Assembly (NCBI GenBank): GCA_949498175.1
Contig: CATDDF010000041.1
Location: 1,690-65,689 of the forward strand
Reading direction: 5' to 3'
Length of the DNA: 64,000 nucleotides
Source of the DNA: Alphaproteobacteria bacterium
Lineage (GTDB): Bacteria > Pseudomonadota > Alphaproteobacteria > RS24
Position 1 is the first letter of the stretch, and each line of letters begins with the position of its first letter. A program made the position numbers and the translations under genes. Shown here piece after piece: positions 1-64,000 of the stretch. The notes under the pieces are model-generated. The model was not told where the DNA came from and made no database searches. It worked only from the letters and a program-made list of their open reading frames with translations.

Positions 1-1
1 C

Positions 2-838
2 AAAGATTGGCACAAGAAATTGACCGGCGCCGAGCGCAATTTGCTGACGCAGATTTTCCGCTTTTTCGTGCAGGCCGATGTTGAGGTCAATAATTGCTAT
101 ATGAAGCATTACAGCCAAGTGTTTAAGCCGACCGAAGTGCAAATGATGCTGGCCGCATTTTCCAATATGGAAACCATCCACATTGCCGCCTATTCGCATT
201 TGCTCGACACTATCGGCATGCCGGAAGTCGAATATGAAGCCTTTATGAAATATGGCGAGATGAAGGATAAATACGACTATATGCAGGAATGGGGTGTTGA
301 GACCGACGAAGATATTGCCAAGACCTTGGCCGTGTTTGGCGGGTTCACCGAAGGGCTGCAACTGTTTGCCAGCTTTGCCATTTTGATGAATTTCCCGCGC
401 TTCAATAAAATGAAGGGCATGGGGCAAATCGTGACTTGGTCGGCGCGTGACGAGACGCTGCATACCAATTCAACAGTCAAACTGTTCAATACGTTCATTC
501 AGGAAAACCCGCATATTTGGACCGATAAGCTGAAAAAAGATCTCTATGAGGCGTGCGAAACCGTGGTGACGCATGAAGATGCTTTTATTGATTTGGCTTT
601 TGAAATGGGCGGCGTTGAAGGTTTGGAAGGCCAGGAAGTGAAAAACTATATTCGCTATATCGGCAATCGCCGCCTGGCGCAGCTCAATCTTGAGCCGATT
701 TACGATATAGAGAAAAATCCGCTGCCCTGGATGGATGAAATGCTCAACGGCATTGAGCATATGAACTTCTTCGAAGGGCGCGCCACGGAATATGCCAAAG
801 CCTCAACCGAAGGGACATGGGATGAGGCCTTTGCCTAA
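2..838 (+). CDS. nrdB: Class Ia ribonucleotide reductase beta subunit (5' partial, continues beyond window start)
   Basis: Open frame from base 2 (KDWHKKLT...). Di-iron ligands in ADVEV, ETIHIAAY (radical Tyr), FTEG and RDETLH; C-terminal NFFE motif. Confidence 0.95.
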   Translation, partial: KDWHKKLTGAERNLLTQIFRFFVQADVEVNNCYMKHYSQVFKPTEVQMMLAAFSNMETIHIAAYSHLLDTIGMPEVEYEAFMKYGEMKDKYDYMQEWGVETDEDIAKTLAVFGGFTEGLQLFASFAILMNFPRFNKMKGMGQIVTWSARDETLHTNSTVKLFNTFIQENPHIWTDKLKKDLYEACETVVTHEDAFIDLAFEMGGVEGLEGQEVKNYIRYIGNRRLAQLNLEPIYDIEKNPLPWMDEMLNGIEHMNFFEGRATEYAKASTEGTWDEAFA

Positions 839-855
839 ACCTCACAAAATTTGAG

Positions 856-883
856 AAAGGGGTGCTGCGGCGCCCCTTTTTTT
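856..883 (+). terminator. Rho-independent terminator after nrdB
   Basis: Stem AAAGGGGTGC / GCGCCCCTTT with loop TGCG, running into a T tract. Confidence 0.8.
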
Positions 884-927
884 ATTGCGGCGAGCGTGCT
901 TTCATAATGACCCGACGGGAGGCGCAT

Positions 928-1614
928 ATGATTGAGCTTTACACCTCACCCACGCCCAATGGCTACAAAGCCTCGGTGACGCTGGAAGAATTGGATATGG
1001 ATTACAATGTCCATGTTATTAATCTGCAAAAAGATGAGCAGAAAACGCCGGCATTTTTGGCCATGAATCCGAATGGGCGGATACCGGTGATTGTCGACCC
1101 TGACTTTGACAATCTGGCGATTTTCGAGACCGGCGCGATCATGGTTCATTTGGCGGAAAAAGCCGGACGGCTCTTGCCGAGCGATGTGAAAGGCCGCGCC
1201 AAAGTCATGGCCTGGTTGATGTTCCAAATGGGCGGCATTGGCCCGATGATGGGCCAAGCCAATATTTTTTACCGCTATTTCCCCGAAAAAGTGCCGTCTG
1301 TGATTTCGCGCTTTCAACTAGAAGTGCGCCGCCTGTTGGAAGTGCTGGACAGCCATTTGGCGCATCATGAATATTTGGCCGATGATTTTTCCATTGCCGA
1401 TATTGCCAATTGGTGTTGGGTGCGCACCGCCAAATGGTCGGGTGTCGAGAGCCATGATCTTGACCATTTAAGCCGCTGGTTGACCGCCATATCGGCGCGC
1501 CCGAAATGCCAAGCCGGGGTCAAAGTGCCGTTTGACTTGGCGGAATTGACGACCAAAACCGAAGACGGGGCGGAAAAGTTTTCCGAACAGGCGGCCAAGC
1601 TGGTGAAATCATAA
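928..1614 (+). CDS. Glutathione S-transferase family protein (YfcG/YghU-like)
   Basis: N-terminal MIELYTSPTPNGYK, NPNGRIP and FETGAI motifs. Start re-assigned to ATG 928 after GGAGG. Confidence 0.88.
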   Translation: MIELYTSPTPNGYKASVTLEELDMDYNVHVINLQKDEQKTPAFLAMNPNGRIPVIVDPDFDNLAIFETGAIMVHLAEKAGRLLPSDVKGRAKVMAWLMFQMGGIGPMMGQANIFYRYFPEKVPSVISRFQLEVRRLLEVLDSHLAHHEYLADDFSIADIANWCWVRTAKWSGVESHDLDHLSRWLTAISARPKCQAGVKVPFDLAELTTKTEDGAEKFSEQAAKLVKS

Positions 1615-1653
1615 ATTTATCCCCGCCGCCGGTTTTGGCATTAGGCTTATGCC

Positions 1654-2067
1654 ATGTTGTCTTATTTGACCAAGCAGGCCGACGCCTTGACCGACCCGAT
1701 TGAGGCGGTCGGCAATGTGCTGGACGCGCTTTTTACTTCTGATAAGGAGCGGCTCGATAAAAAAGCCGTATTGGCGCGCATCGCCCAGCAGCCCAGCTTG
1801 GTGCAAAGCGAGATCAACAAAATTGAAGCGGCGCATAAAAGCGTTTTCGTTGCCGGATGGCGGCCCTTTATCGGTTGGGTGTGCGGGCTCGCCCTGTTTT
1901 ACAATTTCATCGCCCGCGATTTGATGGTATGGGCTTTGGCTTTGACCGGCGGTGATGTGCCGCCGCCGCCGCCTTTGCACTTGGAAGTGCTGACCACGAT
2001 TCTTTACGCGCTTTTGGGACTGGGCGGGATGAGGACTTTTGAGAAACTGCAAGGCCGCGCCAAATAG
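1654..2067 (+). CDS. Holin of 3TMs / gene-transfer-release holin family (DUF3154-like)
   Basis: 137 aa with EAxHxSxFVAGWRPFIGWVC and C-terminal LLGLGGMRTFEK motifs characteristic of the family. Confidence 0.8.
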   Translation: MLSYLTKQADALTDPIEAVGNVLDALFTSDKERLDKKAVLARIAQQPSLVQSEINKIEAAHKSVFVAGWRPFIGWVCGLALFYNFIARDLMVWALALTGGDVPPPPPLHLEVLTTILYALLGLGGMRTFEKLQGRAK

Positions 2068-2079
2068 GTTTTCGAATAA

Positions 2080-2154
2080 TGGTGCTGCCGGGTGGAATTG
2101 AACCACCGACCTCTTCATTACCAATGAAGTGCTCTACCCCTGAGCTACGGCAGC
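2080..2154 (-). tRNA. tRNA-Thr(GGT)
   Basis: Reverse complement folds as a 75-nt cloverleaf: acceptor GCTGCCG/CGGCAGC, anticodon loop TTGGTAA, T loop TTCAATT, encoded CCA. Confidence 0.97.
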
Positions 2155-2238
2155 GCTGCTTGAAAGCGTGGAAGCTGTTTGCCATAGGCGGCGTGGTGAT
2201 GCAAGCAAGGATTGCGCCGGCATGCCCGTTGAGCTAAT

Positions 2239-2253
2239 GTTCTTTTTTTGTTC
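2239..2253 (+). promoter_or_regulatory. Putative alphaproteobacterial LexA (SOS) box
   Basis: Exact GTTC-N7-GTTC (GTTCTTTTTTTGTTC), 23 bp upstream of the ATG at 2277. Confidence 0.65.
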
Positions 2254-2276
2254 CGTTTGGTGAAGCGTGTTGCGTT

Positions 2277-2546
2277 ATGCGAAAAGCGTCTGTGCAGTCG
2301 GTGTGTCTCGGCTGGCTGGTTGAGCGTCGGTTAAATCTCTGGGTTTGGTGCGAAAGCTGCAGCCATCATAAGGTGGTGGCCGCTGCCCCCTTATATGAAA
2401 AATATGGCGATGCGCCGCTCTCTGCGGTGAAGCATAAATTTCGCTGCGCCCAATGCGGCGGGCGTGAGATATTTCTGCGCCCCGATTGGCACGGCGCCGG
2501 TTGGACACGCGGCGTGGTGTCGAAACATGACAAGCTGCCCGAATGA
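2277..2546 (+). CDS. Small hypothetical protein with CxxC-x28-CxxC zinc-ribbon-like motif
   Basis: 89-aa ORF with CESC and CAQC filling the gap between tRNA-Thr and the murA leader ORF. Confidence 0.6.
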   Translation: MRKASVQSVCLGWLVERRLNLWVWCESCSHHKVVAAAPLYEKYGDAPLSAVKHKFRCAQCGGREIFLRPDWHGAGWTRGVVSKHDKLPE

Positions 2547-2560
2547 TATTATGAAAGGGC

Positions 2561-2701
2561 ATGAGCAAAGAGCCGAACACAGGCGATAAAAAGCCCACCC
2601 GCCAAGAAAAGCTGGCGGCGGCTTTGCGCGCCAATTTGAAGCGCCGCAAAGCGGCCAAACGCGCGACGCAGAACACGGAAAAGGAAAGCGGCAATGGATG
2701 A
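2561..2701 (+). CDS. 46-aa basic peptide upstream of murA (not in ORF track)
   Basis: Translates [49 protein letters not shown]-like GAAAGGG upstream; stop overlaps the murA start. The [13 protein letters not shown] motif resembles the small ORF commonly found before alphaproteobacterial murA. Confidence 0.7.
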
Positions 2702-3965
2702 GATTGTCATTTCCGGTGGGCGCAAGCTAAGCGGTGAGATTGCCGTTTCGGGTTCGAAAAATGCCGTTTTGCCGCTCATGGTGGCGGGGCTGCTCACGGA
2801 TGAAAAACTCACCTTGCGCGGCACGCCACGGCTGGCCGATACGCGTACTTTGGCAAATGTACTGCGCGAGCTGGGCGCAGAAGTTGAGGAGTTCGGCCAA
2901 GGGCCGGGCGAGGGCGTCAATGTGCAGGCGGCTGATTTGGCCAGCACGCGGGCTTCCTATGAATGGGTGTCAAAAATGCGCGCCAGCTTTTGGGTGTTGG
3001 GGCCGATTTTGGCACGCGCCCATGAGGCGCAAGTCTCATTGCCCGGCGGCTGCGCCATTGGCACACGGCCGGTCGATTTATATTTGAACGGGCTGGCCGC
3101 CATGGGCGCCGATATAAATGTCGAAGGCGGCTATGTGAACGCCACGGCGCAAGGCGGGCTAAAAGGCGCGCGCGTCGATTTTCCTTTCGTCTCGGTCGGC
3201 GCAACCCATGTGCTGATGATGGCGGCAAGCCTGGCCAAGGGCGAAACCGTGATTACCAATGCCGCCACCGAGCCGGAAGTGGTTGATGTCGGGCATTGCT
3301 TGCAGGCTATGGGCGCCCGGATTGACGGGCTCGGCACGCGCAGCCTCACCATTCAGGGGGTTGAGCGTTTATCGGGCGCCGATCACACGGTGACGCGCGA
3401 CCGTATTGAAGCGGGGGCATTCGCGCTGGCTGTCGCCGCAACAGCGGGTGATGTCACTTTGACCGGCATTGATGAAGCGGCATTGGGGGCGCTGGCTCCG
3501 GCCATGCGCTTGGCCGGTGTCGCGCTGCGCGACGCGCCCGACGGCTTGCAGGTTAAAGGTCCATCCGGTCGTCCGCAGGCGACACCGATTACCACTGAGC
3601 CTTATCCCGGCTTCGCCACGGATTTGCAAGCGCCCTTTATGGGGCTGATGTGTTGTGCCGATGGCGTGACGCGCATTCGCGAAACGATTTTTGAAAACCG
3701 CTTCATGCATGTGCAGGAATTGGCGCGGCTTGGGGCCGATATTTCTTTGGAAGGCGATACGGCGATTGTTACCGGCGTTGAAAAACTTTATGGCGCGCCG
3801 GTTATGGCGACCGATTTGCGCGCCTCGGTGACTTTGGTGATTGCCGGTTTAATGGCGGAGGGGGAAACGCGCATATCGCGGGTCTATCATCTCGACCGCG
3901 GTTATGAGCGGATTGAAGAGAAATTATCCGCTGTCGGCGCACAAATTTGGCGGCAAAGTGCATGA
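2694..3965 (+). CDS. murA: UDP-N-acetylglucosamine 1-carboxyvinyltransferase
   Basis: [28 protein letters not shown] (catalytic Cys), [15 protein letters not shown] and DLRAS motifs. Confidence 0.98.
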
Positions 3966-4393
3966 GCGCGTCGGCCTTGAAACTTTACGGGCGCAGCGCT
4001 GAAGATATGCGCGTGATCTCGACCTATTTGCAAGATGCGGTGGCGCAGCTCGGCGATATGGCCCATTTGGTCGATGAAAAACGCTTTGTCATTTTGTTCA
4101 ATCGCTTTTGCTGGGAACATGACGGCGCGCCGATGCGCGTGCGCAGCGCACTGCAGCTTGCCAATGTCGCTGCCATCAGGCAAAAGAAACTCAATTTGAC
4201 GCGCCGCGACGGTGTTGTTGCGCTCTTGGCGATTGATTTTGAACCGAGCATGCTGCCGGAAGGTGAACTGGCCCTAAAATTTGCCGGCGGTGGCGAGATA
4301 CGCTTGGCAGTTGAGGCCTGTGAGGCCATATTGGAAGATATTACCGCGCCGTGGGCCGCATCATCGCGCCCGCAGCACGATTTGGAAGAGTAG
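3962..4393 (+). CDS. DUF2948 family protein
   Basis: LKLxxxxxEDxxVISxxLQDA and NRFCWE motifs; conserved position between murA and hisD. Confidence 0.85.
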
Positions 4394-4397
4394 GGTT

Positions 4398-5708
4398 ATG
4401 AGCTATTTGCGTGCCCATATTGATGATAAGGATTTTGCTGGCCGCTTTGCCGCGCTGCAGGCGATGAAACGCGAGCAATCGGTTGATGTCAACGAAGCGG
4501 TCGCCGCCATTATTGATGATGTGCGCCAGCGCGGCGATGCGGCATTGATTGAATTGACGGCTAAATATGACCGCCAAAAATTGAGCGCGGAAACTTTGCG
4601 CATTGGCGATGATGAGATTGACGCGGCCATGCAGGCTTGTGCCTCTGAAACCAAAGCGGCTTTGGAATTGGCGGCGCAACGCATTGGCGATTTCCACGCA
4701 CGGCAAAAGCCCGAAGATGCGCGCTTCACCGATGCGGCCGGGGTTGAAATGGGCCATCGCTGGACGCCGGTCGATGCAGCCGGTCTTTATGTGCCGGGCG
4801 GGCTGGCCAATTATCCCTCCAGCGTTTTGATGAATGCCATTCCGGCGCGTGTGGCCGGTGTCGGGCGCGTTGTCATGGTGGTGCCGACGCCGGACGGGCA
4901 GATAAACCCGTTGGTTTTGGTCGCAGCCAAGCTGGCCGGTGTCGATGAGATTTACCGCATTGGCGGGGCGCAAGCCATTGCCGCTTTGGCCTATGGGACA
5001 AAGAGCATCGCGCCGGTCAATGTCATTGTCGGGCCGGGTAATGCCTATGTGGCGGCCGCCAAAAAACAAGTCTTCGGGCAAGTCGGTATTGATATGATTG
5101 CCGGGCCGTCGGAAATTCTCGTAGTGGCGGATAGGGAAAATGATCCGGCTTGGATGGCGGCTGATTTATTGAGCCAAGCCGAGCATGATGAAGTGGCACA
5201 ATCCATATTGATTTGCGACGATAATGATTATGCCGATGCGGTGGCGGCAGCGGTTGAGAGCGCTTTGGCGACATTGCCGCGGCAAGATATTGCCCGTGCC
5301 AGTTGGGAAAATTTTGGCGCCGTTTTGGTGGTTAATGATTTGCACACCCAAGCCCCCGAATTGGTCAATCAATTGGCGCCGGAGCATCTCGAACTGGCGG
5401 TTGCCGAGCCCGACGCCATGGCCGATAAAATTCGCCATGCCGGGGCTATTTTTCTGGGCCGCCACACGCCGGAAGCGATTGGCGATTATATTGCCGGTCC
5501 CAATCATGTCCTGCCGACGGCGCGCGCTGCGCGCTATGCGTCGGGCCTGTCCGTGCTCGATTTCATGAAACGCTCAAGCCTTGTCAAATGCGATGCCGAT
5601 GCGCTGGCCGCTATCGGCCCTGCGGCGGTACGCTTGGCCGAAGAAGAAGGCCTCGACGCGCATGGCCGCTCCATTGCCATTCGCCTCAATATGGGACGCG
5701 ATAGCTGA
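4398..5708 (+). CDS. hisD: Histidinol dehydrogenase
   Basis: GLYVPGG, IGGAQA, IVGPGNAYV, DMIAGPSE, LSQAEHD, APEHLEL and GPNHVLPT motifs. Start set at ATG 4398. Confidence 0.97.
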   Translation: MSYLRAHIDDKDFAGRFAALQAMKREQSVDVNEAVAAIIDDVRQRGDAALIELTAKYDRQKLSAETLRIGDDEIDAAMQACASETKAALELAAQRIGDFHARQKPEDARFTDAAGVEMGHRWTPVDAAGLYVPGGLANYPSSVLMNAIPARVAGVGRVVMVVPTPDGQINPLVLVAAKLAGVDEIYRIGGAQAIAALAYGTKSIAPVNVIVGPGNAYVAAAKKQVFGQVGIDMIAGPSEILVVADRENDPAWMAADLLSQAEHDEVAQSILICDDNDYADAVAAAVESALATLPRQDIARASWENFGAVLVVNDLHTQAPELVNQLAPEHLELAVAEPDAMADKIRHAGAIFLGRHTPEAIGDYIAGPNHVLPTARAARYASGLSVLDFMKRSSLVKCDADALAAIGPAAVRLAEEEGLDAHGRSIAIRLNMGRDS

Positions 5709-6194
5709 ATGGCGGCGGCAGACGAAAAAGCCGAACGGCTGGTGCATTTATCGCTTGATGACCCGGCTTTGACGGCGCGCAATGCCGATTTGGAGCATGA
5801 GCGCCGTGTCGCGATTTTCGATATTTTGGAAAACAATCATTTCGCTTTGGTTGACGGGCCCTCCGGCCCTTATCGGCTGAAATTATCGCTCGCCGATCGC
5901 GGCATTGTCTTTGCCGTATCCAATAAGGCAGGCGAAGGGCTGAGCCGCATAGAACTGTCCATGCGCCCTTTGCGGCGCAATATTCGCGATTATTTCATGA
6001 TTTGCGAAAGCTATTTCGAGGCCATGCGCAATGCCACACCGGAGCGGGTAGAAACAATTGATCAGGCGCGCCGCGCTTTGCACAATGAAAGCGCCGCACT
6101 TTTGAAAACCAGCCTCGCCGATAAGGTGACGCTCGACGATGATACGGCGCGACGCCTGTTCACGCTCATTTCCGTTTTGCAAATGCGCGGTTAA
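5709..6194 (+). CDS. UPF0262 family protein
   Basis: EHERRVAIFDILE, DYFMICESYFEA, IETIDQARRALHNE and TARRLFTLI motifs; position after hisD. Confidence 0.88.
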   Translation: MAAADEKAERLVHLSLDDPALTARNADLEHERRVAIFDILENNHFALVDGPSGPYRLKLSLADRGIVFAVSNKAGEGLSRIELSMRPLRRNIRDYFMICESYFEAMRNATPERVETIDQARRALHNESAALLKTSLADKVTLDDDTARRLFTLISVLQMRG

Positions 6195-6269
6195 GTTAAA
6201 ATGATCAAAAAACAGTTGATTTATTAGCCGCTCTTGGCCATTCTCCCGCAAAACTGATGGGTAGGACAT

Positions 6270-6488
6270 ATGGCTAAAGAAGAACTTCTGGAGTTTAACG
6301 CAACCGTGGTGGAATTGCTGCCCAATGCGACGTTTCGTGTGAAACTGGAAAACGACCATGAAGTGATTGCCCATACGGCCGGCAAAATGCGCAAAAACCG
6401 TATTCGTGTTTTAGCCGGTGACACGGTCTTGGTGGAAATGACACCATATGACCTGACCAAGGGACGCATTACTTATCGCTTCAAATAA
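6270..6488 (+). CDS. infA: Translation initiation factor IF-1
   Basis: 72 aa, MAKEELLEF...[16 protein letters not shown]...[14 protein letters not shown]. Confidence 0.99.
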
Positions 6489-6495
6489 ACAGCTT

Positions 6496-7056
6496 GTGCT
6501 GGCCAGTGCCAGCCCGCGGCGCGTTGATTTGCTGGCGCAAATCGGCGTTACGCCAGCGCGCATAATCGCTGCCGATATTGATGAAACACCGCGCCCGGGC
6601 GAAGTGCCGAGCGCTTTGGCCAAACGATTGGCCTTTGACAAAGCCAGTGCCATTGCGGCGCAAGAGCCGGATGCGCTGACATTGGCGGCGGATACGGTGG
6701 TCAGTGTTGGGCGGCGCATTTTGCCGAAAACTGAAACTGCTGAGGAAGCGCGCGCTTGTTTGCGCCTCATCTCGGGACGCGGTCACCGCGTGCATAGCGG
6801 CATTTGTCTGATGGATGGCGCGCGCCATTGGCAGCGTGTGGTCGCCAGCCGCGTGCGGGTGCGGCGCTTGGGGACAGAAGATATTGAGGCCTATCTGGCG
6901 CAGGGCGAATGGCAGGGCAAAGCGGGCGGCTATGCCATTCAAGGCAACGCCGCCGTCTTTATCAGCCAAATCATCGGCTCTTACAGCAATATTGTCGGTT
7001 TGCCCTTGTTTGAAACGGCCAATTTGTTGCAAGCTGCTGGCTTCCGGTTCGCGTAA
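6496..7056 (+). CDS. maf: Maf family nucleotide pyrophosphatase (start uncertain)
   Basis: LASASPRR, DIDE, AADTVV, KAGGYAIQG and SNIVGLPL motifs. Confidence 0.93.
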   Translation: MLASASPRRVDLLAQIGVTPARIIAADIDETPRPGEVPSALAKRLAFDKASAIAAQEPDALTLAADTVVSVGRRILPKTETAEEARACLRLISGRGHRVHSGICLMDGARHWQRVVASRVRVRRLGTEDIEAYLAQGEWQGKAGGYAIQGNAAVFISQIIGSYSNIVGLPLFETANLLQAAGFRFA

Positions 7057-7082
7057 GGATATTTTCCATAATAGAGTGACAT

Positions 7083-8327
7083 ATGATGGCGCATGAAATT
7101 TTGATGAGTGTTGAAAACGGCTTGCTGCGCGTGGCGCAGATTGAAGACGGTGTTCTTATATCCATGCAAGCCGCACCTTTGGGCAAGGCTGAAACAGAAA
7201 CCTCTATGGTCGGGCAGATTTATTTGGCGCGTGTTGAGCGTGTTGTCGAACGCCTGCAAGCGGCTTTCGTCGATATCGGTTTTGACAAAAGTGCCTTTCT
7301 GGGCGCGCGCGAAGCACGTGCCTTGCTGCCCGAAGCGACTCGCGACACGCCGATTGAAGATTGTGTCGAAGATGGCGATACGGTGTTGGTGCAAGTCACC
7401 CGCCCGTCGCAAGGTGATAAGGGCACGCAAGTGACCGCCGATGTGACCTTGGCCGGACGCGGCGTGGTTTTGGCGCCGTGCCGCTCGCGCATTGCCGTAT
7501 CGCGGCAAATTGAAGATGAAGCCGAGCGCGCGCGCTTGACCGAATTGGCTGAGAAAATACGCGCCGGAGACGGCGTTGATGCGGTCGATGTTGAAGGCAT
7601 GGACGGGCCGTCAGGCTGGGTGCTGCGCACCGCTGCGGCGGGACAAGATATTGATGCGCTGGCGGCTGATATGGCCAATGTCGCGGCGCAATGGGAAGCG
7701 CTGTTGGAGCGCGCTGAAAATGCCGAGCCGCCCTGTCTCATTCACGAAGATTTGGGGCCGGTTGAAAAAGCGCTGCGCGATTTGGTGCGCGCCGATACGC
7801 GCGCCGTTGTCGTTGAAGGGGCGGCGGCACTGGCCGTTGCCAAAGGCTTTATGCGCCAGTATATGCCCGCTCTGGCCGATATATTGAGCGGCGCCGATGA
7901 GGGTGAAATCCTTTTTGACCGCCATGATGTGGCCGGGCAATTGGACAAAGCCTTAGCGCCGCGTCTTGACCTGCCGTCAGGTGCTTGGCTGATGATTGAA
8001 ACGACCGAAGCCATGACGACGATTGATGTCAATTCGGGCAGTGCCGAGGACGATGCGCTGGCCGTCAATTTGCAAGCCGCCGCCGCCATTGCCAAACAAA
8101 TTCGCTTGCGCGCATTGGGTGGCTTGGTGGCCATTGATTTTATCGATATGAATGATGAAAGCGCCCATGAAGCGGTGTTGAAAGCGCTTGATGAAGGTTT
8201 TGACGGCGATAAAAATCCGGTGCGCATTGGCCCGATGTCGGAGTTCGGCGTGGTTGAAATGACGCGGCGGCGTGAGGTCATGACTTTGGCCGAAGCGCTC
8301 AGGCAAAATGGAGCGGCCAATGGCTAA
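7083..8327 (+). CDS. rng: Ribonuclease E/G family protein (RNase G-like)
   Basis: S1 domain (GQIYLARV...AAFVDIG), EAMTTIDVNSG and GGLVAIDFIDM; no long RNase E C-terminal tail. Confidence 0.85.
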   Translation: MMAHEILMSVENGLLRVAQIEDGVLISMQAAPLGKAETETSMVGQIYLARVERVVERLQAAFVDIGFDKSAFLGAREARALLPEATRDTPIEDCVEDGDTVLVQVTRPSQGDKGTQVTADVTLAGRGVVLAPCRSRIAVSRQIEDEAERARLTELAEKIRAGDGVDAVDVEGMDGPSGWVLRTAAAGQDIDALAADMANVAAQWEALLERAENAEPPCLIHEDLGPVEKALRDLVRADTRAVVVEGAAALAVAKGFMRQYMPALADILSGADEGEILFDRHDVAGQLDKALAPRLDLPSGAWLMIETTEAMTTIDVNSGSAEDDALAVNLQAAAAIAKQIRLRALGGLVAIDFIDMNDESAHEAVLKALDEGFDGDKNPVRIGPMSEFGVVEMTRRREVMTLAEALRQNGAANG

Positions 8328-8520
8328 ATGCCCGATTTGCAAAGCGGCTGAAACGGCGTCCAAGTTTCGGCCCTTTTGTTCGAAACGCTGCGCCGATGTC
8401 GATTTGCATCGCTGGATGGGCGGGCAATATGCCGTGCCGGCGGTTGAACCGCCCGATGATTTTGACGCCGAGATTGGGGCCGCTTTGGCCGAGCAAGATA
8501 TGCCCGACGAGCTTCACTGA
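8320..8520 (+). CDS. yacG: DNA gyrase inhibitor YacG
   Basis: CPIC...FRPFCSKRCADVDLHRW zinc finger; ATG 8320 overlaps the rng stop. Confidence 0.93.
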   Translation: MAKCPICKAAETASKFRPFCSKRCADVDLHRWMGGQYAVPAVEPPDDFDAEIGAALAEQDMPDELH

Positions 8521-8536
8521 ATGGCGGTGCGGCGGC

Positions 8537-8565
8537 TGGACAGCGGCAAAAGCATGGCCTATAAA
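8537..8565 (+). promoter_or_regulatory. Putative sigma70 promoter of tRNA-Phe
   Basis: TGGACA-N17-TATAAA upstream of the tRNA. Confidence 0.5.
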
Positions 8566-8600
8566 CGCCTCACTTAAAGGGGGCTGCAAAGCCGCCATAT

Positions 8601-8676
<76 letters not shown>

Positions 8677-8729
8677 TTTTTTTGAAGCTTCCCCATTAAG
8701 CCTGACCCAAATATTGAAAAGGCGCGCTC

Positions 8730-10574
8730 ATGTCCCTCACTGCGGCAGACAATCTTCGCAACATCGCCATTATCGCCCATGTCGACCATGGCAAAACCAC
8801 GCTTATCGATGCGATTTTGAAGCAGACCGGTCTGTTTCGCGACAATCAAGCAGTCGATGAGCGTTTGATGGATAGCGGCGATTTGGAAAAAGAGCGCGGC
8901 ATTACCATTCTCGCCAAGCCGACCTCGGTGATTTGGAACGAGACGCGCATTAATATTATCGACACACCGGGCCATGCCGATTTTGGCGGCGAGGTGGAAC
9001 GCGTTTTGGATATGGCCGATGGCGTGATTTTGCTGACCGATGCGGCGGAAGGGCCGATGCCGCAAACCAAATTCGTGCTCGGCAAAGCGCTGGCGCAGGG
9101 GCTGCGCCCGATTGTTGTCATTAATAAGGTCGACCGCCCCGACGGCCGCCCCGATGAAGTGATTGATGAAGTTTTCGATTTATTTGTCTCGCTCGATGCA
9201 ACGTCCGAGCAATTGGATTTTCCGGTACTTTACGCTTCGGGTCGCGATGGCTGGTGCGCCGCCGAACTGGAAGATGCGCACGAAAATTTGCACCCGCTTT
9301 TGGATTTGGTGCTGGCCCATGTGCCGCCGCCCATGGTCGCGCCCGATAAGCCCTTTGCCATGTTGGCCACGCTATTGGATAGCGACCCTTATATTGGCCG
9401 CTGCCTGACCGGCCGCGTTTTGCAAGGCACGGCGAAGGTCAATGCCTCGGTCAAGGCGATTGATTTGGACGGCACACAAATTGAAACCGGTCGGCTGACC
9501 AAGCTGCTGCGCTTTGAGGGCACCAAGCGCGTGCCGGTCGATGAGGTTGCGGCCGGAGACCTCATTTGCATTGCCGGTCTCACCAAAGCCTCGGTTGCCG
9601 ATACGATTGGCGATCCGGCCATTAATGAGGCGCTGGCCTCGACACCGATTGACCCGCCCACCATGTCTGTGACCATCACCGTCAATGACAGCCCGTTTGC
9701 CGGCACGGAAGGCAAGAAAGTCACCTCGACCGTCATTCGCGAGCGCTTGCTGGCGGAAGTGGAAACCAATGTCGCAATTACTTTTGCCGAGAGCACCAAT
9801 AAGGACGCATTTGAAATCGGCGGGCGCGGTGAATTGCAATTGGGTGTGCTGATTGAAACCATGCGCCGCGAAGGCTTTGAGATGAACGTGTCGCGTCCGA
9901 AAGTGCTCATTCGCACTGAAAACGGGCAGAAAATGGAGCCGGTGGAAGAAGTGACGATTGATGTCGATGAAGAATTTTCCTCCACCGTGGTCGACAGCAT
10001 GAACCGCCGCAAAGCGCATATGATGGATATGCGCACGGCCGGTGCGGGAAAAACCCGCATGGTGTTTCACGCCCCATCGCGCGGCCTTATCGGCTATCAA
10101 AGCCGCTTTCTCACACAAACCCGCGGCACCGGTGTATTGAACCGCGTGTTTCATGATTATGCGCCCTATAGCGGCGATATTGAAGGCCGCCGCAATGGCG
10201 CGCTGATTGCCAGCGAGACCGGCACGGCGGTCGCCTATGCGATTTTCAATCTGCAAGATCGCGGCACCATGTTTATCGACCCGCAAACGCCGGTCTATCA
10301 GGGCATGATTGTCGGCGAGCACAGCCGCGACAATGATTTGGAAATCAATGTGCTGAAGGGCAAAAAGCTGACCAATGTGCGCGCCTCGGGGGCCGATGAA
10401 GCGGTCACATTAACGCCGCCGCGCCGCATGTCTTTGGAAGATATGATGGCCTATGTCGAATTTGACGAATTGCTGGAAGTGACGCCGCAAAGCCTGCGCC
10501 TCAGAAAACGCTATCTTCTGGAACATGAGCGCAAGAAATTCCGCCGCCAAATGGAAGAAGATGGCGGGGTGTAA
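8730..10574 (+). CDS. typA: Translational GTPase TypA/BipA
   Basis: RNIAIIAHVDHGKTT, ERGITILAK, DTPGHADF, GRGELQLG and C-terminal LEINVLKGKKLTNVRASG. Confidence 0.98.
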   Translation: MSLTAADNLRNIAIIAHVDHGKTTLIDAILKQTGLFRDNQAVDERLMDSGDLEKERGITILAKPTSVIWNETRINIIDTPGHADFGGEVERVLDMADGVILLTDAAEGPMPQTKFVLGKALAQGLRPIVVINKVDRPDGRPDEVIDEVFDLFVSLDATSEQLDFPVLYASGRDGWCAAELEDAHENLHPLLDLVLAHVPPPMVAPDKPFAMLATLLDSDPYIGRCLTGRVLQGTAKVNASVKAIDLDGTQIETGRLTKLLRFEGTKRVPVDEVAAGDLICIAGLTKASVADTIGDPAINEALASTPIDPPTMSVTITVNDSPFAGTEGKKVTSTVIRERLLAEVETNVAITFAESTNKDAFEIGGRGELQLGVLIETMRREGFEMNVSRPKVLIRTENGQKMEPVEEVTIDVDEEFSSTVVDSMNRRKAHMMDMRTAGAGKTRMVFHAPSRGLIGYQSRFLTQTRGTGVLNRVFHDYAPYSGDIEGRRNGALIASETGTAVAYAIFNLQDRGTMFIDPQTPVYQGMIVGEHSRDNDLEINVLKGKKLTNVRASGADEAVTLTPPRRMSLEDMMAYVEFDELLEVTPQSLRLRKRYLLEHERKKFRRQMEEDGGV

Positions 10575-10633
10575 GCCAACGCCACGCACAAAATGACATT
10601 CGCATGGCGCACCCCGTTTGCGGAATTCGTAAT

Positions 10634-11467
10634 CTAAATATGCCAGTCAAGACGCTCTCGAATACCCGCCTCGAAATCTTCATAAGTAGGGGCGGCTTTA
10701 TAAGCTGAGGCAAGCATAACCGCATCATCACCCACCAGATTCCGAAACGGCGCCGCCGGATTGATGGCGGCGTTAACGATGGCATCGGCGACGGATTGGG
10801 GATCGGGCGGGGCCTTGCCATCAAGATTTGACAGCGCTTTGCGAAAGGCAATCTGGCGATTTTCTAACTCTGAACCCACCCAGCCGTCAGGACGCACAAT
10901 ATTGCTGCCGAAATTGGTGGTCGCGAACCGTCCGGGCTCAATCAGATGCACCCGAATATTGTCCGGTTTGGCTTCCATATATAGAGCTTCGCTCATGCCC
11001 TCGAGGGCAAATTTCGATGCCGAATAAGCGCCGCCATAGGGGGTTGCCACAATACCGACCGTGCTGCTGACATTGACAATCACCCCGCTTTGGCGCCGTC
11101 GCCAGGCCGGCATGACCGCACGTATGGTGCGCAATGGGCCGATAACATTGGTGTCGAGTTGCTTTTGCATCAGCTCATCATCGACCATTTCAAGGCCGCC
11201 CTGCACCTCAAAGCCGGCATTATTAATCAGCACGTCTATGGTTGCGGCATCAGCCAGCGCTGCTTCAACCGAAGCGGGGTCGCACACGTCTAAGGTGCGC
11301 ATTTCAATCGGCAGCTTTTCGGCCTCGGCAGTGGCGGCCAATGCCGCTCCCTTATCCAAATCCCGCATGGTGGCAATCACATGATGACCTTGACGGGCCA
11401 ATGTCAGGCCGGTCAGTAAACCAAAGCCGGAATTGCTGCCGGTGATGAGTATGCGCAAATGAGTCAT
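10634..11467 (-). CDS. Short-chain dehydrogenase/reductase (17beta-HSD-like subgroup)
   Basis: TGSNSGFG, NNAG and catalytic YSASK. Start set at MTHLRILITG. Confidence 0.9.
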   Translation of the reverse strand: MTHLRILITGSNSGFGLLTGLTLARQGHHVIATMRDLDKGAALAATAEAEKLPIEMRTLDVCDPASVEAALADAATIDVLINNAGFEVQGGLEMVDDELMQKQLDTNVIGPLRTIRAVMPAWRRRQSGVIVNVSSTVGIVATPYGGAYSASKFALEGMSEALYMEAKPDNIRVHLIEPGRFATTNFGSNIVRPDGWVGSELENRQIAFRKALSNLDGKAPPDPQSVADAIVNAAINPAAPFRNLVGDDAVMLASAYKAAPTYEDFEAGIRERLDWHI

Positions 11468-11494
11468 GATTGGTGAAGCCCTTTGTTTTGATGA

Positions 11495-11522
11495 ATTGAC
11501 AAAATAGGTATAAAATGTCAAT
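11495..11522. promoter_or_regulatory. Candidate TetR operator in the divergent SDR/TetR spacer
   Basis: Inverted repeat ATTGACA-N14-TGTCAAT between the two start codons. Confidence 0.5.
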
Positions 11523-12137
11523 ATGTCAAATATGCTCAAAAAGGTCGATCATTCAAAGCGCGGGGACATATTGAACTCGGCATTTTCACAATTCAGCCAA
11601 TATGGGTTTCAAAAAACCTCCATGGCGGATATTGCGCAAGCCTGCGGTATTTCGCGGGCGTCGCTTTATACCTATTTTGATAATAAAGAAGATATTTTCC
11701 GCTGCGCCTGCGTTTCCATCAATGAAAAATTATTGAGCCGCATGGCCTATTGGCTGGTGCATGACACGGCCGACATATGTTCCATGTCGCTTGCTCAAAA
11801 AACGGAAAAAGCGCTGCTGGCGCGCTATGGCCGCCTATTGGAGATTGCTCAATCGCCGCATGGCGGTGAAATCATTGATGAACGCAACCGTTTATGCGGG
11901 GCGCTGGTTCAGGAATCGGTCAAACAGTGCCGGGCGCTGTTGCGCAAGGCGCTAAAGGCGGGCGATAAATCCGGTGAGATAAGTTTGGCGTCGGCCGGGC
12001 TGACGGCGCTGGGCGCAGCAGAAATTTTGCAAATGGCCGCGGCAGGGTTAAAAGTCGATGCTGATAATGCGGACGTTTATTGCAAAAGATTAAGCAATTT
12101 TGTGCGCGTTTTCTTTGCAGGCATCCAGCCAAAATAA
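11523..12137 (+). CDS. TetR/AcrR family transcriptional regulator
   Basis: HTH signature GFQKTSMADIAQACGISRASLYTYFDNKEDIF; divergent from the SDR. Confidence 0.92.
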   Translation: MSNMLKKVDHSKRGDILNSAFSQFSQYGFQKTSMADIAQACGISRASLYTYFDNKEDIFRCACVSINEKLLSRMAYWLVHDTADICSMSLAQKTEKALLARYGRLLEIAQSPHGGEIIDERNRLCGALVQESVKQCRALLRKALKAGDKSGEISLASAGLTALGAAEILQMAAAGLKVDADNADVYCKRLSNFVRVFFAGIQPK

Positions 12138-12183
12138 GGGGTGCTCCAAATTGGTCGAAAATTCGAAAGAACGGCAAGACCCC

Positions 12184-13506
12184 GTGCAGACATATAAATT
12201 ATTTACCGTCGAGCACAGCTATTTCTCCGGAAAAATACGCGCCTATCTGCGTTGGAAGCAGTTTCATGGCGCGCTGGGCGCGGGTTTTGAAGATATTCTC
12301 GCAACACCGGAATTGATTGAAAAATTGCTCATGACGAAATCGGGCGTGCCCTCTTTGCCGCAAATGCAATGCCCCGACGGGACATGGTTGCAAGACAGCA
12401 GCGCGATATTTGACCATATTGAGGCAAGCCATAAACAAGCTTTGGCCGTGCCGTCACCGGGCCATGCGCCGCGCCAATGTCTGGCCAATTATCTGATCGA
12501 ATTATTGGCCGATGAGTGGCTGATTGTGACCGCCTGTCGGGCGCGCTGGCAGCCGTCTCGCGCCGGCGCAGAGCCGTCGCATTTGGCGTTTAATGAACAG
12601 CAATGGGGGGCTTGGCTTGCGCCGGATGAGACAGGTGAAAAACGCCGCCAAGCCGGAGCCGGTTTTTTTGAAGCCAGTTTCGCAATCTCCCAAGCCGATA
12701 GCGACAAACCCAAAGGTCCGTTTGAAGGGTTGGGCCAATTGGGGATGACAGCGGCAACGGAGGCGGCTTGGCTGGCTTCCCTAGAAAATATCATGACCAT
12801 ATTGGAAGCGCATTTTTCCGACCATGATTATTTATTTGGCGGCCAACCGGCGCTCGCCGATTTTGCCCTTATGGGGCCGTTTTATGCGCATTTTTATCGC
12901 GATGCGGCACCGGGGTTTGATTTGCGCACGCGTTTTCCTTTGGTCGCTGAATGGGTGGAGCGCACCCATGGAAATGACAATGTGAATGCGCGCTCCTATG
13001 CTCAAACGCTTTACGGCTTTGACGGCGAAGAGTTGACACCGCGCCCGGCCACCAGTGATGGCGGCGTTTGGTTGGCCGATGATGCGATCCCACTCGGTGT
13101 CGACAAATTGATCGGCGTATTTTTCTCGGAAATGTGGCCGGTATTGAAAACGGCAACGGATTGTTTGACGCAATTTATCAATAGCGATGCGCATCAAATC
13201 GGTGACGAGTTGCCGCGCAAATCATTTACAGCCTCGCCGGGATTTGAAGCTTATCAGACCCATGGCGGCAGTCTGACCCATCAGTTTACATTGGGTGGTG
13301 TATCGGCGCAGCGCATGGTGGTGGCCAATCAAATGTGGATGTTGCAACGTCTCGTGCCAATCCTTGAGGCTTGCAACGGTGATGCGAGATTGCGCGATTG
13401 GCTGAGCGATTTTGACTCCGGTGCCGATTTTTTGCATTTGCCCGACTTGATGGCCGGCTGTCATATTGAAAAACGCGGCGGCAAGATTTATTCAACTGCC
13501 GAGTGA
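12184..13506 (+). CDS. Large GST-like protein (GST N- and C-terminal domains plus extension)
   Basis: SYFSGKIRAYLRWK, cis-Pro region LPQM, DSSAI, ADEW and YLFGGQPALADFAL. Start uncertain (GTG 12184 chosen). Confidence 0.75.
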   Translation: MQTYKLFTVEHSYFSGKIRAYLRWKQFHGALGAGFEDILATPELIEKLLMTKSGVPSLPQMQCPDGTWLQDSSAIFDHIEASHKQALAVPSPGHAPRQCLANYLIELLADEWLIVTACRARWQPSRAGAEPSHLAFNEQQWGAWLAPDETGEKRRQAGAGFFEASFAISQADSDKPKGPFEGLGQLGMTAATEAAWLASLENIMTILEAHFSDHDYLFGGQPALADFALMGPFYAHFYRDAAPGFDLRTRFPLVAEWVERTHGNDNVNARSYAQTLYGFDGEELTPRPATSDGGVWLADDAIPLGVDKLIGVFFSEMWPVLKTATDCLTQFINSDAHQIGDELPRKSFTASPGFEAYQTHGGSLTHQFTLGGVSAQRMVVANQMWMLQRLVPILEACNGDARLRDWLSDFDSGADFLHLPDLMAGCHIEKRGGKIYSTAE

Positions 13507-13522
13507 ATGACCAATTTGTTCA

Positions 13523-14053
13523 ATGGCCCGAGATAGGATGAATTGGATGTCGAAAATGCCATCAGCACAAAAAACGATCAGAATCATCTTGCCCTTATTG
13601 GGCATTTTTCTGGTCGCATCTTTTTTGACGACCAAAACCTTTAGAGCGGACATTACCATTGCCGCGCCGCCCGAAAAGGTGTGGGCCGTGTTGATGGATA
13701 CTGAAAGCTATCCTGACTGGAACCCGACTTTTGTCGCGGTCAGCCCGCCTTATGCGCTGGGTGTCAAAATATCGTCGCGCGTAATGAAACCCGACGGCGC
13801 ATTTATCGATATGCGCCCGACTGTAACGGCGCTGGTGGCCAATCGGGAGCTACGCCAATCGGGCGGCCTGCCGGGCATTTTGACGTATAATCATTCTTGG
13901 TTATTGCGGCCGGTCGATGGCGGCACGCTGGTGCGTCAAATAGATGTCGATCGAGGTGCTTTCCTATGGTTTTGGGATACAAGCTGGATCGAACCGGCTT
14001 ATCAGCGCGCCAATCAAGCGCTGGCGCAGCGGGTTTTGGCTGTGACGGAGTGA
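13523..14053 (+). CDS. SRPBCC/polyketide cyclase-like protein with N-terminal hydrophobic segment
   Basis: IAAPPEKVWAVLMDTESYPDWNP signature. Start uncertain. Confidence 0.75.
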   Translation: MARDRMNWMSKMPSAQKTIRIILPLLGIFLVASFLTTKTFRADITIAAPPEKVWAVLMDTESYPDWNPTFVAVSPPYALGVKISSRVMKPDGAFIDMRPTVTALVANRELRQSGGLPGILTYNHSWLLRPVDGGTLVRQIDVDRGAFLWFWDTSWIEPAYQRANQALAQRVLAVTE

Positions 14054-14131
14054 CAGGCAATTTTGCCGGCACGGCTAATGCTTCACTGGCTGATAGAAAT
14101 GACGCCCGGCACTATGGTCGATTGGTGGAAT

Positions 14132-14971
14132 TTAAATCCTCACTTCTGACGGCGGCAGACCCGCCACGTCAACGCGCAAACAAAACAGGCAAGCTCCGAG
14201 GCTTGCATCAAGCTGATTGTCGGCAGTGGTAATATAGAGCGTTCGCATATCCGCATCGCCAAAACACAGGCTGGTTACTTTTTTGGCCGGTATGGTGATG
14301 TCACGGTCAAGCCTTCCATCGGGCGTAAACCGCATGATGCAAGCGGCACCATAAGCCGCCACCCAAACACCACCGGCCGTATCGACACATAAGCCATCCG
14401 GTGCGCCTCGCGGTAAAGCGGCGAAAACGCGCCGGTCGATGCAGGTGCCATTGTCGGAGATGGTGTGCGCCAAAATATGCCCGCGCAGGCTGTCGCTGTG
14501 ATAAATCACTCTTTCATCCGGCGAAAAGCCAATGCCATTGGTCAAACCGACATCATGATAAATTTGGGTCGCTTCGCCGACACCTTCAATGCGATAAAGT
14601 TCGCCGGGCGTCGGCGGCGAGTCAGGATTAAACGGGTCAAACCGCAAAGTGCCGACATAGGGCCGGCCGCGGCGATCGCAAAAAATATCGTTGAAACGCG
14701 CCCCTTCACCGAGTTCCAATAAAACACGCGATACACCTTGATGGACGTGGCAGATATCGCGCCCCGAGACGACGATACCGCCATCGGCATGTAACATAAT
14801 TCCGCCAACGCCTTTGCGCTTAGGCACAATGTTTCGGGTTTCGCCTTTCAGCGTGTGGTGATAAATGCCGCCGCGCAGCGAGTCGCAAAAATATAATCCA
14901 TCTTTGCCGTCCCACCGTGGCCCTTCCATAAGTGCATATCCGCTGACAAGCGGTTCAAGCTGATGCGCCAC
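14132..14971 (-). CDS. SMP-30/gluconolactonase/LRE family protein
   Basis: EGPRW, RFND, NGIGFSPD, PDGLCVD and TSLCFG. Start set at GTG 14971 by RBS spacing. Confidence 0.9.
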   Translation of the reverse strand: MAHQLEPLVSGYALMEGPRWDGKDGLYFCDSLRGGIYHHTLKGETRNIVPKRKGVGGIMLHADGGIVVSGRDICHVHQGVSRVLLELGEGARFNDIFCDRRGRPYVGTLRFDPFNPDSPPTPGELYRIEGVGEATQIYHDVGLTNGIGFSPDERVIYHSDSLRGHILAHTISDNGTCIDRRVFAALPRGAPDGLCVDTAGGVWVAAYGAACIMRFTPDGRLDRDITIPAKKVTSLCFGDADMRTLYITTADNQLDASLGACLFCLRVDVAGLPPSEVRI

Positions 14972-15267
14972 ACGAAACCTCAATCCTAGCTTTGTTTTGC
15001 GAAAACTCTGCCTTGATAAATAACGTCTTTGCTGCGGCAGAAAAATAGAAAAATTTATGGCTTCCGAGAAATAAAACCCGATATTTGCTGCCGTTGCTCA
15101 AAAAAAATTTGCATCCTGCAAGAAATCATGTAGTTTTTCGAGCCTATAAGGTCTCCCAACTTATGTTTCATCGTCAAAGAACATTATTGATGGTCGACCG
15201 ATTATGACCTGAGGGTCTTCATATGTCGGCGGTCATTCCGACCATCGGCGCATTGATGGGGGAAGTC

Positions 15268-16020
15268 ATGAGAAATATATGTTGGGCGCTGGCTATGGCT
15301 TTGCCGCTTACTTTGCACGTGAGCCATGCGCAAAATCTGAATTCGATTGTCGATGTCGCGCAATCGGCGACGGCTGACGGTGCCGCTTCGCAGTCGCGCA
15401 TCAATAGGCTGGATGATGAAACCGATCAACTGACGCGCGATTATCGCGCTGCGTTGAAGCAATTGGCGGCCTTGCGCGAATATAATGCGCAATTGGAGAA
15501 GCTGATTGACGGGCAGAAAAAAGAAATGGTGTCCATTCGTCGGCAAATCGAGGATGTCACCAATGTTGACCGAACGATTATGCCGCTCATGTTCCGGATG
15601 ATTGATGCGCTCGACCAATTCGTCAAATTGGATGTGCCGTTTTTGGCTGATGAGCGGCGCGCGCGTGTCGCCAATCTGCGCGCTTTGATGGACCGCTCGG
15701 ACGCCAATCCGGCCGAGAAATATCGCAAAATTCTCGAAGCCTATGAAATTGAAAATGAATATGGCCGCACCATTGAAGCCTATGAAGGTGAGATGGAGAT
15801 AAATGGCGAAATCCGCACCGTATCGTTTTTGCGCATTGGTCGGATTGCGCTGGTCTATCAGACGCTGGACGGTGAAGAAAGCGGTGCTTGGGACACGGCG
15901 CAAGGTGAGTTTATTGACCTCGATGGTGATTTTGACAGTGAGTTGCGCAGCGCTTTGCGCATCGCCAAACAACAAGCGGCGCCCGATTTGATGGTCGTGC
16001 CGGTGACGGTCGGACAATAG
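15268..16020 (+). CDS. DUF3450 family periplasmic protein (TtpB-like)
   Basis: Signal peptide, coiled coil, DVPFLADER, EKYRKILEAYEIENEYGR and LRIGRIALVYQT; first gene of the TonB operon. Confidence 0.85.
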   Translation: MRNICWALAMALPLTLHVSHAQNLNSIVDVAQSATADGAASQSRINRLDDETDQLTRDYRAALKQLAALREYNAQLEKLIDGQKKEMVSIRRQIEDVTNVDRTIMPLMFRMIDALDQFVKLDVPFLADERRARVANLRALMDRSDANPAEKYRKILEAYEIENEYGRTIEAYEGEMEINGEIRTVSFLRIGRIALVYQTLDGEESGAWDTAQGEFIDLDGDFDSELRSALRIAKQQAAPDLMVVPVTVGQ

Positions 16021-16026
16021 GGGATC

Positions 16027-17412
16027 ATGATGATGAGAATATTTTCTACTGCCTTTACGGCACTGGCTCTGTTAATTCTGCCCTTGACCGGACAGGCGCT
16101 GTCACAAGACGCCAAGCCTGCGGCCAATGATGCCGTTACTTTGCAGCAATTGCTTGAACAAGTGCGGCAAGGCCGGGTGCGCGACAATAGCGAATTTGCT
16201 GCGCGCGAAGCAGAGTTCCGCAAGAATCGCAATCAGCAAAAGACGCTTCTGACGCGCACGCAAAATGCCATTCAACGCGAAGAGGCACGCTCTGAGCGGC
16301 TTGAAAAAACCTTTGCCGATAATGAGGTGAAGCTGGCCGAATTGGAGGGGCTTTTGAATGAGCGTCTGGGTGTTTACGGTGAATTGTTTGGCATTGTCCG
16401 GCAAGTGGCGGGTGAAACGCGCGGGCAAATTGAAGAGAGCTTCATCTCGGGTGAGATTAAGGGGCGTGCTGAACCATTGGCCAAGCTGGCCAAAACCAAA
16501 GGCCTGCCGGAAATGGAGCAGCTGGAATATCTCTGGTTCGCTTTGCAACAGGAAATGACGGCGCAAGGGGAGGTCAAACGCTTTGCCGGTGAAGTGGTCA
16601 ATCTGGACGGCTCGGTGCGCGAGGCGGAAATTCTGCGCGTCGGTCCGTTCACCGCTTTGGCCGATGGCCAATTCGTGCGCTATGCCGGTGACAATCGCTA
16701 TGCCGATTTGGGTCGCCAGCCGCCGTCGCGCTTTGGTGACGCGGCGGATGACTTGCTTGACGGGGAAAGCGGCGAATTGGTCGCCGCCCCGATTGACCCG
16801 TCGCGCGGGGCGATTTTGAACCTGTTTTTGCAAATGCCGACTTTGGGCGAACGCATCAATCAAGGCGGGCTGGTCGGCTATATCATTATTCTTCTGGGCC
16901 TCTTCGGTGTTGGCCTGGCGCTGGAGCGCATCACCCGTCTGACCTTGACGGCGCGCAGCGTGAAGGCGCAAATGGCGGCCGGTTCGGCCGATGGCGACAC
17001 GCCTTTGGGTCGCGTCTGGGCCGCTTATCACGCCGTGTCGAGTGGGAAGAAATTGGATGTGGAAACGCTGGAATTGAAGTTGGATGACGCGATTTTGAAA
17101 GAAATGCCGGGATTGGAGAAGAACCTTTCTCTGTTGAAGCTGTTGGCCGGTGTGGCGCCGCTTATGGGGCTTTTGGGCACGGTGACGGGTATGATTTTGA
17201 CCTTCCAAGCGATTACCTTGTTTGGCACCGGTGACCCGAAATTGATGGCCGGCGGCATCAGTCAGGCTTTGATGACGACGGTTTTGGGGCTGGTTGTCGC
17301 GATTCCGATTTTGCTGTTGCACGCGATTGCCGCGACCCGCTCGCGCGAAATTGTGCAGATTTTAGAAGAGCAGGCGGCAGGGTTAATTGCGACCCATGCT
17401 GAAGGCAAATAG
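16027..17412 (+). CDS. ttpC: Large MotA/TolQ/ExbB family protein (TtpC-like)
   Basis: Signal peptide, long periplasmic coiled coil, then ExbB core APLMGLLGTVTGMILTF and MAGGISQALMTT. Confidence 0.85.
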   Translation: MMMRIFSTAFTALALLILPLTGQALSQDAKPAANDAVTLQQLLEQVRQGRVRDNSEFAAREAEFRKNRNQQKTLLTRTQNAIQREEARSERLEKTFADNEVKLAELEGLLNERLGVYGELFGIVRQVAGETRGQIEESFISGEIKGRAEPLAKLAKTKGLPEMEQLEYLWFALQQEMTAQGEVKRFAGEVVNLDGSVREAEILRVGPFTALADGQFVRYAGDNRYADLGRQPPSRFGDAADDLLDGESGELVAAPIDPSRGAILNLFLQMPTLGERINQGGLVGYIIILLGLFGVGLALERITRLTLTARSVKAQMAAGSADGDTPLGRVWAAYHAVSSGKKLDVETLELKLDDAILKEMPGLEKNLSLLKLLAGVAPLMGLLGTVTGMILTFQAITLFGTGDPKLMAGGISQALMTTVLGLVVAIPILLLHAIAATRSREIVQILEEQAAGLIATHAEGK

Positions 17413-17424
17413 GAGCGCTGCATC

Positions 17425-17979
17425 GTGACTTTTGGCGACATATTGTTTTTGTTTCTAAATCCTTTCGAGGCAATCCGCGGGGTCCGCGATTTCCTCGAAT
17501 TGGGCGGCAATGTGTTGCTTCTCATTATGCTGGCGACTTTAGTGCTCTGGGCTTTGATTTATGAGCGTTACAGTTTTTTCCGCACTGAGTTCAAAACCAT
17601 GAGCGCGGCGCATATTAAGGACTGGCAGGCGCGGCGAGAGCATCAAAGCTGGATGGCCCATCGCATTCGCGAAATGATGATTTCCGATGCGCGGCTAAAG
17701 GCGCGCGCCAATCTGGCCTATATAAAAGTGCTGGTGGCTTTGGCCCCGTTTTTGGGTCTTTTGGGCACGGTGACAGGCATGGTGGAAGTTTTTGACGTAA
17801 TGGCGGTGACCGGCTCGGGCAATGCGCGCGCCATGGCGGCGGGCATCTCAAAAGCCACATTGCCGACCATGGCCGGCATGGTGGTCGCCTTGTCGGGCTT
17901 GTTTTTTACGGCCGGTCTTGAACGCAAGGCCGACCGCTCGGTCGAGCATTTTGCCGACCAATTGGAATTGGCAGATTAG
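17425..17979 (+). CDS. exbB: ExbB proton channel subunit
   Basis: APFLGLLGTVTGM and GISKATLPT. Confidence 0.9.
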   Translation: MTFGDILFLFLNPFEAIRGVRDFLELGGNVLLLIMLATLVLWALIYERYSFFRTEFKTMSAAHIKDWQARREHQSWMAHRIREMMISDARLKARANLAYIKVLVALAPFLGLLGTVTGMVEVFDVMAVTGSGNARAMAAGISKATLPTMAGMVVALSGLFFTAGLERKADRSVEHFADQLELAD

Positions 17980-17988
17980 AGGGAACCC

Positions 17989-18390
17989 ATGCGCAAACGA
18001 CATGCACGACAGGAAGAAGACAGCGCCATTGATATGACGCCCATGCTGGATATTGTCTTTATCATGCTGATTTTCTTCATCGTCACCGCGACTTTCGTGA
18101 AAGAAAGTGGCCTTGATGTGACACGACCCGATGCCGAAACGGCGGTCAAACAAAGCCGCGTCGGCATATTGATTGCCATTGGCGAAAACAATGAGATTTA
18201 CATTAATCGCCGCGAGGTCGATTTGGCCGCGGTGCGTGCCAATGTTGAGCGCCTGCACGCGGAAAACCCGCAAGGCGGTGCAGTGATACAGGCTGACAAA
18301 AAAGCCGAGACCGGCGTGTTGGTGGAAATTATGGACCAAGTGCGCCTTGCCGGTGTCGGAGCTATTTCCATTGCGGCGGAAGAAAAATGA
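17989..18390 (+). CDS. exbD: ExbD
   Basis: IDMTPMLDIVFIMLIFFIV transmembrane motif with the essential Asp. Confidence 0.95.
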   Translation: MRKRHARQEEDSAIDMTPMLDIVFIMLIFFIVTATFVKESGLDVTRPDAETAVKQSRVGILIAIGENNEIYINRREVDLAAVRANVERLHAENPQGGAVIQADKKAETGVLVEIMDQVRLAGVGAISIAAEEK

Positions 18391-18998
18391 CACAAGCTTG
18401 GTCGCCGCGTCTGCTCATTGCATCGGCGCTTGCCGTGGTGACGACGATTGTCTTGTTTTTGACCATGAAGGTATTGGTGACCGGCCGCGATTATGAAATC
18501 GAGCAGGAATTGGCGACCATCGGTATTGATTTTGTCCGTGTCGAGCGCGATGAAGAGGTCAACACAAAAGACCGCGCCATGAAGCGGCCGAGCCAGCAAA
18601 AACCGGAGGAGCCGCCGCCACCACCAAAGCTGCAACAAACGCAGCGCCCCAATGTGGATAAGGCGAGCATGAGCGCCGATTTCGGTTTCGGATTGAACGG
18701 CATGAATTTGAACGCACCGGTAGATGGCGATGCGCTGGCCATTGTGCGTGTGCTGCCACGTTATCCCAACCGCGCGCTCAGTCGTGGTATTGAAGGCTGG
18801 GTATTGTTGGAATTTGCCATTAATGAATTGGGTCAAGCGATTGAGCCGATTGTGGTGGATGCCGACCCGGCCGGCGTTTTTGATCGCGCCGCCATTAATG
18901 CGGTCAAAAAATGGAAATACCGCCCGATGATGGAAGACGGCAAACCGGCCATACGCCCGGGCGTGCGCCAGCTCATCAGCTTCAATATTGCCGATTAG
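18387..18998 (+). CDS. tonB: Energy transducer TonB
   Basis: N-terminal TM, Pro-rich linker and C-terminal PRYPNRALSRGIEGWV...KWKYRP domain. Confidence 0.93.
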   Translation: MTQAWSPRLLIASALAVVTTIVLFLTMKVLVTGRDYEIEQELATIGIDFVRVERDEEVNTKDRAMKRPSQQKPEEPPPPPKLQQTQRPNVDKASMSADFGFGLNGMNLNAPVDGDALAIVRVLPRYPNRALSRGIEGWVLLEFAINELGQAIEPIVVDADPAGVFDRAAINAVKKWKYRPMMEDGKPAIRPGVRQLISFNIAD

Positions 18999-19008
18999 GA
19001 GACGCAAG

Positions 19009-20310
19009 ATGACACATGTGATGATAAGGTGCTTTGCTTCATGCCTCATCGCGCTCGGGCTATGCATTCTGCCGGCCGGTTTTTCCGCTCTGTCATCGGC
19101 GCATGCGCAGGAAGCGGAAAAGCAAAAACCGGCAAAACCCAAAACGCGGCGCTCACAAGTTTTGGGCAAAAGCGCTTTTCGGCTTATCGAGCAAACACAA
19201 GAACTGATGGCCGAAGAGAAATTTGATGAAGCCATGCAACCTTTGCAGGCGATTTTGGACGGCACACGCTTCAACCCTTATGAGAAAGCCGTGGCCATTC
19301 AGACCATGGGTTATGTTTATGCCGGCAAAGAAGATTATGATGCCACCATTGCAAGTTTTGAACGTGCCATTGCGACCGGCGATTTGCCGCCGCGCGTGGT
19401 TTCTGATTTGACCTATGGTTTGGCGCAACTTCATCTTGCTAAAGAGCGCCCGCGCAAATCGCTGCAATTGCTTGAGCAATGGTTTGCTGCGCAAGAAAAA
19501 GAGCCGGGCGGTGAGCCGTTTGCGCTACAAGCACAAATATATTTGATACTTGAAGAGTTGCGTCCGGCTGAACAGGCCATCAGAAAAGCCTTGTCAAAAA
19601 CAGAAGAGCCGAAACAGCAATGGACGCGTATTTTGCTGTCGATTTTGCTGCAAGAAGAACGCTATGGCGAAGCGCGCCCGATTTTGGAAGATGCGGTGCA
19701 AATCTGGCCCGGCGTCAAAGTGTTCTGGCAACAATTAACGGCGATTTATTATCATTTTGAGGAAGAGAAATTGGCCTTTGTGGCGCAACGTGCCATGCAT
19801 GTTCAAAACATGCTCACAAGTTCAAAAGAATTATCGACCATGGCGCAGCTTTATCTTTATCACGATGTGCCGATTAAGGCGGCGGAGATATTGCAAAGCG
19901 GCATGGATGACGAGCATATTGAAAAGACGGAAAAGAATTATGAATTGCTGGCACGCGCCTATATGCAGGCGCGCGAATGGGATAAATCCATTGCCCCGCT
20001 GACCCGCGCCGCAGAGAAATCGGATGAGGGCAAATTTTATGCGCAATTGGCACAATCTCATATTCAAAATGAAAATTGGAAAGCGGCCGAAAGCGCGCTG
20101 ACCAAAGCGCTGGATAAGGGTGGGCTGGATGATGAAGCCGATAGCTGGCTATTGCTCGGCATTGCGCGCGCACGGCTCGAAAAATTTGATGCCGCTATTA
20201 AAGCCTTTCGTAAGGCCGGCGATGATGATGATGTCGCCAAAGATGCGTTTCGCTGGATCCGCTCGATCGAACGCCGTTTGGCTGAAAACCGCCGCGCCGA
20301 GCTTCAATAA
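19009..20310 (+). CDS. Periplasmic TPR protein of the TonB operon (TtpD-like)
   Basis: Signal peptide and repeated TPR-like helices; last gene of the operon; AGGAG RBS. Confidence 0.8.
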   Translation: MTHVMIRCFASCLIALGLCILPAGFSALSSAHAQEAEKQKPAKPKTRRSQVLGKSAFRLIEQTQELMAEEKFDEAMQPLQAILDGTRFNPYEKAVAIQTMGYVYAGKEDYDATIASFERAIATGDLPPRVVSDLTYGLAQLHLAKERPRKSLQLLEQWFAAQEKEPGGEPFALQAQIYLILEELRPAEQAIRKALSKTEEPKQQWTRILLSILLQEERYGEARPILEDAVQIWPGVKVFWQQLTAIYYHFEEEKLAFVAQRAMHVQNMLTSSKELSTMAQLYLYHDVPIKAAEILQSGMDDEHIEKTEKNYELLARAYMQAREWDKSIAPLTRAAEKSDEGKFYAQLAQSHIQNENWKAAESALTKALDKGGLDDEADSWLLLGIARARLEKFDAAIKAFRKAGDDDDVAKDAFRWIRSIERRLAENRRAELQ

Positions 20311-20375
20311 GCTTTGACGCGCCGTGCCGCGCGGCTTAACGTCGAGCGCATCAAAAATCAGCCAAAGGTAAACTC

Positions 20376-21056
20376 ATGAATTATGATGATGTGGTTTTGG
20401 GGCGCCGTTCTATTCGCGGCTATCAAAACAAGGCCGTCCCGAAACAATTGATTGAAGATATTCTCGCTTTGGCCATGCGCTCGCCATCCTCCATGAACAC
20501 CCAGCCGTGGAACTTCACCGTGGTGACCGGTGCCGTATTGGATAAAATCCGCGCCGGCAATACGGAGCGTAATTTGGCCGGCGTGCCGCATTCGCGCGAA
20601 TTTCGCATCGGCAAAGCCTTTGAAGGTCAGCATAGAGAACGCCAAGTCGGTGTCGCCAAGCAATTATTTGCCGCCATGGGCATTGCGCGTGAAGATAAGG
20701 AAGCGCGCCAAGATTGGGTGTTGCGCGGCTTTCGACAATTTGACGCGCCGGTCTGCGTGATTATCACCTATGACCGCGAATTGGCCGATAGCGATGATAC
20801 GGCTTTTGATTGCGGCGCCGTGACCACGGCTTTGGTCAATGCCGCTTGGTCACGCGGTTTGGGTGCGGTAATTAATTCGCAAGGCATTATGCAATCGCCC
20901 GTGGTGCGCGAGCATGCCGCCATATCGGAAAATCAGGTGATTATGAAAGCCGTTGCTCTGGGCTGGCCGGATGATGATTTTCCGGCCAATGCAGTGGTTT
21001 CTGAGCGCAAAAGCGTTGCCGAAGCGGCGCGTTTTGTCGGTTTTGATGCCGACTGA
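20376..21056 (+). CDS. Nitroreductase family protein
   Basis: RRSIRGY and SPSSMNTQPW motifs. Confidence 0.92.
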   Translation: MNYDDVVLGRRSIRGYQNKAVPKQLIEDILALAMRSPSSMNTQPWNFTVVTGAVLDKIRAGNTERNLAGVPHSREFRIGKAFEGQHRERQVGVAKQLFAAMGIAREDKEARQDWVLRGFRQFDAPVCVIITYDRELADSDDTAFDCGAVTTALVNAAWSRGLGAVINSQGIMQSPVVREHAAISENQVIMKAVALGWPDDDFPANAVVSERKSVAEAARFVGFDAD

Positions 21057-21092
21057 CGGTGCTTTTGCTCAATACGCATTGAGCCAAGAACT

Positions 21093-21120
21093 CTGTGCGG
21101 ACTGTGCGGACCTGTGCGGA
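21093..21120 (+). repeat. Three direct repeats of CTGTGCGGA
   Basis: Exact copies at 21093, 21102 and 21112 in an intergenic region. Confidence 0.85.
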
Positions 21121-21197
21121 ATTGTCTCTTGCCCGCCCTATGGGACTTACGCCAATATTGAACTAAATAAAAGTTTGCAATGGCTTGGGAGAAAAAT

Positions 21198-22655
21198 ATG
21201 ACCGCTATAGCTCACAGTGATGTGCTGATTATCGGTGCTGGCATATCCGGCATTTCTTCGGCCTTTCATTTGCAAAAACACGCGCCGCAAGCCAGTTTTG
21301 AGATTCTGGAGCGTCGTGACAGCATTGGCGGGACATGGAACTTATTTAAATATCCGGGCATTCGCTCGGATAGCGACATGTATACGCTGGGCTTTTCTTT
21401 TCGACCCTGGCGCGATGCCAAAGCCATTGCCGATGCACCATCGATTATGAACTATCTGCATGATGCGGTGCGCGATGGCAAGCTGGACAAGAAAATCCAT
21501 TTCGGCAAGAAAGTGGTCGAGGCCAAATGGTCGAGCGCGGACGGCAAGTGGTTTGTCACGATTGAGGATGGCGCAAGCGGCGAAACCGAGATGCGAAGTT
21601 GCAAATTTCTGCATAGCTGCGCCGGATATTATAATTATGACAAAGGCTATCAGCCTGATTTTCCCGGTGTTGAAAATTTCAAAGGGCCGTTTGTGCATCC
21701 GCAATTTTGGCCGGAAGATTTGGATTATAGCGGCAAAAAAGTGGTGGTTATCGGCTCCGGCGCGACCGCCGTCACATTGGTGCCGGCAATGGCCGAAACG
21801 GCTGAGCATGTCACCATGTTGCAGCGTTCGCCGACCTATATCGTGTCGCGCCCATCGGAAGACGCATTTGCCAATATCACTCGCAAATATCTGCCGGCCC
21901 GCCTCGCCTATGGGCTGACGCGCTGGAAAAATGTTCTTTTGGGACGGTTTTTCTTTTGGCTTTGCCGCACGCGGCCCGATTATGTGAAACGGCGTTTGTT
22001 GGAAGAATTGCCCGCGCAATTGCCTGCCGGCTATGACATAGAAAAGCATTTGACGCCGACTTATAATCCGTGGGACCAGCGTGTTTGCCTGGCACCTGAT
22101 GGCGATTTCTTCTCCGCCATTTGTGACGGCAAAGCCGCCATTGCGACCGACCATATTGAGGCGATAAAGGAAAACGGCGTGCAACTGAAATCGGGTAATT
22201 TCCTCGAAGCCGATATTATCGTGTCGGCGACCGGCCTTGATTTGAACTTTCTCGGCAATATTGAGGTCACGGTGGATAATGAGCCGGTCGAGCCGGCCAA
22301 TTTGCTGAATTATAAGGGCATGATGTATTCAGGCATTCCAAACTTGGTGGCATCATTTGGTTATACCAATGCATCATGGACGCTGCGCTGCGATTTGACG
22401 TCCAAATATCTTTGCCGCTTAGTCAATTATATGCAGCGCAAGAATCTGTCGCGCGTTATGCCGACGCCGGATATGAGCCAGGTTGAATATGAGCCGCTTT
22501 TGGATTTCTCATCCGGCTATGTGGTTCGAAAATCGGCCGAATTGCCCAAACAGGGCAGTATTAAGCCCTGGGTCATGTATCAAAATTATATTGCCGATAT
22601 TTTTCTGACGCGCTTTTCAGCTCTGCAAGACGGCGCATTGAAATTCACCAAATAA
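21198..22655 (+). CDS. Flavin monooxygenase, EthA-like Baeyer-Villiger type
   Basis: GAGISG, GGTWNLFKYPGIRSD, fingerprint FKGPFVHPQFWPED, GSGATA and PTYNPWDQRVC. Confidence 0.9.
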   Translation: MTAIAHSDVLIIGAGISGISSAFHLQKHAPQASFEILERRDSIGGTWNLFKYPGIRSDSDMYTLGFSFRPWRDAKAIADAPSIMNYLHDAVRDGKLDKKIHFGKKVVEAKWSSADGKWFVTIEDGASGETEMRSCKFLHSCAGYYNYDKGYQPDFPGVENFKGPFVHPQFWPEDLDYSGKKVVVIGSGATAVTLVPAMAETAEHVTMLQRSPTYIVSRPSEDAFANITRKYLPARLAYGLTRWKNVLLGRFFFWLCRTRPDYVKRRLLEELPAQLPAGYDIEKHLTPTYNPWDQRVCLAPDGDFFSAICDGKAAIATDHIEAIKENGVQLKSGNFLEADIIVSATGLDLNFLGNIEVTVDNEPVEPANLLNYKGMMYSGIPNLVASFGYTNASWTLRCDLTSKYLCRLVNYMQRKNLSRVMPTPDMSQVEYEPLLDFSSGYVVRKSAELPKQGSIKPWVMYQNYIADIFLTRFSALQDGALKFTK

Positions 22656-22720
22656 GTTAAAAACTATGAAGCGGCGTTTCTGCCTTGCCGAAACGGCCGT
22701 GTTTCGTCACATTGGCGGCC

Positions 22721-23521
22721 ATGACAAAAGCGCCCTCGCCGATGAAGAGCCGATCGGAAAAACCGGTAATCGTGTTCAGCGATTTGGACGGCACATTGCT
22801 CGACCATGACGGCTATTCTTTTACGCCCGCCAAACCGGCTTTGACGGCGCTGGCCGAAAAGGGGATTGCACTGGTGCCGGCCACCAGTAAAACGCTTGCC
22901 GAATTGGATGTGCTGATGGGCGCGCTTGGCCTTGATGGCGCAGCGATTGGTGAAAACGGCGCGGTGATTAAATTTGCCGATGGCACGATTGACCGCGCCG
23001 TCAGCCGCGCCGAGATTGCCCCTGCATTGGCCGATATGCCCGAAGCCCTGCGCCACGCCATGCAGTGTTTTTGCGATATGTCGGTTGATGAGATTGCCGC
23101 ATTGACCGGGCTTGAGCGCGCCGCGGCAGCATTGGCTGCCAAGCGCGAAGCCAGCGAACCTTTTTTATGGCACGGCGATGCGGCGGGGTTGGCCGATTTG
23201 GAGTTGGCTTTGACGGCTTATGGCCTGCAGGTGACACAAGGCGGCCGGTTTTTTCATATTGTGCCGCCGCGCGATAAAGCCGCCGCCATGCAAATCATGC
23301 TGGACACTTATAAGCCCCGCCCTGAGGCTTGGGCATTGGGCGACGGCCCCAATGATGTAACCATGCTTTTGGCGGCCGACCGCGCTGCACTGATAGCCAA
23401 TCACCATATTGCCACCGAAAAGCTCTTGCCACATGGGCATGGGTTACATTTGACGAACCGCGAAGGGGCACTTGGTTGGCGCGACGCTATGGCAGTTTTC
23501 CTGAAGCGGGATTTCGGCTAA
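22721..23521 (+). CDS. gpgP: HAD-IIB glucosyl/mannosyl-3-phosphoglycerate phosphatase
   Basis: SDLDGTLL, TSKT, ENG, REASEPF, GGRFFH and GDGPND; directly upstream of gpgS. Confidence 0.8.
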   Translation: MTKAPSPMKSRSEKPVIVFSDLDGTLLDHDGYSFTPAKPALTALAEKGIALVPATSKTLAELDVLMGALGLDGAAIGENGAVIKFADGTIDRAVSRAEIAPALADMPEALRHAMQCFCDMSVDEIAALTGLERAAAALAAKREASEPFLWHGDAAGLADLELALTAYGLQVTQGGRFFHIVPPRDKAAAMQIMLDTYKPRPEAWALGDGPNDVTMLLAADRAALIANHHIATEKLLPHGHGLHLTNREGALGWRDAMAVFLKRDFG

Positions 23522-23555
23522 GCTTTGATGGTAGTTGTGTAAAGGACACGCTCCC

Positions 23556-24770
23556 ATGTCCGATTTTTTTCAAAACGGCAATGTATCGACATTGCACAAT
23601 CTGACCCGCCGCCCCGTGGAAGAGCTTGAGGCGGAGCTTGCCAATTTTGCGCGCAATCGACCGATAGGGCTGGTTCTGCCCAGCCTTTATTCCGAATTGG
23701 AAGGCCCGGCGCTTGAAAATATCGTCAATGAACTAAGCCAAGTGCCGTATTTGAGCCGCATCACCATCGGCCTTGACCGCGCCGATAAAGACCAATTTGC
23801 TCATGCCAAAGAATATTTTTCGCGACTGCCGCAAACTCATGATGTGCTATGGCATGACGGGCCGCGCCTGACCGCGCTGGATGAAGAATTGGCCGGATTG
23901 GGGCTGGCGCCGCCGGAACTCGGCAAGGGTCGCAATGTTTGGTATTGCTTCGGCTATATGCTGGCGGCGCGCGATGTCTTTGCCATCGGATTGCATGATT
24001 GCGATATTCTCACCTATGAGCGCGCCATGCTGGCGCGGCTGCTTTATCCGGTGGTCAATCCGGTTTTCCCGTATGTATTTTCCAAAGGCTATTATCCGCG
24101 CATTGACGGTGACCGGCTGGGTGGGCGCGTGACGCGCTTGCTCATCACCCCACTTTTGGCGGCTTTGCGCAAAGTATGTGGCGATAATAGCTATTTGCGT
24201 TTTCTTGACAGCTTCCGCTATCCGTTGGCCGGTGAATTTGCCATGCGCAGCCATGTGGTGGCCGATATCCGCATCCCTTCCGATTGGGGGTTGGAAATCG
24301 GCGTTTTGTCGGAAGTGCGGCGCAATTATTCCAACCGCGTCATCACGCAAGTCGATATTGCCGATAATTACGACCACAAACATCAAGAGGTGTCGGCTGA
24401 AGATGCAACGCGCGGCCTGTCGCGCATGAGCGTCGATATTGCCAAAGCCATATTCCGCAAGCTGGCGACCGATGGCGAAATATTCTCATCAGAAAAATTC
24501 CGCACGGTGAAGGCCACTTATTTCCGCGAAGCGCTTGACCGTATTGACAGCTATTCTAATGATGCATTGATGAACGGGCTGACGCTGGACCGCCATGCCG
24601 AAGAGGCGGCGGTCGAATTATTTGCGAAAAACATCATGCTGGCGGGCGAAACTTATCTTACCAATCCGATGGAAACGCCATTTCTGCCCAGTTGGAACCG
24701 CGTCAATGCGGCGGCTCCCGATTTTTTGGCGCGTTATGCCGAAGCGGTGCGTTTGGATAATGAGGTTTGA
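23556..24770 (+). CDS. gpgS: Glucosyl-3-phosphoglycerate synthase (GT-A fold)
   Basis: MSDFFQNG..TLH start, PSLYSE, GKGRNVW, LHDCDI, RYPLAGEF, DWGLEIG and YDHKHQ. Confidence 0.85.
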   Translation: MSDFFQNGNVSTLHNLTRRPVEELEAELANFARNRPIGLVLPSLYSELEGPALENIVNELSQVPYLSRITIGLDRADKDQFAHAKEYFSRLPQTHDVLWHDGPRLTALDEELAGLGLAPPELGKGRNVWYCFGYMLAARDVFAIGLHDCDILTYERAMLARLLYPVVNPVFPYVFSKGYYPRIDGDRLGGRVTRLLITPLLAALRKVCGDNSYLRFLDSFRYPLAGEFAMRSHVVADIRIPSDWGLEIGVLSEVRRNYSNRVITQVDIADNYDHKHQEVSAEDATRGLSRMSVDIAKAIFRKLATDGEIFSSEKFRTVKATYFREALDRIDSYSNDALMNGLTLDRHAEEAAVELFAKNIMLAGETYLTNPMETPFLPSWNRVNAAAPDFLARYAEAVRLDNEV

Positions 24771-24773
24771 TTT

Positions 24774-26501
24774 TCAAGCCTGATTTGAAATCCATACGGT
24801 TTGATAAGGGGCGAGCACCAATTCTTCATCATCGGGCAAAACGGCTGCCCCGCTCAGCAAATCAATCCAGCCGGCCGAGCCATAAAGATTCATATCGCGC
24901 AAGCTCAAAAGCTTCTGCTCGCGGGTGATATTGGTAACGACAAAAAGCGATTGCTGGCGGTCCAGGCTTTGCCGCCAAAAGCCGAACATGCCCGGCTTGA
25001 TATGCAAGGTGAATTGCGTGGCATCGGGATGAAAGGCTGTTTGCTTTTTGCGAATGGCCAAACGGCGGCGCAATTCGAAAAATATTTGCGCCATTGCGGT
25101 GTCACCGGCCGCCAGTTCGGCATTGATTTGGCTGGCCTGCCATTGCGTGCGATTGAGCGAACGGTTTTGGCCGGTCTTGGCAGCGCGGGCTTCGTCATTT
25201 TCGGCGGCCAAAAAACTTTGCACATAAAAGGCCGGTATGCCCTCCAGCGACATCATAATGGTTTGCGAGGCGATGAAGCGGTCGATTTGAAACTCATCTT
25301 CTCCGTCTATCGTGCCTTTCAGGGCAGAAAATAAGGTCGTGTTCATTTCATAGGGCACTTCGCGCGCGCCGAAACTGCGCATGGTCAGCCGCCCGCCAAA
25401 GCCCTGCACGGCTTGGGTCATGCGGGTAATTTCTTCCGGTGGTAGCAGGCCTTCAACCGGGCGCAGGCCAATGCCGTCATGGCTGGCTGAAAAATTGAAT
25501 ATGGTGCAGCCTTTCGGCGTCGGTGCCGTGGCCATCATCCAGCGGCGCAAATAGCTGGAGCGCCCGGTCAAAAGCGCATGCACCAATAAGGGCGGCAGCG
25601 AAAAATTGTAAATCAAATGCGCCTCATTACCATTGCCGAAATATTCCAAATTCTCATGTGCCGGCACATTGGTTTCGGTAATCAGCCAAATATTCTCCTC
25701 CATATGATCAATCAGCGTACGCATCAGTTTTATGATTTCATGCGTCTCGGCCAAATGTAGGCAATTAGTGCCCGCTTGCTTCCACAAAAAGCCGACCGCA
25801 TCGAGGCGAAACACGCGCACTCCCTTATCAATATAAAACCGCAGGAGACGAATGAACTCGCAGAGTAAATCAGGATTGGAAAAATCAAGATCGACCTGGT
25901 CGGGACCGAATGTGCACCAGACCAGTTTTTCGCCGGCTGCGGTTTCATGCGCATGCAGGAGCGGCGTCGGGCGCGGGCGAATGACTGCGCTGATATCATC
26001 TTGCGGCGCGGCGGTTTTGATAAAATCACGTCCGGGCGCTTCATCATTAAGAAATTGCTGAAACCATTCATGGCTGGCTGAAGCGTGATTGATGACGACA
26101 TCAGACATAAGCCGGAAGGTTTCGCCAATAGCGGCAATATCGTCCCAATCGCCCAAATCGGGGCGCACGGTTTCATAATCGCTGACGGCAAAACCGTCAT
26201 CTGAGGTAAAGGGGAAAAACGGCAATATATGCACGCCGGACACGATGTTCTTCAAATGGCCGGTCAAAAAGTCCAGCGTGTTTTGCAAAGGCCGTTTGTC
26301 ATCCGACAAAATCGTGTCGCCATAGGTGATGAGAAAGCTGTCTTCTTGCGACCATGGTGCTGTTTTATCCGCCCCGTTTTCGCTTTGGGCCTGTGCATTG
26401 GAGGCCAGCCCAAAAGCGGCGCACAGTTTCAGGCTCAATGCATCAGCATCTTCTTGCGGGTAAATAAACTCAATATGGCGGGTCAGAATTTCGCGCAGCA
26501 C
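24774..26501 (-). CDS. GH13_18 sugar phosphorylase, probably glucosylglycerate phosphorylase
   Basis: HILPFFPFTSDDGF, nucleophile RLDAVGF, acid/base ETNVP, ASHDGIG and PYEMN. The ETN and YE residues match the GGaP rather than the sucrose phosphorylase signature; gene context agrees. Confidence 0.82.
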   Translation of the reverse strand: MLREILTRHIEFIYPQEDADALSLKLCAAFGLASNAQAQSENGADKTAPWSQEDSFLITYGDTILSDDKRPLQNTLDFLTGHLKNIVSGVHILPFFPFTSDDGFAVSDYETVRPDLGDWDDIAAIGETFRLMSDVVINHASASHEWFQQFLNDEAPGRDFIKTAAPQDDISAVIRPRPTPLLHAHETAAGEKLVWCTFGPDQVDLDFSNPDLLCEFIRLLRFYIDKGVRVFRLDAVGFLWKQAGTNCLHLAETHEIIKLMRTLIDHMEENIWLITETNVPAHENLEYFGNGNEAHLIYNFSLPPLLVHALLTGRSSYLRRWMMATAPTPKGCTIFNFSASHDGIGLRPVEGLLPPEEITRMTQAVQGFGGRLTMRSFGAREVPYEMNTTLFSALKGTIDGEDEFQIDRFIASQTIMMSLEGIPAFYVQSFLAAENDEARAAKTGQNRSLNRTQWQASQINAELAAGDTAMAQIFFELRRRLAIRKKQTAFHPDATQFTLHIKPGMFGFWRQSLDRQQSLFVVTNITREQKLLSLRDMNLYGSAGWIDLLSGAAVLPDDEELVLAPYQTVWISNQA

Positions 26502-26509
26502 AAGACGGC

Positions 26510-27313
26510 CTATTCGTTCGATTCATCCCCTAGGGGATAATAATCATAGCTGCTCGTTCGGCCAATAACAAAATCGGCGCGCGGCGTTAAATATTCCCAA
26601 ATACCCAGTGTCCAGCTTTGGTAATGGGCACAAAATGCAGCAACCGCGGCGCGGTCGGCAAATTGCCAGACCCCGCTTGCCGCCGCATTGTCTTGTTCCT
26701 GCCGCCAACGGCTGTCAATCACTGCCTCGAAATCTTCTTGCCGCAGCAACATAAGGGCATCGCATTTATCCCATAAAGGCTGATAGGCGCGCGCTGCTTC
26801 TCGCGACCATGCTTTCCATATGGCGTCGCCATCATGCGCCGCTTCCCAGTCATTTTCCGGCACCGCCCCGATGCAATCGGCATGGCCGCCAACACACCAA
26901 CCTTCCAAAAGCACAAAATCAGGGCGCGCGCTTACCATTACATCATCAAGCCTGTCATCATGGCTTTTGCTGAAGCGTGGCACAGCCAAAGGCGTTGCCA
27001 TACTGATGCTGTCAAGCTTGGCCAAAATATCGGCGAGCCGCGCCACATCATGTGTGCCGGGCACGCCACGTGTGGCGCATAGCGGGTGAATCTCATCGGC
27101 CAGTTTTTGTCGCTTGGCTTTGGACAGGTAAAAATCATCGAGCGACAGCGTGAGGGCGACTTTTCCCTGCACCGCCAATTTTTCACCAAGCGCTTTACAC
27201 AGTGTCGATTTACCGACGCCCTGACCGCCCGATATGCCGAACACAAATGGCTTTTGATTGTTTTGCGCGACAAGAAACGCGCCTAAGTCTTCGACCAATG
27301 CGTCGAGCTTCAT
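26510..27313 (-). CDS. P-loop D-glycerate 3-kinase (plant GLYK-type)
   Basis: GGQGVGKST, SLDDFYL, RGVPGTHD, PRFSKS and LEGWCVG; adjacent to the phosphorylase. Confidence 0.78.
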   Translation of the reverse strand: MKLDALVEDLGAFLVAQNNQKPFVFGISGGQGVGKSTLCKALGEKLAVQGKVALTLSLDDFYLSKAKRQKLADEIHPLCATRGVPGTHDVARLADILAKLDSISMATPLAVPRFSKSHDDRLDDVMVSARPDFVLLEGWCVGGHADCIGAVPENDWEAAHDGDAIWKAWSREAARAYQPLWDKCDALMLLRQEDFEAVIDSRWRQEQDNAAASGVWQFADRAAVAAFCAHYQSWTLGIWEYLTPRADFVIGRTSSYDYYPLGDESNE

Positions 27314-27323
27314 GATTTGCGCC

Positions 27324-28475
27324 TCACATAAAATTGCGGGTTTTTAGCCAGTCAGAGACTTGTCTGACCGCCCCGTCCAATAAATCACGCCTTTCAATAT
27401 AATAATGATCGGCACCTTGAATATCGATATGGCTTTTGTCAGAACTGCTCAGCGCCGCATAAAGACGCTGCGCATGGCTCGGTGTACAGGCCAAATCGGC
27501 CGTATTATTGACGACCAAAGCAGGCACGGTGACGCGTGCGGCATTGGTAAGCCCGTCAGCCGGGCTGTCATCATAGCTCCATTGCGACAACCATGACCGT
27601 AAAGTGGTGAAGCGCGCCAGCCCGACCGGCCCGTCATTGGCAACAGCCGGCTCGCCCAAATAGCAGCTATAGGGGGTGCGGTCGGACGGGTCTTGTGTCG
27701 GGTCGGTCCAACGTAAATCCGCCATGGTGCCGTGCACGCAAAAGGCTTGTTCGTGATTTTCGCGGCCCGATGCGCGCAAATCGGCCAATGTCTCTTTCAC
27801 CCAAGCGGTGATGCGGCGATTGCGCGCCAGCTGTTCGGCGCGATAGCGCGTTACATAGGCCGCATCATAGGGCGGCCGATTCGGATTGTCGGGGTCGTAA
27901 ATGTTCAATTCCGCATCGCGTTGGAAAGGTGCAGCCTCATCACTGATGGACGGGTCCATCCATTCGGTCAAAGTGACGGCGCGGCTGACATGCGCCGCCA
28001 AAAGCAAAACCGCATCGGCGGCCGGCAGCTCGGCTTTGGATAAATCATAAGGGTCACCGGCGGCGGTGTGTTTCAGCCGCGTGCCGGTTGCTTGGTCTTG
28101 ATAGAATAAAGACAGCGAGCCGCCACCCGACCAGCCGCCAAGAACGATTTTTTTATAACCGAATTTTTCTTTTGCATGGGCAATCACCGCGCCCAAATCA
28201 TGGACGCATTTTTCCATAAGCAGCGCGCTGTCATTACCGCGATAGCGCGTATTGGCATAAATCACATGATGGCCGATATGCGCCAGCGCATTGACCATAG
28301 GCAAAAACGAGCCGCCGCCAATGGGATGGGAAAAAACAATTGCCGTATCGGATTTTGTGTCAGGCGTAATGCGCATGGCTTCCACCGCCACCATGCCAAC
28401 GGCGCCGCCATAGACATCTTTAAAACCCGTATCCTCTTCAAACACCACCATATAGGGCAGACGCTGAACCGACAT
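27324..28475 (-). CDS. Alpha/beta hydrolase
   Basis: Nucleophile elbow GWSGGG; candidate Asp (TADLAC) and His (GADHYY). Confidence 0.8.
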   Translation of the reverse strand: MSVQRLPYMVVFEEDTGFKDVYGGAVGMVAVEAMRITPDTKSDTAIVFSHPIGGGSFLPMVNALAHIGHHVIYANTRYRGNDSALLMEKCVHDLGAVIAHAKEKFGYKKIVLGGWSGGGSLSLFYQDQATGTRLKHTAAGDPYDLSKAELPAADAVLLLAAHVSRAVTLTEWMDPSISDEAAPFQRDAELNIYDPDNPNRPPYDAAYVTRYRAEQLARNRRITAWVKETLADLRASGRENHEQAFCVHGTMADLRWTDPTQDPSDRTPYSCYLGEPAVANDGPVGLARFTTLRSWLSQWSYDDSPADGLTNAARVTVPALVVNNTADLACTPSHAQRLYAALSSSDKSHIDIQGADHYYIERRDLLDGAVRQVSDWLKTRNFM

Positions 28476-28530
28476 ATTGCTCTTTCTCCGCGCTTAAAAT
28501 AGGCTTTCAGTCTGACAGATTGCGGAGGCG

Positions 28531-29226
28531 ATGCAAATGATTAAGGCAAGCGGCATTCACCATATTGCGATTATGGCGGATGACATTAAAAAACATATTG
28601 CGTTTTTTTCAGATGTGCTGGGATGTCGACTGAGCGCGATTTTCGATATGCATGGCGTGCCGGGCGGCTTGCATGCCTTCATGCACTTAAACGACCATTC
28701 ATATTTTTCCATTGTTGAATTGCCCGAAGCGGCCAATGTGCCGATTGAATTGGGTGTTACCCATGCCGGCACGGGGGCCGGGGTCAGCGCCCCGGGCACC
28801 ATGCAACATTTGGCCTTTCGCGTTGATAATGCCGATGAGTTGATTGCCATGCGTGACCGCATTCGCACCAAAGGCGTCAATGTTATCGGCCCGCTCGACC
28901 ACGGCATGTGCCAATCCATTTATTTTGCTGGTCCCGATAATATGGCGCTGGAAGTGGCCTGCCCGGGAGTGGAATTGGATGCGGCGCAATGGGTTGACCC
29001 GAGCGTCTTGGAAAAAGCCGGCATTTCGCCTGAAGAAGCGCAAAGCTATATGATGCCGGACAGCTATCAAGGAGAGGGCGGCGCGGTGGCGCAACCGCCT
29101 TATGATGCGGAAAAACCGCATATGCCTTATCCGGCTGAGATTTATCAAAAAATGCTGGAAACGCCAGATGAGGTGATTATCGCCGCGGGTTCATATGCCG
29201 AACCGCCGGTCAAATCGGGGGAATGA
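28531..29226 (+). CDS. VOC/glyoxalase family protein
   Basis: Metal ligands in GIHHIAI, MQHLAF and ALEVA; SIYFAGPD. Confidence 0.85.
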   Translation: MQMIKASGIHHIAIMADDIKKHIAFFSDVLGCRLSAIFDMHGVPGGLHAFMHLNDHSYFSIVELPEAANVPIELGVTHAGTGAGVSAPGTMQHLAFRVDNADELIAMRDRIRTKGVNVIGPLDHGMCQSIYFAGPDNMALEVACPGVELDAAQWVDPSVLEKAGISPEEAQSYMMPDSYQGEGGAVAQPPYDAEKPHMPYPAEIYQKMLETPDEVIIAAGSYAEPPVKSGE

Positions 29227-29308
29227 AGGTTTTTTGAAGAAGGGCGGCTTTGCAAGGCTTTACGCCTTTAATTAAAGCGGCTAGCGTTATCAGATTGCTT
29301 GGGAGGGT

Positions 29309-31831
29309 ATGATGAATTTGGATTTTGCAACGACTTCACTATTGGCGAATATGATGCTCAATGAGGCGCCGCCAATGCACACATTGAGCGCGGAAGAAGC
29401 GCGTCTGGTCTTTTCTGAAATTTATCGTTCCATGCCGCCGGGGCCGGAATCCGTATCATCTGAAGATGTAAATATTGCCGTTGAGGGCGGCGAGATTCGT
29501 GGTCGTGTGCTGACCCCGCAAGGTGAGGCGCAATCGGTAATGGTTTATTATCATGGCGGCGGCTGGGTCATCGGTAATATTGACGATTATGATTTGGTCG
29601 GTCGCCATTTGGCGGAAAAATGTAAATCCATTGTCGTCATGGTCGATTATCGCAAAAGCCCTGAGCATAAATATCCGGTGCCGATGCAAGATTGCTATGC
29701 GGCGCTTAATTGGGTTGACGCCAATCGAAAGAATATCGGGGCCGAAAACCTGCCCCTGATTGTTGCAGGCGACAGTGCCGGTGGTAATTTATCGGCCGTT
29801 ATGGCGCAAAAAACCGTGGCCGAAAACGGCCCGAAAATCGATCTGCAAATCTTGATCTATCCGGTGACGGACGGGCGCATGCAGAGCGAAAGTTTCACTG
29901 CCGAAGATAAGCAGCTCTTCTTGAATGCCGAGCTCATGACGTATTTTTGGCAGCATTATGCCGATGACAAACAGCGTCTTGAAGCTAGCGCCTCACCGCT
30001 TTTGACCGAAGATATGAGCGGCGTGGCACCGGCCATTGTGCTGACTGCCGAGTTTGACATTTTGGTCGATGAAGGCAAAGCCTATGCCGACAAGCTGGCG
30101 GCCGCCGATAAGCTGGTCGCCTATAAATGCTTTGCCCAGCAAATGCACGGCTTCTTTGCCATGCCTGACGCTTTGCCGGTCGGCTTTGAAGCGATGGATT
30201 GGGTGGCGCGCGAAATTGACGGCCACTTAAATCCGGCCGAGACGGTCGATGCGGTGGTGGTCGGGGCCGGTTTTTCGGGCATGTATCAGCTGCACAAATT
30301 GCGCGATATGGGGCTGTCGGTGAAAGTGTTTGAAGCCGGCGAAGATGTCGGCGGCACTTGGTATTGGAACCGCTATCCGGGCGCGCGCGTCGATATTGAA
30401 AGCATGGCCTATTCTTTTTCATTCTCAAAAGAGCTGGAGCAAGATTGGGTATGGTCAGAAAAATATTCGCCCCAACCCGAATTATTGCGTTATGCGCAAC
30501 ATGTGGCCGAGCGCTTTGATCTGAAGCGCGACATTTCTTTCAATACGCGCGTCGCCAGCGCCCATTTTGACGAGGATAATGACCAATGGCTGGTCACCAC
30601 TGAGTGTGGTCGGCGCGTGCGCGCGCGCTATTTGGTGATGGCGACCGGCGTTTTGTCAGCCGCCAAAACGCCTGATATTGCGGGGCGCGACAGCTTTAAG
30701 GGCGAGACTTATCAAACCGGCCTATGGCCGAAAGAAGGGGTTGATTTCACCGGCAAGCGGGTCGCCATTATCGGCACAGGCTCATCGGCCGTGCAATCGA
30801 TACCGCTCATTGCCGAAGAGGCTGACGAGCTGGTGGTTTATCAGCGCACCGCCGCTTATTCGACACCGGCTTTTAACCGCCCGTTGACCAATTCGGAAAT
30901 CGACACGATGAAGGGCAATTATGACCAATATCGCCAAGAGCAAAGGCTCAGCCCGGCCGGTATCATCAATCCCGAGCGGCAATTGGAGCGGGTGATGGAT
31001 GTGCCGAAGGAAGAGCGCCAAAGGCGTTTTGAAGAGGCTTGGGATGAAGGCTTGTTGACCGGTCTGATGTCAACATTCTCAGACATTCAGCTGGATGAAG
31101 AAGCCAATCATGAGGTTGCCGAATTTATTCGCGACCGCATTCGCAATACGGTACAGGACCAGCAAACGGCTGATGATTTGACGCCGAAAGCCTATCCTTA
31201 TGCGACCAAGCGACCGTGTATCGATACCAATTATTACGAGACTTATAACCGCGAAAATGTCTCTTTGGTCAATTTGCGGCGCACGCCGATTGAAACCATT
31301 ACCGAAAACGGCATTGAAACCAGCGACGGCGCGCGCGAATTTGACGCCATTGTCTATGCTACCGGCTTTGATGCCATGACCGGTCCGCTTTTACGCGTCG
31401 ATATTCGAGGCCGCGGCGGCAAGCGTCTGGTAGATGCCTGGATTGACGGGCCGCGCAGTTATTTGGGCATTGCCATTCACGGCTTCCCCAATCTGTTCAC
31501 CATTACCGGCCCGTCCAGCCCCTCGGTTCTGTCCAATATGCTGGTCTCTATCGAGCAGCATGTCGATTGGGTGTCGGATTGCATTGCTTGGATGAATGAG
31601 AACGGCAAAACCGCCATTGAGCCGTCCGATGCGGCCGAGCGCGATTGGGCCGAGCATACGGCGCATTTGGCCGGTATGACGCTGTTTCCGCAAGCCGATA
31701 GCTGGTATATGGGGGCCAATGTGCCGGGCAAGCCGCGCATGTTCCTCGCCTATGTTGGCGGGGTCGGGGCCTATCGCTTGATTTGTGACCAGATTGCCGC
31801 GACCGGCTATCACGGGTTTGACGTCCAGTAA
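29309..31831 (+). CDS. Fusion: N-terminal HSL-family esterase plus C-terminal type I Baeyer-Villiger monooxygenase
   Basis: Esterase HGGGW, GDSAGG, EFDIL and MHGFF; BVMO GAGFSG, GGTWYWNRYPGARVD, FKGETYQTGLWP, GTGSSA, KRPCID and SWYMGANVPGK, all in one 840-aa frame. Confidence 0.92.
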   Translation: MMNLDFATTSLLANMMLNEAPPMHTLSAEEARLVFSEIYRSMPPGPESVSSEDVNIAVEGGEIRGRVLTPQGEAQSVMVYYHGGGWVIGNIDDYDLVGRHLAEKCKSIVVMVDYRKSPEHKYPVPMQDCYAALNWVDANRKNIGAENLPLIVAGDSAGGNLSAVMAQKTVAENGPKIDLQILIYPVTDGRMQSESFTAEDKQLFLNAELMTYFWQHYADDKQRLEASASPLLTEDMSGVAPAIVLTAEFDILVDEGKAYADKLAAADKLVAYKCFAQQMHGFFAMPDALPVGFEAMDWVAREIDGHLNPAETVDAVVVGAGFSGMYQLHKLRDMGLSVKVFEAGEDVGGTWYWNRYPGARVDIESMAYSFSFSKELEQDWVWSEKYSPQPELLRYAQHVAERFDLKRDISFNTRVASAHFDEDNDQWLVTTECGRRVRARYLVMATGVLSAAKTPDIAGRDSFKGETYQTGLWPKEGVDFTGKRVAIIGTGSSAVQSIPLIAEEADELVVYQRTAAYSTPAFNRPLTNSEIDTMKGNYDQYRQEQRLSPAGIINPERQLERVMDVPKEERQRRFEEAWDEGLLTGLMSTFSDIQLDEEANHEVAEFIRDRIRNTVQDQQTADDLTPKAYPYATKRPCIDTNYYETYNRENVSLVNLRRTPIETITENGIETSDGAREFDAIVYATGFDAMTGPLLRVDIRGRGGKRLVDAWIDGPRSYLGIAIHGFPNLFTITGPSSPSVLSNMLVSIEQHVDWVSDCIAWMNENGKTAIEPSDAAERDWAEHTAHLAGMTLFPQADSWYMGANVPGKPRMFLAYVGGVGAYRLICDQIAATGYHGFDVQ

Positions 31832-31839
31832 ATTACCGG

Positions 31840-32214
31840 TCAGCTTTTGACCGGCCCACCCGCTTCGGCCCATTCGCTGAAGCCGCCAATATTGACGACA
31901 TTGTCAAAGCCCATATCTTTCATGGTCTTGCCGGCAAGGGCGGCCATGCCGCCGGCCCCGCAGACCAGATAAAAGGTCTTGGCTTTGTCGAAAATCGGAT
32001 TGAACATCGGGCTGTCTTCATCGGCGACAAATTCAAAGAGGCCGCGTGGAATATGATGCGCGCCGTCAATCGTGCCGCTTTCGGCAATCATATATTGGTC
32101 ACGCACATCGATAAAAACCGCGTCCTTATCGCCGATATGAGCGAGTGCCTCTTGGCCGCTTATGCGCGGCACCACCGCATTTGCTTCTTCCATATAATCC
32201 ATCATTTTTTTCAT
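31840..32214 (-). CDS. Single-domain rhodanese-like protein
   Basis: IDVRD, GAHHIPRG and active-site loop VCGAGG. Start set at MKKMMDY. Confidence 0.85.
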   Translation of the reverse strand: MKKMMDYMEEANAVVPRISGQEALAHIGDKDAVFIDVRDQYMIAESGTIDGAHHIPRGLFEFVADEDSPMFNPIFDKAKTFYLVCGAGGMAALAGKTMKDMGFDNVVNIGGFSEWAEAGGPVKS

Positions 32215-32335
32215 CGCTTCATCCTCCCAAATGTCGCTTATTATACCCCAGTGCGTCAGTATTGTCGCACCTTTGCGGCATATGCTTGGCAAGTCGCACG
32301 CTTTATCCCATAGTAATGGGTAAAGGGAGATTCTC

Positions 32336-33571
32336 ATGTCCGATAGCGAAATGCATTATGATGAGCAAGATTTAACCGCTTTTTCGGAAACGGCGACGGC
32401 TTGGTTCGCCGAAAACACGCCGCGCGATGTTGATTTCATGCTGCCATTGACCTTTATGGAAGTCGGCACGGATCAGCAGTTTAATTTCTTGCGCGACTGG
32501 CAAAATAAAGTTTATGAGGCGGGTTATTTGGGTGCGCATTGGCCGAAAGAATATGGTGGCGGCGGCTTGCATCCGAAGTTCCAAGACGCTGCAACGCGCG
32601 CCATGGCGCAGGCGCGCACGCCGATTATGCTCAATGCCATCGGTTTGAATTGGACCGGCCCGCTATTGCTGGATCGTGGCTCTGAGGAAGAAAAGCAAAA
32701 ATATATTAACGGTATTTTATCGGCCGAGACGATTTGGTGTCAGGGCTTTTCGGAGCCGGAAAACGGCTCTGATTTGGGTAATGCGCAAACCCGCGCCGTG
32801 AAAGATGGTGATGATTATGTCATTAACGGCTCAAAAATTTGGACGACGCAGGGCAATTATGCCGATTATATGATTTTGCTGGCACGCACCAATCCTGACG
32901 CTGAAAACAAATATAAGGGGCTGAGCTTTTTCCTCGCACCGATGAAGGGTGCCGATGTGAAAGGGGGCAGTGTTGAAACCGTGCCGATTAAAAAATTGAC
33001 CGGCGAATACGGCTTCACGCAAACCTTTTTCACCGATGCCCGCATTTCCGCCGATTGCTTGATGGGGGCGGAAGGTGAGGGCTGGCTGATTGCCATGCAG
33101 ACGCTGGAATATGAACGCGGCGCGCGCGCCGGTCAGGCCGGTGGCCATGTTATGATGATGTCAGACCCGAGCGATATTATCCGCCTGGCGCGCGAGGCCA
33201 AGCTTAATGGTAAACCGGCCATTGACGATCCGGCTGTGCAGGAAGAATTGGTGGCGCTGATGACCGAGGCGCGCGCTTTGGGGCTGAACAGCCGCCGCGA
33301 CAAAATTCGTCCGCTGGCGCAAGACCGTCCCATGTCGCTGGCGCTCGGCTCGAAATTGGCGAGCACGGATTTTTACCAACGTCTCAACGCTTTCGCCATC
33401 ACCTTGCAGGGCACAAGGGCGGCTTATTATGTCGGCGATGGCAGCGCCCATGATAATGGCTTGTGGCAGCGCGGCTATTTGAACAGTTTTTCCGCGACCA
33501 TTGGCGGTGGCACATCGCAAATTCAGCGCAATATTATCGGCGAGCATGTGCTCGGCCTGCCGAAAAGCTGA
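32336..33571 (+). CDS. Acyl-CoA dehydrogenase (catalytic-type subunit)
   Basis: WPKEYGG, WCQGFSEP..GSD, NGSKIWT, TLEYER and TIGGGTSQIQRNIIGE. Confidence 0.93.
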   Translation: MSDSEMHYDEQDLTAFSETATAWFAENTPRDVDFMLPLTFMEVGTDQQFNFLRDWQNKVYEAGYLGAHWPKEYGGGGLHPKFQDAATRAMAQARTPIMLNAIGLNWTGPLLLDRGSEEEKQKYINGILSAETIWCQGFSEPENGSDLGNAQTRAVKDGDDYVINGSKIWTTQGNYADYMILLARTNPDAENKYKGLSFFLAPMKGADVKGGSVETVPIKKLTGEYGFTQTFFTDARISADCLMGAEGEGWLIAMQTLEYERGARAGQAGGHVMMMSDPSDIIRLAREAKLNGKPAIDDPAVQEELVALMTEARALGLNSRRDKIRPLAQDRPMSLALGSKLASTDFYQRLNAFAITLQGTRAAYYVGDGSAHDNGLWQRGYLNSFSATIGGGTSQIQRNIIGEHVLGLPKS

Positions 33572-33601
33572 TAGGCCTCACCTCAGACAGGAGACTACCC
33601 C

Positions 33602-34738
33602 ATGTCCGCATTTGATAATGCCCGAATTGCGCCGCGCATCGGCCTGAGCGAAGAACAGGCACAGCTTTTGAATATTGCCGAAAGTTTTTGCCGCGATAAA
33701 TCGCCTGTCGATAAAGTGCGCGTCCTGATTGACGACGAAGACGGCTTTGACGCCGCTTTATGGGACGAGATTGCCGAATTGGGTTGGCTCGGCATTGGTG
33801 TGCCGGAAAATTATGGCGGCATTGGCTTGGGCATGGCTGAGCTTGTGCCGCTGGTTGAACATATGGGGCGCAGTTTAATGAACACGCCCTTTGTGCCGAC
33901 TGTCTTGGCCGCGCAGGCTGTGCTGCGCGGCGGCGCGGAAGCGCAAAAAGAAGAATATTTACCGCAAATTGCGGCCGGGGCAGCGGCCAGCTTGGCGCTT
34001 TGCGAAGACCATGCAGATTGGAATTTGCAAAATCTCGGCGTCACGGCAACATTGAAAGACGGCGCGCTTGATTTGAGCGGCAAAAAATATCTCGTTTTGC
34101 ACGCCGCCACGGCGCAATTGGTGCTCGCTTCGGTTGCTTTGGACGGGCAACCCGCTTTGGTCATTATCCCGGCCGACGCCTTGGCCGGGCGCATCACGCG
34201 CGAAAAAATCATCGATGACACGCAGCGCGCATTTGCGCTTGATTTGGATGGGCTCACCCTGCCCGAAGCGGCGCTCATGCCGGTCGAATTGGCGGTTGAA
34301 GCATTGGCCCATATTGAGCAAGCGGGTGCGCTTTTATGGGCGGCCGATATGTGCGGCGGGGCTTATGCGTGCATTGATTACACGCTTGATTATCTCAAAA
34401 CCCGTAAGCAATTCGGTAAGCTCATCGGCTCTTATCAGGCGCTGAAACATTCGATTGTTGACGCGCATCAGGCCTATGAAAAAGCCCGCTCGCATCTTTA
34501 TTCCGCGGCCCATGTGTTTGGCGAGCAGGGCGAGGGCGATATGGCGGTGCATATGGCAAAAGCCGAAGCGGGCGAGGCTTATTCCTTTGCTGCCGACCGC
34601 GCCATTCAATTTCATGGCGGGTTCGGTTTTACCTATGATTGCGATGCCCAACTTTATCGCCGCCGCGCCATTATGGGCTGTGCGCTGTTTGGCGATGCGC
34701 GCTATCACCGGCGCAAAATTGCCGCTTTGATGTTCTGA
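33602..34738 (+). CDS. Acyl-CoA dehydrogenase (partner subunit)
   Basis: RKQFGKLIGSYQALKH and QFHGGFGFT; degenerate FAD-binding N-terminal region, typical of the second gene of an alpha2beta2 pair. Confidence 0.88.
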   Translation: MSAFDNARIAPRIGLSEEQAQLLNIAESFCRDKSPVDKVRVLIDDEDGFDAALWDEIAELGWLGIGVPENYGGIGLGMAELVPLVEHMGRSLMNTPFVPTVLAAQAVLRGGAEAQKEEYLPQIAAGAAASLALCEDHADWNLQNLGVTATLKDGALDLSGKKYLVLHAATAQLVLASVALDGQPALVIIPADALAGRITREKIIDDTQRAFALDLDGLTLPEAALMPVELAVEALAHIEQAGALLWAADMCGGAYACIDYTLDYLKTRKQFGKLIGSYQALKHSIVDAHQAYEKARSHLYSAAHVFGEQGEGDMAVHMAKAEAGEAYSFAADRAIQFHGGFGFTYDCDAQLYRRRAIMGCALFGDARYHRRKIAALMF

Positions 34739-34740
34739 AA

Positions 34741-35298
34741 CTAGAAAGAAAAGCGTTTTACATATTTTATCTGCACGGCCGGTAAGGCAAAGGCGCCGCG
34801 ACGGTCTTCATCATAGCGCCGATAATCGGTCCACGCCAAACCGGTGCCGCAATGATATTGCCGCCGAAACCCGTCATAACATGGCTGTTCGCTAATTTTT
34901 CCGCCCACAAGCAGCACATTATCGACGCGCAGTGAGATCATGGTCTTCGGGGCGAGCGCAATGGCCGCGCCAAAGCCGAGGCTCAAAAGCGGCTCAGCTT
35001 GGTAAAGCCGCGCCTGATAGCCGCCATCCATCGCAATCGGCAACAGCCAGTTAATCTGTTTGCCCCCCGTTTTGGTAAATATGGCGCGGGCCGAGAAAGT
35101 CGGTTTGTTGGTCTGGTAAAAACCCGACACATCATAAAGCTGCCCGTTCAGGCCGGTAAATTTGCCCTGCCAAACCTTCGAACCGGTATGGCGGCTTTCC
35201 GCCTGCAAGCTCAAAAGCCGCCAAATATTGCCGCTTTCAGCGTGCACAGGCAGCGCGCTGAGGAGCCACATCATCAAAAAAGAACATATCCACCGCAT
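34741..35298 (-). CDS. Hypothetical exported protein, possible small outer-membrane beta-barrel
   Basis: Signal peptide (…LPVHA|ES), amphipathic-looking strands, one Cys pair, C-terminal YVKRFSF. Confidence 0.55.
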   Translation of the reverse strand: MRWICSFLMMWLLSALPVHAESGNIWRLLSLQAESRHTGSKVWQGKFTGLNGQLYDVSGFYQTNKPTFSARAIFTKTGGKQINWLLPIAMDGGYQARLYQAEPLLSLGFGAAIALAPKTMISLRVDNVLLVGGKISEQPCYDGFRRQYHCGTGLAWTDYRRYDEDRRGAFALPAVQIKYVKRFSF

Positions 35299-35301
35299 TT
35301 G

Positions 35302-36477
35302 CTATTCCGCCGTCAATTGCCCCTGCGGGCTCAATGCATTGCTGAGGTCAAGCTTGCCGCGACCGAATATTGCATCCGTGCCGGGGTCGCCAATATCTTC
35401 GGCGGTCGATAACAGCAATTCTTTTAACTGAAAGCCGCTCAGCCCCGGGAATTTATGGCGAATGAGCGCAGCCGCACCCGACACGCGCGGTGCGGCAAAA
35501 GAAGTGCCTGCCATGTCGCCCGATGAAAGGACATCATCATGCGCGACAATAAAATCTTCGCCCATATCGCCCGCCGAATGGCTGTAATCAGCCAATGCCG
35601 TGCCGTCATCGGTCAGCGAGCCGACCCATATATAGGCCTCACTATCTTCAACGCCCAATGCCCGCTGGCGGTGCACGACGGCGGGATAGAAGGAACATTC
35701 TTGAATCCGTTTATCGGGGCAATAAGTGCCGGAATTACCGGCAGAGAAGACAAATAACATTTTCTCATCATATATGTTAGTGCCGGTAATTTTATAGCGC
35801 AGCGACACCCAATTGCTGACATTGGCGTCGAAATTCGTGTCTTCTTCGCCGGTTAGATGGCTGAAACGCGCCGAGCCCCAACTATTATTGATGATATGCA
35901 CATCTTGGGCGTTAAGATTTTGAAACGCATCTTCCGCCGCTTGCTGGGTCAGGGTGAAATTATAAGTCGTCAATTGCGCTTCCGGGGCAACAGAATTGAT
36001 GACCAGCGATACTTTATCGCCATGCGTGTCCAATATTTCATTGCTGTTGAACTCATCGAGCACGCCGACTTTCACATCCTTGCCGGTCCAGCCCGATTGC
36101 CATTGGCTGCGGGCATTGGTGTCGCGCGTGGCAATCGGAACCGTGAAATTGGGGTTTTCTGCCGCATGGGCATCCAAAAGGCTGTCAAATGTGCCATAGG
36201 CCCAATTTGCTTTTTCACCCAAAAACAGCCCGGCAATGGCATTGTCTTCGCTCGATGGTGTGCCAAGATAAAAATCGTCGCCAAATTCATCAGTGTAATC
36301 TTCGCCGTCATCACCATTGCCGCCGGAGCCGCCACTGCCCCCCGAACCGCCGCCTATGCTTGCGGTTTCAATGGTTTCCACATCTTGCGTAAATTTCTTG
36401 CACCCGCTCGTGGCAAGTGTGGCCGCCAGAACCAGCAGCAGACAGACATAACGCAAATTGGCCGAACGAATGACCAT
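35302..36477 (-). CDS. S8 (subtilisin-like) serine protease, predicted lipoprotein
   Basis: Lipobox-like LATSGC, G/S/D linker, catalytic D (GVLDE), H (THG), oxyanion SAGN and S (GTSFAAPRV). Confidence 0.87.
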   Translation of the reverse strand: MVIRSANLRYVCLLLVLAATLATSGCKKFTQDVETIETASIGGGSGGSGGSGGNGDDGEDYTDEFGDDFYLGTPSSEDNAIAGLFLGEKANWAYGTFDSLLDAHAAENPNFTVPIATRDTNARSQWQSGWTGKDVKVGVLDEFNSNEILDTHGDKVSLVINSVAPEAQLTTYNFTLTQQAAEDAFQNLNAQDVHIINNSWGSARFSHLTGEEDTNFDANVSNWVSLRYKITGTNIYDEKMLFVFSAGNSGTYCPDKRIQECSFYPAVVHRQRALGVEDSEAYIWVGSLTDDGTALADYSHSAGDMGEDFIVAHDDVLSSGDMAGTSFAAPRVSGAAALIRHKFPGLSGFQLKELLLSTAEDIGDPGTDAIFGRGKLDLSNALSPQGQLTAE

Positions 36478-36579
36478 TTTTTTCAACACACCACGCAACA
36501 CATACACACAATGGATTATCGCGTGATTTGATGCTATTCGACAAGGCGATGAATCGCCTCATAGCGGATCTGTTGCAAA

Positions 36580-37635
36580 ATGAACGAGCTGAAACAAAGA
36601 TTTAACAATATGGCGGCGCTGGTTGATGAAGCCAGCCTGCTGCTGGATAGCAAGAGCAATGTGGTGTTCGCCAATGACCAAGCATTGGCGCTTTTGGGTG
36701 CGCATATTGTCGGCTATCCGATTGATCGGTTCTTGCGCCATCCCGATTTTGCCCAAGCCTTGCGTCTGGCGCATGAGGAAGCACGCATGAGTTCGCTTGA
36801 TTATACATTAATGGATCAAGTGCGCCGTGCTTTCACTCTACGCTTGGCACAATTTGATTCCGACCATGTGCTGCTGGTCATTTTTGACGGCACAATGAGC
36901 GTGTCGGTCGACCGCATTCGCTCTGATTTTGTTGCCAATGTGAGCCATGAATTGCGCTCGCCGCTGACCGCACTTTTGGGATTCATCGAAACCTTGCAAG
37001 ATGGTGCGATAGATGAAGGCGATAGTCGCGATCATTTTTTGGCTATTATGCAGGCCGAGGCAGGGCGCATGCAGCGTTTGATTGATGATTTGTTGTCGCT
37101 GTCGCGCGTCGAAGCCGAAGAGCACCGTCCTCCCGATGATGATGTTGCCCTCATGCCTTTGCTGGAAGAACTGGCCTCGGCCATGCGCGATGAGGCGGCC
37201 AGACAGGGCAAAATACTGACAATCAACGTGGCCGATGATTTGTCCGATTCTGATTTACGTGTCTGCGGCGCGCGCGATGAATTGCGTCAAGTATTTCAAA
37301 ATTTGGTCGAAAACGCCATTCGCTATGGTTCGACGGAAAGCGAAATTAAATTGCTGGTCAGTATCGGTCGCTTGGCATCCGGTCAAAGCCGCAAAAATTT
37401 GCTGCGTGTGCAGATCATCAATCAGGGCGAAACCATTGCCCCGGAACATTTGGCACGGCTCACTGAACGTTTTTACCGAATCGATAAAGGGCGGTCGCGA
37501 CAAATAGGCGGTACCGGGCTCGGATTGGCCATTGTGAAGCATATTGTCAACCGCCATCGCGGGCGCTTGCGTATTTCCAGCGAGGCCGGGCAGACCACGG
37601 CTTCCGTCACTTTGCCGCGTTTTTCTGACAGCTGA
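36580..37635 (+). CDS. phoR: Phosphate regulon sensor kinase
   Basis: PAS-like N-terminus, RSDFVANVSHELRSPLT, N box and ERFYRIDKGRSR..GGTGLGLAIVKH; heads the pst operon. Confidence 0.9.
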   Translation: MNELKQRFNNMAALVDEASLLLDSKSNVVFANDQALALLGAHIVGYPIDRFLRHPDFAQALRLAHEEARMSSLDYTLMDQVRRAFTLRLAQFDSDHVLLVIFDGTMSVSVDRIRSDFVANVSHELRSPLTALLGFIETLQDGAIDEGDSRDHFLAIMQAEAGRMQRLIDDLLSLSRVEAEEHRPPDDDVALMPLLEELASAMRDEAARQGKILTINVADDLSDSDLRVCGARDELRQVFQNLVENAIRYGSTESEIKLLVSIGRLASGQSRKNLLRVQIINQGETIAPEHLARLTERFYRIDKGRSRQIGGTGLGLAIVKHIVNRHRGRLRISSEAGQTTASVTLPRFSDS

Positions 37636-37663
37636 GTCTTTCTTCCACAGGCAGAAAAAAGCG

Positions 37664-37692
37664 GTGTCACAAAACTGTAACATTTCTGACAC
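37664..37692 (+). promoter_or_regulatory. Triple Pho box upstream of pstS
   Basis: GTGTCAC-AAAA-CTGTAAC-ATTT-CTGACAC: three CTGTCAT-like heptamers at 11-bp period. Confidence 0.85.
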
Positions 37693-37769
37693 AAAGTTTT
37701 CGCCACGCGAAGCGAATTTGCTGCCACCGGTGTCACAAGGCCATCGGCATCAAGTAATTGGAGATGATG

Positions 37770-38819
37770 ATGAACAAGTTCAAACTGGCAATGGCGGCTC
37801 TTATTGGCGCAGCCATGACAAGCGGCGTGCAAGCCCGCGATCAAATTGAAATTGTGGGTTCGTCGACCGTGTTTCCCTTCGCCACAGCCGTGGCTGAGCA
37901 GTTCGGCCGAACCTCTAAATTTAAAACACCGGTGATTGAATCGACCGGCTCAGGCGGCGGCATGAAATTATTTTGCGCCGGTATCGGCTTGGAGCATCCC
38001 GACGTGACCAATGCCTCGCGCCGCATTAAGGAAAAAGAATTCAAAAAATGCCAAGCCAATGGCATTGATTTGACCGAGATTGTTATCGGCTTTGACGGCA
38101 TTGTGCTGGCCAATGCAAAAGGCGCACCGCAATTGGAACTGACGCGCCAGCAAATTTATCTGGCGACGGCCAAAATGGTGCCGGATCCGAACAGGCCGTG
38201 CCAGTCAAATTGGTGCGAGCCGGTGAAGAACCCGTATCAAAAATGGAGCGATATTGACGCTTCCTTGCCCAATGCCAAAATTGAAATTCTCGGCCCTCCG
38301 CCGACTTCGGGCACACGCGATGCATTTCAGGAATTGGCCATGTCAAAAGGCGCCAATGCTTTCCCGCATATGAAAAAGCTGAAAAAATCAGATAAGAAAA
38401 TGTGGAAAAAATTGACCCGCACGGTGCGCGAAGACGGTGCGTGGATCGATGCCGGTGAGAATGACAATTTGATGGTTTCGAAATTGGCGGCCAATCCGAA
38501 AGCCGTGGGTGTTTTCGGTTACAGCTTCCTTGACCAAAATTCGGATAAGATCAAAGGGGCGATTGTTGAAGGCATCCAGCCGACTTTCGAGAATATCGCG
38601 GAAGGAAAATATCGCATTTCCCGCTCGCTTTATTTCTACATTAAGCATGCCCATGTCGGGACCGTGCCCGGCATTCTTGAATATGTCGCTGAATTTACCA
38701 GCGAAAAAGCCTTTGGTGAGGACGGCTATCTGCTCGATAAGGGTCTGATTCCGCTGCCGTCATCAGAGCGTCAAAAATATCGCAAAGATGGAAAGAATCT
38801 GACCAAATTGGCGATGTAA
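37770..38819 (+). CDS. pstS: Phosphate ABC transporter substrate-binding protein
   Basis: Signal peptide, IVGSSTVFPF, ESTGSGGG, NASRRIK, GPPPTSGTRD and YRISRSLYFY. Confidence 0.95.
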   Translation: MNKFKLAMAALIGAAMTSGVQARDQIEIVGSSTVFPFATAVAEQFGRTSKFKTPVIESTGSGGGMKLFCAGIGLEHPDVTNASRRIKEKEFKKCQANGIDLTEIVIGFDGIVLANAKGAPQLELTRQQIYLATAKMVPDPNRPCQSNWCEPVKNPYQKWSDIDASLPNAKIEILGPPPTSGTRDAFQELAMSKGANAFPHMKKLKKSDKKMWKKLTRTVREDGAWIDAGENDNLMVSKLAANPKAVGVFGYSFLDQNSDKIKGAIVEGIQPTFENIAEGKYRISRSLYFYIKHAHVGTVPGILEYVAEFTSEKAFGEDGYLLDKGLIPLPSSERQKYRKDGKNLTKLAM

Positions 38820-38827
38820 ATTCATCC

Positions 38828-38867
38828 ATGAGCCGGCTTTGGATTGGCCGAGGCCGGCTCATTTTTT
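38828..38867 (+). terminator. Stem-loop with T tract between pstS and pstC (partial terminator/stabiliser)
   Basis: ATGAGCCGGC / GCCGGCTCAT 10-bp stem followed by TTTTT. Confidence 0.65.
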
Positions 38868-38879
38868 AAAGGCCCATTT

Positions 38880-40262
38880 ATGAGCATCAGCTTTCTCTTT
38901 TTATGTCTTTTGGGCCTCGGCGCATTTTCGTTTCTTTTCGGTCGCCGTCGCATTCGCGGATTGACCGCCATGACCGGTGTCAAACAGCATTCGCGCGATG
39001 TTTATCACGGCAGCTTTGTCGTCATTTGCGCGGTGTTATTGCCGCTTATTATCCTCTTGGCCTGGTCCGGCCTGTCGCCGCTTCTCATCGATGCCATGCT
39101 GGAAGATTTCCTGCGCCGCCAATCGCCCGATTTATCCATTGGCGAAATGGGCGTATTGATTGCCAAAGTGAAAGCCTATTTTGTCGGTTCACTGCCGGAA
39201 GCTTTTGCTGATGAGCTTATTCGAAATGGCGCGGATTATTTTGCCGCGCTGGTGGATTATTCCACCACGGCGCGTAGTTTTGTCGTTTTACTGTTAAGCC
39301 TATGTGGTGCGGCGCTGGGCTTGCGTCTTTTGGCGCCGCGTTTTACCGCGCGTCCGGCCGTTGAGCGGGTCTTTGAAATTGTCATGATTGTCGCCTCGGC
39401 GATTGCCATTTTGACGACCATAGGCATTGTACTGTCGCTGATTTTCGAAACTTTGCGTTTTTTCGACACAGTGCCGGTAATGGAGTTTTTGTTCGGGCTG
39501 AGCTGGTCGCCGCAAATCGCCATTCGCGAAGACCAAGTTGGCGGCTCGGGGTCATTTGGCGCCATTCCGCTTTTCGCCGGCACAATGATGATTACCTTTA
39601 TCGCCATGTTGGTGGCCGTGCCTATCGGCCTCATGTCGGCGGTTTATTTGTCGGAATATGCCAATCCGAAATTGCGCGGCATTGCCAAGCCGGGCATTGA
39701 AATTTTGGCCGGTATTCCCACCGTTGTTTACGGCTTTTTCGCCGCCCTGATGGTGGCCCCGTTTTTGCGCGATAGCGGGGCTGAGATTGGCCTCACATTA
39801 TCATCGGAAAGCGCGCTGGCGGCCGGTTTGGTAATGGGGATTATGATTATTCCGTTTATTTCATCGCTATCCGATGACGTCATCAACGCCGTGCCGCAAA
39901 CCCTGCGCGATGGCGCGGCCGCGCTCGGGGCGACGCAATCGGAAACCATTTGCCAAGTCGTGCTACCCGCTGCCTTGCCGGGCATTGTCAGCGCCATATT
40001 GCTGGCCATGTCGCGGGCCATAGGTGAGACCATGATTGTGGTGATGGCGGCCGGCGTGGCAGCCAATTTGACCGCCAATCCGTTTGAGAGCGTGACCACA
40101 GTGACGGTGCAAATCGTCATGCTTCTGGTCGGTGACCAAGAATTTGACAGCGCCAAAACATTGGCCGCTTTCGCCCTCGGCTTGGTTTTGTTCTTCATCA
40201 CGCTTTTGCTCAATGTGTTGGCACTCTATGTCGTCAACCGCTTTAAGGAACAATATGACTGA
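38880..40262 (+). CDS. pstC: Phosphate ABC transporter permease PstC
   Basis: GAIPLFAGT, LAGIPTVVYG and SRAIGETMIV. Confidence 0.95.
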   Translation: MSISFLFLCLLGLGAFSFLFGRRRIRGLTAMTGVKQHSRDVYHGSFVVICAVLLPLIILLAWSGLSPLLIDAMLEDFLRRQSPDLSIGEMGVLIAKVKAYFVGSLPEAFADELIRNGADYFAALVDYSTTARSFVVLLLSLCGAALGLRLLAPRFTARPAVERVFEIVMIVASAIAILTTIGIVLSLIFETLRFFDTVPVMEFLFGLSWSPQIAIREDQVGGSGSFGAIPLFAGTMMITFIAMLVAVPIGLMSAVYLSEYANPKLRGIAKPGIEILAGIPTVVYGFFAALMVAPFLRDSGAEIGLTLSSESALAAGLVMGIMIIPFISSLSDDVINAVPQTLRDGAAALGATQSETICQVVLPAALPGIVSAILLAMSRAIGETMIVVMAAGVAANLTANPFESVTTVTVQIVMLLVGDQEFDSAKTLAAFALGLVLFFITLLLNVLALYVVNRFKEQYD

Positions 40263-41520
40263 TTATTCGGACCCTGATTTCCGCGCCGCGCGGCTGAAAA
40301 AACGCTATCAAGCCGAGAAGCGTTTCCGCGCCTATGGTATGGCGGCCATTATCACGGCCGGTTTGATTTTGGTGTTTTTGCTGGGGTCGATTATCTATTC
40401 CTCCTTACCGGCTTTTTCGCATCACCAAGTGCGTCTCGATATCAATATATCTGAAGACTATGTCGTCGCCGATGCACCGGAAGAGGGTAATTATTTGGGT
40501 CTGGTGCGGGCTGCCCTGCGCGACCATTTCCCGCAAGTGACAGGGCGGCGCGACAAGCGGGCGCTCTATAAAATTCTTTCCATTGGCGCATCGGATGCGG
40601 TCGAAGACCGCGTCAAAAATGATCCGCGCCTTATCGGCACGCAAATCAGCCTTTATGTGCCGCTATCGGACGATATTGATTTAATGTTGAAAGGCTTGAT
40701 TGATCGCAATTTGCCCGAAAGCGACCGCATCGTGTCTGACCGCGATTTGGCTTTTGTCGATAAGCTGGCCGAAGAAAATCGCATTGAGCGCAAATTTGCC
40801 TTTGCGCTGTTCACCAATGGCGACAGCCGCGAGCCGGAAATGGCAGGCATTAAGGGCGCGCTTGCCGGGTCGCTTTGGACTTTATTGGTAACGCTGATTG
40901 TCAGTTTTCCGCTTGGTGTCTTGGCGGCGATTTATCTCGAAGAAGTGGCGCCGAAAAACCGTTTCACCGCTTTGATTGAAGTCAATATCAATAATCTTGC
41001 CGCCGTGCCGTCCATTGTTTATGGGCTTTTGGGGCTGGCCGTGTTCATCAATTTCTTTCATTTGCCGCGCTCGGCGCCCTTGGTGGGTGGTTTGGTTTTG
41101 GCGTTGATGACTTTGCCGCGCATCATTATTCCCACGCGCGCCGCTTTCGCCGCCATTCCGCCTTCGATTCGCGAAGCGGCTTTGGGGGTCGGCGCGTCGC
41201 GCACACAGGTCATTATGCATCACGTCTTGCCGCTCGCCATGCCGGGTATTCTGACCGGCACGATTATCGGTCTGGCGCAGGCGGCAGGCGAAACCGCGCC
41301 GCTTTTGATGATCGGCATGATGGCCTTTATTGTTGATGTGCCGACCGAAGTGACGGCCAAAGCGACCGTCTTGCCGGCACAAATCTATATGTGGGCCAAT
41401 AATCCCGAACGCGCCTTTGTGGCCCGCACCAGTGCCGGAATTGTGGTATTGTTGACCCTGCTTTTGGTGGTCAATGCGGCGGCCATTTATTTCCGCAGAC
41501 GATTTGAGAAGCGATGGTAA
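40255..41520 (+). CDS. pstA: Phosphate ABC transporter permease PstA
   Basis: [18 protein letters not shown] and [10 protein letters not shown]. Confidence 0.95.
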
Positions 41521-41527
41521 AATGAAG

Positions 41528-42298
41528 ATGAGTGAAAGCCAAAAAGTAAAAATCAAAGCACGCAATGTGACCGTACATTATGGCGAGGCGCGCGCATTAC
41601 ACGGCATTGACCTTGATCTCAATGCCAATGAAGTGACCGCGCTGATCGGCCCGTCAGGCTGTGGCAAGTCGACTTTCTTGCGCTGCATCAACCGCATGAA
41701 TGATGTGATTGACGGCTGCCGCGTCGGCGGCACGGTGAGCATTGATGAACAGAATATTTATTCCGATGCCGTTGATGTGGTGGAATTGCGCGCCCGTGTC
41801 GGCATGGTGTTTCAAAAACCCAATCCGTTTCCGAAATCAATTTATGACAATGTTGCTTATGGCCCGCGCATTCACGGCATGGCACCAAGCCGTAGCGAGC
41901 TTGACCATATTGTCGAAACCAGCCTCAAGCGCGCCGGGCTTTGGGACGAGGTCAAAGACCGTTTAAGCGCTTCGGGCACCAGCCTGTCGGGTGGTCAGCA
42001 GCAGCGCTTATGCATTGCCCGCGCCATTGCGGTCAATCCCGATATTGTGCTGATGGATGAACCGTGCTCGGCGCTTGACCCGATTGCGACGGCGGTTATT
42101 GAAGAATTAATGGAAGAATTGCGGCGCGATTACACGATTGTGATCGTCACCCATTCCATGCAGCAGGCGGCGCGCATCTCGCAGCGCACCGCTTATTTTC
42201 ACCTCGGCGATTTGGTCGAGCACGGGCAGACGCAAGCGATTTTCACCAATCCGGAAAACCAGCAAACCGAAGCCTATATTTCAGGGAAAATCGGATAA
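41528..42298 (+). CDS. pstB: Phosphate ABC transporter ATPase
   Basis: [32 protein letters not shown] and [10 protein letters not shown]. Confidence 0.98.
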
Positions 42299-43011
42299 TG
42301 AATGACGAGCATATAGTTTCTTCTTTTGACCGCGACCTTGCCGAGCTGAACCAAATGGTGGCACGTTTGGGCGGCATGGCCGAGCAGCAATTTGCCGCCG
42401 CCATTGATGCGCTGGAAAATCGCAATGCTTCCTCGATTGAAACCATTATCACTAAGGATGGTGAGCTTGACCAATTGGAGAAGGATTTGAACGATCGCGC
42501 CATTGAGGTGATTGCGACGCGCGCGCCCATGGCCACCGATTTGCGGCGCATTTTATCGGCCGTAAAAATCGCTGCCGTGCTTGAGCGCGTCGGCGATTAT
42601 GCCAAAAACATTGCCAAGCGCAGCCTTGTCATTATTTCCGATGAGACCAATCGCAGCGATACGATTTCAGTCGGGCGCATTGCCGATATCGTGCAGGGCA
42701 TGTTGCGCGAGGCGCTTGATGCCTATGCCACGGCCAATGCCGATTTGGCGATGGAAGTATGGGAACGCGACCAAGAAGTCGACGCGCTTTACACCAGCCT
42801 GCATAGCGATTTACTCGGCGTTATTGCCAGCGGTTCGGAAGAGGCCAATGTCAGTTCACATTTTCTCTTTATTGCCAAAAATATTGAGCGCATAGGCGAC
42901 CATACGACGGCGGTGGCCGAGCAGGTTTATTTTCAGGTCAATGGCGAAATGCCCAGTGATGAGCGCCCGAAGGCCGATGCGGCGAGCGGGGCGACCGAAA
43001 CGGAGGCGTAA
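42298..43011 (+). CDS. phoU: Phosphate signalling protein PhoU
   Basis: PMATDLR, LERVGDYAKNIA and KNIERIGDH. Confidence 0.96.
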   Translation: MNDEHIVSSFDRDLAELNQMVARLGGMAEQQFAAAIDALENRNASSIETIITKDGELDQLEKDLNDRAIEVIATRAPMATDLRRILSAVKIAAVLERVGDYAKNIAKRSLVIISDETNRSDTISVGRIADIVQGMLREALDAYATANADLAMEVWERDQEVDALYTSLHSDLLGVIASGSEEANVSSHFLFIAKNIERIGDHTTAVAEQVYFQVNGEMPSDERPKADAASGATETEA

Positions 43012-43020
43012 GCGAAACTC

Positions 43021-43725
43021 ATGTCGGCTTCTATTTTAATTGTCGATGACGAACCGGCACAATTGGAATTGTTACGCTATAATTTGGAGAAGGCGGGTTT
43101 TCAAACCCTCCAGGCCGATAATGGGCGCACCGCAATCGAGCTTGTTGAGGAGACCACGCCCGATTTGGTGGTGCTCGATTGGATGATGCCGGAAGCTTCA
43201 GGCATTGATGTGTGCCGCGAATTGCGCGCCCGGTCGGCAACGCGGCTTTTGCCTATCATTATGCTGAGTGCGCGCGGTGAAGAAGGTGACCGCGCTTTGG
43301 GGTTGGATACGGGCGCAGATGATTATATTACCAAGCCGTTTTCGCCGCGCGAATTGGTGGCGCGGGTGAAAGCGCTATTGCGTCGCGCCCGCCCGTCGCT
43401 CTTGCAAGATGTGATGGAGTTTGACGGTTTGGTCCTCAACCCTGATACCATGCGGGTTGAACGCGATGGCGAGGTCATTCATTTGGGGCCGAAAGAGTTT
43501 CGTTTATTGTCGGTTTTGATGGAGCGCCCGGAGCGCGTGTTCAGCCGCGCGCAATTACTCGATAAGGTTTGGGGGCACGGCATTTATGTCGAAGATCGCA
43601 CGGTTGATGTGCATATGAGCCGCTTACGCCGCGCTTTGAACAAAAGCGGTAAAAGCCGTGTAGCGCGTCGCGACATTATTCGCACCGTGCGCGGTACGGG
43701 CTATTCGCTGTCGCGTGAAAATTAA
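43021..43725 (+). CDS. phoB: Phosphate regulon response regulator
   Basis: REC domain LDWMMP, GADDYITKPFS and winged helix DRTVDVHMSRLR...RTVRGTGY. Confidence 0.95.
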   Translation: MSASILIVDDEPAQLELLRYNLEKAGFQTLQADNGRTAIELVEETTPDLVVLDWMMPEASGIDVCRELRARSATRLLPIIMLSARGEEGDRALGLDTGADDYITKPFSPRELVARVKALLRRARPSLLQDVMEFDGLVLNPDTMRVERDGEVIHLGPKEFRLLSVLMERPERVFSRAQLLDKVWGHGIYVEDRTVDVHMSRLRRALNKSGKSRVARRDIIRTVRGTGYSLSREN

Positions 43726-43779
43726 ATCATTGGCGCGGCTGAAAGCTTGCTCTAACCTCTCCGGCAAAGGAGATAGTCC

Positions 43780-44379
43780 ATGAGCAAAACCGTTGACTTT
43801 ATTTTTGATTTCGCCAGCCCCAATGCCTATTTGGTGCATAAAATCGTGCCCGAAATCGAGGCGCGCACCGGTGCGCATTTCAATTATATTCCCTGCCTTT
43901 TGGGCGGTATTTTCAAGGCGACGGGCAATCAAGCGCCGATGATTGCCTTTGGCGGGATTAAGAATAAACCCGAATATGACGTGCTTGAAATGCAGCGTTT
44001 CATCACCCGCCATAATCTCACCGGCTTTAAGATGAATCCGCATTTTCCGGTCATATCGCTCATGTTGATGCGCGGTGCGCTGGTCGCCGAGCGCGACGGC
44101 TATTTGATGGCATATATTGATGCCATGATTGACGCAATGTGGGAGCAGGGCTTGAAACTCGATGATGCGGAAGTGCTGCATAAAGCGCTGGCCGATGCCG
44201 GTTTTGACGCCGATAAAATCATGGCCGATATGGACGATGATCCGATTAAGGCGAAGCTGATTGAAAACACCGAAGCCGCCGTTGCGCGCGGCGCCTTTGG
44301 TATTCCGACTTTTTTTGTCGGCGATGAGATATTTTTCGGCAAAGAACGCCTCGGCCAAGTAGAAGAATTGCTCGCTTAA
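43780..44379 (+). CDS. 2-hydroxychromene-2-carboxylate isomerase / kappa-class GST (DsbA family)
   Basis: FDFASPNAYL and GAFGIPTFFVG...FFGKER. Confidence 0.88.
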   Translation: MSKTVDFIFDFASPNAYLVHKIVPEIEARTGAHFNYIPCLLGGIFKATGNQAPMIAFGGIKNKPEYDVLEMQRFITRHNLTGFKMNPHFPVISLMLMRGALVAERDGYLMAYIDAMIDAMWEQGLKLDDAEVLHKALADAGFDADKIMADMDDDPIKAKLIENTEAAVARGAFGIPTFFVGDEIFFGKERLGQVEELLA

Positions 44380-45212
44380 TTGAGCGGTGAGCCTTCTAAT
44401 GTAATGCGATGCATTTCGCGGCGCGCGCCGTGATAATCATTGAGTGCATAATGCCAAGTGCAACGATTGTCCCAAATGGCGATAGAGCCTTCGGCCCATT
44501 TAAAGCGCGTCGTATGCTCCATCAAAGTGGCGTGCTGATAGAGGTAATCGAGCAGTGGCTTGCTTTCGGCCGCCGTCCAGCCCTCAAAATGTAGCGTAAA
44601 AGCCGGATTGACATAAAGCGCTTTGCGGCCGCTTTCAGGATGAGTGATGATGACCGGATGAACGGCATCTTGTGTCGCTTGTTCGGCATTCTCCAACACG
44701 CCGTCAAGCTCGGCGCGATAGGCCGATTGGTCGCCGAAAACATGGCGGCTTGAATGCACCGCATTCATCCCTTCCAATGTTTTTTTCAGCCCTGCTGATA
44801 ATGACTCATAGGCCTTATACATACAGGCGAACAGCGTATCTCCGCCGACCGGCGGGGTTTCGCGAGCCAGCAAAATAGAACCCATAGCGGGAATTTGGTC
44901 ATAGCTGTGATCGGTGTGCCAACCGCCGCCAATATTGGTCGCTTGGTCTTTTTCCTTGGTCACGGAAGCGATTTTTTCATAACCGGCAACTTTCGGAAAA
45001 AAGCGATTGACGTTTATCTCCCCCCAGCGCTCGGCAAATTCAATATGCTGCTCCGGCGTCATATTCTGGTTACGGAAGAACACCAGCCCATTGTCGATAA
45101 AAGCCGATTGAATGGCTTCAAAATCGGCTTCGCTCACACCTTTGCCGATATCGACATTGCCCAATTCGACCCCGACACCGCCGGAAACCGGTTTGATTTC
45201 AACTGTGCTCAT
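44376..45212 (-). CDS. TauD/TfdA family Fe(II)/2-oxoglutarate dioxygenase
   Basis: WHTDHSY, GGDTLF, HPVIITHPESGRKAL and WDNRCTWH. Confidence 0.92.
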   Translation of the reverse strand: MSTVEIKPVSGGVGVELGNVDIGKGVSEADFEAIQSAFIDNGLVFFRNQNMTPEQHIEFAERWGEINVNRFFPKVAGYEKIASVTKEKDQATNIGGGWHTDHSYDQIPAMGSILLARETPPVGGDTLFACMYKAYESLSAGLKKTLEGMNAVHSSRHVFGDQSAYRAELDGVLENAEQATQDAVHPVIITHPESGRKALYVNPAFTLHFEGWTAAESKPLLDYLYQHATLMEHTTRFKWAEGSIAIWDNRCTWHYALNDYHGARREMHRITLEGSPLN

Positions 45213-45464
45213 CTCAAAACCCCCAATTTTTTTTACATTATAGGGCGAGCTTTCCGGCGCTGACAAGACCATGCGGGAGTGCTTTTACCCTCTGCCCCGA
45301 CGGCATCGTCACATTATCAAGTGCAGGTTTGGCGGGAAAACCGCGGCTTGTGGTAATTTTGTGCGCATTTTTATGGTAAAAATAAGAGATGGGCAGTGAT
45401 TCGAAAATTCACTGCGCCGCATGGTGCCTGCCCGCAAATATTGCTTGGGGCGTGCACCTTGTAA

Positions 45465-47108
45465 ATGGGTGTTGACTGTATGAGTAGAGCCGAGGCGTTT
45501 CTTTCAGGTGCCGTGCAAATTGCCGGGCCGCTTTTGCGGCGCCAAGAGCGTATTGTGGCCGTCAAATTGCACCCGGATGCCGTTTCTGTGGTCCAATTAC
45601 ACCCGACTTTAGATGATTGGGAGATGGACCGGCTGGTCAGCTGGTCGCTGGAAAACGCCATTGGGCGCTCGCCGGTGCAGGATAATTTTTCCTATTTGGC
45701 CAATCAAATATCGGCGGCTGCGGAAGAGGCGGGGGTTGACGGCGTTGATGCGGGCATTTCCATTCCGCATTCGCTTTTCGATGTGCGGATTTTGCAACTT
45801 CCCTATATGGAAGAAGACGAGCTTGCCGATGAGGCCGATGAGCCTGAATTTTGGGAAGAATTTGACCCCGAGCTGAATAATCTGGTCGGCAAGGTGGTGC
45901 GCTATCAAATTCTTTATGCCAATGAGGGCGAAGATCGTATTGATGTGATGATTGCCAGCCTGCCGGTCGGTGAATTGGAGCGCTATCGCGCGTTAATGCT
46001 CGACGCCAATTTGATTCCGGTCTTTGTCGAGAATGAATTGTTCTCGCTGGTCAACGGCATTTATGCCCGCATGAGCACGGATGAGCGCTTCAAGCCGTTT
46101 TTCGTCATTCACTTGTGCCCCGGCAATAATCAGATTATTGCGCATTTTCGGGGCCGCATTTACATGCACAAAATCAATATTTCCGATTTCGACGAAGCCT
46201 TATTGATGGAATTGGAACGCATCGATGAGGTGGAGGGCGATTTTTGGGAAGAGGTCGCCATTCGCGTCAGCGAGCAAGTCAAACAGGCGATTGCCTTTTT
46301 GGTCGAGACCTATGATGTGCAGACCCCTGACAAAGTGTTTTTGGTCTCCGAATATCGCGAGATTGAGAATTTCTATTATCTGCTCGATAACCGCCTCGGC
46401 ATGGCGCGGGTGATTATTTATGATGCGATGGATGATGTTGATGTGCCAATTGAACATCAAAAATATGTCGATTTTTTCGCCAATCCGTCGATTTTCACAA
46501 CTGCCATCGGCTTGGCGACTCAAGGTTTGAATATTGAAGGCCGTGCCCATAATGATTTGCACAGCCGCCTGATTTCCATGAATTTTCTGGAAGATGCGCC
46601 GCGCATTAAACGCAATCGGCAATTGGCGGCGGTCAATCGCATTTTGTCGCTGGCCATTATGGCAGTGATTTTATTCTCCGGCACGGTGCTGGGTGTCAAT
46701 ACGGTGCCGGCCTATTTGCAAACGCGCGAAGCCTCGGCACAATATAGCGCGGCCGAAGGCGCGGCGCGCGCCGAGGCGCTGCGGCGCGACATTAATGAAA
46801 AGAAAATGGCCGAAATAAACGGCATCATTACCGATATTCGCGCCAATGCGGCCAATCGCGGCTATGGTATGTTTTTGACGCAATTACCGAGTCTCTTGCC
46901 GGTCGGGGCCGAATTGCAAAGGCTCGAAATTGACGAAAAACAGGGCGTCATTATGTCGGGTCTGGCGCTTGAAAACGCCGCCATTAATGAACTCAAAAGC
47001 AATTTGCGCAGCGCCAAAATATTGCGCCGCGACCCTAAAGTGGAAACCGAAAAAGACGGCGACTATTGGCGTTTCTCCATGACATTGGCCTTATCGAGGA
47101 TGCAGTGA
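45465..47108 (+). CDS. pilM: Type IV pilus alignment protein, PilM-PilN fusion
   Basis: N-terminal actin-like PilM-type region ending TAIGLATQG, then ISMNFL (INLLP-like), a TM segment, coiled coil and PilN-like domain (LPVGAELQRLEI...MSGLA); first gene of the pil operon. Confidence 0.65.
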   Translation: MGVDCMSRAEAFLSGAVQIAGPLLRRQERIVAVKLHPDAVSVVQLHPTLDDWEMDRLVSWSLENAIGRSPVQDNFSYLANQISAAAEEAGVDGVDAGISIPHSLFDVRILQLPYMEEDELADEADEPEFWEEFDPELNNLVGKVVRYQILYANEGEDRIDVMIASLPVGELERYRALMLDANLIPVFVENELFSLVNGIYARMSTDERFKPFFVIHLCPGNNQIIAHFRGRIYMHKINISDFDEALLMELERIDEVEGDFWEEVAIRVSEQVKQAIAFLVETYDVQTPDKVFLVSEYREIENFYYLLDNRLGMARVIIYDAMDDVDVPIEHQKYVDFFANPSIFTTAIGLATQGLNIEGRAHNDLHSRLISMNFLEDAPRIKRNRQLAAVNRILSLAIMAVILFSGTVLGVNTVPAYLQTREASAQYSAAEGAARAEALRRDINEKKMAEINGIITDIRANAANRGYGMFLTQLPSLLPVGAELQRLEIDEKQGVIMSGLALENAAINELKSNLRSAKILRRDPKVETEKDGDYWRFSMTLALSRMQ

Positions 47109-48316
47109 TGAGCGACATGCCCCTGTCCAATCTCAAGGCCGAAAAAACATTATCGCCGCAAGCGCGCAAATTACTTGCCGAATTATCGCTTGACGGTGCC
47201 CTATCAGCCGGTGAACCCGATGAGGAAATTGACATAAACGCGCTGACTTACGCGGTCCATGGCGGTGAGGCACCGGTCGATACGCCGGTCTTGCTTACCC
47301 CGCATGACGACCGCAAGGCTGCGGCTTTCGCCGATTTGCTGGGCCATATTGATGATGGCGGCGATATGATGCTGGTCGATGAAAAAGCCGCTTTGGCAGT
47401 GGCTGAGAAATATCGAAGCGAAAAACAAGCGGCGCATATTGCTTTTGACGAGAATGATTTGCTCGATGAATTTGCCGTCCATGAGGACGATGCGCCGCCG
47501 CCGCTTGATAGCGCGCTGGATGAGGCACCGACGGCGCTCACAGATGCGGAAATCGACGCGGTTCTGGGCGATGACCCATTTGGCGATGAGAGCGATGGCG
47601 AGGGTCAGAAAGCACCTAGCTTTGCAGGCCTGATGTCGCGCTTCCGCGCCGGTGCCGGCGGTGTCAAACGAATGATTGGCGTGCGCAATGCGGCCGCCGC
47701 CTATAACGCGCAGTCAGGGGCGTCGCTCTTACCTTTTACGATTATTCGCGCCATTGTTTTGGTTCTGGTGGCCGCCGTACCGCCGGCCGTCAATTTGGCC
47801 ATCATCCAGCCGCAAATTTCCGACAATAGTCGCAAGCTGACACAAATTCGCGGCTTTGAGGCGCAAATGGCGGAAAATAAGAAGGTCGCCGATAAGTTGG
47901 CCAAAAGGCTCTCGGCTTTGGAACAAGATGCCAAGCGGCGCATTGACAAGCTCATGCCCAATGTCGAACTGGAGCGCCTGTTCAATAGCTATGTGGCGGC
48001 TTTGCAAAAATATGATATCGACCTGCAGGGCTATAATGTTTCGGCCTTAAATGACCGCAAAGTGATTATCGGTAATCGCGTGCAGGAAGCCAGTCTGGTC
48101 GAACTTGATTTGGTCGGGCGCTATGATATTTATGTCGATATTCGTAAGATTTTTGTCGACCAGCTGAAAATCGCCACTGTGGTGAAGGAAACCATGATAC
48201 CGCAAGAAGGCAGCCCGCAATTGCAAATCAAAGCGAGCTTGATGGTGCCGACCAAGCGAGATTATGACGCTGAATTGGATGACCCGGCCAAGCAAACGGC
48301 GGGGGCCAAACCATGA
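47108..48316 (+). CDS. pilO: PilO-like protein with long acidic N-terminal extension
   Basis: TM (IVLVLVAAVPPAVNLAII), coiled coil and LMP...ELDLVGRY pattern of PilO; position after pilMN. Confidence 0.6.
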   Translation: MSDMPLSNLKAEKTLSPQARKLLAELSLDGALSAGEPDEEIDINALTYAVHGGEAPVDTPVLLTPHDDRKAAAFADLLGHIDDGGDMMLVDEKAALAVAEKYRSEKQAAHIAFDENDLLDEFAVHEDDAPPPLDSALDEAPTALTDAEIDAVLGDDPFGDESDGEGQKAPSFAGLMSRFRAGAGGVKRMIGVRNAAAAYNAQSGASLLPFTIIRAIVLVLVAAVPPAVNLAIIQPQISDNSRKLTQIRGFEAQMAENKKVADKLAKRLSALEQDAKRRIDKLMPNVELERLFNSYVAALQKYDIDLQGYNVSALNDRKVIIGNRVQEASLVELDLVGRYDIYVDIRKIFVDQLKIATVVKETMIPQEGSPQLQIKASLMVPTKRDYDAELDDPAKQTAGAKP

Positions 48317-49932
48317 TATTGCGCTGCGTAAAATGGATGGTGCTGTTGCCGTTTTTCGTAAATGGGGCGTTGGCGCAAGAAGCAGAACCTGCCCCATCGC
48401 CCGCGGCTCCTGTCGAAAAACTGGCGGCAGTGCAGGATATGGCAGCGGCTGACCCGCAAGATCCGTTTGTGCGCGGACTGAAAAGGTTGGATGAAAAATT
48501 GCGTCTGCAACGCGAAGCCGAAGAATTGGCGCGCCGTGCGTTGGAATTGCAGCGCGAGGCCGAGCGCCGTGCCGAACAAGAGGCGATGGGCATTGAGGCT
48601 GAAGATGAAGAGCTGATTGAGGAGGAAGAAATCGTCATTCCGGCGCCGATTTCCGATCCTGATTTTTTCACCGCTTTTGCGGCGCGCAAATATCGCCTGG
48701 ACGGTCTCGTATTGTCGCGACCGCAAAGCAAGCCGACCATCCATATTCTCGAGGAAGTGCGCAAACCCATAGGCGGCGATTTGTTTTGGTCGGGCCGAGA
48801 TCGGCGCTGGGTCTATATGCGCCGCAAGGGCGAAACTTTATCCTCCATTGCGCGCAAGTTGGTCATGCAAACAGCCGATATTCTGGCAATGAATAATGCG
48901 CTGCGCGAGAGCCAATTGCCTGATCCGATGCGCTTTTATGTCAGCCCGCGTGACAATGGCCCGCTGACCCATATTATTTTGCGCAGCGATACGCTGGAAA
49001 AACTGGCCAAAATTTATGACACGGATGTGCCGCGCTTGCGCGTCCGCAATGATTTGGGTGACGATGACAAGCTGGTTTTGGGGCGGCGTTTCCTGATTCG
49101 TGAAAAAGCCATTGACGACCGTCTGGCGCGCATGGCCGTGCCCAAGCCGCAAAAAATCGATGACAGTAAATTATCTATGGCGCGCCAGCCCTATGCGCGG
49201 CTTGGCCAATTTTCTGATGAGAAAAAAGCGATGCGTGGGGCACGCGAATTTTATGCCAAATATTATGAATTTATGGACAGCGATATTTCGCTGCGCCGCG
49301 AGCGCGATGATGCACAAAAAGGCAAAAGCTTTTACAATATGGATATCGGGCCTTTGCGCTCAGAGCGTCATGGCGAGGCCTATTGCGCTTTGTTCCGCAA
49401 AGATGAGATGCCGTGCATTGTTGTCTATCGTGTGCCGGGGCCAGAGCGGGCGCGCAATTTCGACAGCCAGGCAATTATCTCTGTCAGCCCTTATGTTTAT
49501 TTTGACGGCGATGATGAGCTTGATAGCGGGCGCACTGATGTGGCGCGTTTGACCAAGCTGGAATATTTCCTCACTGAAGGGCAAGAGCTTGGTAATGCCG
49601 ATGGCACGATTGCCAAGATTACCAATGACCGCATCATGTTGACCGATGCCAATGGCTATTTGCTGACCTTGCCACTCAATTATGTGCCGGAAGTCGATCC
49701 GGAAGAAAAACGCCGTGCAGCCGAGGCGGCACGCCAAGCCGCCATGCAAAAAGCCGCTGAGGCAGCGAGCGCAGCGGCCGAGGCAGCGGGCAATGTCGAT
49801 GTCGATGTGCCGGGTCCCGAAGATACGGCATTGGGCCAGCGATTGCAGAACAATGAAGCCAAACGCCGCGAAGGGTCGCAAGGCTTTATCAAAGCATTGG
49901 CCGAGAAACCCAAAAAGCTTGACGAGAAATGA
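48313..49932 (+). CDS. Exported LysM-LysM-SPOR-PilP-like multidomain protein
   Basis: Sec signal (…GALA|QE); LysM-like RKGETLSSIARK and LRSDTLEKLAKIY; SPOR-like YARLGQF…IGP…AYC; PilP-like TEGQELGNADGTIAKITNDRIML. Confidence 0.65.
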   Translation: MILRCVKWMVLLPFFVNGALAQEAEPAPSPAAPVEKLAAVQDMAAADPQDPFVRGLKRLDEKLRLQREAEELARRALELQREAERRAEQEAMGIEAEDEELIEEEEIVIPAPISDPDFFTAFAARKYRLDGLVLSRPQSKPTIHILEEVRKPIGGDLFWSGRDRRWVYMRRKGETLSSIARKLVMQTADILAMNNALRESQLPDPMRFYVSPRDNGPLTHIILRSDTLEKLAKIYDTDVPRLRVRNDLGDDDKLVLGRRFLIREKAIDDRLARMAVPKPQKIDDSKLSMARQPYARLGQFSDEKKAMRGAREFYAKYYEFMDSDISLRRERDDAQKGKSFYNMDIGPLRSERHGEAYCALFRKDEMPCIVVYRVPGPERARNFDSQAIISVSPYVYFDGDDELDSGRTDVARLTKLEYFLTEGQELGNADGTIAKITNDRIMLTDANGYLLTLPLNYVPEVDPEEKRRAAEAARQAAMQKAAEAASAAAEAAGNVDVDVPGPEDTALGQRLQNNEAKRREGSQGFIKALAEKPKKLDEK

Positions 49933-49974
49933 TGCTTTTCGGCAATAATCAAGCGCAGATTGGGGTGAGGGTTT

Positions 49975-51732
49975 ATGGTTGAGTATACCAAAGATGTGGC
50001 AGATCGCGTGTTGCGTATTCTTCGAGCCAGCGGGCAGATTGAAGAAGGCAGAATGACCGAAATCATGGTGCAGGCGGAGTCGCGCTCGGCGCGCGCGCTC
50101 AGCCTTATCATGCAAGGGGTCAGCGACCCTTATGATGAGGGCGAGAAATCGCAGCCGCTGGTCGAAGAAGAATTGGTGGTCAATATTTTGTCGCGCGCCT
50201 ATGCGCTCAGGCGCAAAAACCTCGCTCCCGGCGATGTCTCCGCCGAAGCCTTGACCTCGCTGCCGAAAGATATGATTGAGCGCGAGCATATTTTACCCTT
50301 TGCCCGTGAGGGGCGGTTTTTGCGCGTCGCGACGGTCGACCCGACCAAAGCGACCTTGGCCAATCAAATCAAGGCTTTGAGCAATCAGAATGTCGAGTTT
50401 TTTCTCATCAAGCCGAGCGAATTCAACGCCTGTATGGGGCATGAAGAAGTGCAAAGCGCTTTGGGACAGAAAAAAGAAGAAGCCAAAGCCGCCGCGCCTG
50501 CCCCCGAAGCGGCGCGCCCGCAGCCGCGCAAGCGCTCAAGCTATGATATTGATGACCCCAGCGTGGTGATTAAATTTGTTGATGATATTTTGCATCAATC
50601 AGTGATTACCGACACCAGTGACATTCATGTCGAGCCCTATCGTGAGACGGCACGCATACGCTTTCGCATTAATGGTGTGCTGGAAGCGCAAGATCAGTTT
50701 TCTGAATTTCTTTTTCACAATTACCTTGCCGTGGTTACGCGCTTCAAAATTCTTGCCGATTGCGATATATCGGAAAAACGCTTGCCGCAAGACGGAGCCA
50801 TTACCTTTAAGGCACCTGATGGAGAAGATGTCGATACGCGCTTTAATGTGCTGCCCGGCAAAAACGGCGAGCGTATTTGTATCCGCCTGCTGAAAGGCGA
50901 CCCGTCACTATCGATTGATAAAATCGGCTTTAAGGAAGCGGATTTGCAAAAGCTTATCGATGCCATTACTGCGCCGCAGGGTATGGTGCTGGTAACCGGC
51001 CCGACCGGTTCGGGCAAAACGACAACGCTCTATGGCGCGTTGCAATATATTAATGATCCGGGCACCAATATTATGACGGCGGAGGATCCGGTCGAATATT
51101 ATCTCGAAGGTTTGGGGCAGACGCAGGCCAATGAAAAAATCGGCCTGTCTTTTTCTTCCATATTGCGCGCCTTTTTGCGGCAAGATCCGGAGGTTATTCT
51201 GGTCGGCGAGATTCGCGACCAAGAGACGGTTGAGATTGCCGTCAAAGCGGCTTTGACCGGCCATTTGCTCTTATCAACCTTGCATACCAATGACGCGATT
51301 GCGACCATATCGCGCCTGCTCAATATGGGCGTACCGAGTTTTATGATTTCCGCCGCTTTGTCGCTTGTTGTGGCGCAGCGTTTGGCGCGCAAAAACTGCC
51401 CCGATTGTCTCGTGCCCGACGATACGGCAAACCCTGCCGCGCTGAAATATATCGGTTTCACCGATGAAGAAATTCAAAGCTTCCAGCCGAAAAAGGGCAG
51501 CGGTTGCGCGAGCTGCGACGGCAGCGGTTATAAGGGGCGGCAGGGCATTTATGAGGTCTTGCGCGTCACACCTGAGGTCGAAGAGGCGATTTTGAAACAG
51601 GCCCAAGCACCGGAAATTTTGGAGGCGGCGCGCGTTGATAATTTCATGACCATGCAAGAAGTCGGACGCGATTATATTCGCGATGGCGTGTTATGTTTGG
51701 AAGAGTTTACACGCGTATTGGTAGTCAATTAA
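49975..51732 (+). CDS. pilB: Type IV pilus extension ATPase
   Basis: SDIHVEP, EKRLPQDG, GPTGSGKTT, AEDPVEY, LRQDPEVI, GHLLLSTLHTN and tetra-Cys CPDC/CASC. Confidence 0.93.
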   Translation: MVEYTKDVADRVLRILRASGQIEEGRMTEIMVQAESRSARALSLIMQGVSDPYDEGEKSQPLVEEELVVNILSRAYALRRKNLAPGDVSAEALTSLPKDMIEREHILPFAREGRFLRVATVDPTKATLANQIKALSNQNVEFFLIKPSEFNACMGHEEVQSALGQKKEEAKAAAPAPEAARPQPRKRSSYDIDDPSVVIKFVDDILHQSVITDTSDIHVEPYRETARIRFRINGVLEAQDQFSEFLFHNYLAVVTRFKILADCDISEKRLPQDGAITFKAPDGEDVDTRFNVLPGKNGERICIRLLKGDPSLSIDKIGFKEADLQKLIDAITAPQGMVLVTGPTGSGKTTTLYGALQYINDPGTNIMTAEDPVEYYLEGLGQTQANEKIGLSFSSILRAFLRQDPEVILVGEIRDQETVEIAVKAALTGHLLLSTLHTNDAIATISRLLNMGVPSFMISAALSLVVAQRLARKNCPDCLVPDDTANPAALKYIGFTDEEIQSFQPKKGSGCASCDGSGYKGRQGIYEVLRVTPEVEEAILKQAQAPEILEAARVDNFMTMQEVGRDYIRDGVLCLEEFTRVLVVN

Positions 51733-51741
51733 GGTGACGTC

Positions 51742-52974
51742 ATGACGTTTTATGTTTATGCCGGGCTGCAGGGTAAGAAAAAAGTAAGAGGCCAGATTGA
51801 AGCCAATAGTATGGCGCGCGCGCGATCGGCTTTGCGCCAGCAGCGCATCAAGGTCAAAAAAATCAAAGAGATTAAAGAAAAGAAAAAAAGCGCGCTCGAT
51901 ATTCAAATCACATGGGGCCCGTTCGGGTCGATACCGAGCAAGGAAATCCTCATGTTCACCAAGAAATTATCGACCATGATACGCGCCGGTCTACCGATTT
52001 TGGACGGGTTGATCATGGTGGCAGGGCAGACCAAAAACCCCAATATGAAGCGCGTGACGCAACAAATGATTTCCACACTCAATGACGGTAAGCCCCTCTC
52101 GGAAGCCTTTAAGGAGCATGACCGGCATTTTGACAATGTTTATCGCAATATGATTGAGGCCGGCGAAGTGTCGGGTATGCTCGATAAATTCATCGATAAG
52201 CTGGTGGAAATTCTCGAGAAGCAGCAAAAAATTAAAGCCGGAATCAAATCGGCCATGTTTTATCCGGTGACATTGATTACCGTCTCGGTCGGCATTTCCA
52301 TTTTCATGCTGACCAATGTGGTACCGACATTCCAAGAAATGTATGCCGGTATGGGCATTGCGTTGCCCGGCCCGACCCAAGCCATTGTCGATGCCAGTAA
52401 TTGGATTGCCGATATAAATAATGTGCTGGGCGTGTTTGCCGTGGTGTTCGGCATTATTGCCTTTCATAGCCTGATGACCAAATATGTGCGTCCTTATCGC
52501 TTTTTATGGCACTTGCTTTTGCTCAAAATGCCCCTGTTTGGCGGCATTATCATGATGGCGGTGGTGGCGCGCTCATCTTTGCTCATGGCCAATCTGTTCG
52601 CCGCTGGCGTCAGCGTGCTGGAAACTTTAACCGTGGCGTCAACCGTGACCACCAATGTGCATTTCATGGGGGCGTTTGACCGCGTCAAACGCGATGTCAT
52701 GACCGGCGCTGAATTGTCATCGCTTTTCGCCAAGGAGAAAGTTTTTCCGATTGAGTTGTCGCAGCTCATCGCAGTCGGCGAGCGCACCGGTAATATGGAA
52801 GAAATGCTCAATTCCATCGCCAATTATTATGAAGAAGAATTTGACGCGCTGGTGGAAGGTCTGTCGACGGTAATCGAGCCGGTGATGATTGTTTTTGTCG
52901 GCGGTCTTATCGGTATGATGGTGGTGGCTTTGTATCTGCCCATCTTCTCAGCCGGTGATTTGGCCGGCGGTTAA
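51742..52974 (+). CDS. pilC: Type IV pilus platform protein
   Basis: Two GspF domains, AGEVSG, KSAMFYP, GERTG and IEPVMIV..ALYLPIF. Confidence 0.93.
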   Translation: MTFYVYAGLQGKKKVRGQIEANSMARARSALRQQRIKVKKIKEIKEKKKSALDIQITWGPFGSIPSKEILMFTKKLSTMIRAGLPILDGLIMVAGQTKNPNMKRVTQQMISTLNDGKPLSEAFKEHDRHFDNVYRNMIEAGEVSGMLDKFIDKLVEILEKQQKIKAGIKSAMFYPVTLITVSVGISIFMLTNVVPTFQEMYAGMGIALPGPTQAIVDASNWIADINNVLGVFAVVFGIIAFHSLMTKYVRPYRFLWHLLLLKMPLFGGIIMMAVVARSSLLMANLFAAGVSVLETLTVASTVTTNVHFMGAFDRVKRDVMTGAELSSLFAKEKVFPIELSQLIAVGERTGNMEEMLNSIANYYEEEFDALVEGLSTVIEPVMIVFVGGLIGMMVVALYLPIFSAGDLAGG

Positions 52975-52975
52975 G

Positions 52976-53215
52976 CTAGCCGATCGGTTCGGTCGGTTCG
53001 CCTTCGCCGCACCAATCATCTTCAAATGTTTTTGGCCAGCTGGTGCCGGTATCGGCATCATCGGCAATAATGGCCGGGGCGGGCGCTTTGCGGCGGCACA
53101 GCCCCTCGGGCGTTTTGGTCGGGCGGGCAATCATATGCGCGTCCCAAAACCGACAATGGCGGCAATGGACAATCGGCACGGGCGCAACAGGTGGGGCAAA
53201 ATCGCTATCACTCAT
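52976..53215 (-). CDS. Small four-Cys hypothetical protein
   Basis: C-x2-C-x18-C-x28-C with GLC and DWCGE. Start 53215 or 53236. Confidence 0.6.
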   Translation of the reverse strand: MSDSDFAPPVAPVPIVHCRHCRFWDAHMIARPTKTPEGLCRRKAPAPAIIADDADTGTSWPKTFEDDWCGEGEPTEPIG

Positions 53216-53316
53216 AGGCAGAAACTGGGTTATCATGGCGAAAAAAGCAAGTTTGATTATGCAAACAGGCGCATTAAACTATAATGGTGAGTGAATTTTG
53301 ATGTCGTGGGTTGCTT

Positions 53317-54258
53317 ATGAGTGCTGCTGAAGAAAAGCCGGTCGGGGATATGCCTGACCTTGCCTGTCTGGCCAATGTGGTTGATGCCGTTTTGGTCACG
53401 GTGCGCGATAAGAAAGAGCAAGTGCGTCTGGCACTGGCTGCCATGTTGTCGGGCGGTCATTTATTGATTGAAGATGCACCGGGCATGGGCAAGACCAGTC
53501 TGGCGCGCGCGCTGGGTCATCATTTGCAGCTTGATTGGTCCCGCCTGCAATGCACCAATGACACGACCCCATCCGATATTGTCGGGGTAAATATTTTTGA
53601 CCCGAAAAGCGGTGATTTCCAGTTCCGCCAAGGGCCGGTTTTCACCCAACTTTTGCTCGCCGATGAATTGAATCGCGCGCCGTCGAAAAGCCAATCGGCT
53701 TTATTGGAGGCCATGGCCGAACGCCAAGTGACGGTAGATGGGGCAAGTTTTGCTTTGCCCGAACCGTTTATCGTCATTGCCACGCAAAACCCGACCGAAC
53801 AAATCGGTGTATCGCCACTGCCCGAGAGCCAGCTCGACCGTTTTGCCGTTTCTTTCAGTCTCGGCCTGCCATCCGATGCGGTGGAGGGGGATATTCTGCG
53901 TGCCGCCATATCGGGGGAAGAAAATTTCGAACAGGGAGAGCCGGTTTTGGCAGGCGGTGATTTTAATGTGCTGCGCCGCCATTGTGCCAAAATCACTTTT
54001 GGCGATGCCATTATCGCTTATCTGCAAGCTTTGGCGACGCAATTGCGCGCCGCCAGCCTGCCCAATTTGTCAGTGCGCGCGCTGATACAAATCAAAGGGC
54101 TGGCGCAGGCGCACGCCATGATTGAGGGGCGTGATTTTTGTCAGCCTGAAGATGTGCAAGCGGTTTTCGTGCCTGCTCTGCGCCATCGTTTGGGGCCGGT
54201 CAGCAGCGCCAATATCGCCCTTTTGCAGGATATTTTGCAGCAAGTGGAAGTGCCGTAA
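53317..54258 (+). CDS. moxR: MoxR family AAA+ ATPase
   Basis: GHLLIEDAPGMGKT, LADELNRA, ATQNP and LPESQLDRF. Confidence 0.92.
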   Translation: MSAAEEKPVGDMPDLACLANVVDAVLVTVRDKKEQVRLALAAMLSGGHLLIEDAPGMGKTSLARALGHHLQLDWSRLQCTNDTTPSDIVGVNIFDPKSGDFQFRQGPVFTQLLLADELNRAPSKSQSALLEAMAERQVTVDGASFALPEPFIVIATQNPTEQIGVSPLPESQLDRFAVSFSLGLPSDAVEGDILRAAISGEENFEQGEPVLAGGDFNVLRRHCAKITFGDAIIAYLQALATQLRAASLPNLSVRALIQIKGLAQAHAMIEGRDFCQPEDVQAVFVPALRHRLGPVSSANIALLQDILQQVEVP

Positions 54259-54268
54259 GAGATGGGTC

Positions 54269-55237
54269 ATGGCCGAGCGTGACAGGCAAAACAGACGGCG
54301 CCTTTCTTTTTTTGAGCGTTTGACCCGGCGGCTCACCCTGCGGCGACGCAAATGGACAAGCGGGGCGTGGCAAATTCGCCAAAGCCATATTTTCATTCTT
54401 CCCAATCGCTATGGGTTTTATGCCGGATTTCTGGTGCTCGCCAGTTTTGCCATGGGCTATAAGGTGCAGAACAATTTCATTCTGCTCGGCGTGATTTTCT
54501 TGTTTTTGGTGTTTATGCTGTCGCTTATTGCCAGTGTGCGTAACATTCAGGGCTTGAAGATCAATGTGCAGATCGAGCCTTACTATTACGCCGGTGCCAT
54601 GCACCATATTCGCCTTTCCTTTCGCAAAGACCAGCCCGCTTTCAACCTCAAACTGAGCGGTCCGATGGGCGATGTGGTGCTTGACTTATCGCATGGCGCG
54701 ACCAGTCTTTTATTGCCGGTCGGGCAATTGCCCCGCGGCGTGCATGATGTGCCGGCTTTGAAGATTGAAACCTTATTTCCTTTCGGAATTGCCCGCGCTT
54801 GGAGTTGGCTGCGCCCGCCGGGCGATTTGGTGATTGCGCCCATGCCCAGTGAGCGCGCCATTGCCGCCTATCCGCGCGGCAATCCGGCGATGGCGCAAAG
54901 TGCTGATGAAAAGCGCCAGCAAAATAATTTTGCCGATGAGCTGGGTGATTTACGCGATTATGGCGATAGCGACCCGCCGGCGCGTATTGATTGGAAACGC
55001 TATGCGGCGACCCGCGAAACCATGGTGCGTGATCACGGGCTTGACGCACAAGGCGAACTGATTTTGCGTCAGCCCAAGGGTGATTTGGAAAACGGCCTGT
55101 CTTATTTATCGGGCGGGCTTTTGGTCGCCGAGCGCATTGGCGCACCGGTGCGCATGGTTTTGCAGGGTAATGATTATCAAATTTACGATAAACCGGCGCG
55201 GGAGAAAGCCTATTATGCTTTGGCGCGAACACAATAG
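54269..55237 (+). CDS. DUF58 family membrane protein
   Basis: Two N-terminal TMs, FPFGIARAW and LRDY...DPPARIDWK; follows moxR. Confidence 0.85.
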   Translation: MAERDRQNRRRLSFFERLTRRLTLRRRKWTSGAWQIRQSHIFILPNRYGFYAGFLVLASFAMGYKVQNNFILLGVIFLFLVFMLSLIASVRNIQGLKINVQIEPYYYAGAMHHIRLSFRKDQPAFNLKLSGPMGDVVLDLSHGATSLLLPVGQLPRGVHDVPALKIETLFPFGIARAWSWLRPPGDLVIAPMPSERAIAAYPRGNPAMAQSADEKRQQNNFADELGDLRDYGDSDPPARIDWKRYAATRETMVRDHGLDAQGELILRQPKGDLENGLSYLSGGLLVAERIGAPVRMVLQGNDYQIYDKPAREKAYYALARTQ

Positions 55238-57200
55238 GCTATTGTTTTTGCCGGGTACGGCGCAGGCGCAATTAACCGCGCTCTTATTGGCCTCGGCCGC
55301 GTCCCCCGTGGCGCTGACCATGGCCTATTTTATCGATATGCGCGCTTTTATTTTATGGTTGCTCATGTGGCCGGTCACGCTGATGCCGCGGCGTTGGTGG
55401 CGTACGGTTTTTCTTCTGGCCCTTATCCCGTTCATGCTGGCGGTCTTGGCACAATTGGCGCGCCCGCCGCAAGCGCCCTATTTCATGCTGGTTATTTTGG
55501 TCTTATCCGTATGTGAACAGGTCGGCGAAGACGGGCGGCCCGGTGCCTTTAATCTCATCGGCGTCATTTTTCCGGCGCTTTGCGTGATGGTTTTATCGAC
55601 CAATGTATTTGTTTTTTTGCTGCTTTTGCTGGCAGTGATATTTTATGCTGGGGTTTATACTTTGCGCATTAATGATATGCCGCTTTCAGGCCTGCGCATC
55701 CGCCTGTTGCCGATTGTATTGGCTTTGTCGGGCTCACTGTTTTTTGCCATTGCCGCTTTCATTCTCATGCCGCGCATTAACCCCGCTGCCATTCCCGGCC
55801 TGGTTGCACCGCAAGCCTCAAGCGGGGTCGGGGAGCGCCTCGATATGGGGCGCTTTTCGGAAGTCATATTAAATGGCGACGATGCATTTCGCGCTTTTGT
55901 CGACGCCCCCTTGCCGCAAGAAGATTTATACTGGCGGGTTCATGTTTTGGGGCTGATGGAGGGGGCAAGCTGGCTGCGGGACCCGCGCCGCGACAGTCAA
56001 ATCGGTGCTTTGCCTTTTGACAAAAGGCTGGGCCGCGTTGACCGGCGATTGCGTTATGGCGTTCGTCATGCACGCCCAGCACCCGATTGGCATCCTGTGC
56101 TGGGCGTGGCCTTGGCACCGCGTATTGATGAAAATGCGCGGCTCAATCGGTTTGGCGAATATGTCAAACAAACGCGTCGCAGCGTGCTGAAACAACAAGT
56201 GGTGATGCAATCCAGTATCGATAATCCTTATCGCGCCAATGTGCCTCATATGTTGCAAATCACCGGCCAAGCAAGGCTGACTGCGTGGGCACGAGAAAAA
56301 TATGCCGCCGTTGGTTCGCGCCGCGCCTTTATCGATATGATGCTGGCTCATTTCGCGTCCGGCGATTATCAATATACGCTGCGCCCGCAAGCCTTGACCG
56401 GCCCACCGGCCCAGCGTTTGGATAATTTTTTCTTTAATACGAAAAACGGTTATTGCAGCCATTACGCCATGGCTATGGCAACGGCGCTCCGCGCGGCCGG
56501 CATTCCGGCCAATGTGATTATCGGTTATCAGGGCGGCGAGTGGAACGGGTTCGGGCAATATTACCGCATCCGCCAATCGGACGCCCACGCTTGGGTGGAA
56601 GCGGAAATCGAGCCCGGGCAGTGGCTGCGCCTCGATCCGACTCAATTTGTGCCAAGCGGGGCGAGCCGTTTTCAAAGCCGCCAATTTGCCGCCACAAATA
56701 TTGAAAACCAGCCCGGCTGGCGCGGCGCTGTGGCACGCAGCTTGCAGCGGGTCGATGCATTTGTGGTGCGCTTGAGCAGCGATATTGTGCTTTATGATGA
56801 ACAGGCCCGCCGCGAATTATTGTCGGGCACGGTATTGGGTCGGCTGCTCTCATTTATCAGTTTTTGGCTGTTTGCCAGCCTCGCTTTGATTGTGCCACTG
56901 TTTTTGTGGCGTTGGTGGGTACGGCGCGATGTGATGGTGCGGCTCGACCGGCAATTTCAAGCCCTAGCTCGAAAAGACGGCTTGCAGCGCGCCTTCCATG
57001 AGGGACGCATGGATTTTGCCCGTCGCTGGGCGAAAAAAATGCCGCTTCTGGATGATCATGTGCAGCGCTTTGCCGAGATATTTTGCCGTCTGACTTATGG
57101 GCCCCCCATTGCAAAAAGTGATAGGCGTGCGGCGCAAAGCCTGATGAAACAACACTTGCAGCTTATCCGGCGCGCGCGACGGCAAATCGGCATGCGCTAA
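55215..57200 (+). CDS. tgpA: Transglutaminase TgpA family membrane protein (DUF3488 plus transglutaminase core)
   Basis: Multi-TM N-terminus; catalytic triad GYCSHYA, DAHAWVE and LDPT. Confidence 0.85.
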   Translation: MLWREHNRLLFLPGTAQAQLTALLLASAASPVALTMAYFIDMRAFILWLLMWPVTLMPRRWWRTVFLLALIPFMLAVLAQLARPPQAPYFMLVILVLSVCEQVGEDGRPGAFNLIGVIFPALCVMVLSTNVFVFLLLLLAVIFYAGVYTLRINDMPLSGLRIRLLPIVLALSGSLFFAIAAFILMPRINPAAIPGLVAPQASSGVGERLDMGRFSEVILNGDDAFRAFVDAPLPQEDLYWRVHVLGLMEGASWLRDPRRDSQIGALPFDKRLGRVDRRLRYGVRHARPAPDWHPVLGVALAPRIDENARLNRFGEYVKQTRRSVLKQQVVMQSSIDNPYRANVPHMLQITGQARLTAWAREKYAAVGSRRAFIDMMLAHFASGDYQYTLRPQALTGPPAQRLDNFFFNTKNGYCSHYAMAMATALRAAGIPANVIIGYQGGEWNGFGQYYRIRQSDAHAWVEAEIEPGQWLRLDPTQFVPSGASRFQSRQFAATNIENQPGWRGAVARSLQRVDAFVVRLSSDIVLYDEQARRELLSGTVLGRLLSFISFWLFASLALIVPLFLWRWWVRRDVMVRLDRQFQALARKDGLQRAFHEGRMDFARRWAKKMPLLDDHVQRFAEIFCRLTYGPPIAKSDRRAAQSLMKQHLQLIRRARRQIGMR

Positions 57201-58876
57201 AAAGCGAAAACCAAATCAAGCCGATTGCGCCCGTCATCATGCCACCAGCGTGCCTCATCGGTGACTTCCTGAATGAGATGCGTGCCCAAGCCGCCATCGC
57301 GAACATCATCGAGATTGCGCGGTTTGACTTTCTCCAAATCGATGAGAGGGGCCGTATCGGTAATGCTGACATGTAATTTTTGCTCGGCCATATAGCCGCC
57401 GATTTCAATGCGCCCGCTCATATTTTCCGGAAAGGCGTGGCGGATGATATTTTGCGTCGCCTCATCTACTGCAAGGCAAATATTCATGATGATGCCGCGC
57501 GCCGGGGTTTCGCTCAAAGCGGCTTCAATCTCTCGCCGCAAGCGGCGCAATTCCGGTATTTCATTGGTGACGGAAATAGTGAACAAAAATTGCTCGCCTG
57601 CCAGTGACGGCTCAACAATATTGGTCTGACTAAGGGTGGCCGCCACTTGCTGCGGCGCGCAGCCCAAACCCAAAAGCGTTAAATCATCGGATAAATGGTC
57701 GGCTTTTTGGCGCACCACATCTACCGTATGACCGACCTGGTCAGCAATGGAAAACTGCATTTGCTCGGCCAAAATGGTGGCCAGCTTGGTCGCCCCCAGC
57801 ATGGAACCGTTAATCTCAGCTTCGGTTATGCCGTCGGAATAGCAAAAAAACCGCGCCGCTTCGAGACTGTGATGTTCGACCTCAATATCATGTGGCGCAA
57901 AATCCAATATGCCCAATGGCTGAAGGCTGGCTTCAACATAGGAAAAGCCGCCTTTGCGATCGACAATCAGTCCCGGTTCATGGCCCGCATTGCAACATTG
58001 CATGGCACCGCTTTCGGGGTCGTATTGGCCGATAATGGCGGTCACGAACATGCCGTTAAAAGCGGTTTCCACCAATTCGCCATTCATCCGCGCCGCCAAT
58101 TCATTGACGGCGGGCAGGGCGCGGCTCAGCGAGCGAAACAGGCTGTGGGTTTTGGCCATGACCAAAGCGGCATCCGTGCCCTTGCCCGAAACATCGGCCA
58201 TGCAGAAATAAATCTGCCCGTTGCGCGACACATAATCATATAAATCGCCCGATACGCCTTTCTTCGGCACATTGACGCCGTGAATAAAGTCAAATTCGGC
58301 ATTGGGAAACAGGCTTTCCTGCACACGCGACGCCATTTGCAAATCGCGTTGGATGGTGTCGGCCTCGACCATGCGCTTGGCCATTTGTGAATTGGCCAGC
58401 GCCAAAGCGGCGCTTTTTCCGTAAACCGAAACAAGGGCGGCATCATCGTCGCTGAACAAAGCGCCATCGAGACGGTTGATGAGCTGCAGCGCGCCGAAAC
58501 GTTTGCCATTGCCCGATACGGGCACGCAAATCATCGACTTGGTTTCAAAGCCGGTTTTGGCATCTACCGCGCCGGTAAAGTCACTGTCTTCGGCGGTGTT
58601 GCGCACATAACGCATTTCATCGCTCTGCGTTACCGCGCCGACAATGCCTTGCCGTGACGGCACTTCCAAACCGGTTATGTCGGTCGGGCCGATACAGGCT
58701 TCGCACCGTAAAACATCAGCTTCTTCATGCAGCATGAAAAAGCTCGCCGCCTCGGCACCGATCTCTTCGCGAATATAATCAAGCCCCTCATAAAGGGTTT
58801 GCGCCATGTCAGAACTGGAGGCAAAGGCCGACATCATGCGGTAAACAATATCGAGTTGTTTATTGGCCTCCGGCAT
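57197..58876 (-). CDS. GAF-PP2C(SpoIIE)-HATPase partner-switching phosphatase/kinase
   Basis: GAF (SMICVP..GALQLIN); PP2C GDLYD, ADVSGKG, NAGH, SDGITE and DDLTL; RsbW-like DEATQNIIRH and GGLGTHLI. Confidence 0.88.
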   Translation of the reverse strand: MPEANKQLDIVYRMMSAFASSSDMAQTLYEGLDYIREEIGAEAASFFMLHEEADVLRCEACIGPTDITGLEVPSRQGIVGAVTQSDEMRYVRNTAEDSDFTGAVDAKTGFETKSMICVPVSGNGKRFGALQLINRLDGALFSDDDAALVSVYGKSAALALANSQMAKRMVEADTIQRDLQMASRVQESLFPNAEFDFIHGVNVPKKGVSGDLYDYVSRNGQIYFCMADVSGKGTDAALVMAKTHSLFRSLSRALPAVNELAARMNGELVETAFNGMFVTAIIGQYDPESGAMQCCNAGHEPGLIVDRKGGFSYVEASLQPLGILDFAPHDIEVEHHSLEAARFFCYSDGITEAEINGSMLGATKLATILAEQMQFSIADQVGHTVDVVRQKADHLSDDLTLLGLGCAPQQVAATLSQTNIVEPSLAGEQFLFTISVTNEIPELRRLRREIEAALSETPARGIIMNICLAVDEATQNIIRHAFPENMSGRIEIGGYMAEQKLHVSITDTAPLIDLEKVKPRNLDDVRDGGLGTHLIQEVTDEARWWHDDGRNRLDLVFAF

Positions 58877-58880
58877 AAGC

Positions 58881-59612
58881 TCAGCCGAACGTGCCCGGCG
58901 TGAAGCCCCCTCCGCCGCCGCTCTGCTCATCATTGTCAGAAGCCGGGGCTTTCGGCGGCGGGCTTGCCGCTTCGGGGGCGGTTTCAGGCGCGGCTTGCGG
59001 TGCGGGCGCCTGCGGTTCGCTGGCGGTCACCGGCTCACTTTGCGGCGCGTCGACCATTTCTGCCTTATTGCCGTCGTCTTCGTCCATAGGGTCATCCGAC
59101 ATATCGTCAGTCGGCGCATCGCCGCCCGACATTTCGTTACCGGCCATATCGCCGCTTGCCAGGGCGGCAATCAAATCATCATCTTCCGAGGCCGCGCTCG
59201 CCGAATCTTCGCTTAAGGCTGTAGGGGCGACCTCTGATGCCAAAGCGCTGTCGGCTTCGCCGGTTTTGGAAAACACATCGACATCGACCAATTGGGCTGG
59301 TCCGGAAACCGCCTTAATGGGCAAAATCTTGTCCAATTTGGCCAATTGCAAGACGCGCATGGCTTCATCGCTCATATTGGAAATGGTGAAATCTATCTGC
59401 TTTTGCTTGCAGATTTGCATGGCGATGACCAAAATCGACACACCTGAACTGTCCAAATAGCTGATATTGGCGGCATCAACGGTCAAACTGGTAGCATCTT
59501 CGATTTGACTGGTAAGCTGGGTTTTTATCTCCGGGGTGACCTCTAAATCAATATCACCTGCAAGTGTAAGTGTAATATTATCACCACGGTCGCGTCTGAA
59601 TTGAAAAGCCAT
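58881..59612 (-). CDS. STAS anti-sigma-factor antagonist with long acidic C-terminal tail
   Basis: LAGDID…, phospho-site YLDSSG and VLQLAKLDKIL, followed by ~135 aa of D/E/A/P/S-rich sequence. Confidence 0.85.
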   Translation of the reverse strand: MAFQFRRDRGDNITLTLAGDIDLEVTPEIKTQLTSQIEDATSLTVDAANISYLDSSGVSILVIAMQICKQKQIDFTISNMSDEAMRVLQLAKLDKILPIKAVSGPAQLVDVDVFSKTGEADSALASEVAPTALSEDSASAASEDDDLIAALASGDMAGNEMSGGDAPTDDMSDDPMDEDDGNKAEMVDAPQSEPVTASEPQAPAPQAAPETAPEAASPPPKAPASDNDEQSGGGGGFTPGTFG

Positions 59613-59769
59613 ACCAAAATCCTTGAATAAACAGGTTTATATTAGGTGTTTTTAGGCGACATAGCATTAAAAAATTTAGCGAAAGCGGTTGCAAAATGCT
59701 TGATTTTGAAGTTTATTTATCGCGTTGGGTTTCGCGCTTAGGCGCGTCTGTAAATAGAGGAGAGTTCCC

Positions 59770-60333
59770 ATGAACATTCGCGCAAATAGCGAAAGAGGCT
59801 TTAGCCTTATTGAACTTCTGGTTGTTGTTGCGATTATTGGTGTTCTGGCCGCCGTCGGCGTTGTCGGTTACCAAGGTTACATTGACAGCACGAAAAAATC
59901 TGTGACTGAGAATAACAGTAAGGCGGTTCATCAGTGGCTGCTTAATGCTAAGACTATTCGCTCTGCTGGCATTGATGTTGATCCAAGCGAGTGCACACAA
60001 GCCAATCTGGCTGGTACGACAGACTCTGCTACGGCCGTTGCGCCAGGTGGCTGTTTTGCAGGTCTTGGCTCCGAGGGTCACCCTTTTGAAACATTCAAGA
60101 ATCCGTATAATCAATCGCGCTCGGGTGACGCTACAATTTTGGCTACATCGAGCACTGCGGAAGTTGTAGACGACACTACCGCTTGTGTTGATCTCCTTGC
60201 TGGTGCCGAGGATGGCGATGTTCTGATCCGCGTCAGCGGCACGGTTGCCCATATTGACGTGTATTACTGCTCAAAAGTAGACGGCACTTCTGGTATCCTT
60301 AATAAAATGTCAAATACAATTACCAATTTCTAA
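59770..60333 (+). CDS. pilA: Type IVa major pilin
   Basis: Short leader MNIRANSERG|FSLIELLVVVAIIGVLAAVG, four Cys, strong AGGAG RBS, T-ending codon bias and its own terminator. Confidence 0.88.
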   Translation: MNIRANSERGFSLIELLVVVAIIGVLAAVGVVGYQGYIDSTKKSVTENNSKAVHQWLLNAKTIRSAGIDVDPSECTQANLAGTTDSATAVAPGGCFAGLGSEGHPFETFKNPYNQSRSGDATILATSSTAEVVDDTTACVDLLAGAEDGDVLIRVSGTVAHIDVYYCSKVDGTSGILNKMSNTITNF

Positions 60334-60353
60334 GTTGTGATTTATTGATTTTG

Positions 60354-60386
60354 AGAGCGCCGTGTTCGCACGGCGCTCTTTTTTTT
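60354..60386 (+). terminator. Strong Rho-independent terminator after the pilin
   Basis: AGAGCGCCGTG-TTCG-CACGGCGCTCT followed by a T tract. Confidence 0.9.
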
Positions 60387-60397
60387 GGGGCATGCAT

Positions 60398-62188
60398 ATG
60401 GCTTTGTCAGCTTTTGCCAAAACACCGCTGTTCTGGAGCATTTTATTGCTTTTTGGCGTCGCGTTTAACCATCACGTGCCGGATTTAGGCGAGACTTATG
60501 TGAGCCGCAATTTGTCTGCTTGGACGGCCATGTGTCTGAGCCTCATCCTGTTATGGTGGCGGCCTTTCAAACAAGGCGTCATTGCCTGGTCGCCCCTATG
60601 GTTGGCAGGGCTTTTATTACCGGCCATGGGTGGCTTATTTGTGCTCGTCGTCAATATTTTGGGTGGTTTTGAGCATTTTCACATCGGCCATTATTTCTTG
60701 CCGATTATTTTACTGACTTTTGCTCTATTTGTGCTTGGCTTGCTGCAATATGGCGATGAGGTGCCGGATTTAAGCCTCATCATTATCGTTATTTTTGTGG
60801 CTTTTCTGCCGCAATATCTGGTCTATCTGGCGCTGCAGAACCCGATATTCGATATTTTCGCAGCAGATATTTCCAGCCAAATTTCACCCCTTTTTACCAA
60901 GCCCTCTGCCGGTTTCGGGCAATATAATCTGCTCGGCTCTTTCGTGGCGACGCTTTTGATCCTGGCCGCCGCCGCTTTTGTTTTGCAGCCCGTGACGCGC
61001 GCGCGGCGCATTATTTTGGCGCTGATACTCATCGCCCTTACCGTCGATTTGCCTTTTGTAAGAAGCAAAACGGCGCTTTTGGGCGTGGTTTTGGCGGCGG
61101 CGGCGCTCGCTTTGCATATTATTGTGCGAAAGCCGACCCGTCCGCTTGTTCGGCGATTGGCGCTTGCCATCGGCCTTATTTTTGTGACCTATTTTGGCGT
61201 CATTGCCTTGGCCGGTGTTTTCGGTTTTGAGAAAGAATTGGCGTCACGCTCGATTGAAGCCAATCAATCCTCTTTTTCGACGCGGTTTGCCATGTGGGTG
61301 ATCGGCTTTTGGGGTTTCACGGAAAACCCGATTTTCGGGCACGGGCTGGGCAGCTATTTGACCCTGTATATGGAGCATTACGGGCGCTACGGCGTGGCTG
61401 AAGGTTTGACCTTTTATAAATTGGTCACCATCCCGCATAATCTGTTTATCCATATTTTGAGCGAAACCGGCCTGTTCGGTCTTGTGGTCATTACGGGGCC
61501 ATTTATTTGGCTGGGCGCGCACTTGCTCCGCCAGAACGATAATCGCTGGCTGCTGCTTGCTTTTCTATTGCCGATTTTGCTGCACACGCAAGTGGAATAT
61601 CCCTATATCGCATCGGGTGCTCATTATTGGCTGTTCGGCCTCGCTTTGGTCTTGGGCCAGATGAATGGCAGAGAAGATTTAAGCTTGCGCCGCTCGGCTT
61701 TGCCGCACCGGTTGATGGCGCGTTTTGCCTTTGCAGGCCTCACGGTCTATGCGCTTGCCGGCTCTATCGTCACGGTCATTCTCATCGCCGATATGCGCCG
61801 CGCAGCACTTGCTTTTGCGCGCGCCAATCAAATGCCATTGGCACAATTTATCGATTACCGAGCCAATGCGCCGGATTTGCAGCATCCGATTTTTGCCAAA
61901 AGACTGAATGCCGTTACCAATTTGCAATTGATTGATAAAATTTTTGCCGAAAAACGCTTTGAACTTTTGCGCCCGCTGGCGCTGCCTTATTTCGAGACGC
62001 AGGTTTTGAAAGACTATCCGACGCCGCCGATTTGGGAAAAAGCCATGCAGGTCTATGCGGTGCTGGGGGAAGACGAAAAACTTTTGGCCGTAATCGATAA
62101 AATGGCGCTATATGAGCCGGCGCGCGCGGCGCAATTTCGCGTACAATTTGAACTTTACCGACGCGAAAAAGCTACTCATCCTCAATAA
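60398..62188 (+). CDS. pglL: PglL/TfpO-like O-oligosaccharyltransferase (Wzy_C family)
   Basis: Multi-TM; FGQYNLLGS, RFAMW...PIFGHGLGSY, PHNLFIHILSETG and HTQVEYP; immediately downstream of the pilin. Confidence 0.78.
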   Translation: MALSAFAKTPLFWSILLLFGVAFNHHVPDLGETYVSRNLSAWTAMCLSLILLWWRPFKQGVIAWSPLWLAGLLLPAMGGLFVLVVNILGGFEHFHIGHYFLPIILLTFALFVLGLLQYGDEVPDLSLIIIVIFVAFLPQYLVYLALQNPIFDIFAADISSQISPLFTKPSAGFGQYNLLGSFVATLLILAAAAFVLQPVTRARRIILALILIALTVDLPFVRSKTALLGVVLAAAALALHIIVRKPTRPLVRRLALAIGLIFVTYFGVIALAGVFGFEKELASRSIEANQSSFSTRFAMWVIGFWGFTENPIFGHGLGSYLTLYMEHYGRYGVAEGLTFYKLVTIPHNLFIHILSETGLFGLVVITGPFIWLGAHLLRQNDNRWLLLAFLLPILLHTQVEYPYIASGAHYWLFGLALVLGQMNGREDLSLRRSALPHRLMARFAFAGLTVYALAGSIVTVILIADMRRAALAFARANQMPLAQFIDYRANAPDLQHPIFAKRLNAVTNLQLIDKIFAEKRFELLRPLALPYFETQVLKDYPTPPIWEKAMQVYAVLGEDEKLLAVIDKMALYEPARAAQFRVQFELYRREKATHPQ

Positions 62189-63209
62189 CGATAAGCCCCT
62201 GTTTTTCCAACTCATCGACATATTTTTCCATCGTAATCATGCCGAATTGCGCGCCGGTTTGCATGACGGTGGCAATTTGTGGAATTTTGTCTTCGCGAAT
62301 GAGGTTTTTCACCGCCGGCACGCAGACCATGACCTCAAATGCGCCGATGCGCCCGCCGCTTTTGCGTTTCAAAAGTTGTTGCGTCATCACCAATTGCAAA
62401 GAGGATGCAACCATAGAGCGCGCTTGCGGCTGCTCTTCGGCAGGAAATGCATCAATAATGCGGTTAATGGTTTCCGCCGCTCCTGATGTATGCAGCGTGC
62501 CGAAAACCAGATGGCCGGTTTCAGCTGCCGTCAGGGCCAATGAAATGGTTTCATAATCGCGCATCTCGCCGAGCAGCAAAATATCCGGATCTTCGCGCAA
62601 AGCGCCCTTCAGGGCGGATGCAAAGCTCACCGTATCGCGCCCGACTTCGCGCTGCGAAATAATCGATCTTATTTCCGAATGGACAAATTCGACAGGGTCT
62701 TCAATGGTGATGATATGCTCGGCGCGCTCGCGGTTGATTTTATTGATCATCGAGGCGAGCGAGGTTGATTTACCCGAACCGGTGGGGCCGGTGACCAGCA
62801 CCAAACCCTTTTTTTCCCCCAAAACCGTATGCACGGCCGGCGGCAGACCGAGCTGATCAATATTCGGCACTTCGGTGACAATGGTACGGCAAATCAAACC
62901 CCAGCCATTAAGTGTGTGATAGCCATTGGCACGAAAGCGCGCCCCGTTCACCGTGATGGCAAAATCGACGTCTTTCTTCTCGTCAAATATCTCATAAAGT
63001 TCATCGCCCAATTCATGGCGAAACACACCGTCCAACATATCATGGGTAATCGGGCAATCTTGCATGACGTTAATTTCACCATTGACGCGAATGGCCAGCG
63101 GACTGCCGGAACGCATATGAAAATCGGAAATGCGATATTCTTTCGGCAATTCGTCGAGATAGCGATAAACCGGATTATCGATGGGGGCGGGTTTTTCGGC
63201 TTCGGACAT
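62172..63209 (-). CDS. pilT: Type IV pilus retraction ATPase
   Basis: SDFHM, GPTGSGKST, TIEDPVEF, LREDPD, GHLVFGTLHT and AVKNLIRE. Confidence 0.95.
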   Translation of the reverse strand: MSEAEKPAPIDNPVYRYLDELPKEYRISDFHMRSGSPLAIRVNGEINVMQDCPITHDMLDGVFRHELGDELYEIFDEKKDVDFAITVNGARFRANGYHTLNGWGLICRTIVTEVPNIDQLGLPPAVHTVLGEKKGLVLVTGPTGSGKSTSLASMINKINRERAEHIITIEDPVEFVHSEIRSIISQREVGRDTVSFASALKGALREDPDILLLGEMRDYETISLALTAAETGHLVFGTLHTSGAAETINRIIDAFPAEEQPQARSMVASSLQLVMTQQLLKRKSGGRIGAFEVMVCVPAVKNLIREDKIPQIATVMQTGAQFGMITMEKYVDELEKQGLIVIEDE

Positions 63210-63330
63210 ATTCAGCTATGGCTCAACATTATGACTCTACACGACATTAGAATACCTGTTTATACTGGGGCTTCTGAAATTTGGCCAGAGCCTAAGTGCG
63301 GCACGGCCCTAACTGTTGCGGGTTGTCGCC

Positions 63331-64000
63331 ATGAGTGATGGCTTTCCATTTTTGATATTTTTGGCGGCGATTGGCGGCTGTCTCGGCAGTTTTGCCAATG
63401 TTGCCGCTTTGCGCAGCCTGTCAGGCGAGGATTGGATCAAACAGCCCTCAGCCTGTTTTCATTGCGGTCAGCGCCTCGGTTTTTTCGACAATTTACCGTT
63501 TTACGGCTTTCTGCGTCATGGCGGACGCAGCGCCTGTTGCGGGCAAGTGCTGCCGCGGCGCTATCTTTATGTCGAATTGGCCATGGCGGGGCTGGTCGTG
63601 CTTGCTTGGCAACAATTGGACAGCATGGTTTTTGCCGTATTTATCCCCTTTATCCTATTGATGGTGATTATTTTCCTGACCGATATGGATGCTTTCATCA
63701 TCCCCGATTGGGCCTCTTTGGGGGGTGCCGCTTTGGGTTTTGCATTGGCGCTTTTGGGCGCCCCGGGGGTGCCCGCTTTGCCGCACGCGGCGCTTGGCGG
63801 TATTGCCGGTTTTCTGCTGATTTACCTGATTAATGCGGCTTATAAATTATGGCGCGGCCATGACGGCATAGGCTTTGGCGATGTCAAATTAATGGCCATG
63901 CTGGGCATTTGGTTGGGGCCGGTCAGCCTGCTGCCGATTCTCTTTGCCGCCAGTTTGAGCGGTGCGTTTATCGGTATTGTCGCTATTTTGGCAGCGCGTG
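63331..64000 (+). CDS. pilD: Prepilin peptidase (3' partial; not in ORF track)
   Basis: MSDGFPF…GSFANV…CFHCG…ACCG…VE; catalytic Asp motifs IFLTD and GIGFGDVKL; runs off the window end. Confidence 0.9.
   Translation, partial: MSDGFPFLIFLAAIGGCLGSFANVAALRSLSGEDWIKQPSACFHCGQRLGFFDNLPFYGFLRHGGRSACCGQVLPRRYLYVELAMAGLVVLAWQQLDSMVFAVFIPFILLMVIIFLTDMDAFIIPDWASLGGAALGFALALLGAPGVPALPHAALGGIAGFLLIYLINAAYKLWRGHDGIGFGDVKLMAMLGIWLGPVSLLPILFAASLSGAFIGIVAILAAR

Follow-up and report, generated by a model that had tools for sequence, protein, structure and literature searches.

The DNA analysed, a stretch of 64,000 nucleotides (the window), comes from an uncultured marine Parvibaculales (PS1-type) bacterium with a streamlined genome of 1.7 Mb and ends within a cluster of type IV pilus (pil) genes (Table 1). 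ORF and domain scans of the window showed that the genes listed in an earlier sequence-only reading, namely pil genes, a moxR-DUF58-transglutaminase set, a STAS/PP2C-kinase pair, and an O-oligosaccharyltransferase (O-OTase), are all present in the places given as intact, full-length ORFs with intact motifs; the DUF58 label is sub-threshold. That reading reported pilQ and minor pilins as not visible. The genes beyond the window end were read from the same contig and domain-scanned, and pilQ and three minor-pilin-like genes were found directly downstream, 0.6-5 kb past the window end; the cluster therefore spans ~27.5 kb, of which the window carries the left two-thirds. The core parts of a retractable pilus are all encoded: PilA, PilD, PilB, PilC, PilT, the PilQ secretin, and three minor-pilin-like proteins.

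Table 1. Features of the pil cluster. Positions beyond 64000 are window-equivalent coordinates on the same contig (G000:C41, locus L003).
Feature	Position	Strand	Basis or remark
PilM-PilN fusion (ORF1), 547 aa	45465..47108	+	Pfam PilN at residues 470-541
PilO homolog (ORF2) with ~200-aa extension	47108..48316	+	Fold match to PilO
LysM/SPOR/PilP-like protein (ORF3), PilP position	48313..49932	+	Pfam LysM; Foldseek folds
PilB extension ATPase	49975..51732	+	Pfam T2SSE 4.7e-119; MshEN N-domain; tetracysteine motif
PilC platform protein	51742..52974	+	Two T2SSF domains
Small four-Cys protein, 86 aa, between pilC and moxR	52976..53236	-	Coding-type conservation in intergenic alignment
MoxR-type AAA+ ATPase	53317..54258	+	Pfam AAA_3 7e-56, AAA_lid_2
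DUF58-like membrane protein	54269..55237	+	PF01882 E=0.024, 14 bits, below cut-off; weak label
TgpA-type membrane transglutaminase-like protein	about 55215..57200	+	Pfam TgpA_N, Transglut_core, DUF4129
GAF - PP2C phosphatase - RsbW-like kinase fusion	57197..58876	-	Pfam GAF, SpoIIE, HATPase_c_2
STAS protein	58881..59612	-	Pfam STAS, STAS_2
PilA major pilin	59770..60333	+	Pfam N_methyl
Intrinsic terminator after pilA	60353-60380		12-bp stem, T8 run; strong
O-OTase-like membrane protein (Wzy_C/Wzy_C_2), TfpO/PglL position	about 60392..62188	+	Pfam Wzy_C, Wzy_C_2
PilT retraction ATPase	62172..63209	-	TIGR01420 415.6 bits, above 319 cut-off
PilD prepilin peptidase	63316 to 64110, cut by window end at 64000	+	Pfam A24_N_bact, Peptidase_A24
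DUF2497-like protein	64194-64592		Beyond window
PilQ secretin, 1005 aa	64615-67632		Beyond window
Pilin-like gene 1	67589-68050	+	Beyond window
Pilin-like gene 2	68054-68572	-	Beyond window
Pilin-like gene 3	68569-69159	-	Beyond window
Transmembrane protein	69140-69751	-	Beyond window
Metallo-beta-lactamase-fold (MBL) protein	69806-70618	-	Beyond window
CHASE2 class III cyclase	70643-72952	-	FCDIRGFT and DKYIGD motifs; beyond window

The alignment subcomplex is remodelled. PilM and PilN form one chain, which runs from a cytoplasmic actin-like PilM domain through the INLLP-like motif ISMNFL, as linker, and a transmembrane helix to a periplasmic PilN domain; the family profile of the fusion matched PilM (1.9e-9) and PilN (0.063) of Myxococcus xanthus, and full-length homologs are single chains of about 540 aa. 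ORF2 gave no sequence-level match in Pfam, NCBIfam, or PDB, and PilO structures were the top Foldseek matches of its AF2 model (3jc8_O, E 7e-6; 2rjz, TMt 0.61). Its long extension is cytoplasmic, disordered, and acidic, with a conserved N-terminal LSxxAxxLL helix, and the position of the gene is kept in Parvibaculales and SAR116. ORF3 is a secreted protein composed of a coiled coil, two LysM domains, a SPOR domain, and a PilP (GspC-HR)-like domain. Foldseek matched the tandem LysM fold to 4uz2 (prob 1.0), the SPOR fold to RlpA (6i09, TMt 0.68) as well as CwlC and DedD, and the C-terminal domain to the PulC HR domain (6hcg_e, TMt 0.56, prob 0.82, E 0.17). No sequence-level match of ORF3 to PilP was found. 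The LysM insert is missing from the SAR116 homologs, which retain the SPOR and C-terminal domains; two LysM domains and a weak, sub-threshold Pfam PilP match were found in the SAR11 homolog. This match and the fold match lend modest support to a predicted PilP-like identity for ORF3. The rebuilt alignment complex proposed earlier for a PilT-bearing, type IVa pilus (T4aP)-type machine is thus borne out.

Peptidoglycan anchors tied to the secretin and alignment complex are known from other T4aP, in the form of the LysM proteins TsaP and FimV and the AMIN domains of PilQ. In the present locus the peptidoglycan-binding domains are instead covalently joined to a PilP-like, secretin-docking domain, and SPOR, unlike AMIN, is the conserved module of the ORF3-type proteins. 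No AMIN or other peptidoglycan-binding domain was detected in PilQ with Pfam, so that the PilP-like ORF3 would be what holds the trans-envelope machine to the cell wall. Judged by its domain content, it may fill the role held elsewhere by the PilQ AMIN domains or the LysM domains of TsaP and FimV.

The fused PilM-PilN and the HR-like domain recall type II secretion systems (T2SS), in which GspL is the single-chain counterpart of PilM and PilN (PMC10191384); the ORF3 C-terminal domain has its fold match in the GspC HR domain. A T2SS- or MSH-like filament machine, either a secretion pseudopilus or a nonretractile fiber, with PilM-PilN as a GspL/MshI-like protein and the peptidoglycan-binding partner as a GspA/B-like one, was therefore weighed. 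The database name of the IMCC14465 homolog cites a GspL cytoplasmic domain, just three minor pilins and no PilY1 were seen in the locus, and GspE and GspF models score nearly as high for PilB and PilC. Several results nevertheless make such a machine improbable. A PilT above its cut-off is conserved within the locus in Parvibaculales, SAR116, and SAR11; in this genome it is the sole copy by tblastn, and it carries the AVKNLIRE motif. The genome has a separate, canonical and complete gspC-N operon on contig C80 with its own GspL and GspM, so the pil locus is not the T2SS of the cell, and within the genome neither the fusion nor ORF3 showed detectable homology to this GspL or to GspC. PilB, with its CxxC...CxxC motif, is best matched by Geobacter and Myxococcus PilB in the PDB (388 bits vs. 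308 for GspE) and by the PilB model in NCBIfam (TIGR02538, 533 bits, below the 675 cut-off). The best NCBIfam model for PilC is the Myxococcus-type PilC, below its equivalog cut-off, and the best matches of PilQ are T4aP structures. PilA, a 177-aa pilin with a 10-aa leader (G|FSLIE) and four Cys, is followed by a strong terminator, as is typical of an abundant fiber subunit.

Compared with the canonical T4aP of Pseudomonas aeruginosa, M. xanthus, and Neisseria, the locus has the same functional parts, with T4aP best matches for PilB, PilQ, and PilT, a PilO fold, PilM and PilN domains, and a short-leader, T4a-type pilin. It differs from them in the single PilM-PilN polypeptide, the cytoplasmic extension of PilO, and the placement of the PilP-like domain in a secreted non-lipoprotein with SPOR and LysM domains. 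PilQ differs as well in its length, its lipobox-like signal, and the lack of a detectable AMIN domain. Only three minor-pilin-like genes occur in the locus, and PilY1, PilU, a PilF/Tgl pilotin, and Pil-Chp genes were not seen there.

Much of this architecture recurs in relatives. The genes from pilMN to the CHASE2 cyclase are collinear across PS1-type Parvibaculales genera with PilMN identities of only 45-47%, and the core is rearranged in SAR116 and reduced in SAR11 IIIa. The SAR116 order is RsbW kinase, GAF-PP2C, STAS, pilA, pilT / pilD, pilQ, pilMN, pilO', pilP', pilB, pilC, CHASE2 cyclase, tgpA, DUF58-like. Loci of both SAR11 and SAR116 encode homologous PilM-N fusions (21-31% identity, profile E down to 1e-71; the SAR11 homolog matches PilM_2 and PilN domains), a protein in the PilP position with LysM and/or SPOR domains, a conserved pilin N-terminus, and STAS/RsbW-type genes beside pilT and pilA. 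In the SAR11 IIIa locus, a separate gene of PilO size was not seen to follow the fusion ahead of the LysM-PilP-like gene; its secretin, at 542 aa, is short, and neither a TgpA triad nor a CHASE2 cyclase was seen nearby. SAR116 differs in gene order and in its LysM-free ORF3. In the Parvibaculales version the MoxR/DUF58-like/TgpA triad lies within the locus, and the PP2C and kinase domains are fused. A 2026 preprint on pilus loci of Pelagibacterales (SAR11) already annotates "the PilM-PilN fusion protein" and an anti-sigma antagonist (STAS) with its RsbW kinase (bioRxiv 10.64898/2026.10.07.757358). The cluster is thus a lineage-specific T4aP variant shared with SAR116 and SAR11 bacteria and not a new kind of machine, and the earlier suggestion of an undescribed system is weakened.

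The regulatory genes adjoin the pilin gene. The STAS gene is divergent from pilA and lies next to it in Parvibaculales and SAR116; its product has a DSSG phospho-serine motif and a ~140-aa acidic, low-complexity tail. In the neighboring fusion, the GAF domain is closest to cyclic-nucleotide-binding (cGMP/cAMP) GAFs (PDE2A, 1.5e-16; CyaB2) and the PP2C-kinase portion matches Rv1364c and RsbW; other genera and SAR116 have two genes (GAF-PP2C and kinase) in its place. No sigma factor gene was found near the switch. The resemblance of the GAF domain, together with conserved linkage and co-loss, suggests a cascade from cyclase through GAF switch to STAS protein. The CHASE2 membrane enzyme, probably an adenylate cyclase, would make a cyclic nucleotide that the GAF domain senses; the phosphatase/kinase would then set the phosphorylation state of the STAS protein at the DSSG serine, and this protein, not a sigma factor, would be the output that sets pilus activity or pilA expression. 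Both the presumed GAF ligand and the presumed specificity of the cyclase derive solely from similarity and two motifs.

STAS-output partner switches comparable to this one are known in P. aeruginosa (HsbR/HsbA) and Vibrio (SypE/SypA). The Hmp switch (HmpU/V/W) of Nostoc, whose output is the STAS protein, is needed for type IV pilus-dependent hormogonium motility (PMC6495340). As in these systems, the present locus combines a PP2C phosphatase and an RsbW-like kinase with a single-domain STAS protein that bears the DSSG serine, and no sigma factor gene lies close by. The present switch differs from the Hmp, Hsb, and Syp systems in that its input is a cyclic-nucleotide-type GAF and not a receiver domain, this genus has kinase and phosphatase in one protein, a long acidic tail extends the STAS protein, and the genes sit within a pilus locus and show linkage to a CHASE2 cyclase.

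The other internal genes are less uniformly tied to the pilus. Refinement of the tgpA start used alignments of relatives and start codons, and the DUF58-like gene holds the slot of DUF58 in MoxR/DUF58/transglutaminase triads. Such triads are widespread as a stand-alone module, with no pilus link known to us. The 86-aa four-Cys gene was overlooked in the sequence-only reading. In 19 Parvibaculales loci a homolog occupies the corresponding place (65-90% identity, tblastn), and two SAR116 loci (L050 and L045) have one with 39-42% identity, the L050 copy lying at the partner-switch end of its locus; the gene product has no signal peptide, belongs to no known family, and gave no Pfam match. The O-OTase-like gene lies within the locus in three of five complete relatives, with one copy carrying a TGA, and is absent from it in the remaining two; the L033 locus of the IMCC14465-type genus also lacks it. 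Its product matched NCBIfam TfpM weakly (30 bits; cut-off 600), pilins are alike in loci with and without it, and the pilin C-terminus (…TITNF) gave no clue to a glycosylation site. More tentatively than for the switch, this Wzy_C protein may be an optional pilin glycosylase (O-oligosaccharyltransferase), and the triad and four-Cys protein may be lineage-specific accessories, probably for envelope or machine maturation.

Relatives retain the synteny between the internal modules and the pil genes, a result that does not refute the earlier reading. For the triad there are exceptions: it is unlinked in the IMCC14465 genus, where TgpA and the pil locus lie on separate contigs, and no TgpA was found in genus g317. 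Across 58 genomes of the order, which as relatives are non-independent samples, pilMN is present in 36, tgpA in 33, the cyclase in 34, and PP2C in 31, largely in the same genera. None of the four is present in another five genera, save for a single tgpA fragment from a bin with 5% contamination. The partner switch and CHASE2 cyclase thus appear to be gained and lost with the pilus, and the TgpA gene less strictly so. The idea that the locus has regulatory and modification genes of its own is supported for the linked switch and weakened for the variable O-OTase-like gene. Because the linked modules lie side by side, one deletion or transfer could give the appearance of functional co-loss. An ordinary, if divergent, T4aP whose triad, O-OTase-like gene, small Cys protein, and perhaps cyclase are unrelated hitchhikers sharing a flexible island would also fit the unlinked TgpA, the variable O-OTase-like gene, and the stand-alone nature of the triad. 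We consider this unlikely, since SAR116 again pairs TgpA, DUF58-like, CHASE2 cyclase, and partner-switch genes with pil genes in another order and orientation, pilus-less genera have no clear TgpA, cyclase, or PP2C homolog genome-wide, and a separate truncation strikes the cyclase in a decayed locus. Collectively, a single intact type IVa-like pilus locus with a remodelled alignment complex, partner-switch control, and lineage-specific accessories is the probable reading.

The decayed locus belongs to a complete genome of the same genus, which retains only fragments, with the MBL and CHASE2 genes truncated besides the pil genes. In the cultured isolate IMCC14465, pilB is truncated and pilC and the PP2C gene are absent, and the MAG MED-G50 has lost still more. 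A silent or decaying remnant without current function is very improbable in the genome studied here, however, given that every gene in the window has a complete open frame and intact motifs, that pilMN is kept in 17 of the 19 genomes of the genus and in 9 of 14 genera, and that protein-level conservation across orders implies purifying selection. For an intact pilus of this kind, adhesion or particle attachment, DNA uptake, or staying in suspension are likely candidate roles.

The pil and module genes named in the sequence-only reading were all found as open frames in the order it gave (ORF listing, Pfam and NCBIfam scans), with start codons adjusted using the alignments and start-codon positions of relatives. 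The catalytic and signature motifs that were checked were all present: the PilB tetracysteine, AVKNLIRE in PilT, DSSG in the STAS protein and the G/FSLIE cleavage site in the pilin. That reading had not seen pilQ or minor pilins; they do lie outside the window (G000:C41:1690-65689, from a host genome of 1.68 Mb that is 92.6% complete) but are present on the same contig, with pilQ beginning 0.6 kb past the window end. Because the secretin, three pilin-like genes and a cyclase read on along the contig, the locus is complete, at about 27.5 kb. One of the three pilin-like genes lacks Glu5, as do PilX/GspK-type minor pilins; no PilY1-like gene was found in the locus, and the pilin-like genes downstream of pilQ number only three, compared with the four core minor pilins of type IVa pili (T4aP). 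A strong intrinsic terminator lies 3' of pilA (60353-60380), and an Rfam scan of the locus found no riboswitch and only sub-threshold sRNA-like matches that coincide with this terminator. The left flank (42298-45272) encodes PhoU, a PhoB-type response regulator, a DsbA-like protein and a TauD-family dioxygenase; tauD, convergent on pilMN, forms a conserved left border in most Parvibaculales loci.

Features of the pilus locus (positions above 64000 are window-equivalent coordinates on the contig past the window end; L003 is the locus record covering that stretch)
Feature	Position	Strand	Evidence
PilM-PilN fusion (ORF1), 547 aa, PilN domain C-terminal	45465-47108	+	Pfam
PilO-like ORF2, 402-416 aa	47108-48316	+	no match in family scans
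LysM protein ORF3, 539 aa	48313-49932	+	Pfam LysM
PilB	49975-51732	+	Pfam T2SSE
PilC	51742-52974	+	two T2SSF domains
Four-Cys protein, 86 aa, between pilC and moxR	52976-53236	-	conserved coding frame
MoxR AAA_3 ATPase	53317-54258	+	Pfam
DUF58-like membrane protein	54269-55237	+	PF01882 at E=0.024 only
TgpA-type transglutaminase	about 55215-57200	+	Pfam
GAF-PP2C-HATPase_c_2 protein	57197-58876	-	Pfam
STAS protein	58881-59612	-	Pfam
PilA	59770-60333	+	Pfam, G/FSLIE site
Wzy_C/Wzy_C_2 protein	about 60392-62188	+	Pfam
PilT	62172-63209	-	TIGR01420
PilD, interrupted by window end	from 63316	+	Pfam
DUF2497-like protein, 132 aa	64194-64592 (L003 2194-2592)		sub-threshold DUF2497 match
PilQ secretin, 1005 aa	64615-67632 (L003 2615-5632)		Secretin domain 1.6e-26
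Three pilin-like genes	67589-69159		read from contig past window end
Small transmembrane protein, then metallo-beta-lactamase-fold (MBL) protein	between pilin-like genes and cyclase		
CHASE2 class III cyclase	70643-72952		

The motor and secretin components were compared with those of T4aP and of type II secretion systems (T2SS). PilB matched T2SSE at 4.7e-119 and its PDB matches ranked T4aP PilB (388 bits) ahead of Thermus PilF (326) and GspE (308). The best NCBIfam models for the ATPase and for PilC, which carries two T2SSF domains, were PilB and PilC, respectively; because both scores fall under the equivalog cut-offs, the system is, as judged by these models, a divergent one. PilT scored 415.6 bits against a cut-off of 319 for the PilT/PilU family (TIGR01420), and the loci of Parvibaculales, SAR116 and SAR11 all retain pilT. 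The best PDB match of PilQ was Neisseria PilQ. PilQ has a lipobox-like signal (…NVYGC) and an approximately 650-aa coiled-coil, low-complexity N-terminal region that is kept within Parvibaculales; AMIN, N0 and Secretin_N domains were not detected by Pfam, and the protein is unusually long. A T2SS is recognized by a GspC-M set with GspL and without PilT, whereas the pilus locus contains PilT and a fusion unrelated to GspL. The same genome also carries a canonical gspC-D-E-F-G-(H/I)-J-K-L-M-N operon on another contig (G000:C80:11700-22269), separate from the pilus locus, and given this separate T2SS, the T4aP assignment is well supported by the sequence comparisons. The genome holds only one PilT and one PilD, and the T2SS presumably shares this single PilD, encoded in the pilus locus.

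The alignment complex had been proposed to depart from the canonical set of four separate proteins, and this was borne out: PilM and PilN are fused, a PilP-like domain resides within a SPOR/LysM protein, and all four domains are recognizable. The ORF1 family profile matched Myxococcus xanthus PilM (1.9e-9) and PilN (0.063), and the SAR11 homolog of ORF1 matched Pfam PilM_2 and PilN. With hhalign, no relation was found between ORF1 and the GspL of the same genome; because the PilM and PilN matches are present and this relation is missing, the fusion is assigned from sequence to the PilM/PilN type, with a likeness to GspL in architecture only. For ORF2 and ORF3, no sequence-level match to PilO or PilP was found with Pfam, NCBIfam or profile-versus-PDB searches, and only fold searches succeeded. 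These used AlphaFold2 models built from alignments of 20-21 sequences (pLDDT approximately 70 overall and 80-95 in folded domains) and searched against the PDB. The best fold matches of ORF2 were PilO proteins, from M. xanthus (3jc8_O; E 7e-6) and Pseudomonas aeruginosa (2rjz; TMt 0.61, prob 1.0), and the model contains approximately 200 disordered residues followed by a transmembrane helix, a long coiled coil and a ferredoxin-like domain. Within the disordered region, an N-terminal LSxxAxxLL helix is the sole element kept across both orders (Parvibaculales and SAR116). A FliM-like motif in the same tail (LTDAEIDAVL) was rejected as a candidate, being conserved in the closest relatives only (alignment A2).

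The ORF3 model contains tandem LysM domains (fold match 4uz2, prob 1.0), a SPOR domain matching RlpA (6i09; TMt 0.68), CwlC and DedD, and a small β-domain matching the HR domain of PulC (6hcg_e; TMt 0.56, prob 0.82); in T2SS, this HR domain corresponds to the C-terminal domain of PilP. When SAR116 homologs were aligned, the conserved core comprised a DDPFxRG motif, SPOR and the β-domain at the C terminus; relative to these homologs, Parvibaculales proteins carry the LysM pair as a lineage-specific insertion. Two LysM domains also occur in the SAR11 homolog, along with a sub-threshold Pfam PilP match. In the proposed arrangement, the PilP-like protein would dock the secretin through its HR-like domain and bind peptidoglycan through SPOR (and here also LysM), standing in for the AMIN, TsaP or FimV anchors of model systems. 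Tethering of PilM to PilN would mean that the contact between the PilN peptide and PilM no longer has to form between separate proteins, and the PilO tail may provide a new cytoplasmic docking site. The PilP-like assignment is among the weakest links of this reading, together with the ligand specificities of the GAF domain and cyclase considered below.

Between the TgpA gene and pilA, Pfam identified SpoIIE (8.5e-35), HATPase_c_2 (3.4e-17) and STAS (4.6e-15) domains, and the PP2C/kinase protein matched Rv1364c and RsbW in the PDB. The PP2C phosphatase, RsbW-like kinase and DSSG-containing STAS protein together constitute a predicted Rsb-type partner-switching module. No sigma factor gene was found in the pilus locus or its flanks, in agreement with the STAS-output type represented by the Nostoc Hmp system, where the HmpU/V/W partner switch is needed for type IV pilus-dependent hormogonium motility and the output is the STAS protein HmpV (PMC6495340). 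The GAF domain was closest to cyclic-nucleotide-binding GAFs (PDE2A GAF-B, 1.5e-16, and CyaB2), and the CHASE2 cyclase carries an FCDIRGFT metal-binding motif and DKYIGD, whose Lys we take to suggest ATP specificity. The likeness of the GAF domain to cyclic-nucleotide-binding GAFs and the linked cyclase led us to propose a cascade in which the cyclase would make a cyclic nucleotide sensed by the GAF-PP2C/RsbW switch, which would in turn set the phosphorylation of STAS; with no sigma factor nearby, the output would be the STAS protein, which carries the DSSG serine and an acidic tail. We consider possible, though on balance doubtful, a fuller circuit for PS1, SAR116 and perhaps SAR11 pili, in which cAMP or cGMP from the CHASE2 sensor cyclase would act on the GAF domain of the PP2C/RsbW-type switch and STAS would bind the motor or the cytoplasmic face of PilM-N/PilO directly, gating extension or retraction post-translationally and independently of a sigma factor, with the MoxR/TgpA triad and the four-Cys protein as further machine-specific maturation factors.

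Patterns of gain and loss bear on these assignments. The order was represented by 58 genomes in 14 genera. Of these genomes, 36 have a match to pilMN, 34 to the cyclase, 33 to TgpA and 31 to the PP2C protein, and these matches fall mostly in a shared set of genera. Five genera have none of the four, save for one TgpA fragment, which comes from a bin with contamination of 5%. A decayed locus with at least three separate deletions occurs in a complete genome from the genus of the host (L075; G453:C1:1518000-1537999). Residues 3-57 of pilMN abut STAS residues 1-21, so that everything from pilMN to the PP2C gene has been deleted; two minor-pilin genes are missing along with pilQ, separate truncations have affected the MBL and CHASE2 genes, and pilT is probably frameshifted. 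This locus retains pilA, the gene for the Wzy_C/Wzy_C_2 protein, pilD and the DUF2497-like gene. Survival of pilD and the DUF2497-like gene would fit functions outside the pilus; PilD, for one, also serves the T2SS. In every Parvibaculales locus, the DUF2497-like gene separates pilD from pilQ, and it persists where pilus genes decay; we take DUF2497 to be the C-terminal domain of PopZ. In PS1 MED-G50 (locus L031), pilB through pilT has been lost, plus most of pilQ through the cyclase. In isolate IMCC14465 (locus L032; ALYF01000003.1), pilB is truncated to a 177-aa ORF and both pilC and the PP2C gene are missing, and the isolate is probably non-piliated for these reasons; it was the sole cultured PS1 relative encountered among the relatives examined. 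Collectively, gain, loss and decay favor the view that the partner switch and cyclase are functional parts of the pilus system, with a weight limited by contiguity and shared ancestry; the corresponding argument for the TgpA triad is weaker.

Full-length PilM-N homologs (42-92% identity) were found in marine MAGs labeled Rhodobiaceae, Parvibaculales, Parvibaculaceae or PS1 clade and in the cultured isolate IMCC14465, and distant ones (25-31%) in Puniceispirillales (SAR116 group). In a class-level sample, 7 of 401 alphaproteobacterial genomes carried the fusion, three of them 1.2-1.3-Mb genomes assigned, on the basis of cluster names, to Pelagibacteraceae of the HIMB114 type (SAR11 IIIa). At E<=1e-10, a PilM-N profile matched 184 clusters in a set of 1.84 billion representative proteins; the longer matches are mostly single chains of approximately 530-620 aa that cover almost the full profile, and the few named ones are alphaproteobacterial. 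Among Parvibaculales genera with PilMN identities as low as 45%, genes are collinear over the whole stretch between pilMN and the CHASE2 cyclase, with the Wzy_C/Wzy_C_2 gene the sole variable gene of the block. The triad is missing from the locus in the IMCC14465-type genus, where a TgpA with 39% identity is encoded on a different contig. SAR116 loci contain the same gene set, rearranged (RsbW-like kinase, GAF-PP2C, STAS, pilA, pilT; Sel1-repeat protein, pilD, pilQ, pilMN, pilO', pilP', pilB, pilC, CHASE2 cyclase; tgpA, DUF58-like), and SAR11 IIIa has pilT, adjoined by an RsbW-like kinase gene, and then pilMN, a LysM-PilP-like gene, pilQ, pilB, pilC and minor pilins. Three loci from MAGs labeled Myxococcales, Halieaceae and Acidimicrobiaceae (L042, L046 and L047) are of the SAR116 type, with gene order as in Puniceispirillaceae MAGs; they are probably mis-binned contigs and not evidence of wider distribution.

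PS1, SAR116 and SAR11 bacteria rank with the most abundant surface-ocean heterotrophs and have heavily streamlined genomes; retention of a roughly 27-kb pilus locus in such genomes suggests that the pilus is ecologically important. Possible roles include attachment to particles or hosts, uptake of DNA or nutrients, staying in suspension and service as a phage receptor. ComEC and DprA are encoded in the genome, and no clear match to ComEA was found there; because non-competent control genomes also encode ComEC and DprA, this gene content carries no information on competence. The locus, put forward in the sequence-only reading as a candidate undescribed system, is not wholly undescribed: parts of the architecture, including PilM-N fusions in alphaproteobacterial pili, were already annotated in a SAR11 preprint (bioRxiv 10.64898/2026.10.07.757358), and the machine represents a variant of T4aP rather than a system of a new kind. 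A literature search found no paper that describes the PS1/SAR116 locus, the fusion of SPOR/LysM with PilP or the linkage of cyclase, GAF and partner switch. Our basic understanding of type IV pili is unchanged by the locus, yet a single-chain PilM-N that occurs naturally alongside PilT bears on the origin of T2SS GspL, a PilP-like linker that itself carries the peptidoglycan anchor is of value to pilus biology, and a possible connection from a cyclic-nucleotide cyclase through a GAF partner switch to control of the pilus can be put to the test.

The remaining accessory genes are less readily placed. In the moxR-DUF58-transglutaminase group, MoxR and TgpA were clear, and the middle gene gave only the PF01882 match listed in the table; nothing specific linking MoxR/TgpA to pili was found in the literature on the triad. 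The Wzy_C/Wzy_C_2 protein (Wzy_C, 9.5e-15) is encoded directly 3' of pilA, as might be expected of a pilin O-oligosaccharyltransferase; an O-antigen-ligase role is also possible. It scored 30 bits against a TfpM cut-off of 600 and had no PDB match, PilA has no C-terminal Ser, and a comparison across loci revealed no pattern between pilin C-termini and presence of the gene. The gene lies in the locus in three of five complete relatives, and one of these copies contains TGA. Opposite the conserved minus-strand 86-aa gene, a candidate "orf109" (52955-53284, +) was rejected as its shadow from the intergenic alignment. The product of this minus-strand gene is a cytoplasmic protein with four cysteines (C25, C28, C47 and C76; HCRHCRFW...GLC...DDWCGE) that matched no family, and whose Cys spacing we take to be reminiscent of HiPIP-type iron-sulfur proteins. 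It is 65-90% identical among Parvibaculales loci, where it lies between pilC and moxR, and homologs with 39-42% identity occur in two pilus loci of SAR116 (L050 and L045), the L050 copy at the partner-switch end.

Follow-up and report, generated by a model that had tools for sequence, protein, structure and literature searches.

A GAF-PP2C-kinase and STAS gene pair adjoining pilA as a possible sigma-independent partner switch for the type IVa pilus

Results

In the window analysed, a stretch of 64,000 nucleotides from a 1.68-Mb Parvibaculales MAG that is 92.6% complete, the pilus machine is represented by a pilMN fusion and by pilO-like, LysM/PilP-like, pilB and pilC genes (45465-52974, + strand), assigned by Pfam and synteny. 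A triad of moxR, DUF58-like and tgpA genes (53311-57200, +; Pfam) is convergent with a GAF-PP2C-kinase gene, which is adjoined by a STAS gene and then by pilA (59770-60333, +), encoding the major type IVa pilin of 187 aa. The pilin was recognized by its prepilin N-methylation motif (Pfam) and by a match to the NCBIfam prepilin-type cleavage/methylation domain, and a terminator-like hairpin with a 12-bp stem and a following T run is located directly 3' of the gene (60353-60380, +). The remaining genes (60362-64000; Pfam) are a pglL-like O-oligosaccharyltransferase gene (+), pilT (-) and pilD (+), which runs past the end of the window. With a secretin-like gene and minor pilins just past the window on the same contig, the type IVa pilus set (pilA, pilB, pilC, pilD, pilT, secretin and alignment complex) is complete.

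The STAS gene and pilA are separated by a divergent spacer of 157 bp (59613-59769), in agreement with the original prediction. It holds TTGCAA (59689-59694) followed after 17 nt by TTTATT (59712-59717), a GC-rich inverted repeat CGCGC-TTAG-GCGCG (59733-59746) and the RBS AGGAGAG (59758-59764), and in an alignment of 20 spacers the hexamers, the inverted repeat and the RBS were conserved columns. When the 157-bp sequence was read by eye, no match to the sigma-54 GG-N10-GC spacing was found.

The longest open reading frame of the GAF-PP2C-kinase gene (57197-58933, -) encodes 578 aa and, starting at ATG 58933, shares 53 bp with the STAS gene. The probable start is ATG 58876 (MPEANKQ...), which is the start used by most relatives and is located 4 bp past the STAS stop codon; given this start, the 4-bp distance predicted between the two genes is correct. 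The protein consists of a GAF sensor domain (residues 41-181; 58391-58813, -; Pfam GAF, E = 1e-10, and GAF_2), a SpoIIE-type PP2C phosphatase domain (residues 238-422; 57668-58222, -; Pfam, E = 8.5e-35, 121 bits) and an RsbW/SpoIIAB-type serine kinase domain (residues 461-575; 57209-57553, -; HATPase_c_2, E = 3.4e-17, 63 bits against a Pfam cut-off of 27). The PP2C motifs VSGDxxD, DVSGKG, NAGHEP, DGxTE and DDLT, with the metal-binding aspartate motifs (GDxxD, DVSGKG, DGxTE and DDLT) among them, are kept both in the pil-linked clade and in the sister clade described below, as are the N box (E..QN..HA) and the G2 box (GGLGxH) of the kinase. The G1 box reads D-T-A, and D-x-A replaces D-x-G throughout both clades. 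All catalytic motifs were thus found and both catalytic domains appear intact, as had been predicted. Residues 206-570 align with Rv1364c (PDB 3ke6; E = 1e-12). The gene is present in a single copy in the genome, and in several relatives the kinase domain is encoded by a separate gene.

The STAS gene (58881-59612, -) encodes a switch protein of 243 aa with a STAS core (residues 10-101; Pfam, E = 4.6e-15) and a tail of about 140 aa, and the protein matches the NCBIfam anti-sigma-factor antagonist model above its cut-off (62 bits). In the AlphaFold model residues 1-110 have pLDDT values of 80-96 and the remainder is disordered; the top Foldseek match of the model was RsbV (TM 0.85). The predicted phospho-acceptor is Ser55 (codon 59448-59450) in the DSSG motif (59442-59453, -), which lines up with the phospho-Ser of TM1442, RsbV and SpoIIAA. 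The acceptor motif reads YLDSSG in the window protein and Y[LM]DSSG in 120/120 homologs.

A new feature is that the disordered tail carries two conserved motifs. The first, DDDLIAAL (59160-59183, -), consists of acidic residues and then a short amphipathic helix, predicted at residues 146-152 in the AlphaFold model, and was found as [DE]LIA[AE][LI] in 116/120 STAS homologs. The short STAS protein of L134, the deepest lineage, has a related form, DDDTALIEAI, and the motif was not found in the Mla-linked STAS proteins. The second, the C-terminal FTPGTFG (58884-58904, -), was found as F[T/K/V]PGTF inside the last eight residues in 118 of the 120 homologs and occurs once in a six-frame translation of the genome. 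The tail arose inside the pil-linked lineage, and such lineage-specific motifs imply a new binding partner.

The gene pair combines a GHKL kinase of the RsbW/SpoIIAB type, a PP2C/PPM phosphatase with metal-binding aspartates and a single-domain STAS protein with a conserved phosphorylatable Ser/Thr. Judged from its sequence, the pair forms a genuine partner-switch module without a sigma factor, in which the domains follow the order sensor-PP2C-kinase. No sigma factor is encoded on the contig, which bears out the prediction that none would be found nearby, and the seven Sigma70_r2 matches in the genome are all on other contigs and belong to RpoD, two RpoH-like and two ECF sigma factors. A group-3 sigma factor (sigma B, F or 28 type) was not found in the 92.6%-complete genome, which contains one HATPase_c_2 protein above the cut-off and one soluble STAS protein. 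Given that a cognate group-3 sigma factor was not found, the module was classified as a non-canonical partner switch.

The genes for STAS and GAF-PP2C-kinase were found beside pilA in 22/22 loci with a close homolog (17 from four genera together with L134, L135, L210, L211 and L212), at kinase identities down to 47%. The adjacency was kept despite rearrangements in which the MoxR-DUF58-TgpA triad or PglL was present or absent and the kinase fused or split. For example, in L135, L211 and L212 pilA still faces the module while the triad is absent and pilC-pilB adjoin, and in L134 the adjacency is retained though neither pilB nor pilMNO is adjacent. Recurring in all 22 loci and surviving three or more kinds of rearrangement, the adjacency exceeds chance. 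The STAS, GAF-PP2C and kinase genes are separated or overlap by 2-14 bp across the loci, which suggested that they form one operon.

Loss of the pilus genes is also accompanied by loss of the module. Family genomes without PilT were also without the module (G022, G146 and G301, 99-100% complete, and G021, 79% complete), and the complete genome G006 has four separate lesions across the supercluster, one of them in a cyclase gene described below. In G417 this cyclase and the STAS gene are retained, but the kinase and pilC are missing and pilB is mostly gone, indicating that the parts can persist separately for a time. Most of the joint losses amount to one deletion that removed adjoining genes. 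Within the family, relatives show the pil linkage on which the original prediction depended; given that all pil-linked examples are from this one family (Parvibaculaceae/'Rhodobiaceae'), the adjacency is partly phylogenetic inertia.

Homologs outside the family (33-41% identity for the kinase) are located in kinase-STAS-MlaE-MlaF-MlaD operons, a context (with a further aux gene) that was found in 15/17 sampled contexts and in four further loci that were looked up, and in the tree the pil-wired and Mla-wired modules are sister branches. These Mla-wired cassettes, in which GAF-PP2C, RsbW-like kinase and STAS genes precede mlaE-mlaF-mlaD, contain the closest homologs of both proteins, with about 41% identity in the STAS core, and they share with the window module the domain set, the D-x-A G1 box, the DSSG acceptor and the lack of a sigma factor. 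They differ in gene order (kinase then STAS, whereas the pil-wired order is STAS then kinase), in having a tailless STAS protein of about 110 aa instead of 243 aa with a tail, and in adjoining an ABC lipid transporter instead of pilus genes. An identification of the window STAS protein as MlaB was rejected, since there are no Mla genes in the window and the NCBIfam mlaB_1 model gave 31 bits against a cut-off of 90. In the source genome no ortholog of the module-linked MlaEFD-aux transporter and no MlaD or aux homolog was detected. Its only MlaE-MlaF pair is a distant paralog in a housekeeping context (alr-mlaE-mlaF-radA) without an adjoining STAS gene, 38% and 35% identical to the module-linked proteins, which themselves share 52-64% (MlaE) and 56-75% (MlaF) identity with the L080 reference operon. 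This indicated that the original partner of the module is gone from this genome.

The best PDB matches of the GAF domain were cNMP-binding GAF domains (PDE2A GAF-B, 5w10, PDE10A GAF-B and the GAF of a CyaB-type cyclase; E = 1e-16 to 1e-10). Its NKFDE-like motif reads N-R...F..D-A, and the specificity residues of PDE2A, including one for cGMP specificity, are not conserved. The pil supercluster ends, 6.6 kb past the window, with a class III cyclase with a CHASE2 domain, which is the only class III cyclase detectable in the genome; its specificity residues are Lys/Ser as in class IIIb adenylate cyclases, and CyaB was among its best PDB matches. Synteny of this cyclase with the pil supercluster was found in 20 loci of the family, at identities down to 50%, and homologs outside the family (at most 40% identity) have no pil linkage. 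A neighbouring MBL-fold protein had a weak match to a cNMP phosphodiesterase model (35 bits, with a cut-off of 400). The CHASE2 cyclase is a further new feature of the locus and a candidate for supplying the ligand of the GAF domain; the predicted small-molecule input is plausible given these GAF relatives and an adenylate-type cyclase in the same supercluster.

Discussion

Since all related pilus clusters that were examined have the module next to the gene for the main pilin, it most likely controls the pilus. We propose that the module works as a non-canonical partner switch, independent of sigma factors and specific to the type IVa pilus, which it would gate post-translationally; to this reading we assign a probability of about 0.5. 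What we observed is the arrangement of the domains, the conserved motifs, the conserved linkage and the joint loss; the enzymatic activity, ligand, target and direction of control are inferred as follows. The GAF domain would bind a small ligand, the leading candidate being cAMP from the CHASE2 cyclase of the same supercluster, and binding would change the relative activities of the PP2C phosphatase and RsbW-type kinase domains of this polypeptide, both of which would act on Ser55 of the STAS protein. One phospho-form of STAS might be held by the kinase domain, leaving the other free to bind a pilus component through the STAS face, the DDDLIAAL helix and the C-terminal FxPGTF on its long Pro/Glu-rich tether. 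The likeliest target would be a motor or platform protein (PilB, PilT, PilC or PilMN), by analogy with the binding of MlaB to the ATPase MlaF in the sister clade, and binding may gate pilus assembly or retraction. STAS outputs on non-sigma targets have precedents (PMC8256260, PMC5085249, PMC7367683), and MlaB, the STAS subunit in E. coli, has been proposed to be regulated by phosphorylation (Kolich 2020, PMC7367683).

The original prediction also allowed for control of pilin expression. The kinase could be an anti-sigma factor for a distant sigma factor, or, like HsbA with FlgM (PMC5085249), STAS could bind an anti-sigma or transcription factor; in both cases the activity of the pilA promoter would be set from the spacer that the genes share. 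The divergent layout, the conserved promoter region and inverted repeat upstream of pilA and the canonical function of RsbW-type kinases agree with such control. However, the module has no DNA-binding domain, the sigma factors found in the 92.6%-complete genome include none that is suitable, its nearest relatives presumably have a transporter operon and not a sigma factor as their target, and the inverted repeat is downstream of the promoter-like hexamers and may be a leader hairpin. We found no support for this part of the prediction and consider it unlikely; action on the pilus machine through STAS and its lineage-specific tail would be a better fit.

If the module were instead a stress or metabolic switch unrelated to pili, its position would reflect inherited gene order only, which could be expected in streamlined genomes with conserved gene order and in a sample of pil-linked cases from one family. 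This is likewise improbable: the adjacency outlasts several rearrangements while the genes flanking the cluster differ, the tail is an acquisition of the pil-linked lineage, and the sampled genomes never contain the module without pil genes or an intact pil cluster without the module. The Mla operons of the closest outside homologs, and an MlaE-MlaF pair in the source genome that has no STAS gene alongside, could suggest that the module still regulates an Mla-type transporter in trans, as the sister clade presumably does in cis. Given the distance of this pair, its housekeeping context, the missing MlaD and aux, and the control panels, in which Caulobacter has MlaE yet no STAS match, we regard this as very improbable. 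Regulation of the convergent MoxR-DUF58-TgpA triad, e.g. by STAS acting on the MoxR ATPase, would account for the 4-bp overlap of the kinase gene and tgpA in the window and for the triad accompanying the module in most loci, but the three loci without the triad, in which pilA still faces the STAS, GAF-PP2C and kinase genes, make it even less probable.

Post-translational gating of the pilus by the module would have parallels in other partner switches. In the HptB pathway of P. aeruginosa, HsbR, a sensor-PP2C-kinase, acts both ways on one STAS protein, HsbA, the output of which passes through the non-sigma partners FlgM and HsbD to affect motility, including type IV pilus assembly (PMC5085249). 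The predicted analogy with HsbR/HsbA stands for the sigma-less design, the domain order and a GAF domain in the place of REC; it does not extend to descent, as the nearest homologs are Mla-wired. No Response_reg match was found in the kinase protein (Pfam), the N-terminal domain of which is GAF, unlike the REC domain of HsbR that is phosphorylated by HptB. There was no specific sequence relationship to HsbR/HsbA, only a weak PP2C-level match to REC-PP2C regulators, and HsbR/HsbA is linked to flagellar genes with a tailless STAS protein, whereas the window module is pil-linked with a tailed one. In Nostoc punctiforme, HmpU/HmpV/HmpW is a partner switch steering type IV pilus-dependent motility, with unphosphorylated STAS thought to be the active form (Riley 2018, as cited in PMC8256260); as described there, it consists of three separate proteins of the cyanobacterial hmp locus, not beside pilA, and has no GAF domain, tail or cyclase. 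SypE/SypA of Vibrio fischeri is likewise a kinase/phosphatase and STAS pair encoded inside the cluster of the envelope structure that it controls (PMC8256260, PMC10120452), and differs in its kinase-REC-PP2C order and its polysaccharide locus. Rv1364c of M. tuberculosis, the best solved match to the PP2C-kinase part, is also a sensor-PP2C-RsbW kinase fusion, and differs in its PAS sensor, a STAS domain fused in the same chain and an actinobacterial host with sigma F.

As for the putative cAMP input, in the Pil-Chp/CyaB/cAMP-Vfr system of P. aeruginosa a membrane class IIIb adenylate cyclase couples surface or pilus signals to type IV pilus control. The cAMP receptor there is the CRP-type transcription factor Vfr, whereas the receptor proposed here would be a GAF domain on a phosphatase/kinase.

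Linkage of the module to pilus genes

The order pilA, STAS, kinase was kept in 22/22 contexts, all from one family, in the synteny check that the original prediction had called for. The family comprised 24 of the 40 relatives examined, deposited as Parvibaculales, Parvibaculaceae or 'Rhodobiaceae' MAGs, and the module protein was present in 18 of these 24 genomes. Seventeen of the loci represent four genera and have kinase identities ranging from 87% down to 50%, and five more are metagenomic loci with homologs that are 47-57% identical, in which this order is kept while the surroundings change. The kinase domain forms a separate gene in four loci (L134, L210, L211 and L212), starting 2 bp after or overlapping by 4 bp the GAF-PP2C gene.

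In the window genome (G000, 1.68 Mb, 92.6% complete) the module is single-copy and lies in a type IVa pilus supercluster of roughly 29 kb that occupies positions 45465-64000 of the window and continues on contig C41. A first block of pilMN fusion, pilO-like, LysM/PilP-like, pilB and pilC genes is followed by a triad of moxR, DUF58-like and tgpA genes, the GAF-PP2C-kinase gene (57197-58933, minus strand), the STAS gene (58881-59612, minus strand), a spacer of 157 bp, pilA (59770-60333, plus strand), which is followed by a strong terminator-like hairpin, and the genes for a PglL-like O-oligosaccharyltransferase, pilT and pilD. The earlier description of the module and its spacer was correct, with the kinase start as the sole caveat: the reported 4-bp gap between the STAS and kinase genes holds if the start is the ATG at 58876, which is favoured by the relatives, whereas the longest open reading frame overlaps the STAS gene by 53 bp. 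This hairpin occupies 60353-60380, directly 3' of pilA, and the GTG listed as the start of the pglL-like ORF (60362) falls within it; translation of pglL probably begins further downstream, and the pilA transcript is probably monocistronic.

Beyond the window, in coordinates counted on from it, the rest of pilD (to 64107) is followed by a gene for a DUF2497 protein, a secretin-like ORF of 1034 aa (64528-67629), minor pilins, a membrane protein, an MBL-fold hydrolase (69809-70642, minus strand), a 757-aa protein with CHASE2 and class III cyclase domains (70646-72958, minus strand), which closes the supercluster, and a rhomboid. Another pair of PilB-like and PilC-like genes (43% and 28% identity) lies on contig C80 (approximately 16844-19203) and probably serves type II secretion or a second pilus, and a pilin-like N-terminus is also found on contig C38.

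The family genomes without PilT were also without the module (G022, G146 and G301, 99-100% complete, and G021, 79%). The complete genome G006 (OZ244774.1; loci L207 and L089/L090), from the same genus as the window genome, has a supercluster in decay over its whole length, with at least four separate lesions: a deletion from pilMN to STAS, a frameshift in pilT, the absence of the secretin and of two minor pilins, and a deletion that fuses residues 1-137 of the cyclase to the C-terminal 150 residues of the MBL-fold protein next to it. This genome offers a natural 'pilus-off' strain for comparison. In G417 a single deletion extends from pilB residue 146 to about residue 71 of the kinase, and the STAS gene and cyclase are retained. 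Neither an intact pilus cluster without the module nor a module without pil genes was found among the sampled genomes. Given that the genomes are kin and that most of the losses are deletions of neighbouring genes, this joint loss is supporting evidence and not proof.

A sister branch linked to the Mla transporter

Outside the family identity falls to 33-41%, and each look-up there gave one operon encoding a GAF-PP2C-kinase, a 110-aa STAS protein, MlaE, MlaF, MlaD and a PF03886 lipoprotein. Among 400 evenly sampled alphaproteobacterial genomes, 22 besides G000 had a match at E 1e-30 or better, and 15/17 fetched contexts were of this Mla-wired form, often with a split kinase. The Mla-wired operons (L080, L081, L083, L047, L113-L127 and L129) come from many alphaproteobacterial families. 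In a maximum-likelihood tree the 11 pil-linked rows were separated from the Mla-linked rows by a long branch (0.82, SH-aLRT 94). The tree was read as unrooted, since the sole outgroup sits on a very long branch, and rooting it to find the ancestral wiring was abandoned. In the pil-wired branch the gene order is inverted, with STAS first, and the STAS protein has gained a tail.

The STAS protein and its tail

The STAS core has the RsbV/SpoIIAA fold (pLDDT 80-96 at residues 1-110, TM 0.85 to RsbV), and the predicted acceptor Ser55 lies within YLDSSG, a motif that is invariant in 120 homologs. The tail starts with a conserved segment, GPAQLVDVDVF..., followed by an acidic run with the short helix DDDLIAAL (116/120 homologs; modelled as a helix at 146-152), a stretch rich in Pro, Glu and Ala whose varying length brings the STAS proteins to totals of 189-263 aa, and a near-invariant C-terminal F[T/K]PGTF (118/120), present only once in the six-frame translated G000 genome. 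The acidic helix motif looks older than FxPGTF, because in the deepest lineage (L134) the STAS protein has 123 aa and ends immediately after the helix motif. The tail is disordered in the AlphaFold model, and a flexible tether bearing two short conserved motifs is the arrangement expected of docking peptides for a partner protein. These motifs are concrete handles for target finding, and a comparison of the bare STAS core with its tailed counterpart may reveal how switches of this type gain new targets.

The possibility that the tail end GGGGF-T mimics a prepilin peptidase substrate (G|FT) found no support, as homologs differ at position -1 (G, S, N, K, D). The PilO-like protein (47066-48316) has an acidic N-terminal extension carrying LTDAEIDAVLGDD (approximately 47537-47575), with the counterpart DADELIDLLA in locus L135, and both loosely resemble DDDLIAALASGD of the STAS tail. 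A strict pattern for a common motif gave no conserved match across loci, and a docking-motif class common to the two proteins may be considered as a lead only.

Catalytic domains, sigma factors and a candidate input

The earlier view that both catalytic domains look intact was supported: the PP2C metal-binding motifs and both the N box and the G2 box of the kinase are conserved within the family and also in the nearest out-group. The kinase G1 box (57347-57364) reads D-T-A, with Ala replacing the usual Gly, and is D-x-A throughout the pil-linked and Mla-linked clades. Among solved structures, the PP2C-kinase part is matched best by Rv1364c, a fusion protein of M. tuberculosis.

The usual captives of RsbW-type kinases are sigma factors of the B, F or 28 type. 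None was present among the seven Sigma70_r2 matches of G000, which correspond to RpoD, two RpoH-like and two ECF sigmas and are all located on contigs other than C41, in agreement with the original statement that no sigma factor is nearby.

The GAF domain matched the cNMP-binding GAFs of PDE2A, PDE10A and a cyanobacterial cyclase. A possible source of such a ligand is the CHASE2 cyclase, which has Lys (GTIDKYIGD) in its catalytic domain where guanylate cyclase Cya2 has Glu, and Ser where P. aeruginosa CyaB has Thr, residues that we take to be an adenylate-type specificity pattern. The order rhomboid, cyclase, MBL, minor pilins, secretin, pilD, pilT was found in 20 family loci with cyclase identities of at least 50%, and about 50 CHASE2-cyclase homologs outside the family (at most 40% identity) had no pil genes within 10 kb. 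In tblastn searches of G000 this was the sole detectable class III cyclase and the module GAF the only one of its type, and because of this pairing a path from cyclase to GAF is an attractive inference. The MBL-fold neighbour is not securely a phosphodiesterase; its matches to cNMP phosphodiesterases are weak and those to RNase Z-like proteins stronger.

In the region of contig C60 at approximately 28104-28802, the sole other STAS domain of G000 lies in a 744-aa ORF, presumably a SulP-type transporter. It is followed by a stretch weakly similar to the CRP cNMP-binding domain (E 4.5e-4), which may represent a second cNMP-responsive protein.

A sigma-independent switch and its alternatives

We propose, with a probability of about 0.5 for the composite reading, that the module is a sigma-independent partner switch in which a GAF ligand would set the balance of phosphatase and kinase activity on STAS Ser55, and one form of the STAS protein would use its STAS face and tail motifs to bind a component of the pilus. 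That the ligand is cAMP is a tentative step, with the odds somewhat against it. MlaB acts by binding the ATPase MlaF, and how MlaB might be phosphoregulated was left open by Kolich et al. (PMC7367683); the simplest transfer of such binding to the pilus would place the target at PilB, PilT or the PilC/PilMN platform. In its most extended version, which we consider unlikely to hold in full, the supercluster would encode its own complete chain: the CHASE2 receptor-cyclase would make cAMP, read by the GAF of the phosphatase/kinase, and the phospho-state of the STAS protein would determine docking of its acidic helix and tethered FxPGTF peptide on the motor or platform of the pilus, the switch having arisen by re-wiring of a cassette whose role in other genomes would be to gate the Mla lipid transporter.

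Several other explanations were weighed against this proposal. The module could still act on the Mla system, in trans, as its relatives appear to do in cis; in G000, however, the Mla genes are limited to an mlaE-mlaF pair in a housekeeping setting, flanked by alr and radA, with 38% and 35% identity to their module-linked counterparts. Searches of this genome for an MlaD or lipoprotein homolog found nothing, which leaves it without a partner of the ancestral type. The module could regulate the MoxR triad, its neighbour in the window, but three loci that keep the module (L135, L211 and L212) are without the triad, and there the kinase gene abuts pilC-pilB. PglL is likewise missing from several module-bearing loci, and L134 has no pilB or pilMNO nearby; the 22/22 linkage under changing surroundings argues against either the triad or PglL as the partner. 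Transcriptional control through a sigma factor or other regulator is a further alternative, made less likely by the sigma complement of G000. Finally, the module might have an unrelated function and an inherited position, as every pil-wired case is from one family. The evidence throughout is comparative.

Non-canonical STAS switches with non-sigma or undefined targets are established (SypE/SypA, HsbR/HsbA, RbaV/W/Y, BtrU/V/W and HmpU/V/W; PMC8256260, PMC5085249). The proposed analogy to HsbR held for the sensor-PP2C-kinase order, but the HsbR sensor is a REC domain and there is no specific sequence kinship. HmpUVW of Nostoc controls pilus-based motility yet, unlike the module, is not built into a pilus cluster. 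In the open-access literature searched, no partner switch encoded inside a pilus cluster was described, nor any STAS switch next to pilA or tailed STAS protein of this kind.

Type IV pili are controlled by two-component systems, c-di-GMP, cAMP-Vfr and chemosensory arrays, and in most non-canonical STAS systems (SypA, RbaV, HmpV, BtrV) the target is the unknown. The proposed switch, if true, would add a new control layer for type IV pili in abundant, streamlined aquatic alphaproteobacteria, and the extended chain would make it the first partner switch directly gating the type IV pilus machine. The attachment of one kinase/phosphatase/STAS cassette to the Mla transporter in one branch and to the type IVa pilus in the other, two different envelope machines, constitutes a natural experiment, and if the re-wiring is true, STAS phospho-switches would be general plug-in regulators of envelope ATPase machines.

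The spacer upstream of pilA

A sigma-54 promoter for pilA was rejected, since there is no GG at the required 10-nt spacing from the conserved TTGCA. The sigma-70-like TTGCAA-17-TTTATT is a better fit, and the promoter scanner made no call there. A GC-rich inverted repeat, CGCGC-TTAG-GCGCG (59733-59746), is located 24-37 nt upstream of the pilA start codon and may be a leader hairpin or an operator; its position is conserved across the family, and in deeper lineages the repeat is altered and still palindromic (e.g. ATCACGC-GA-TGCGTGAT).
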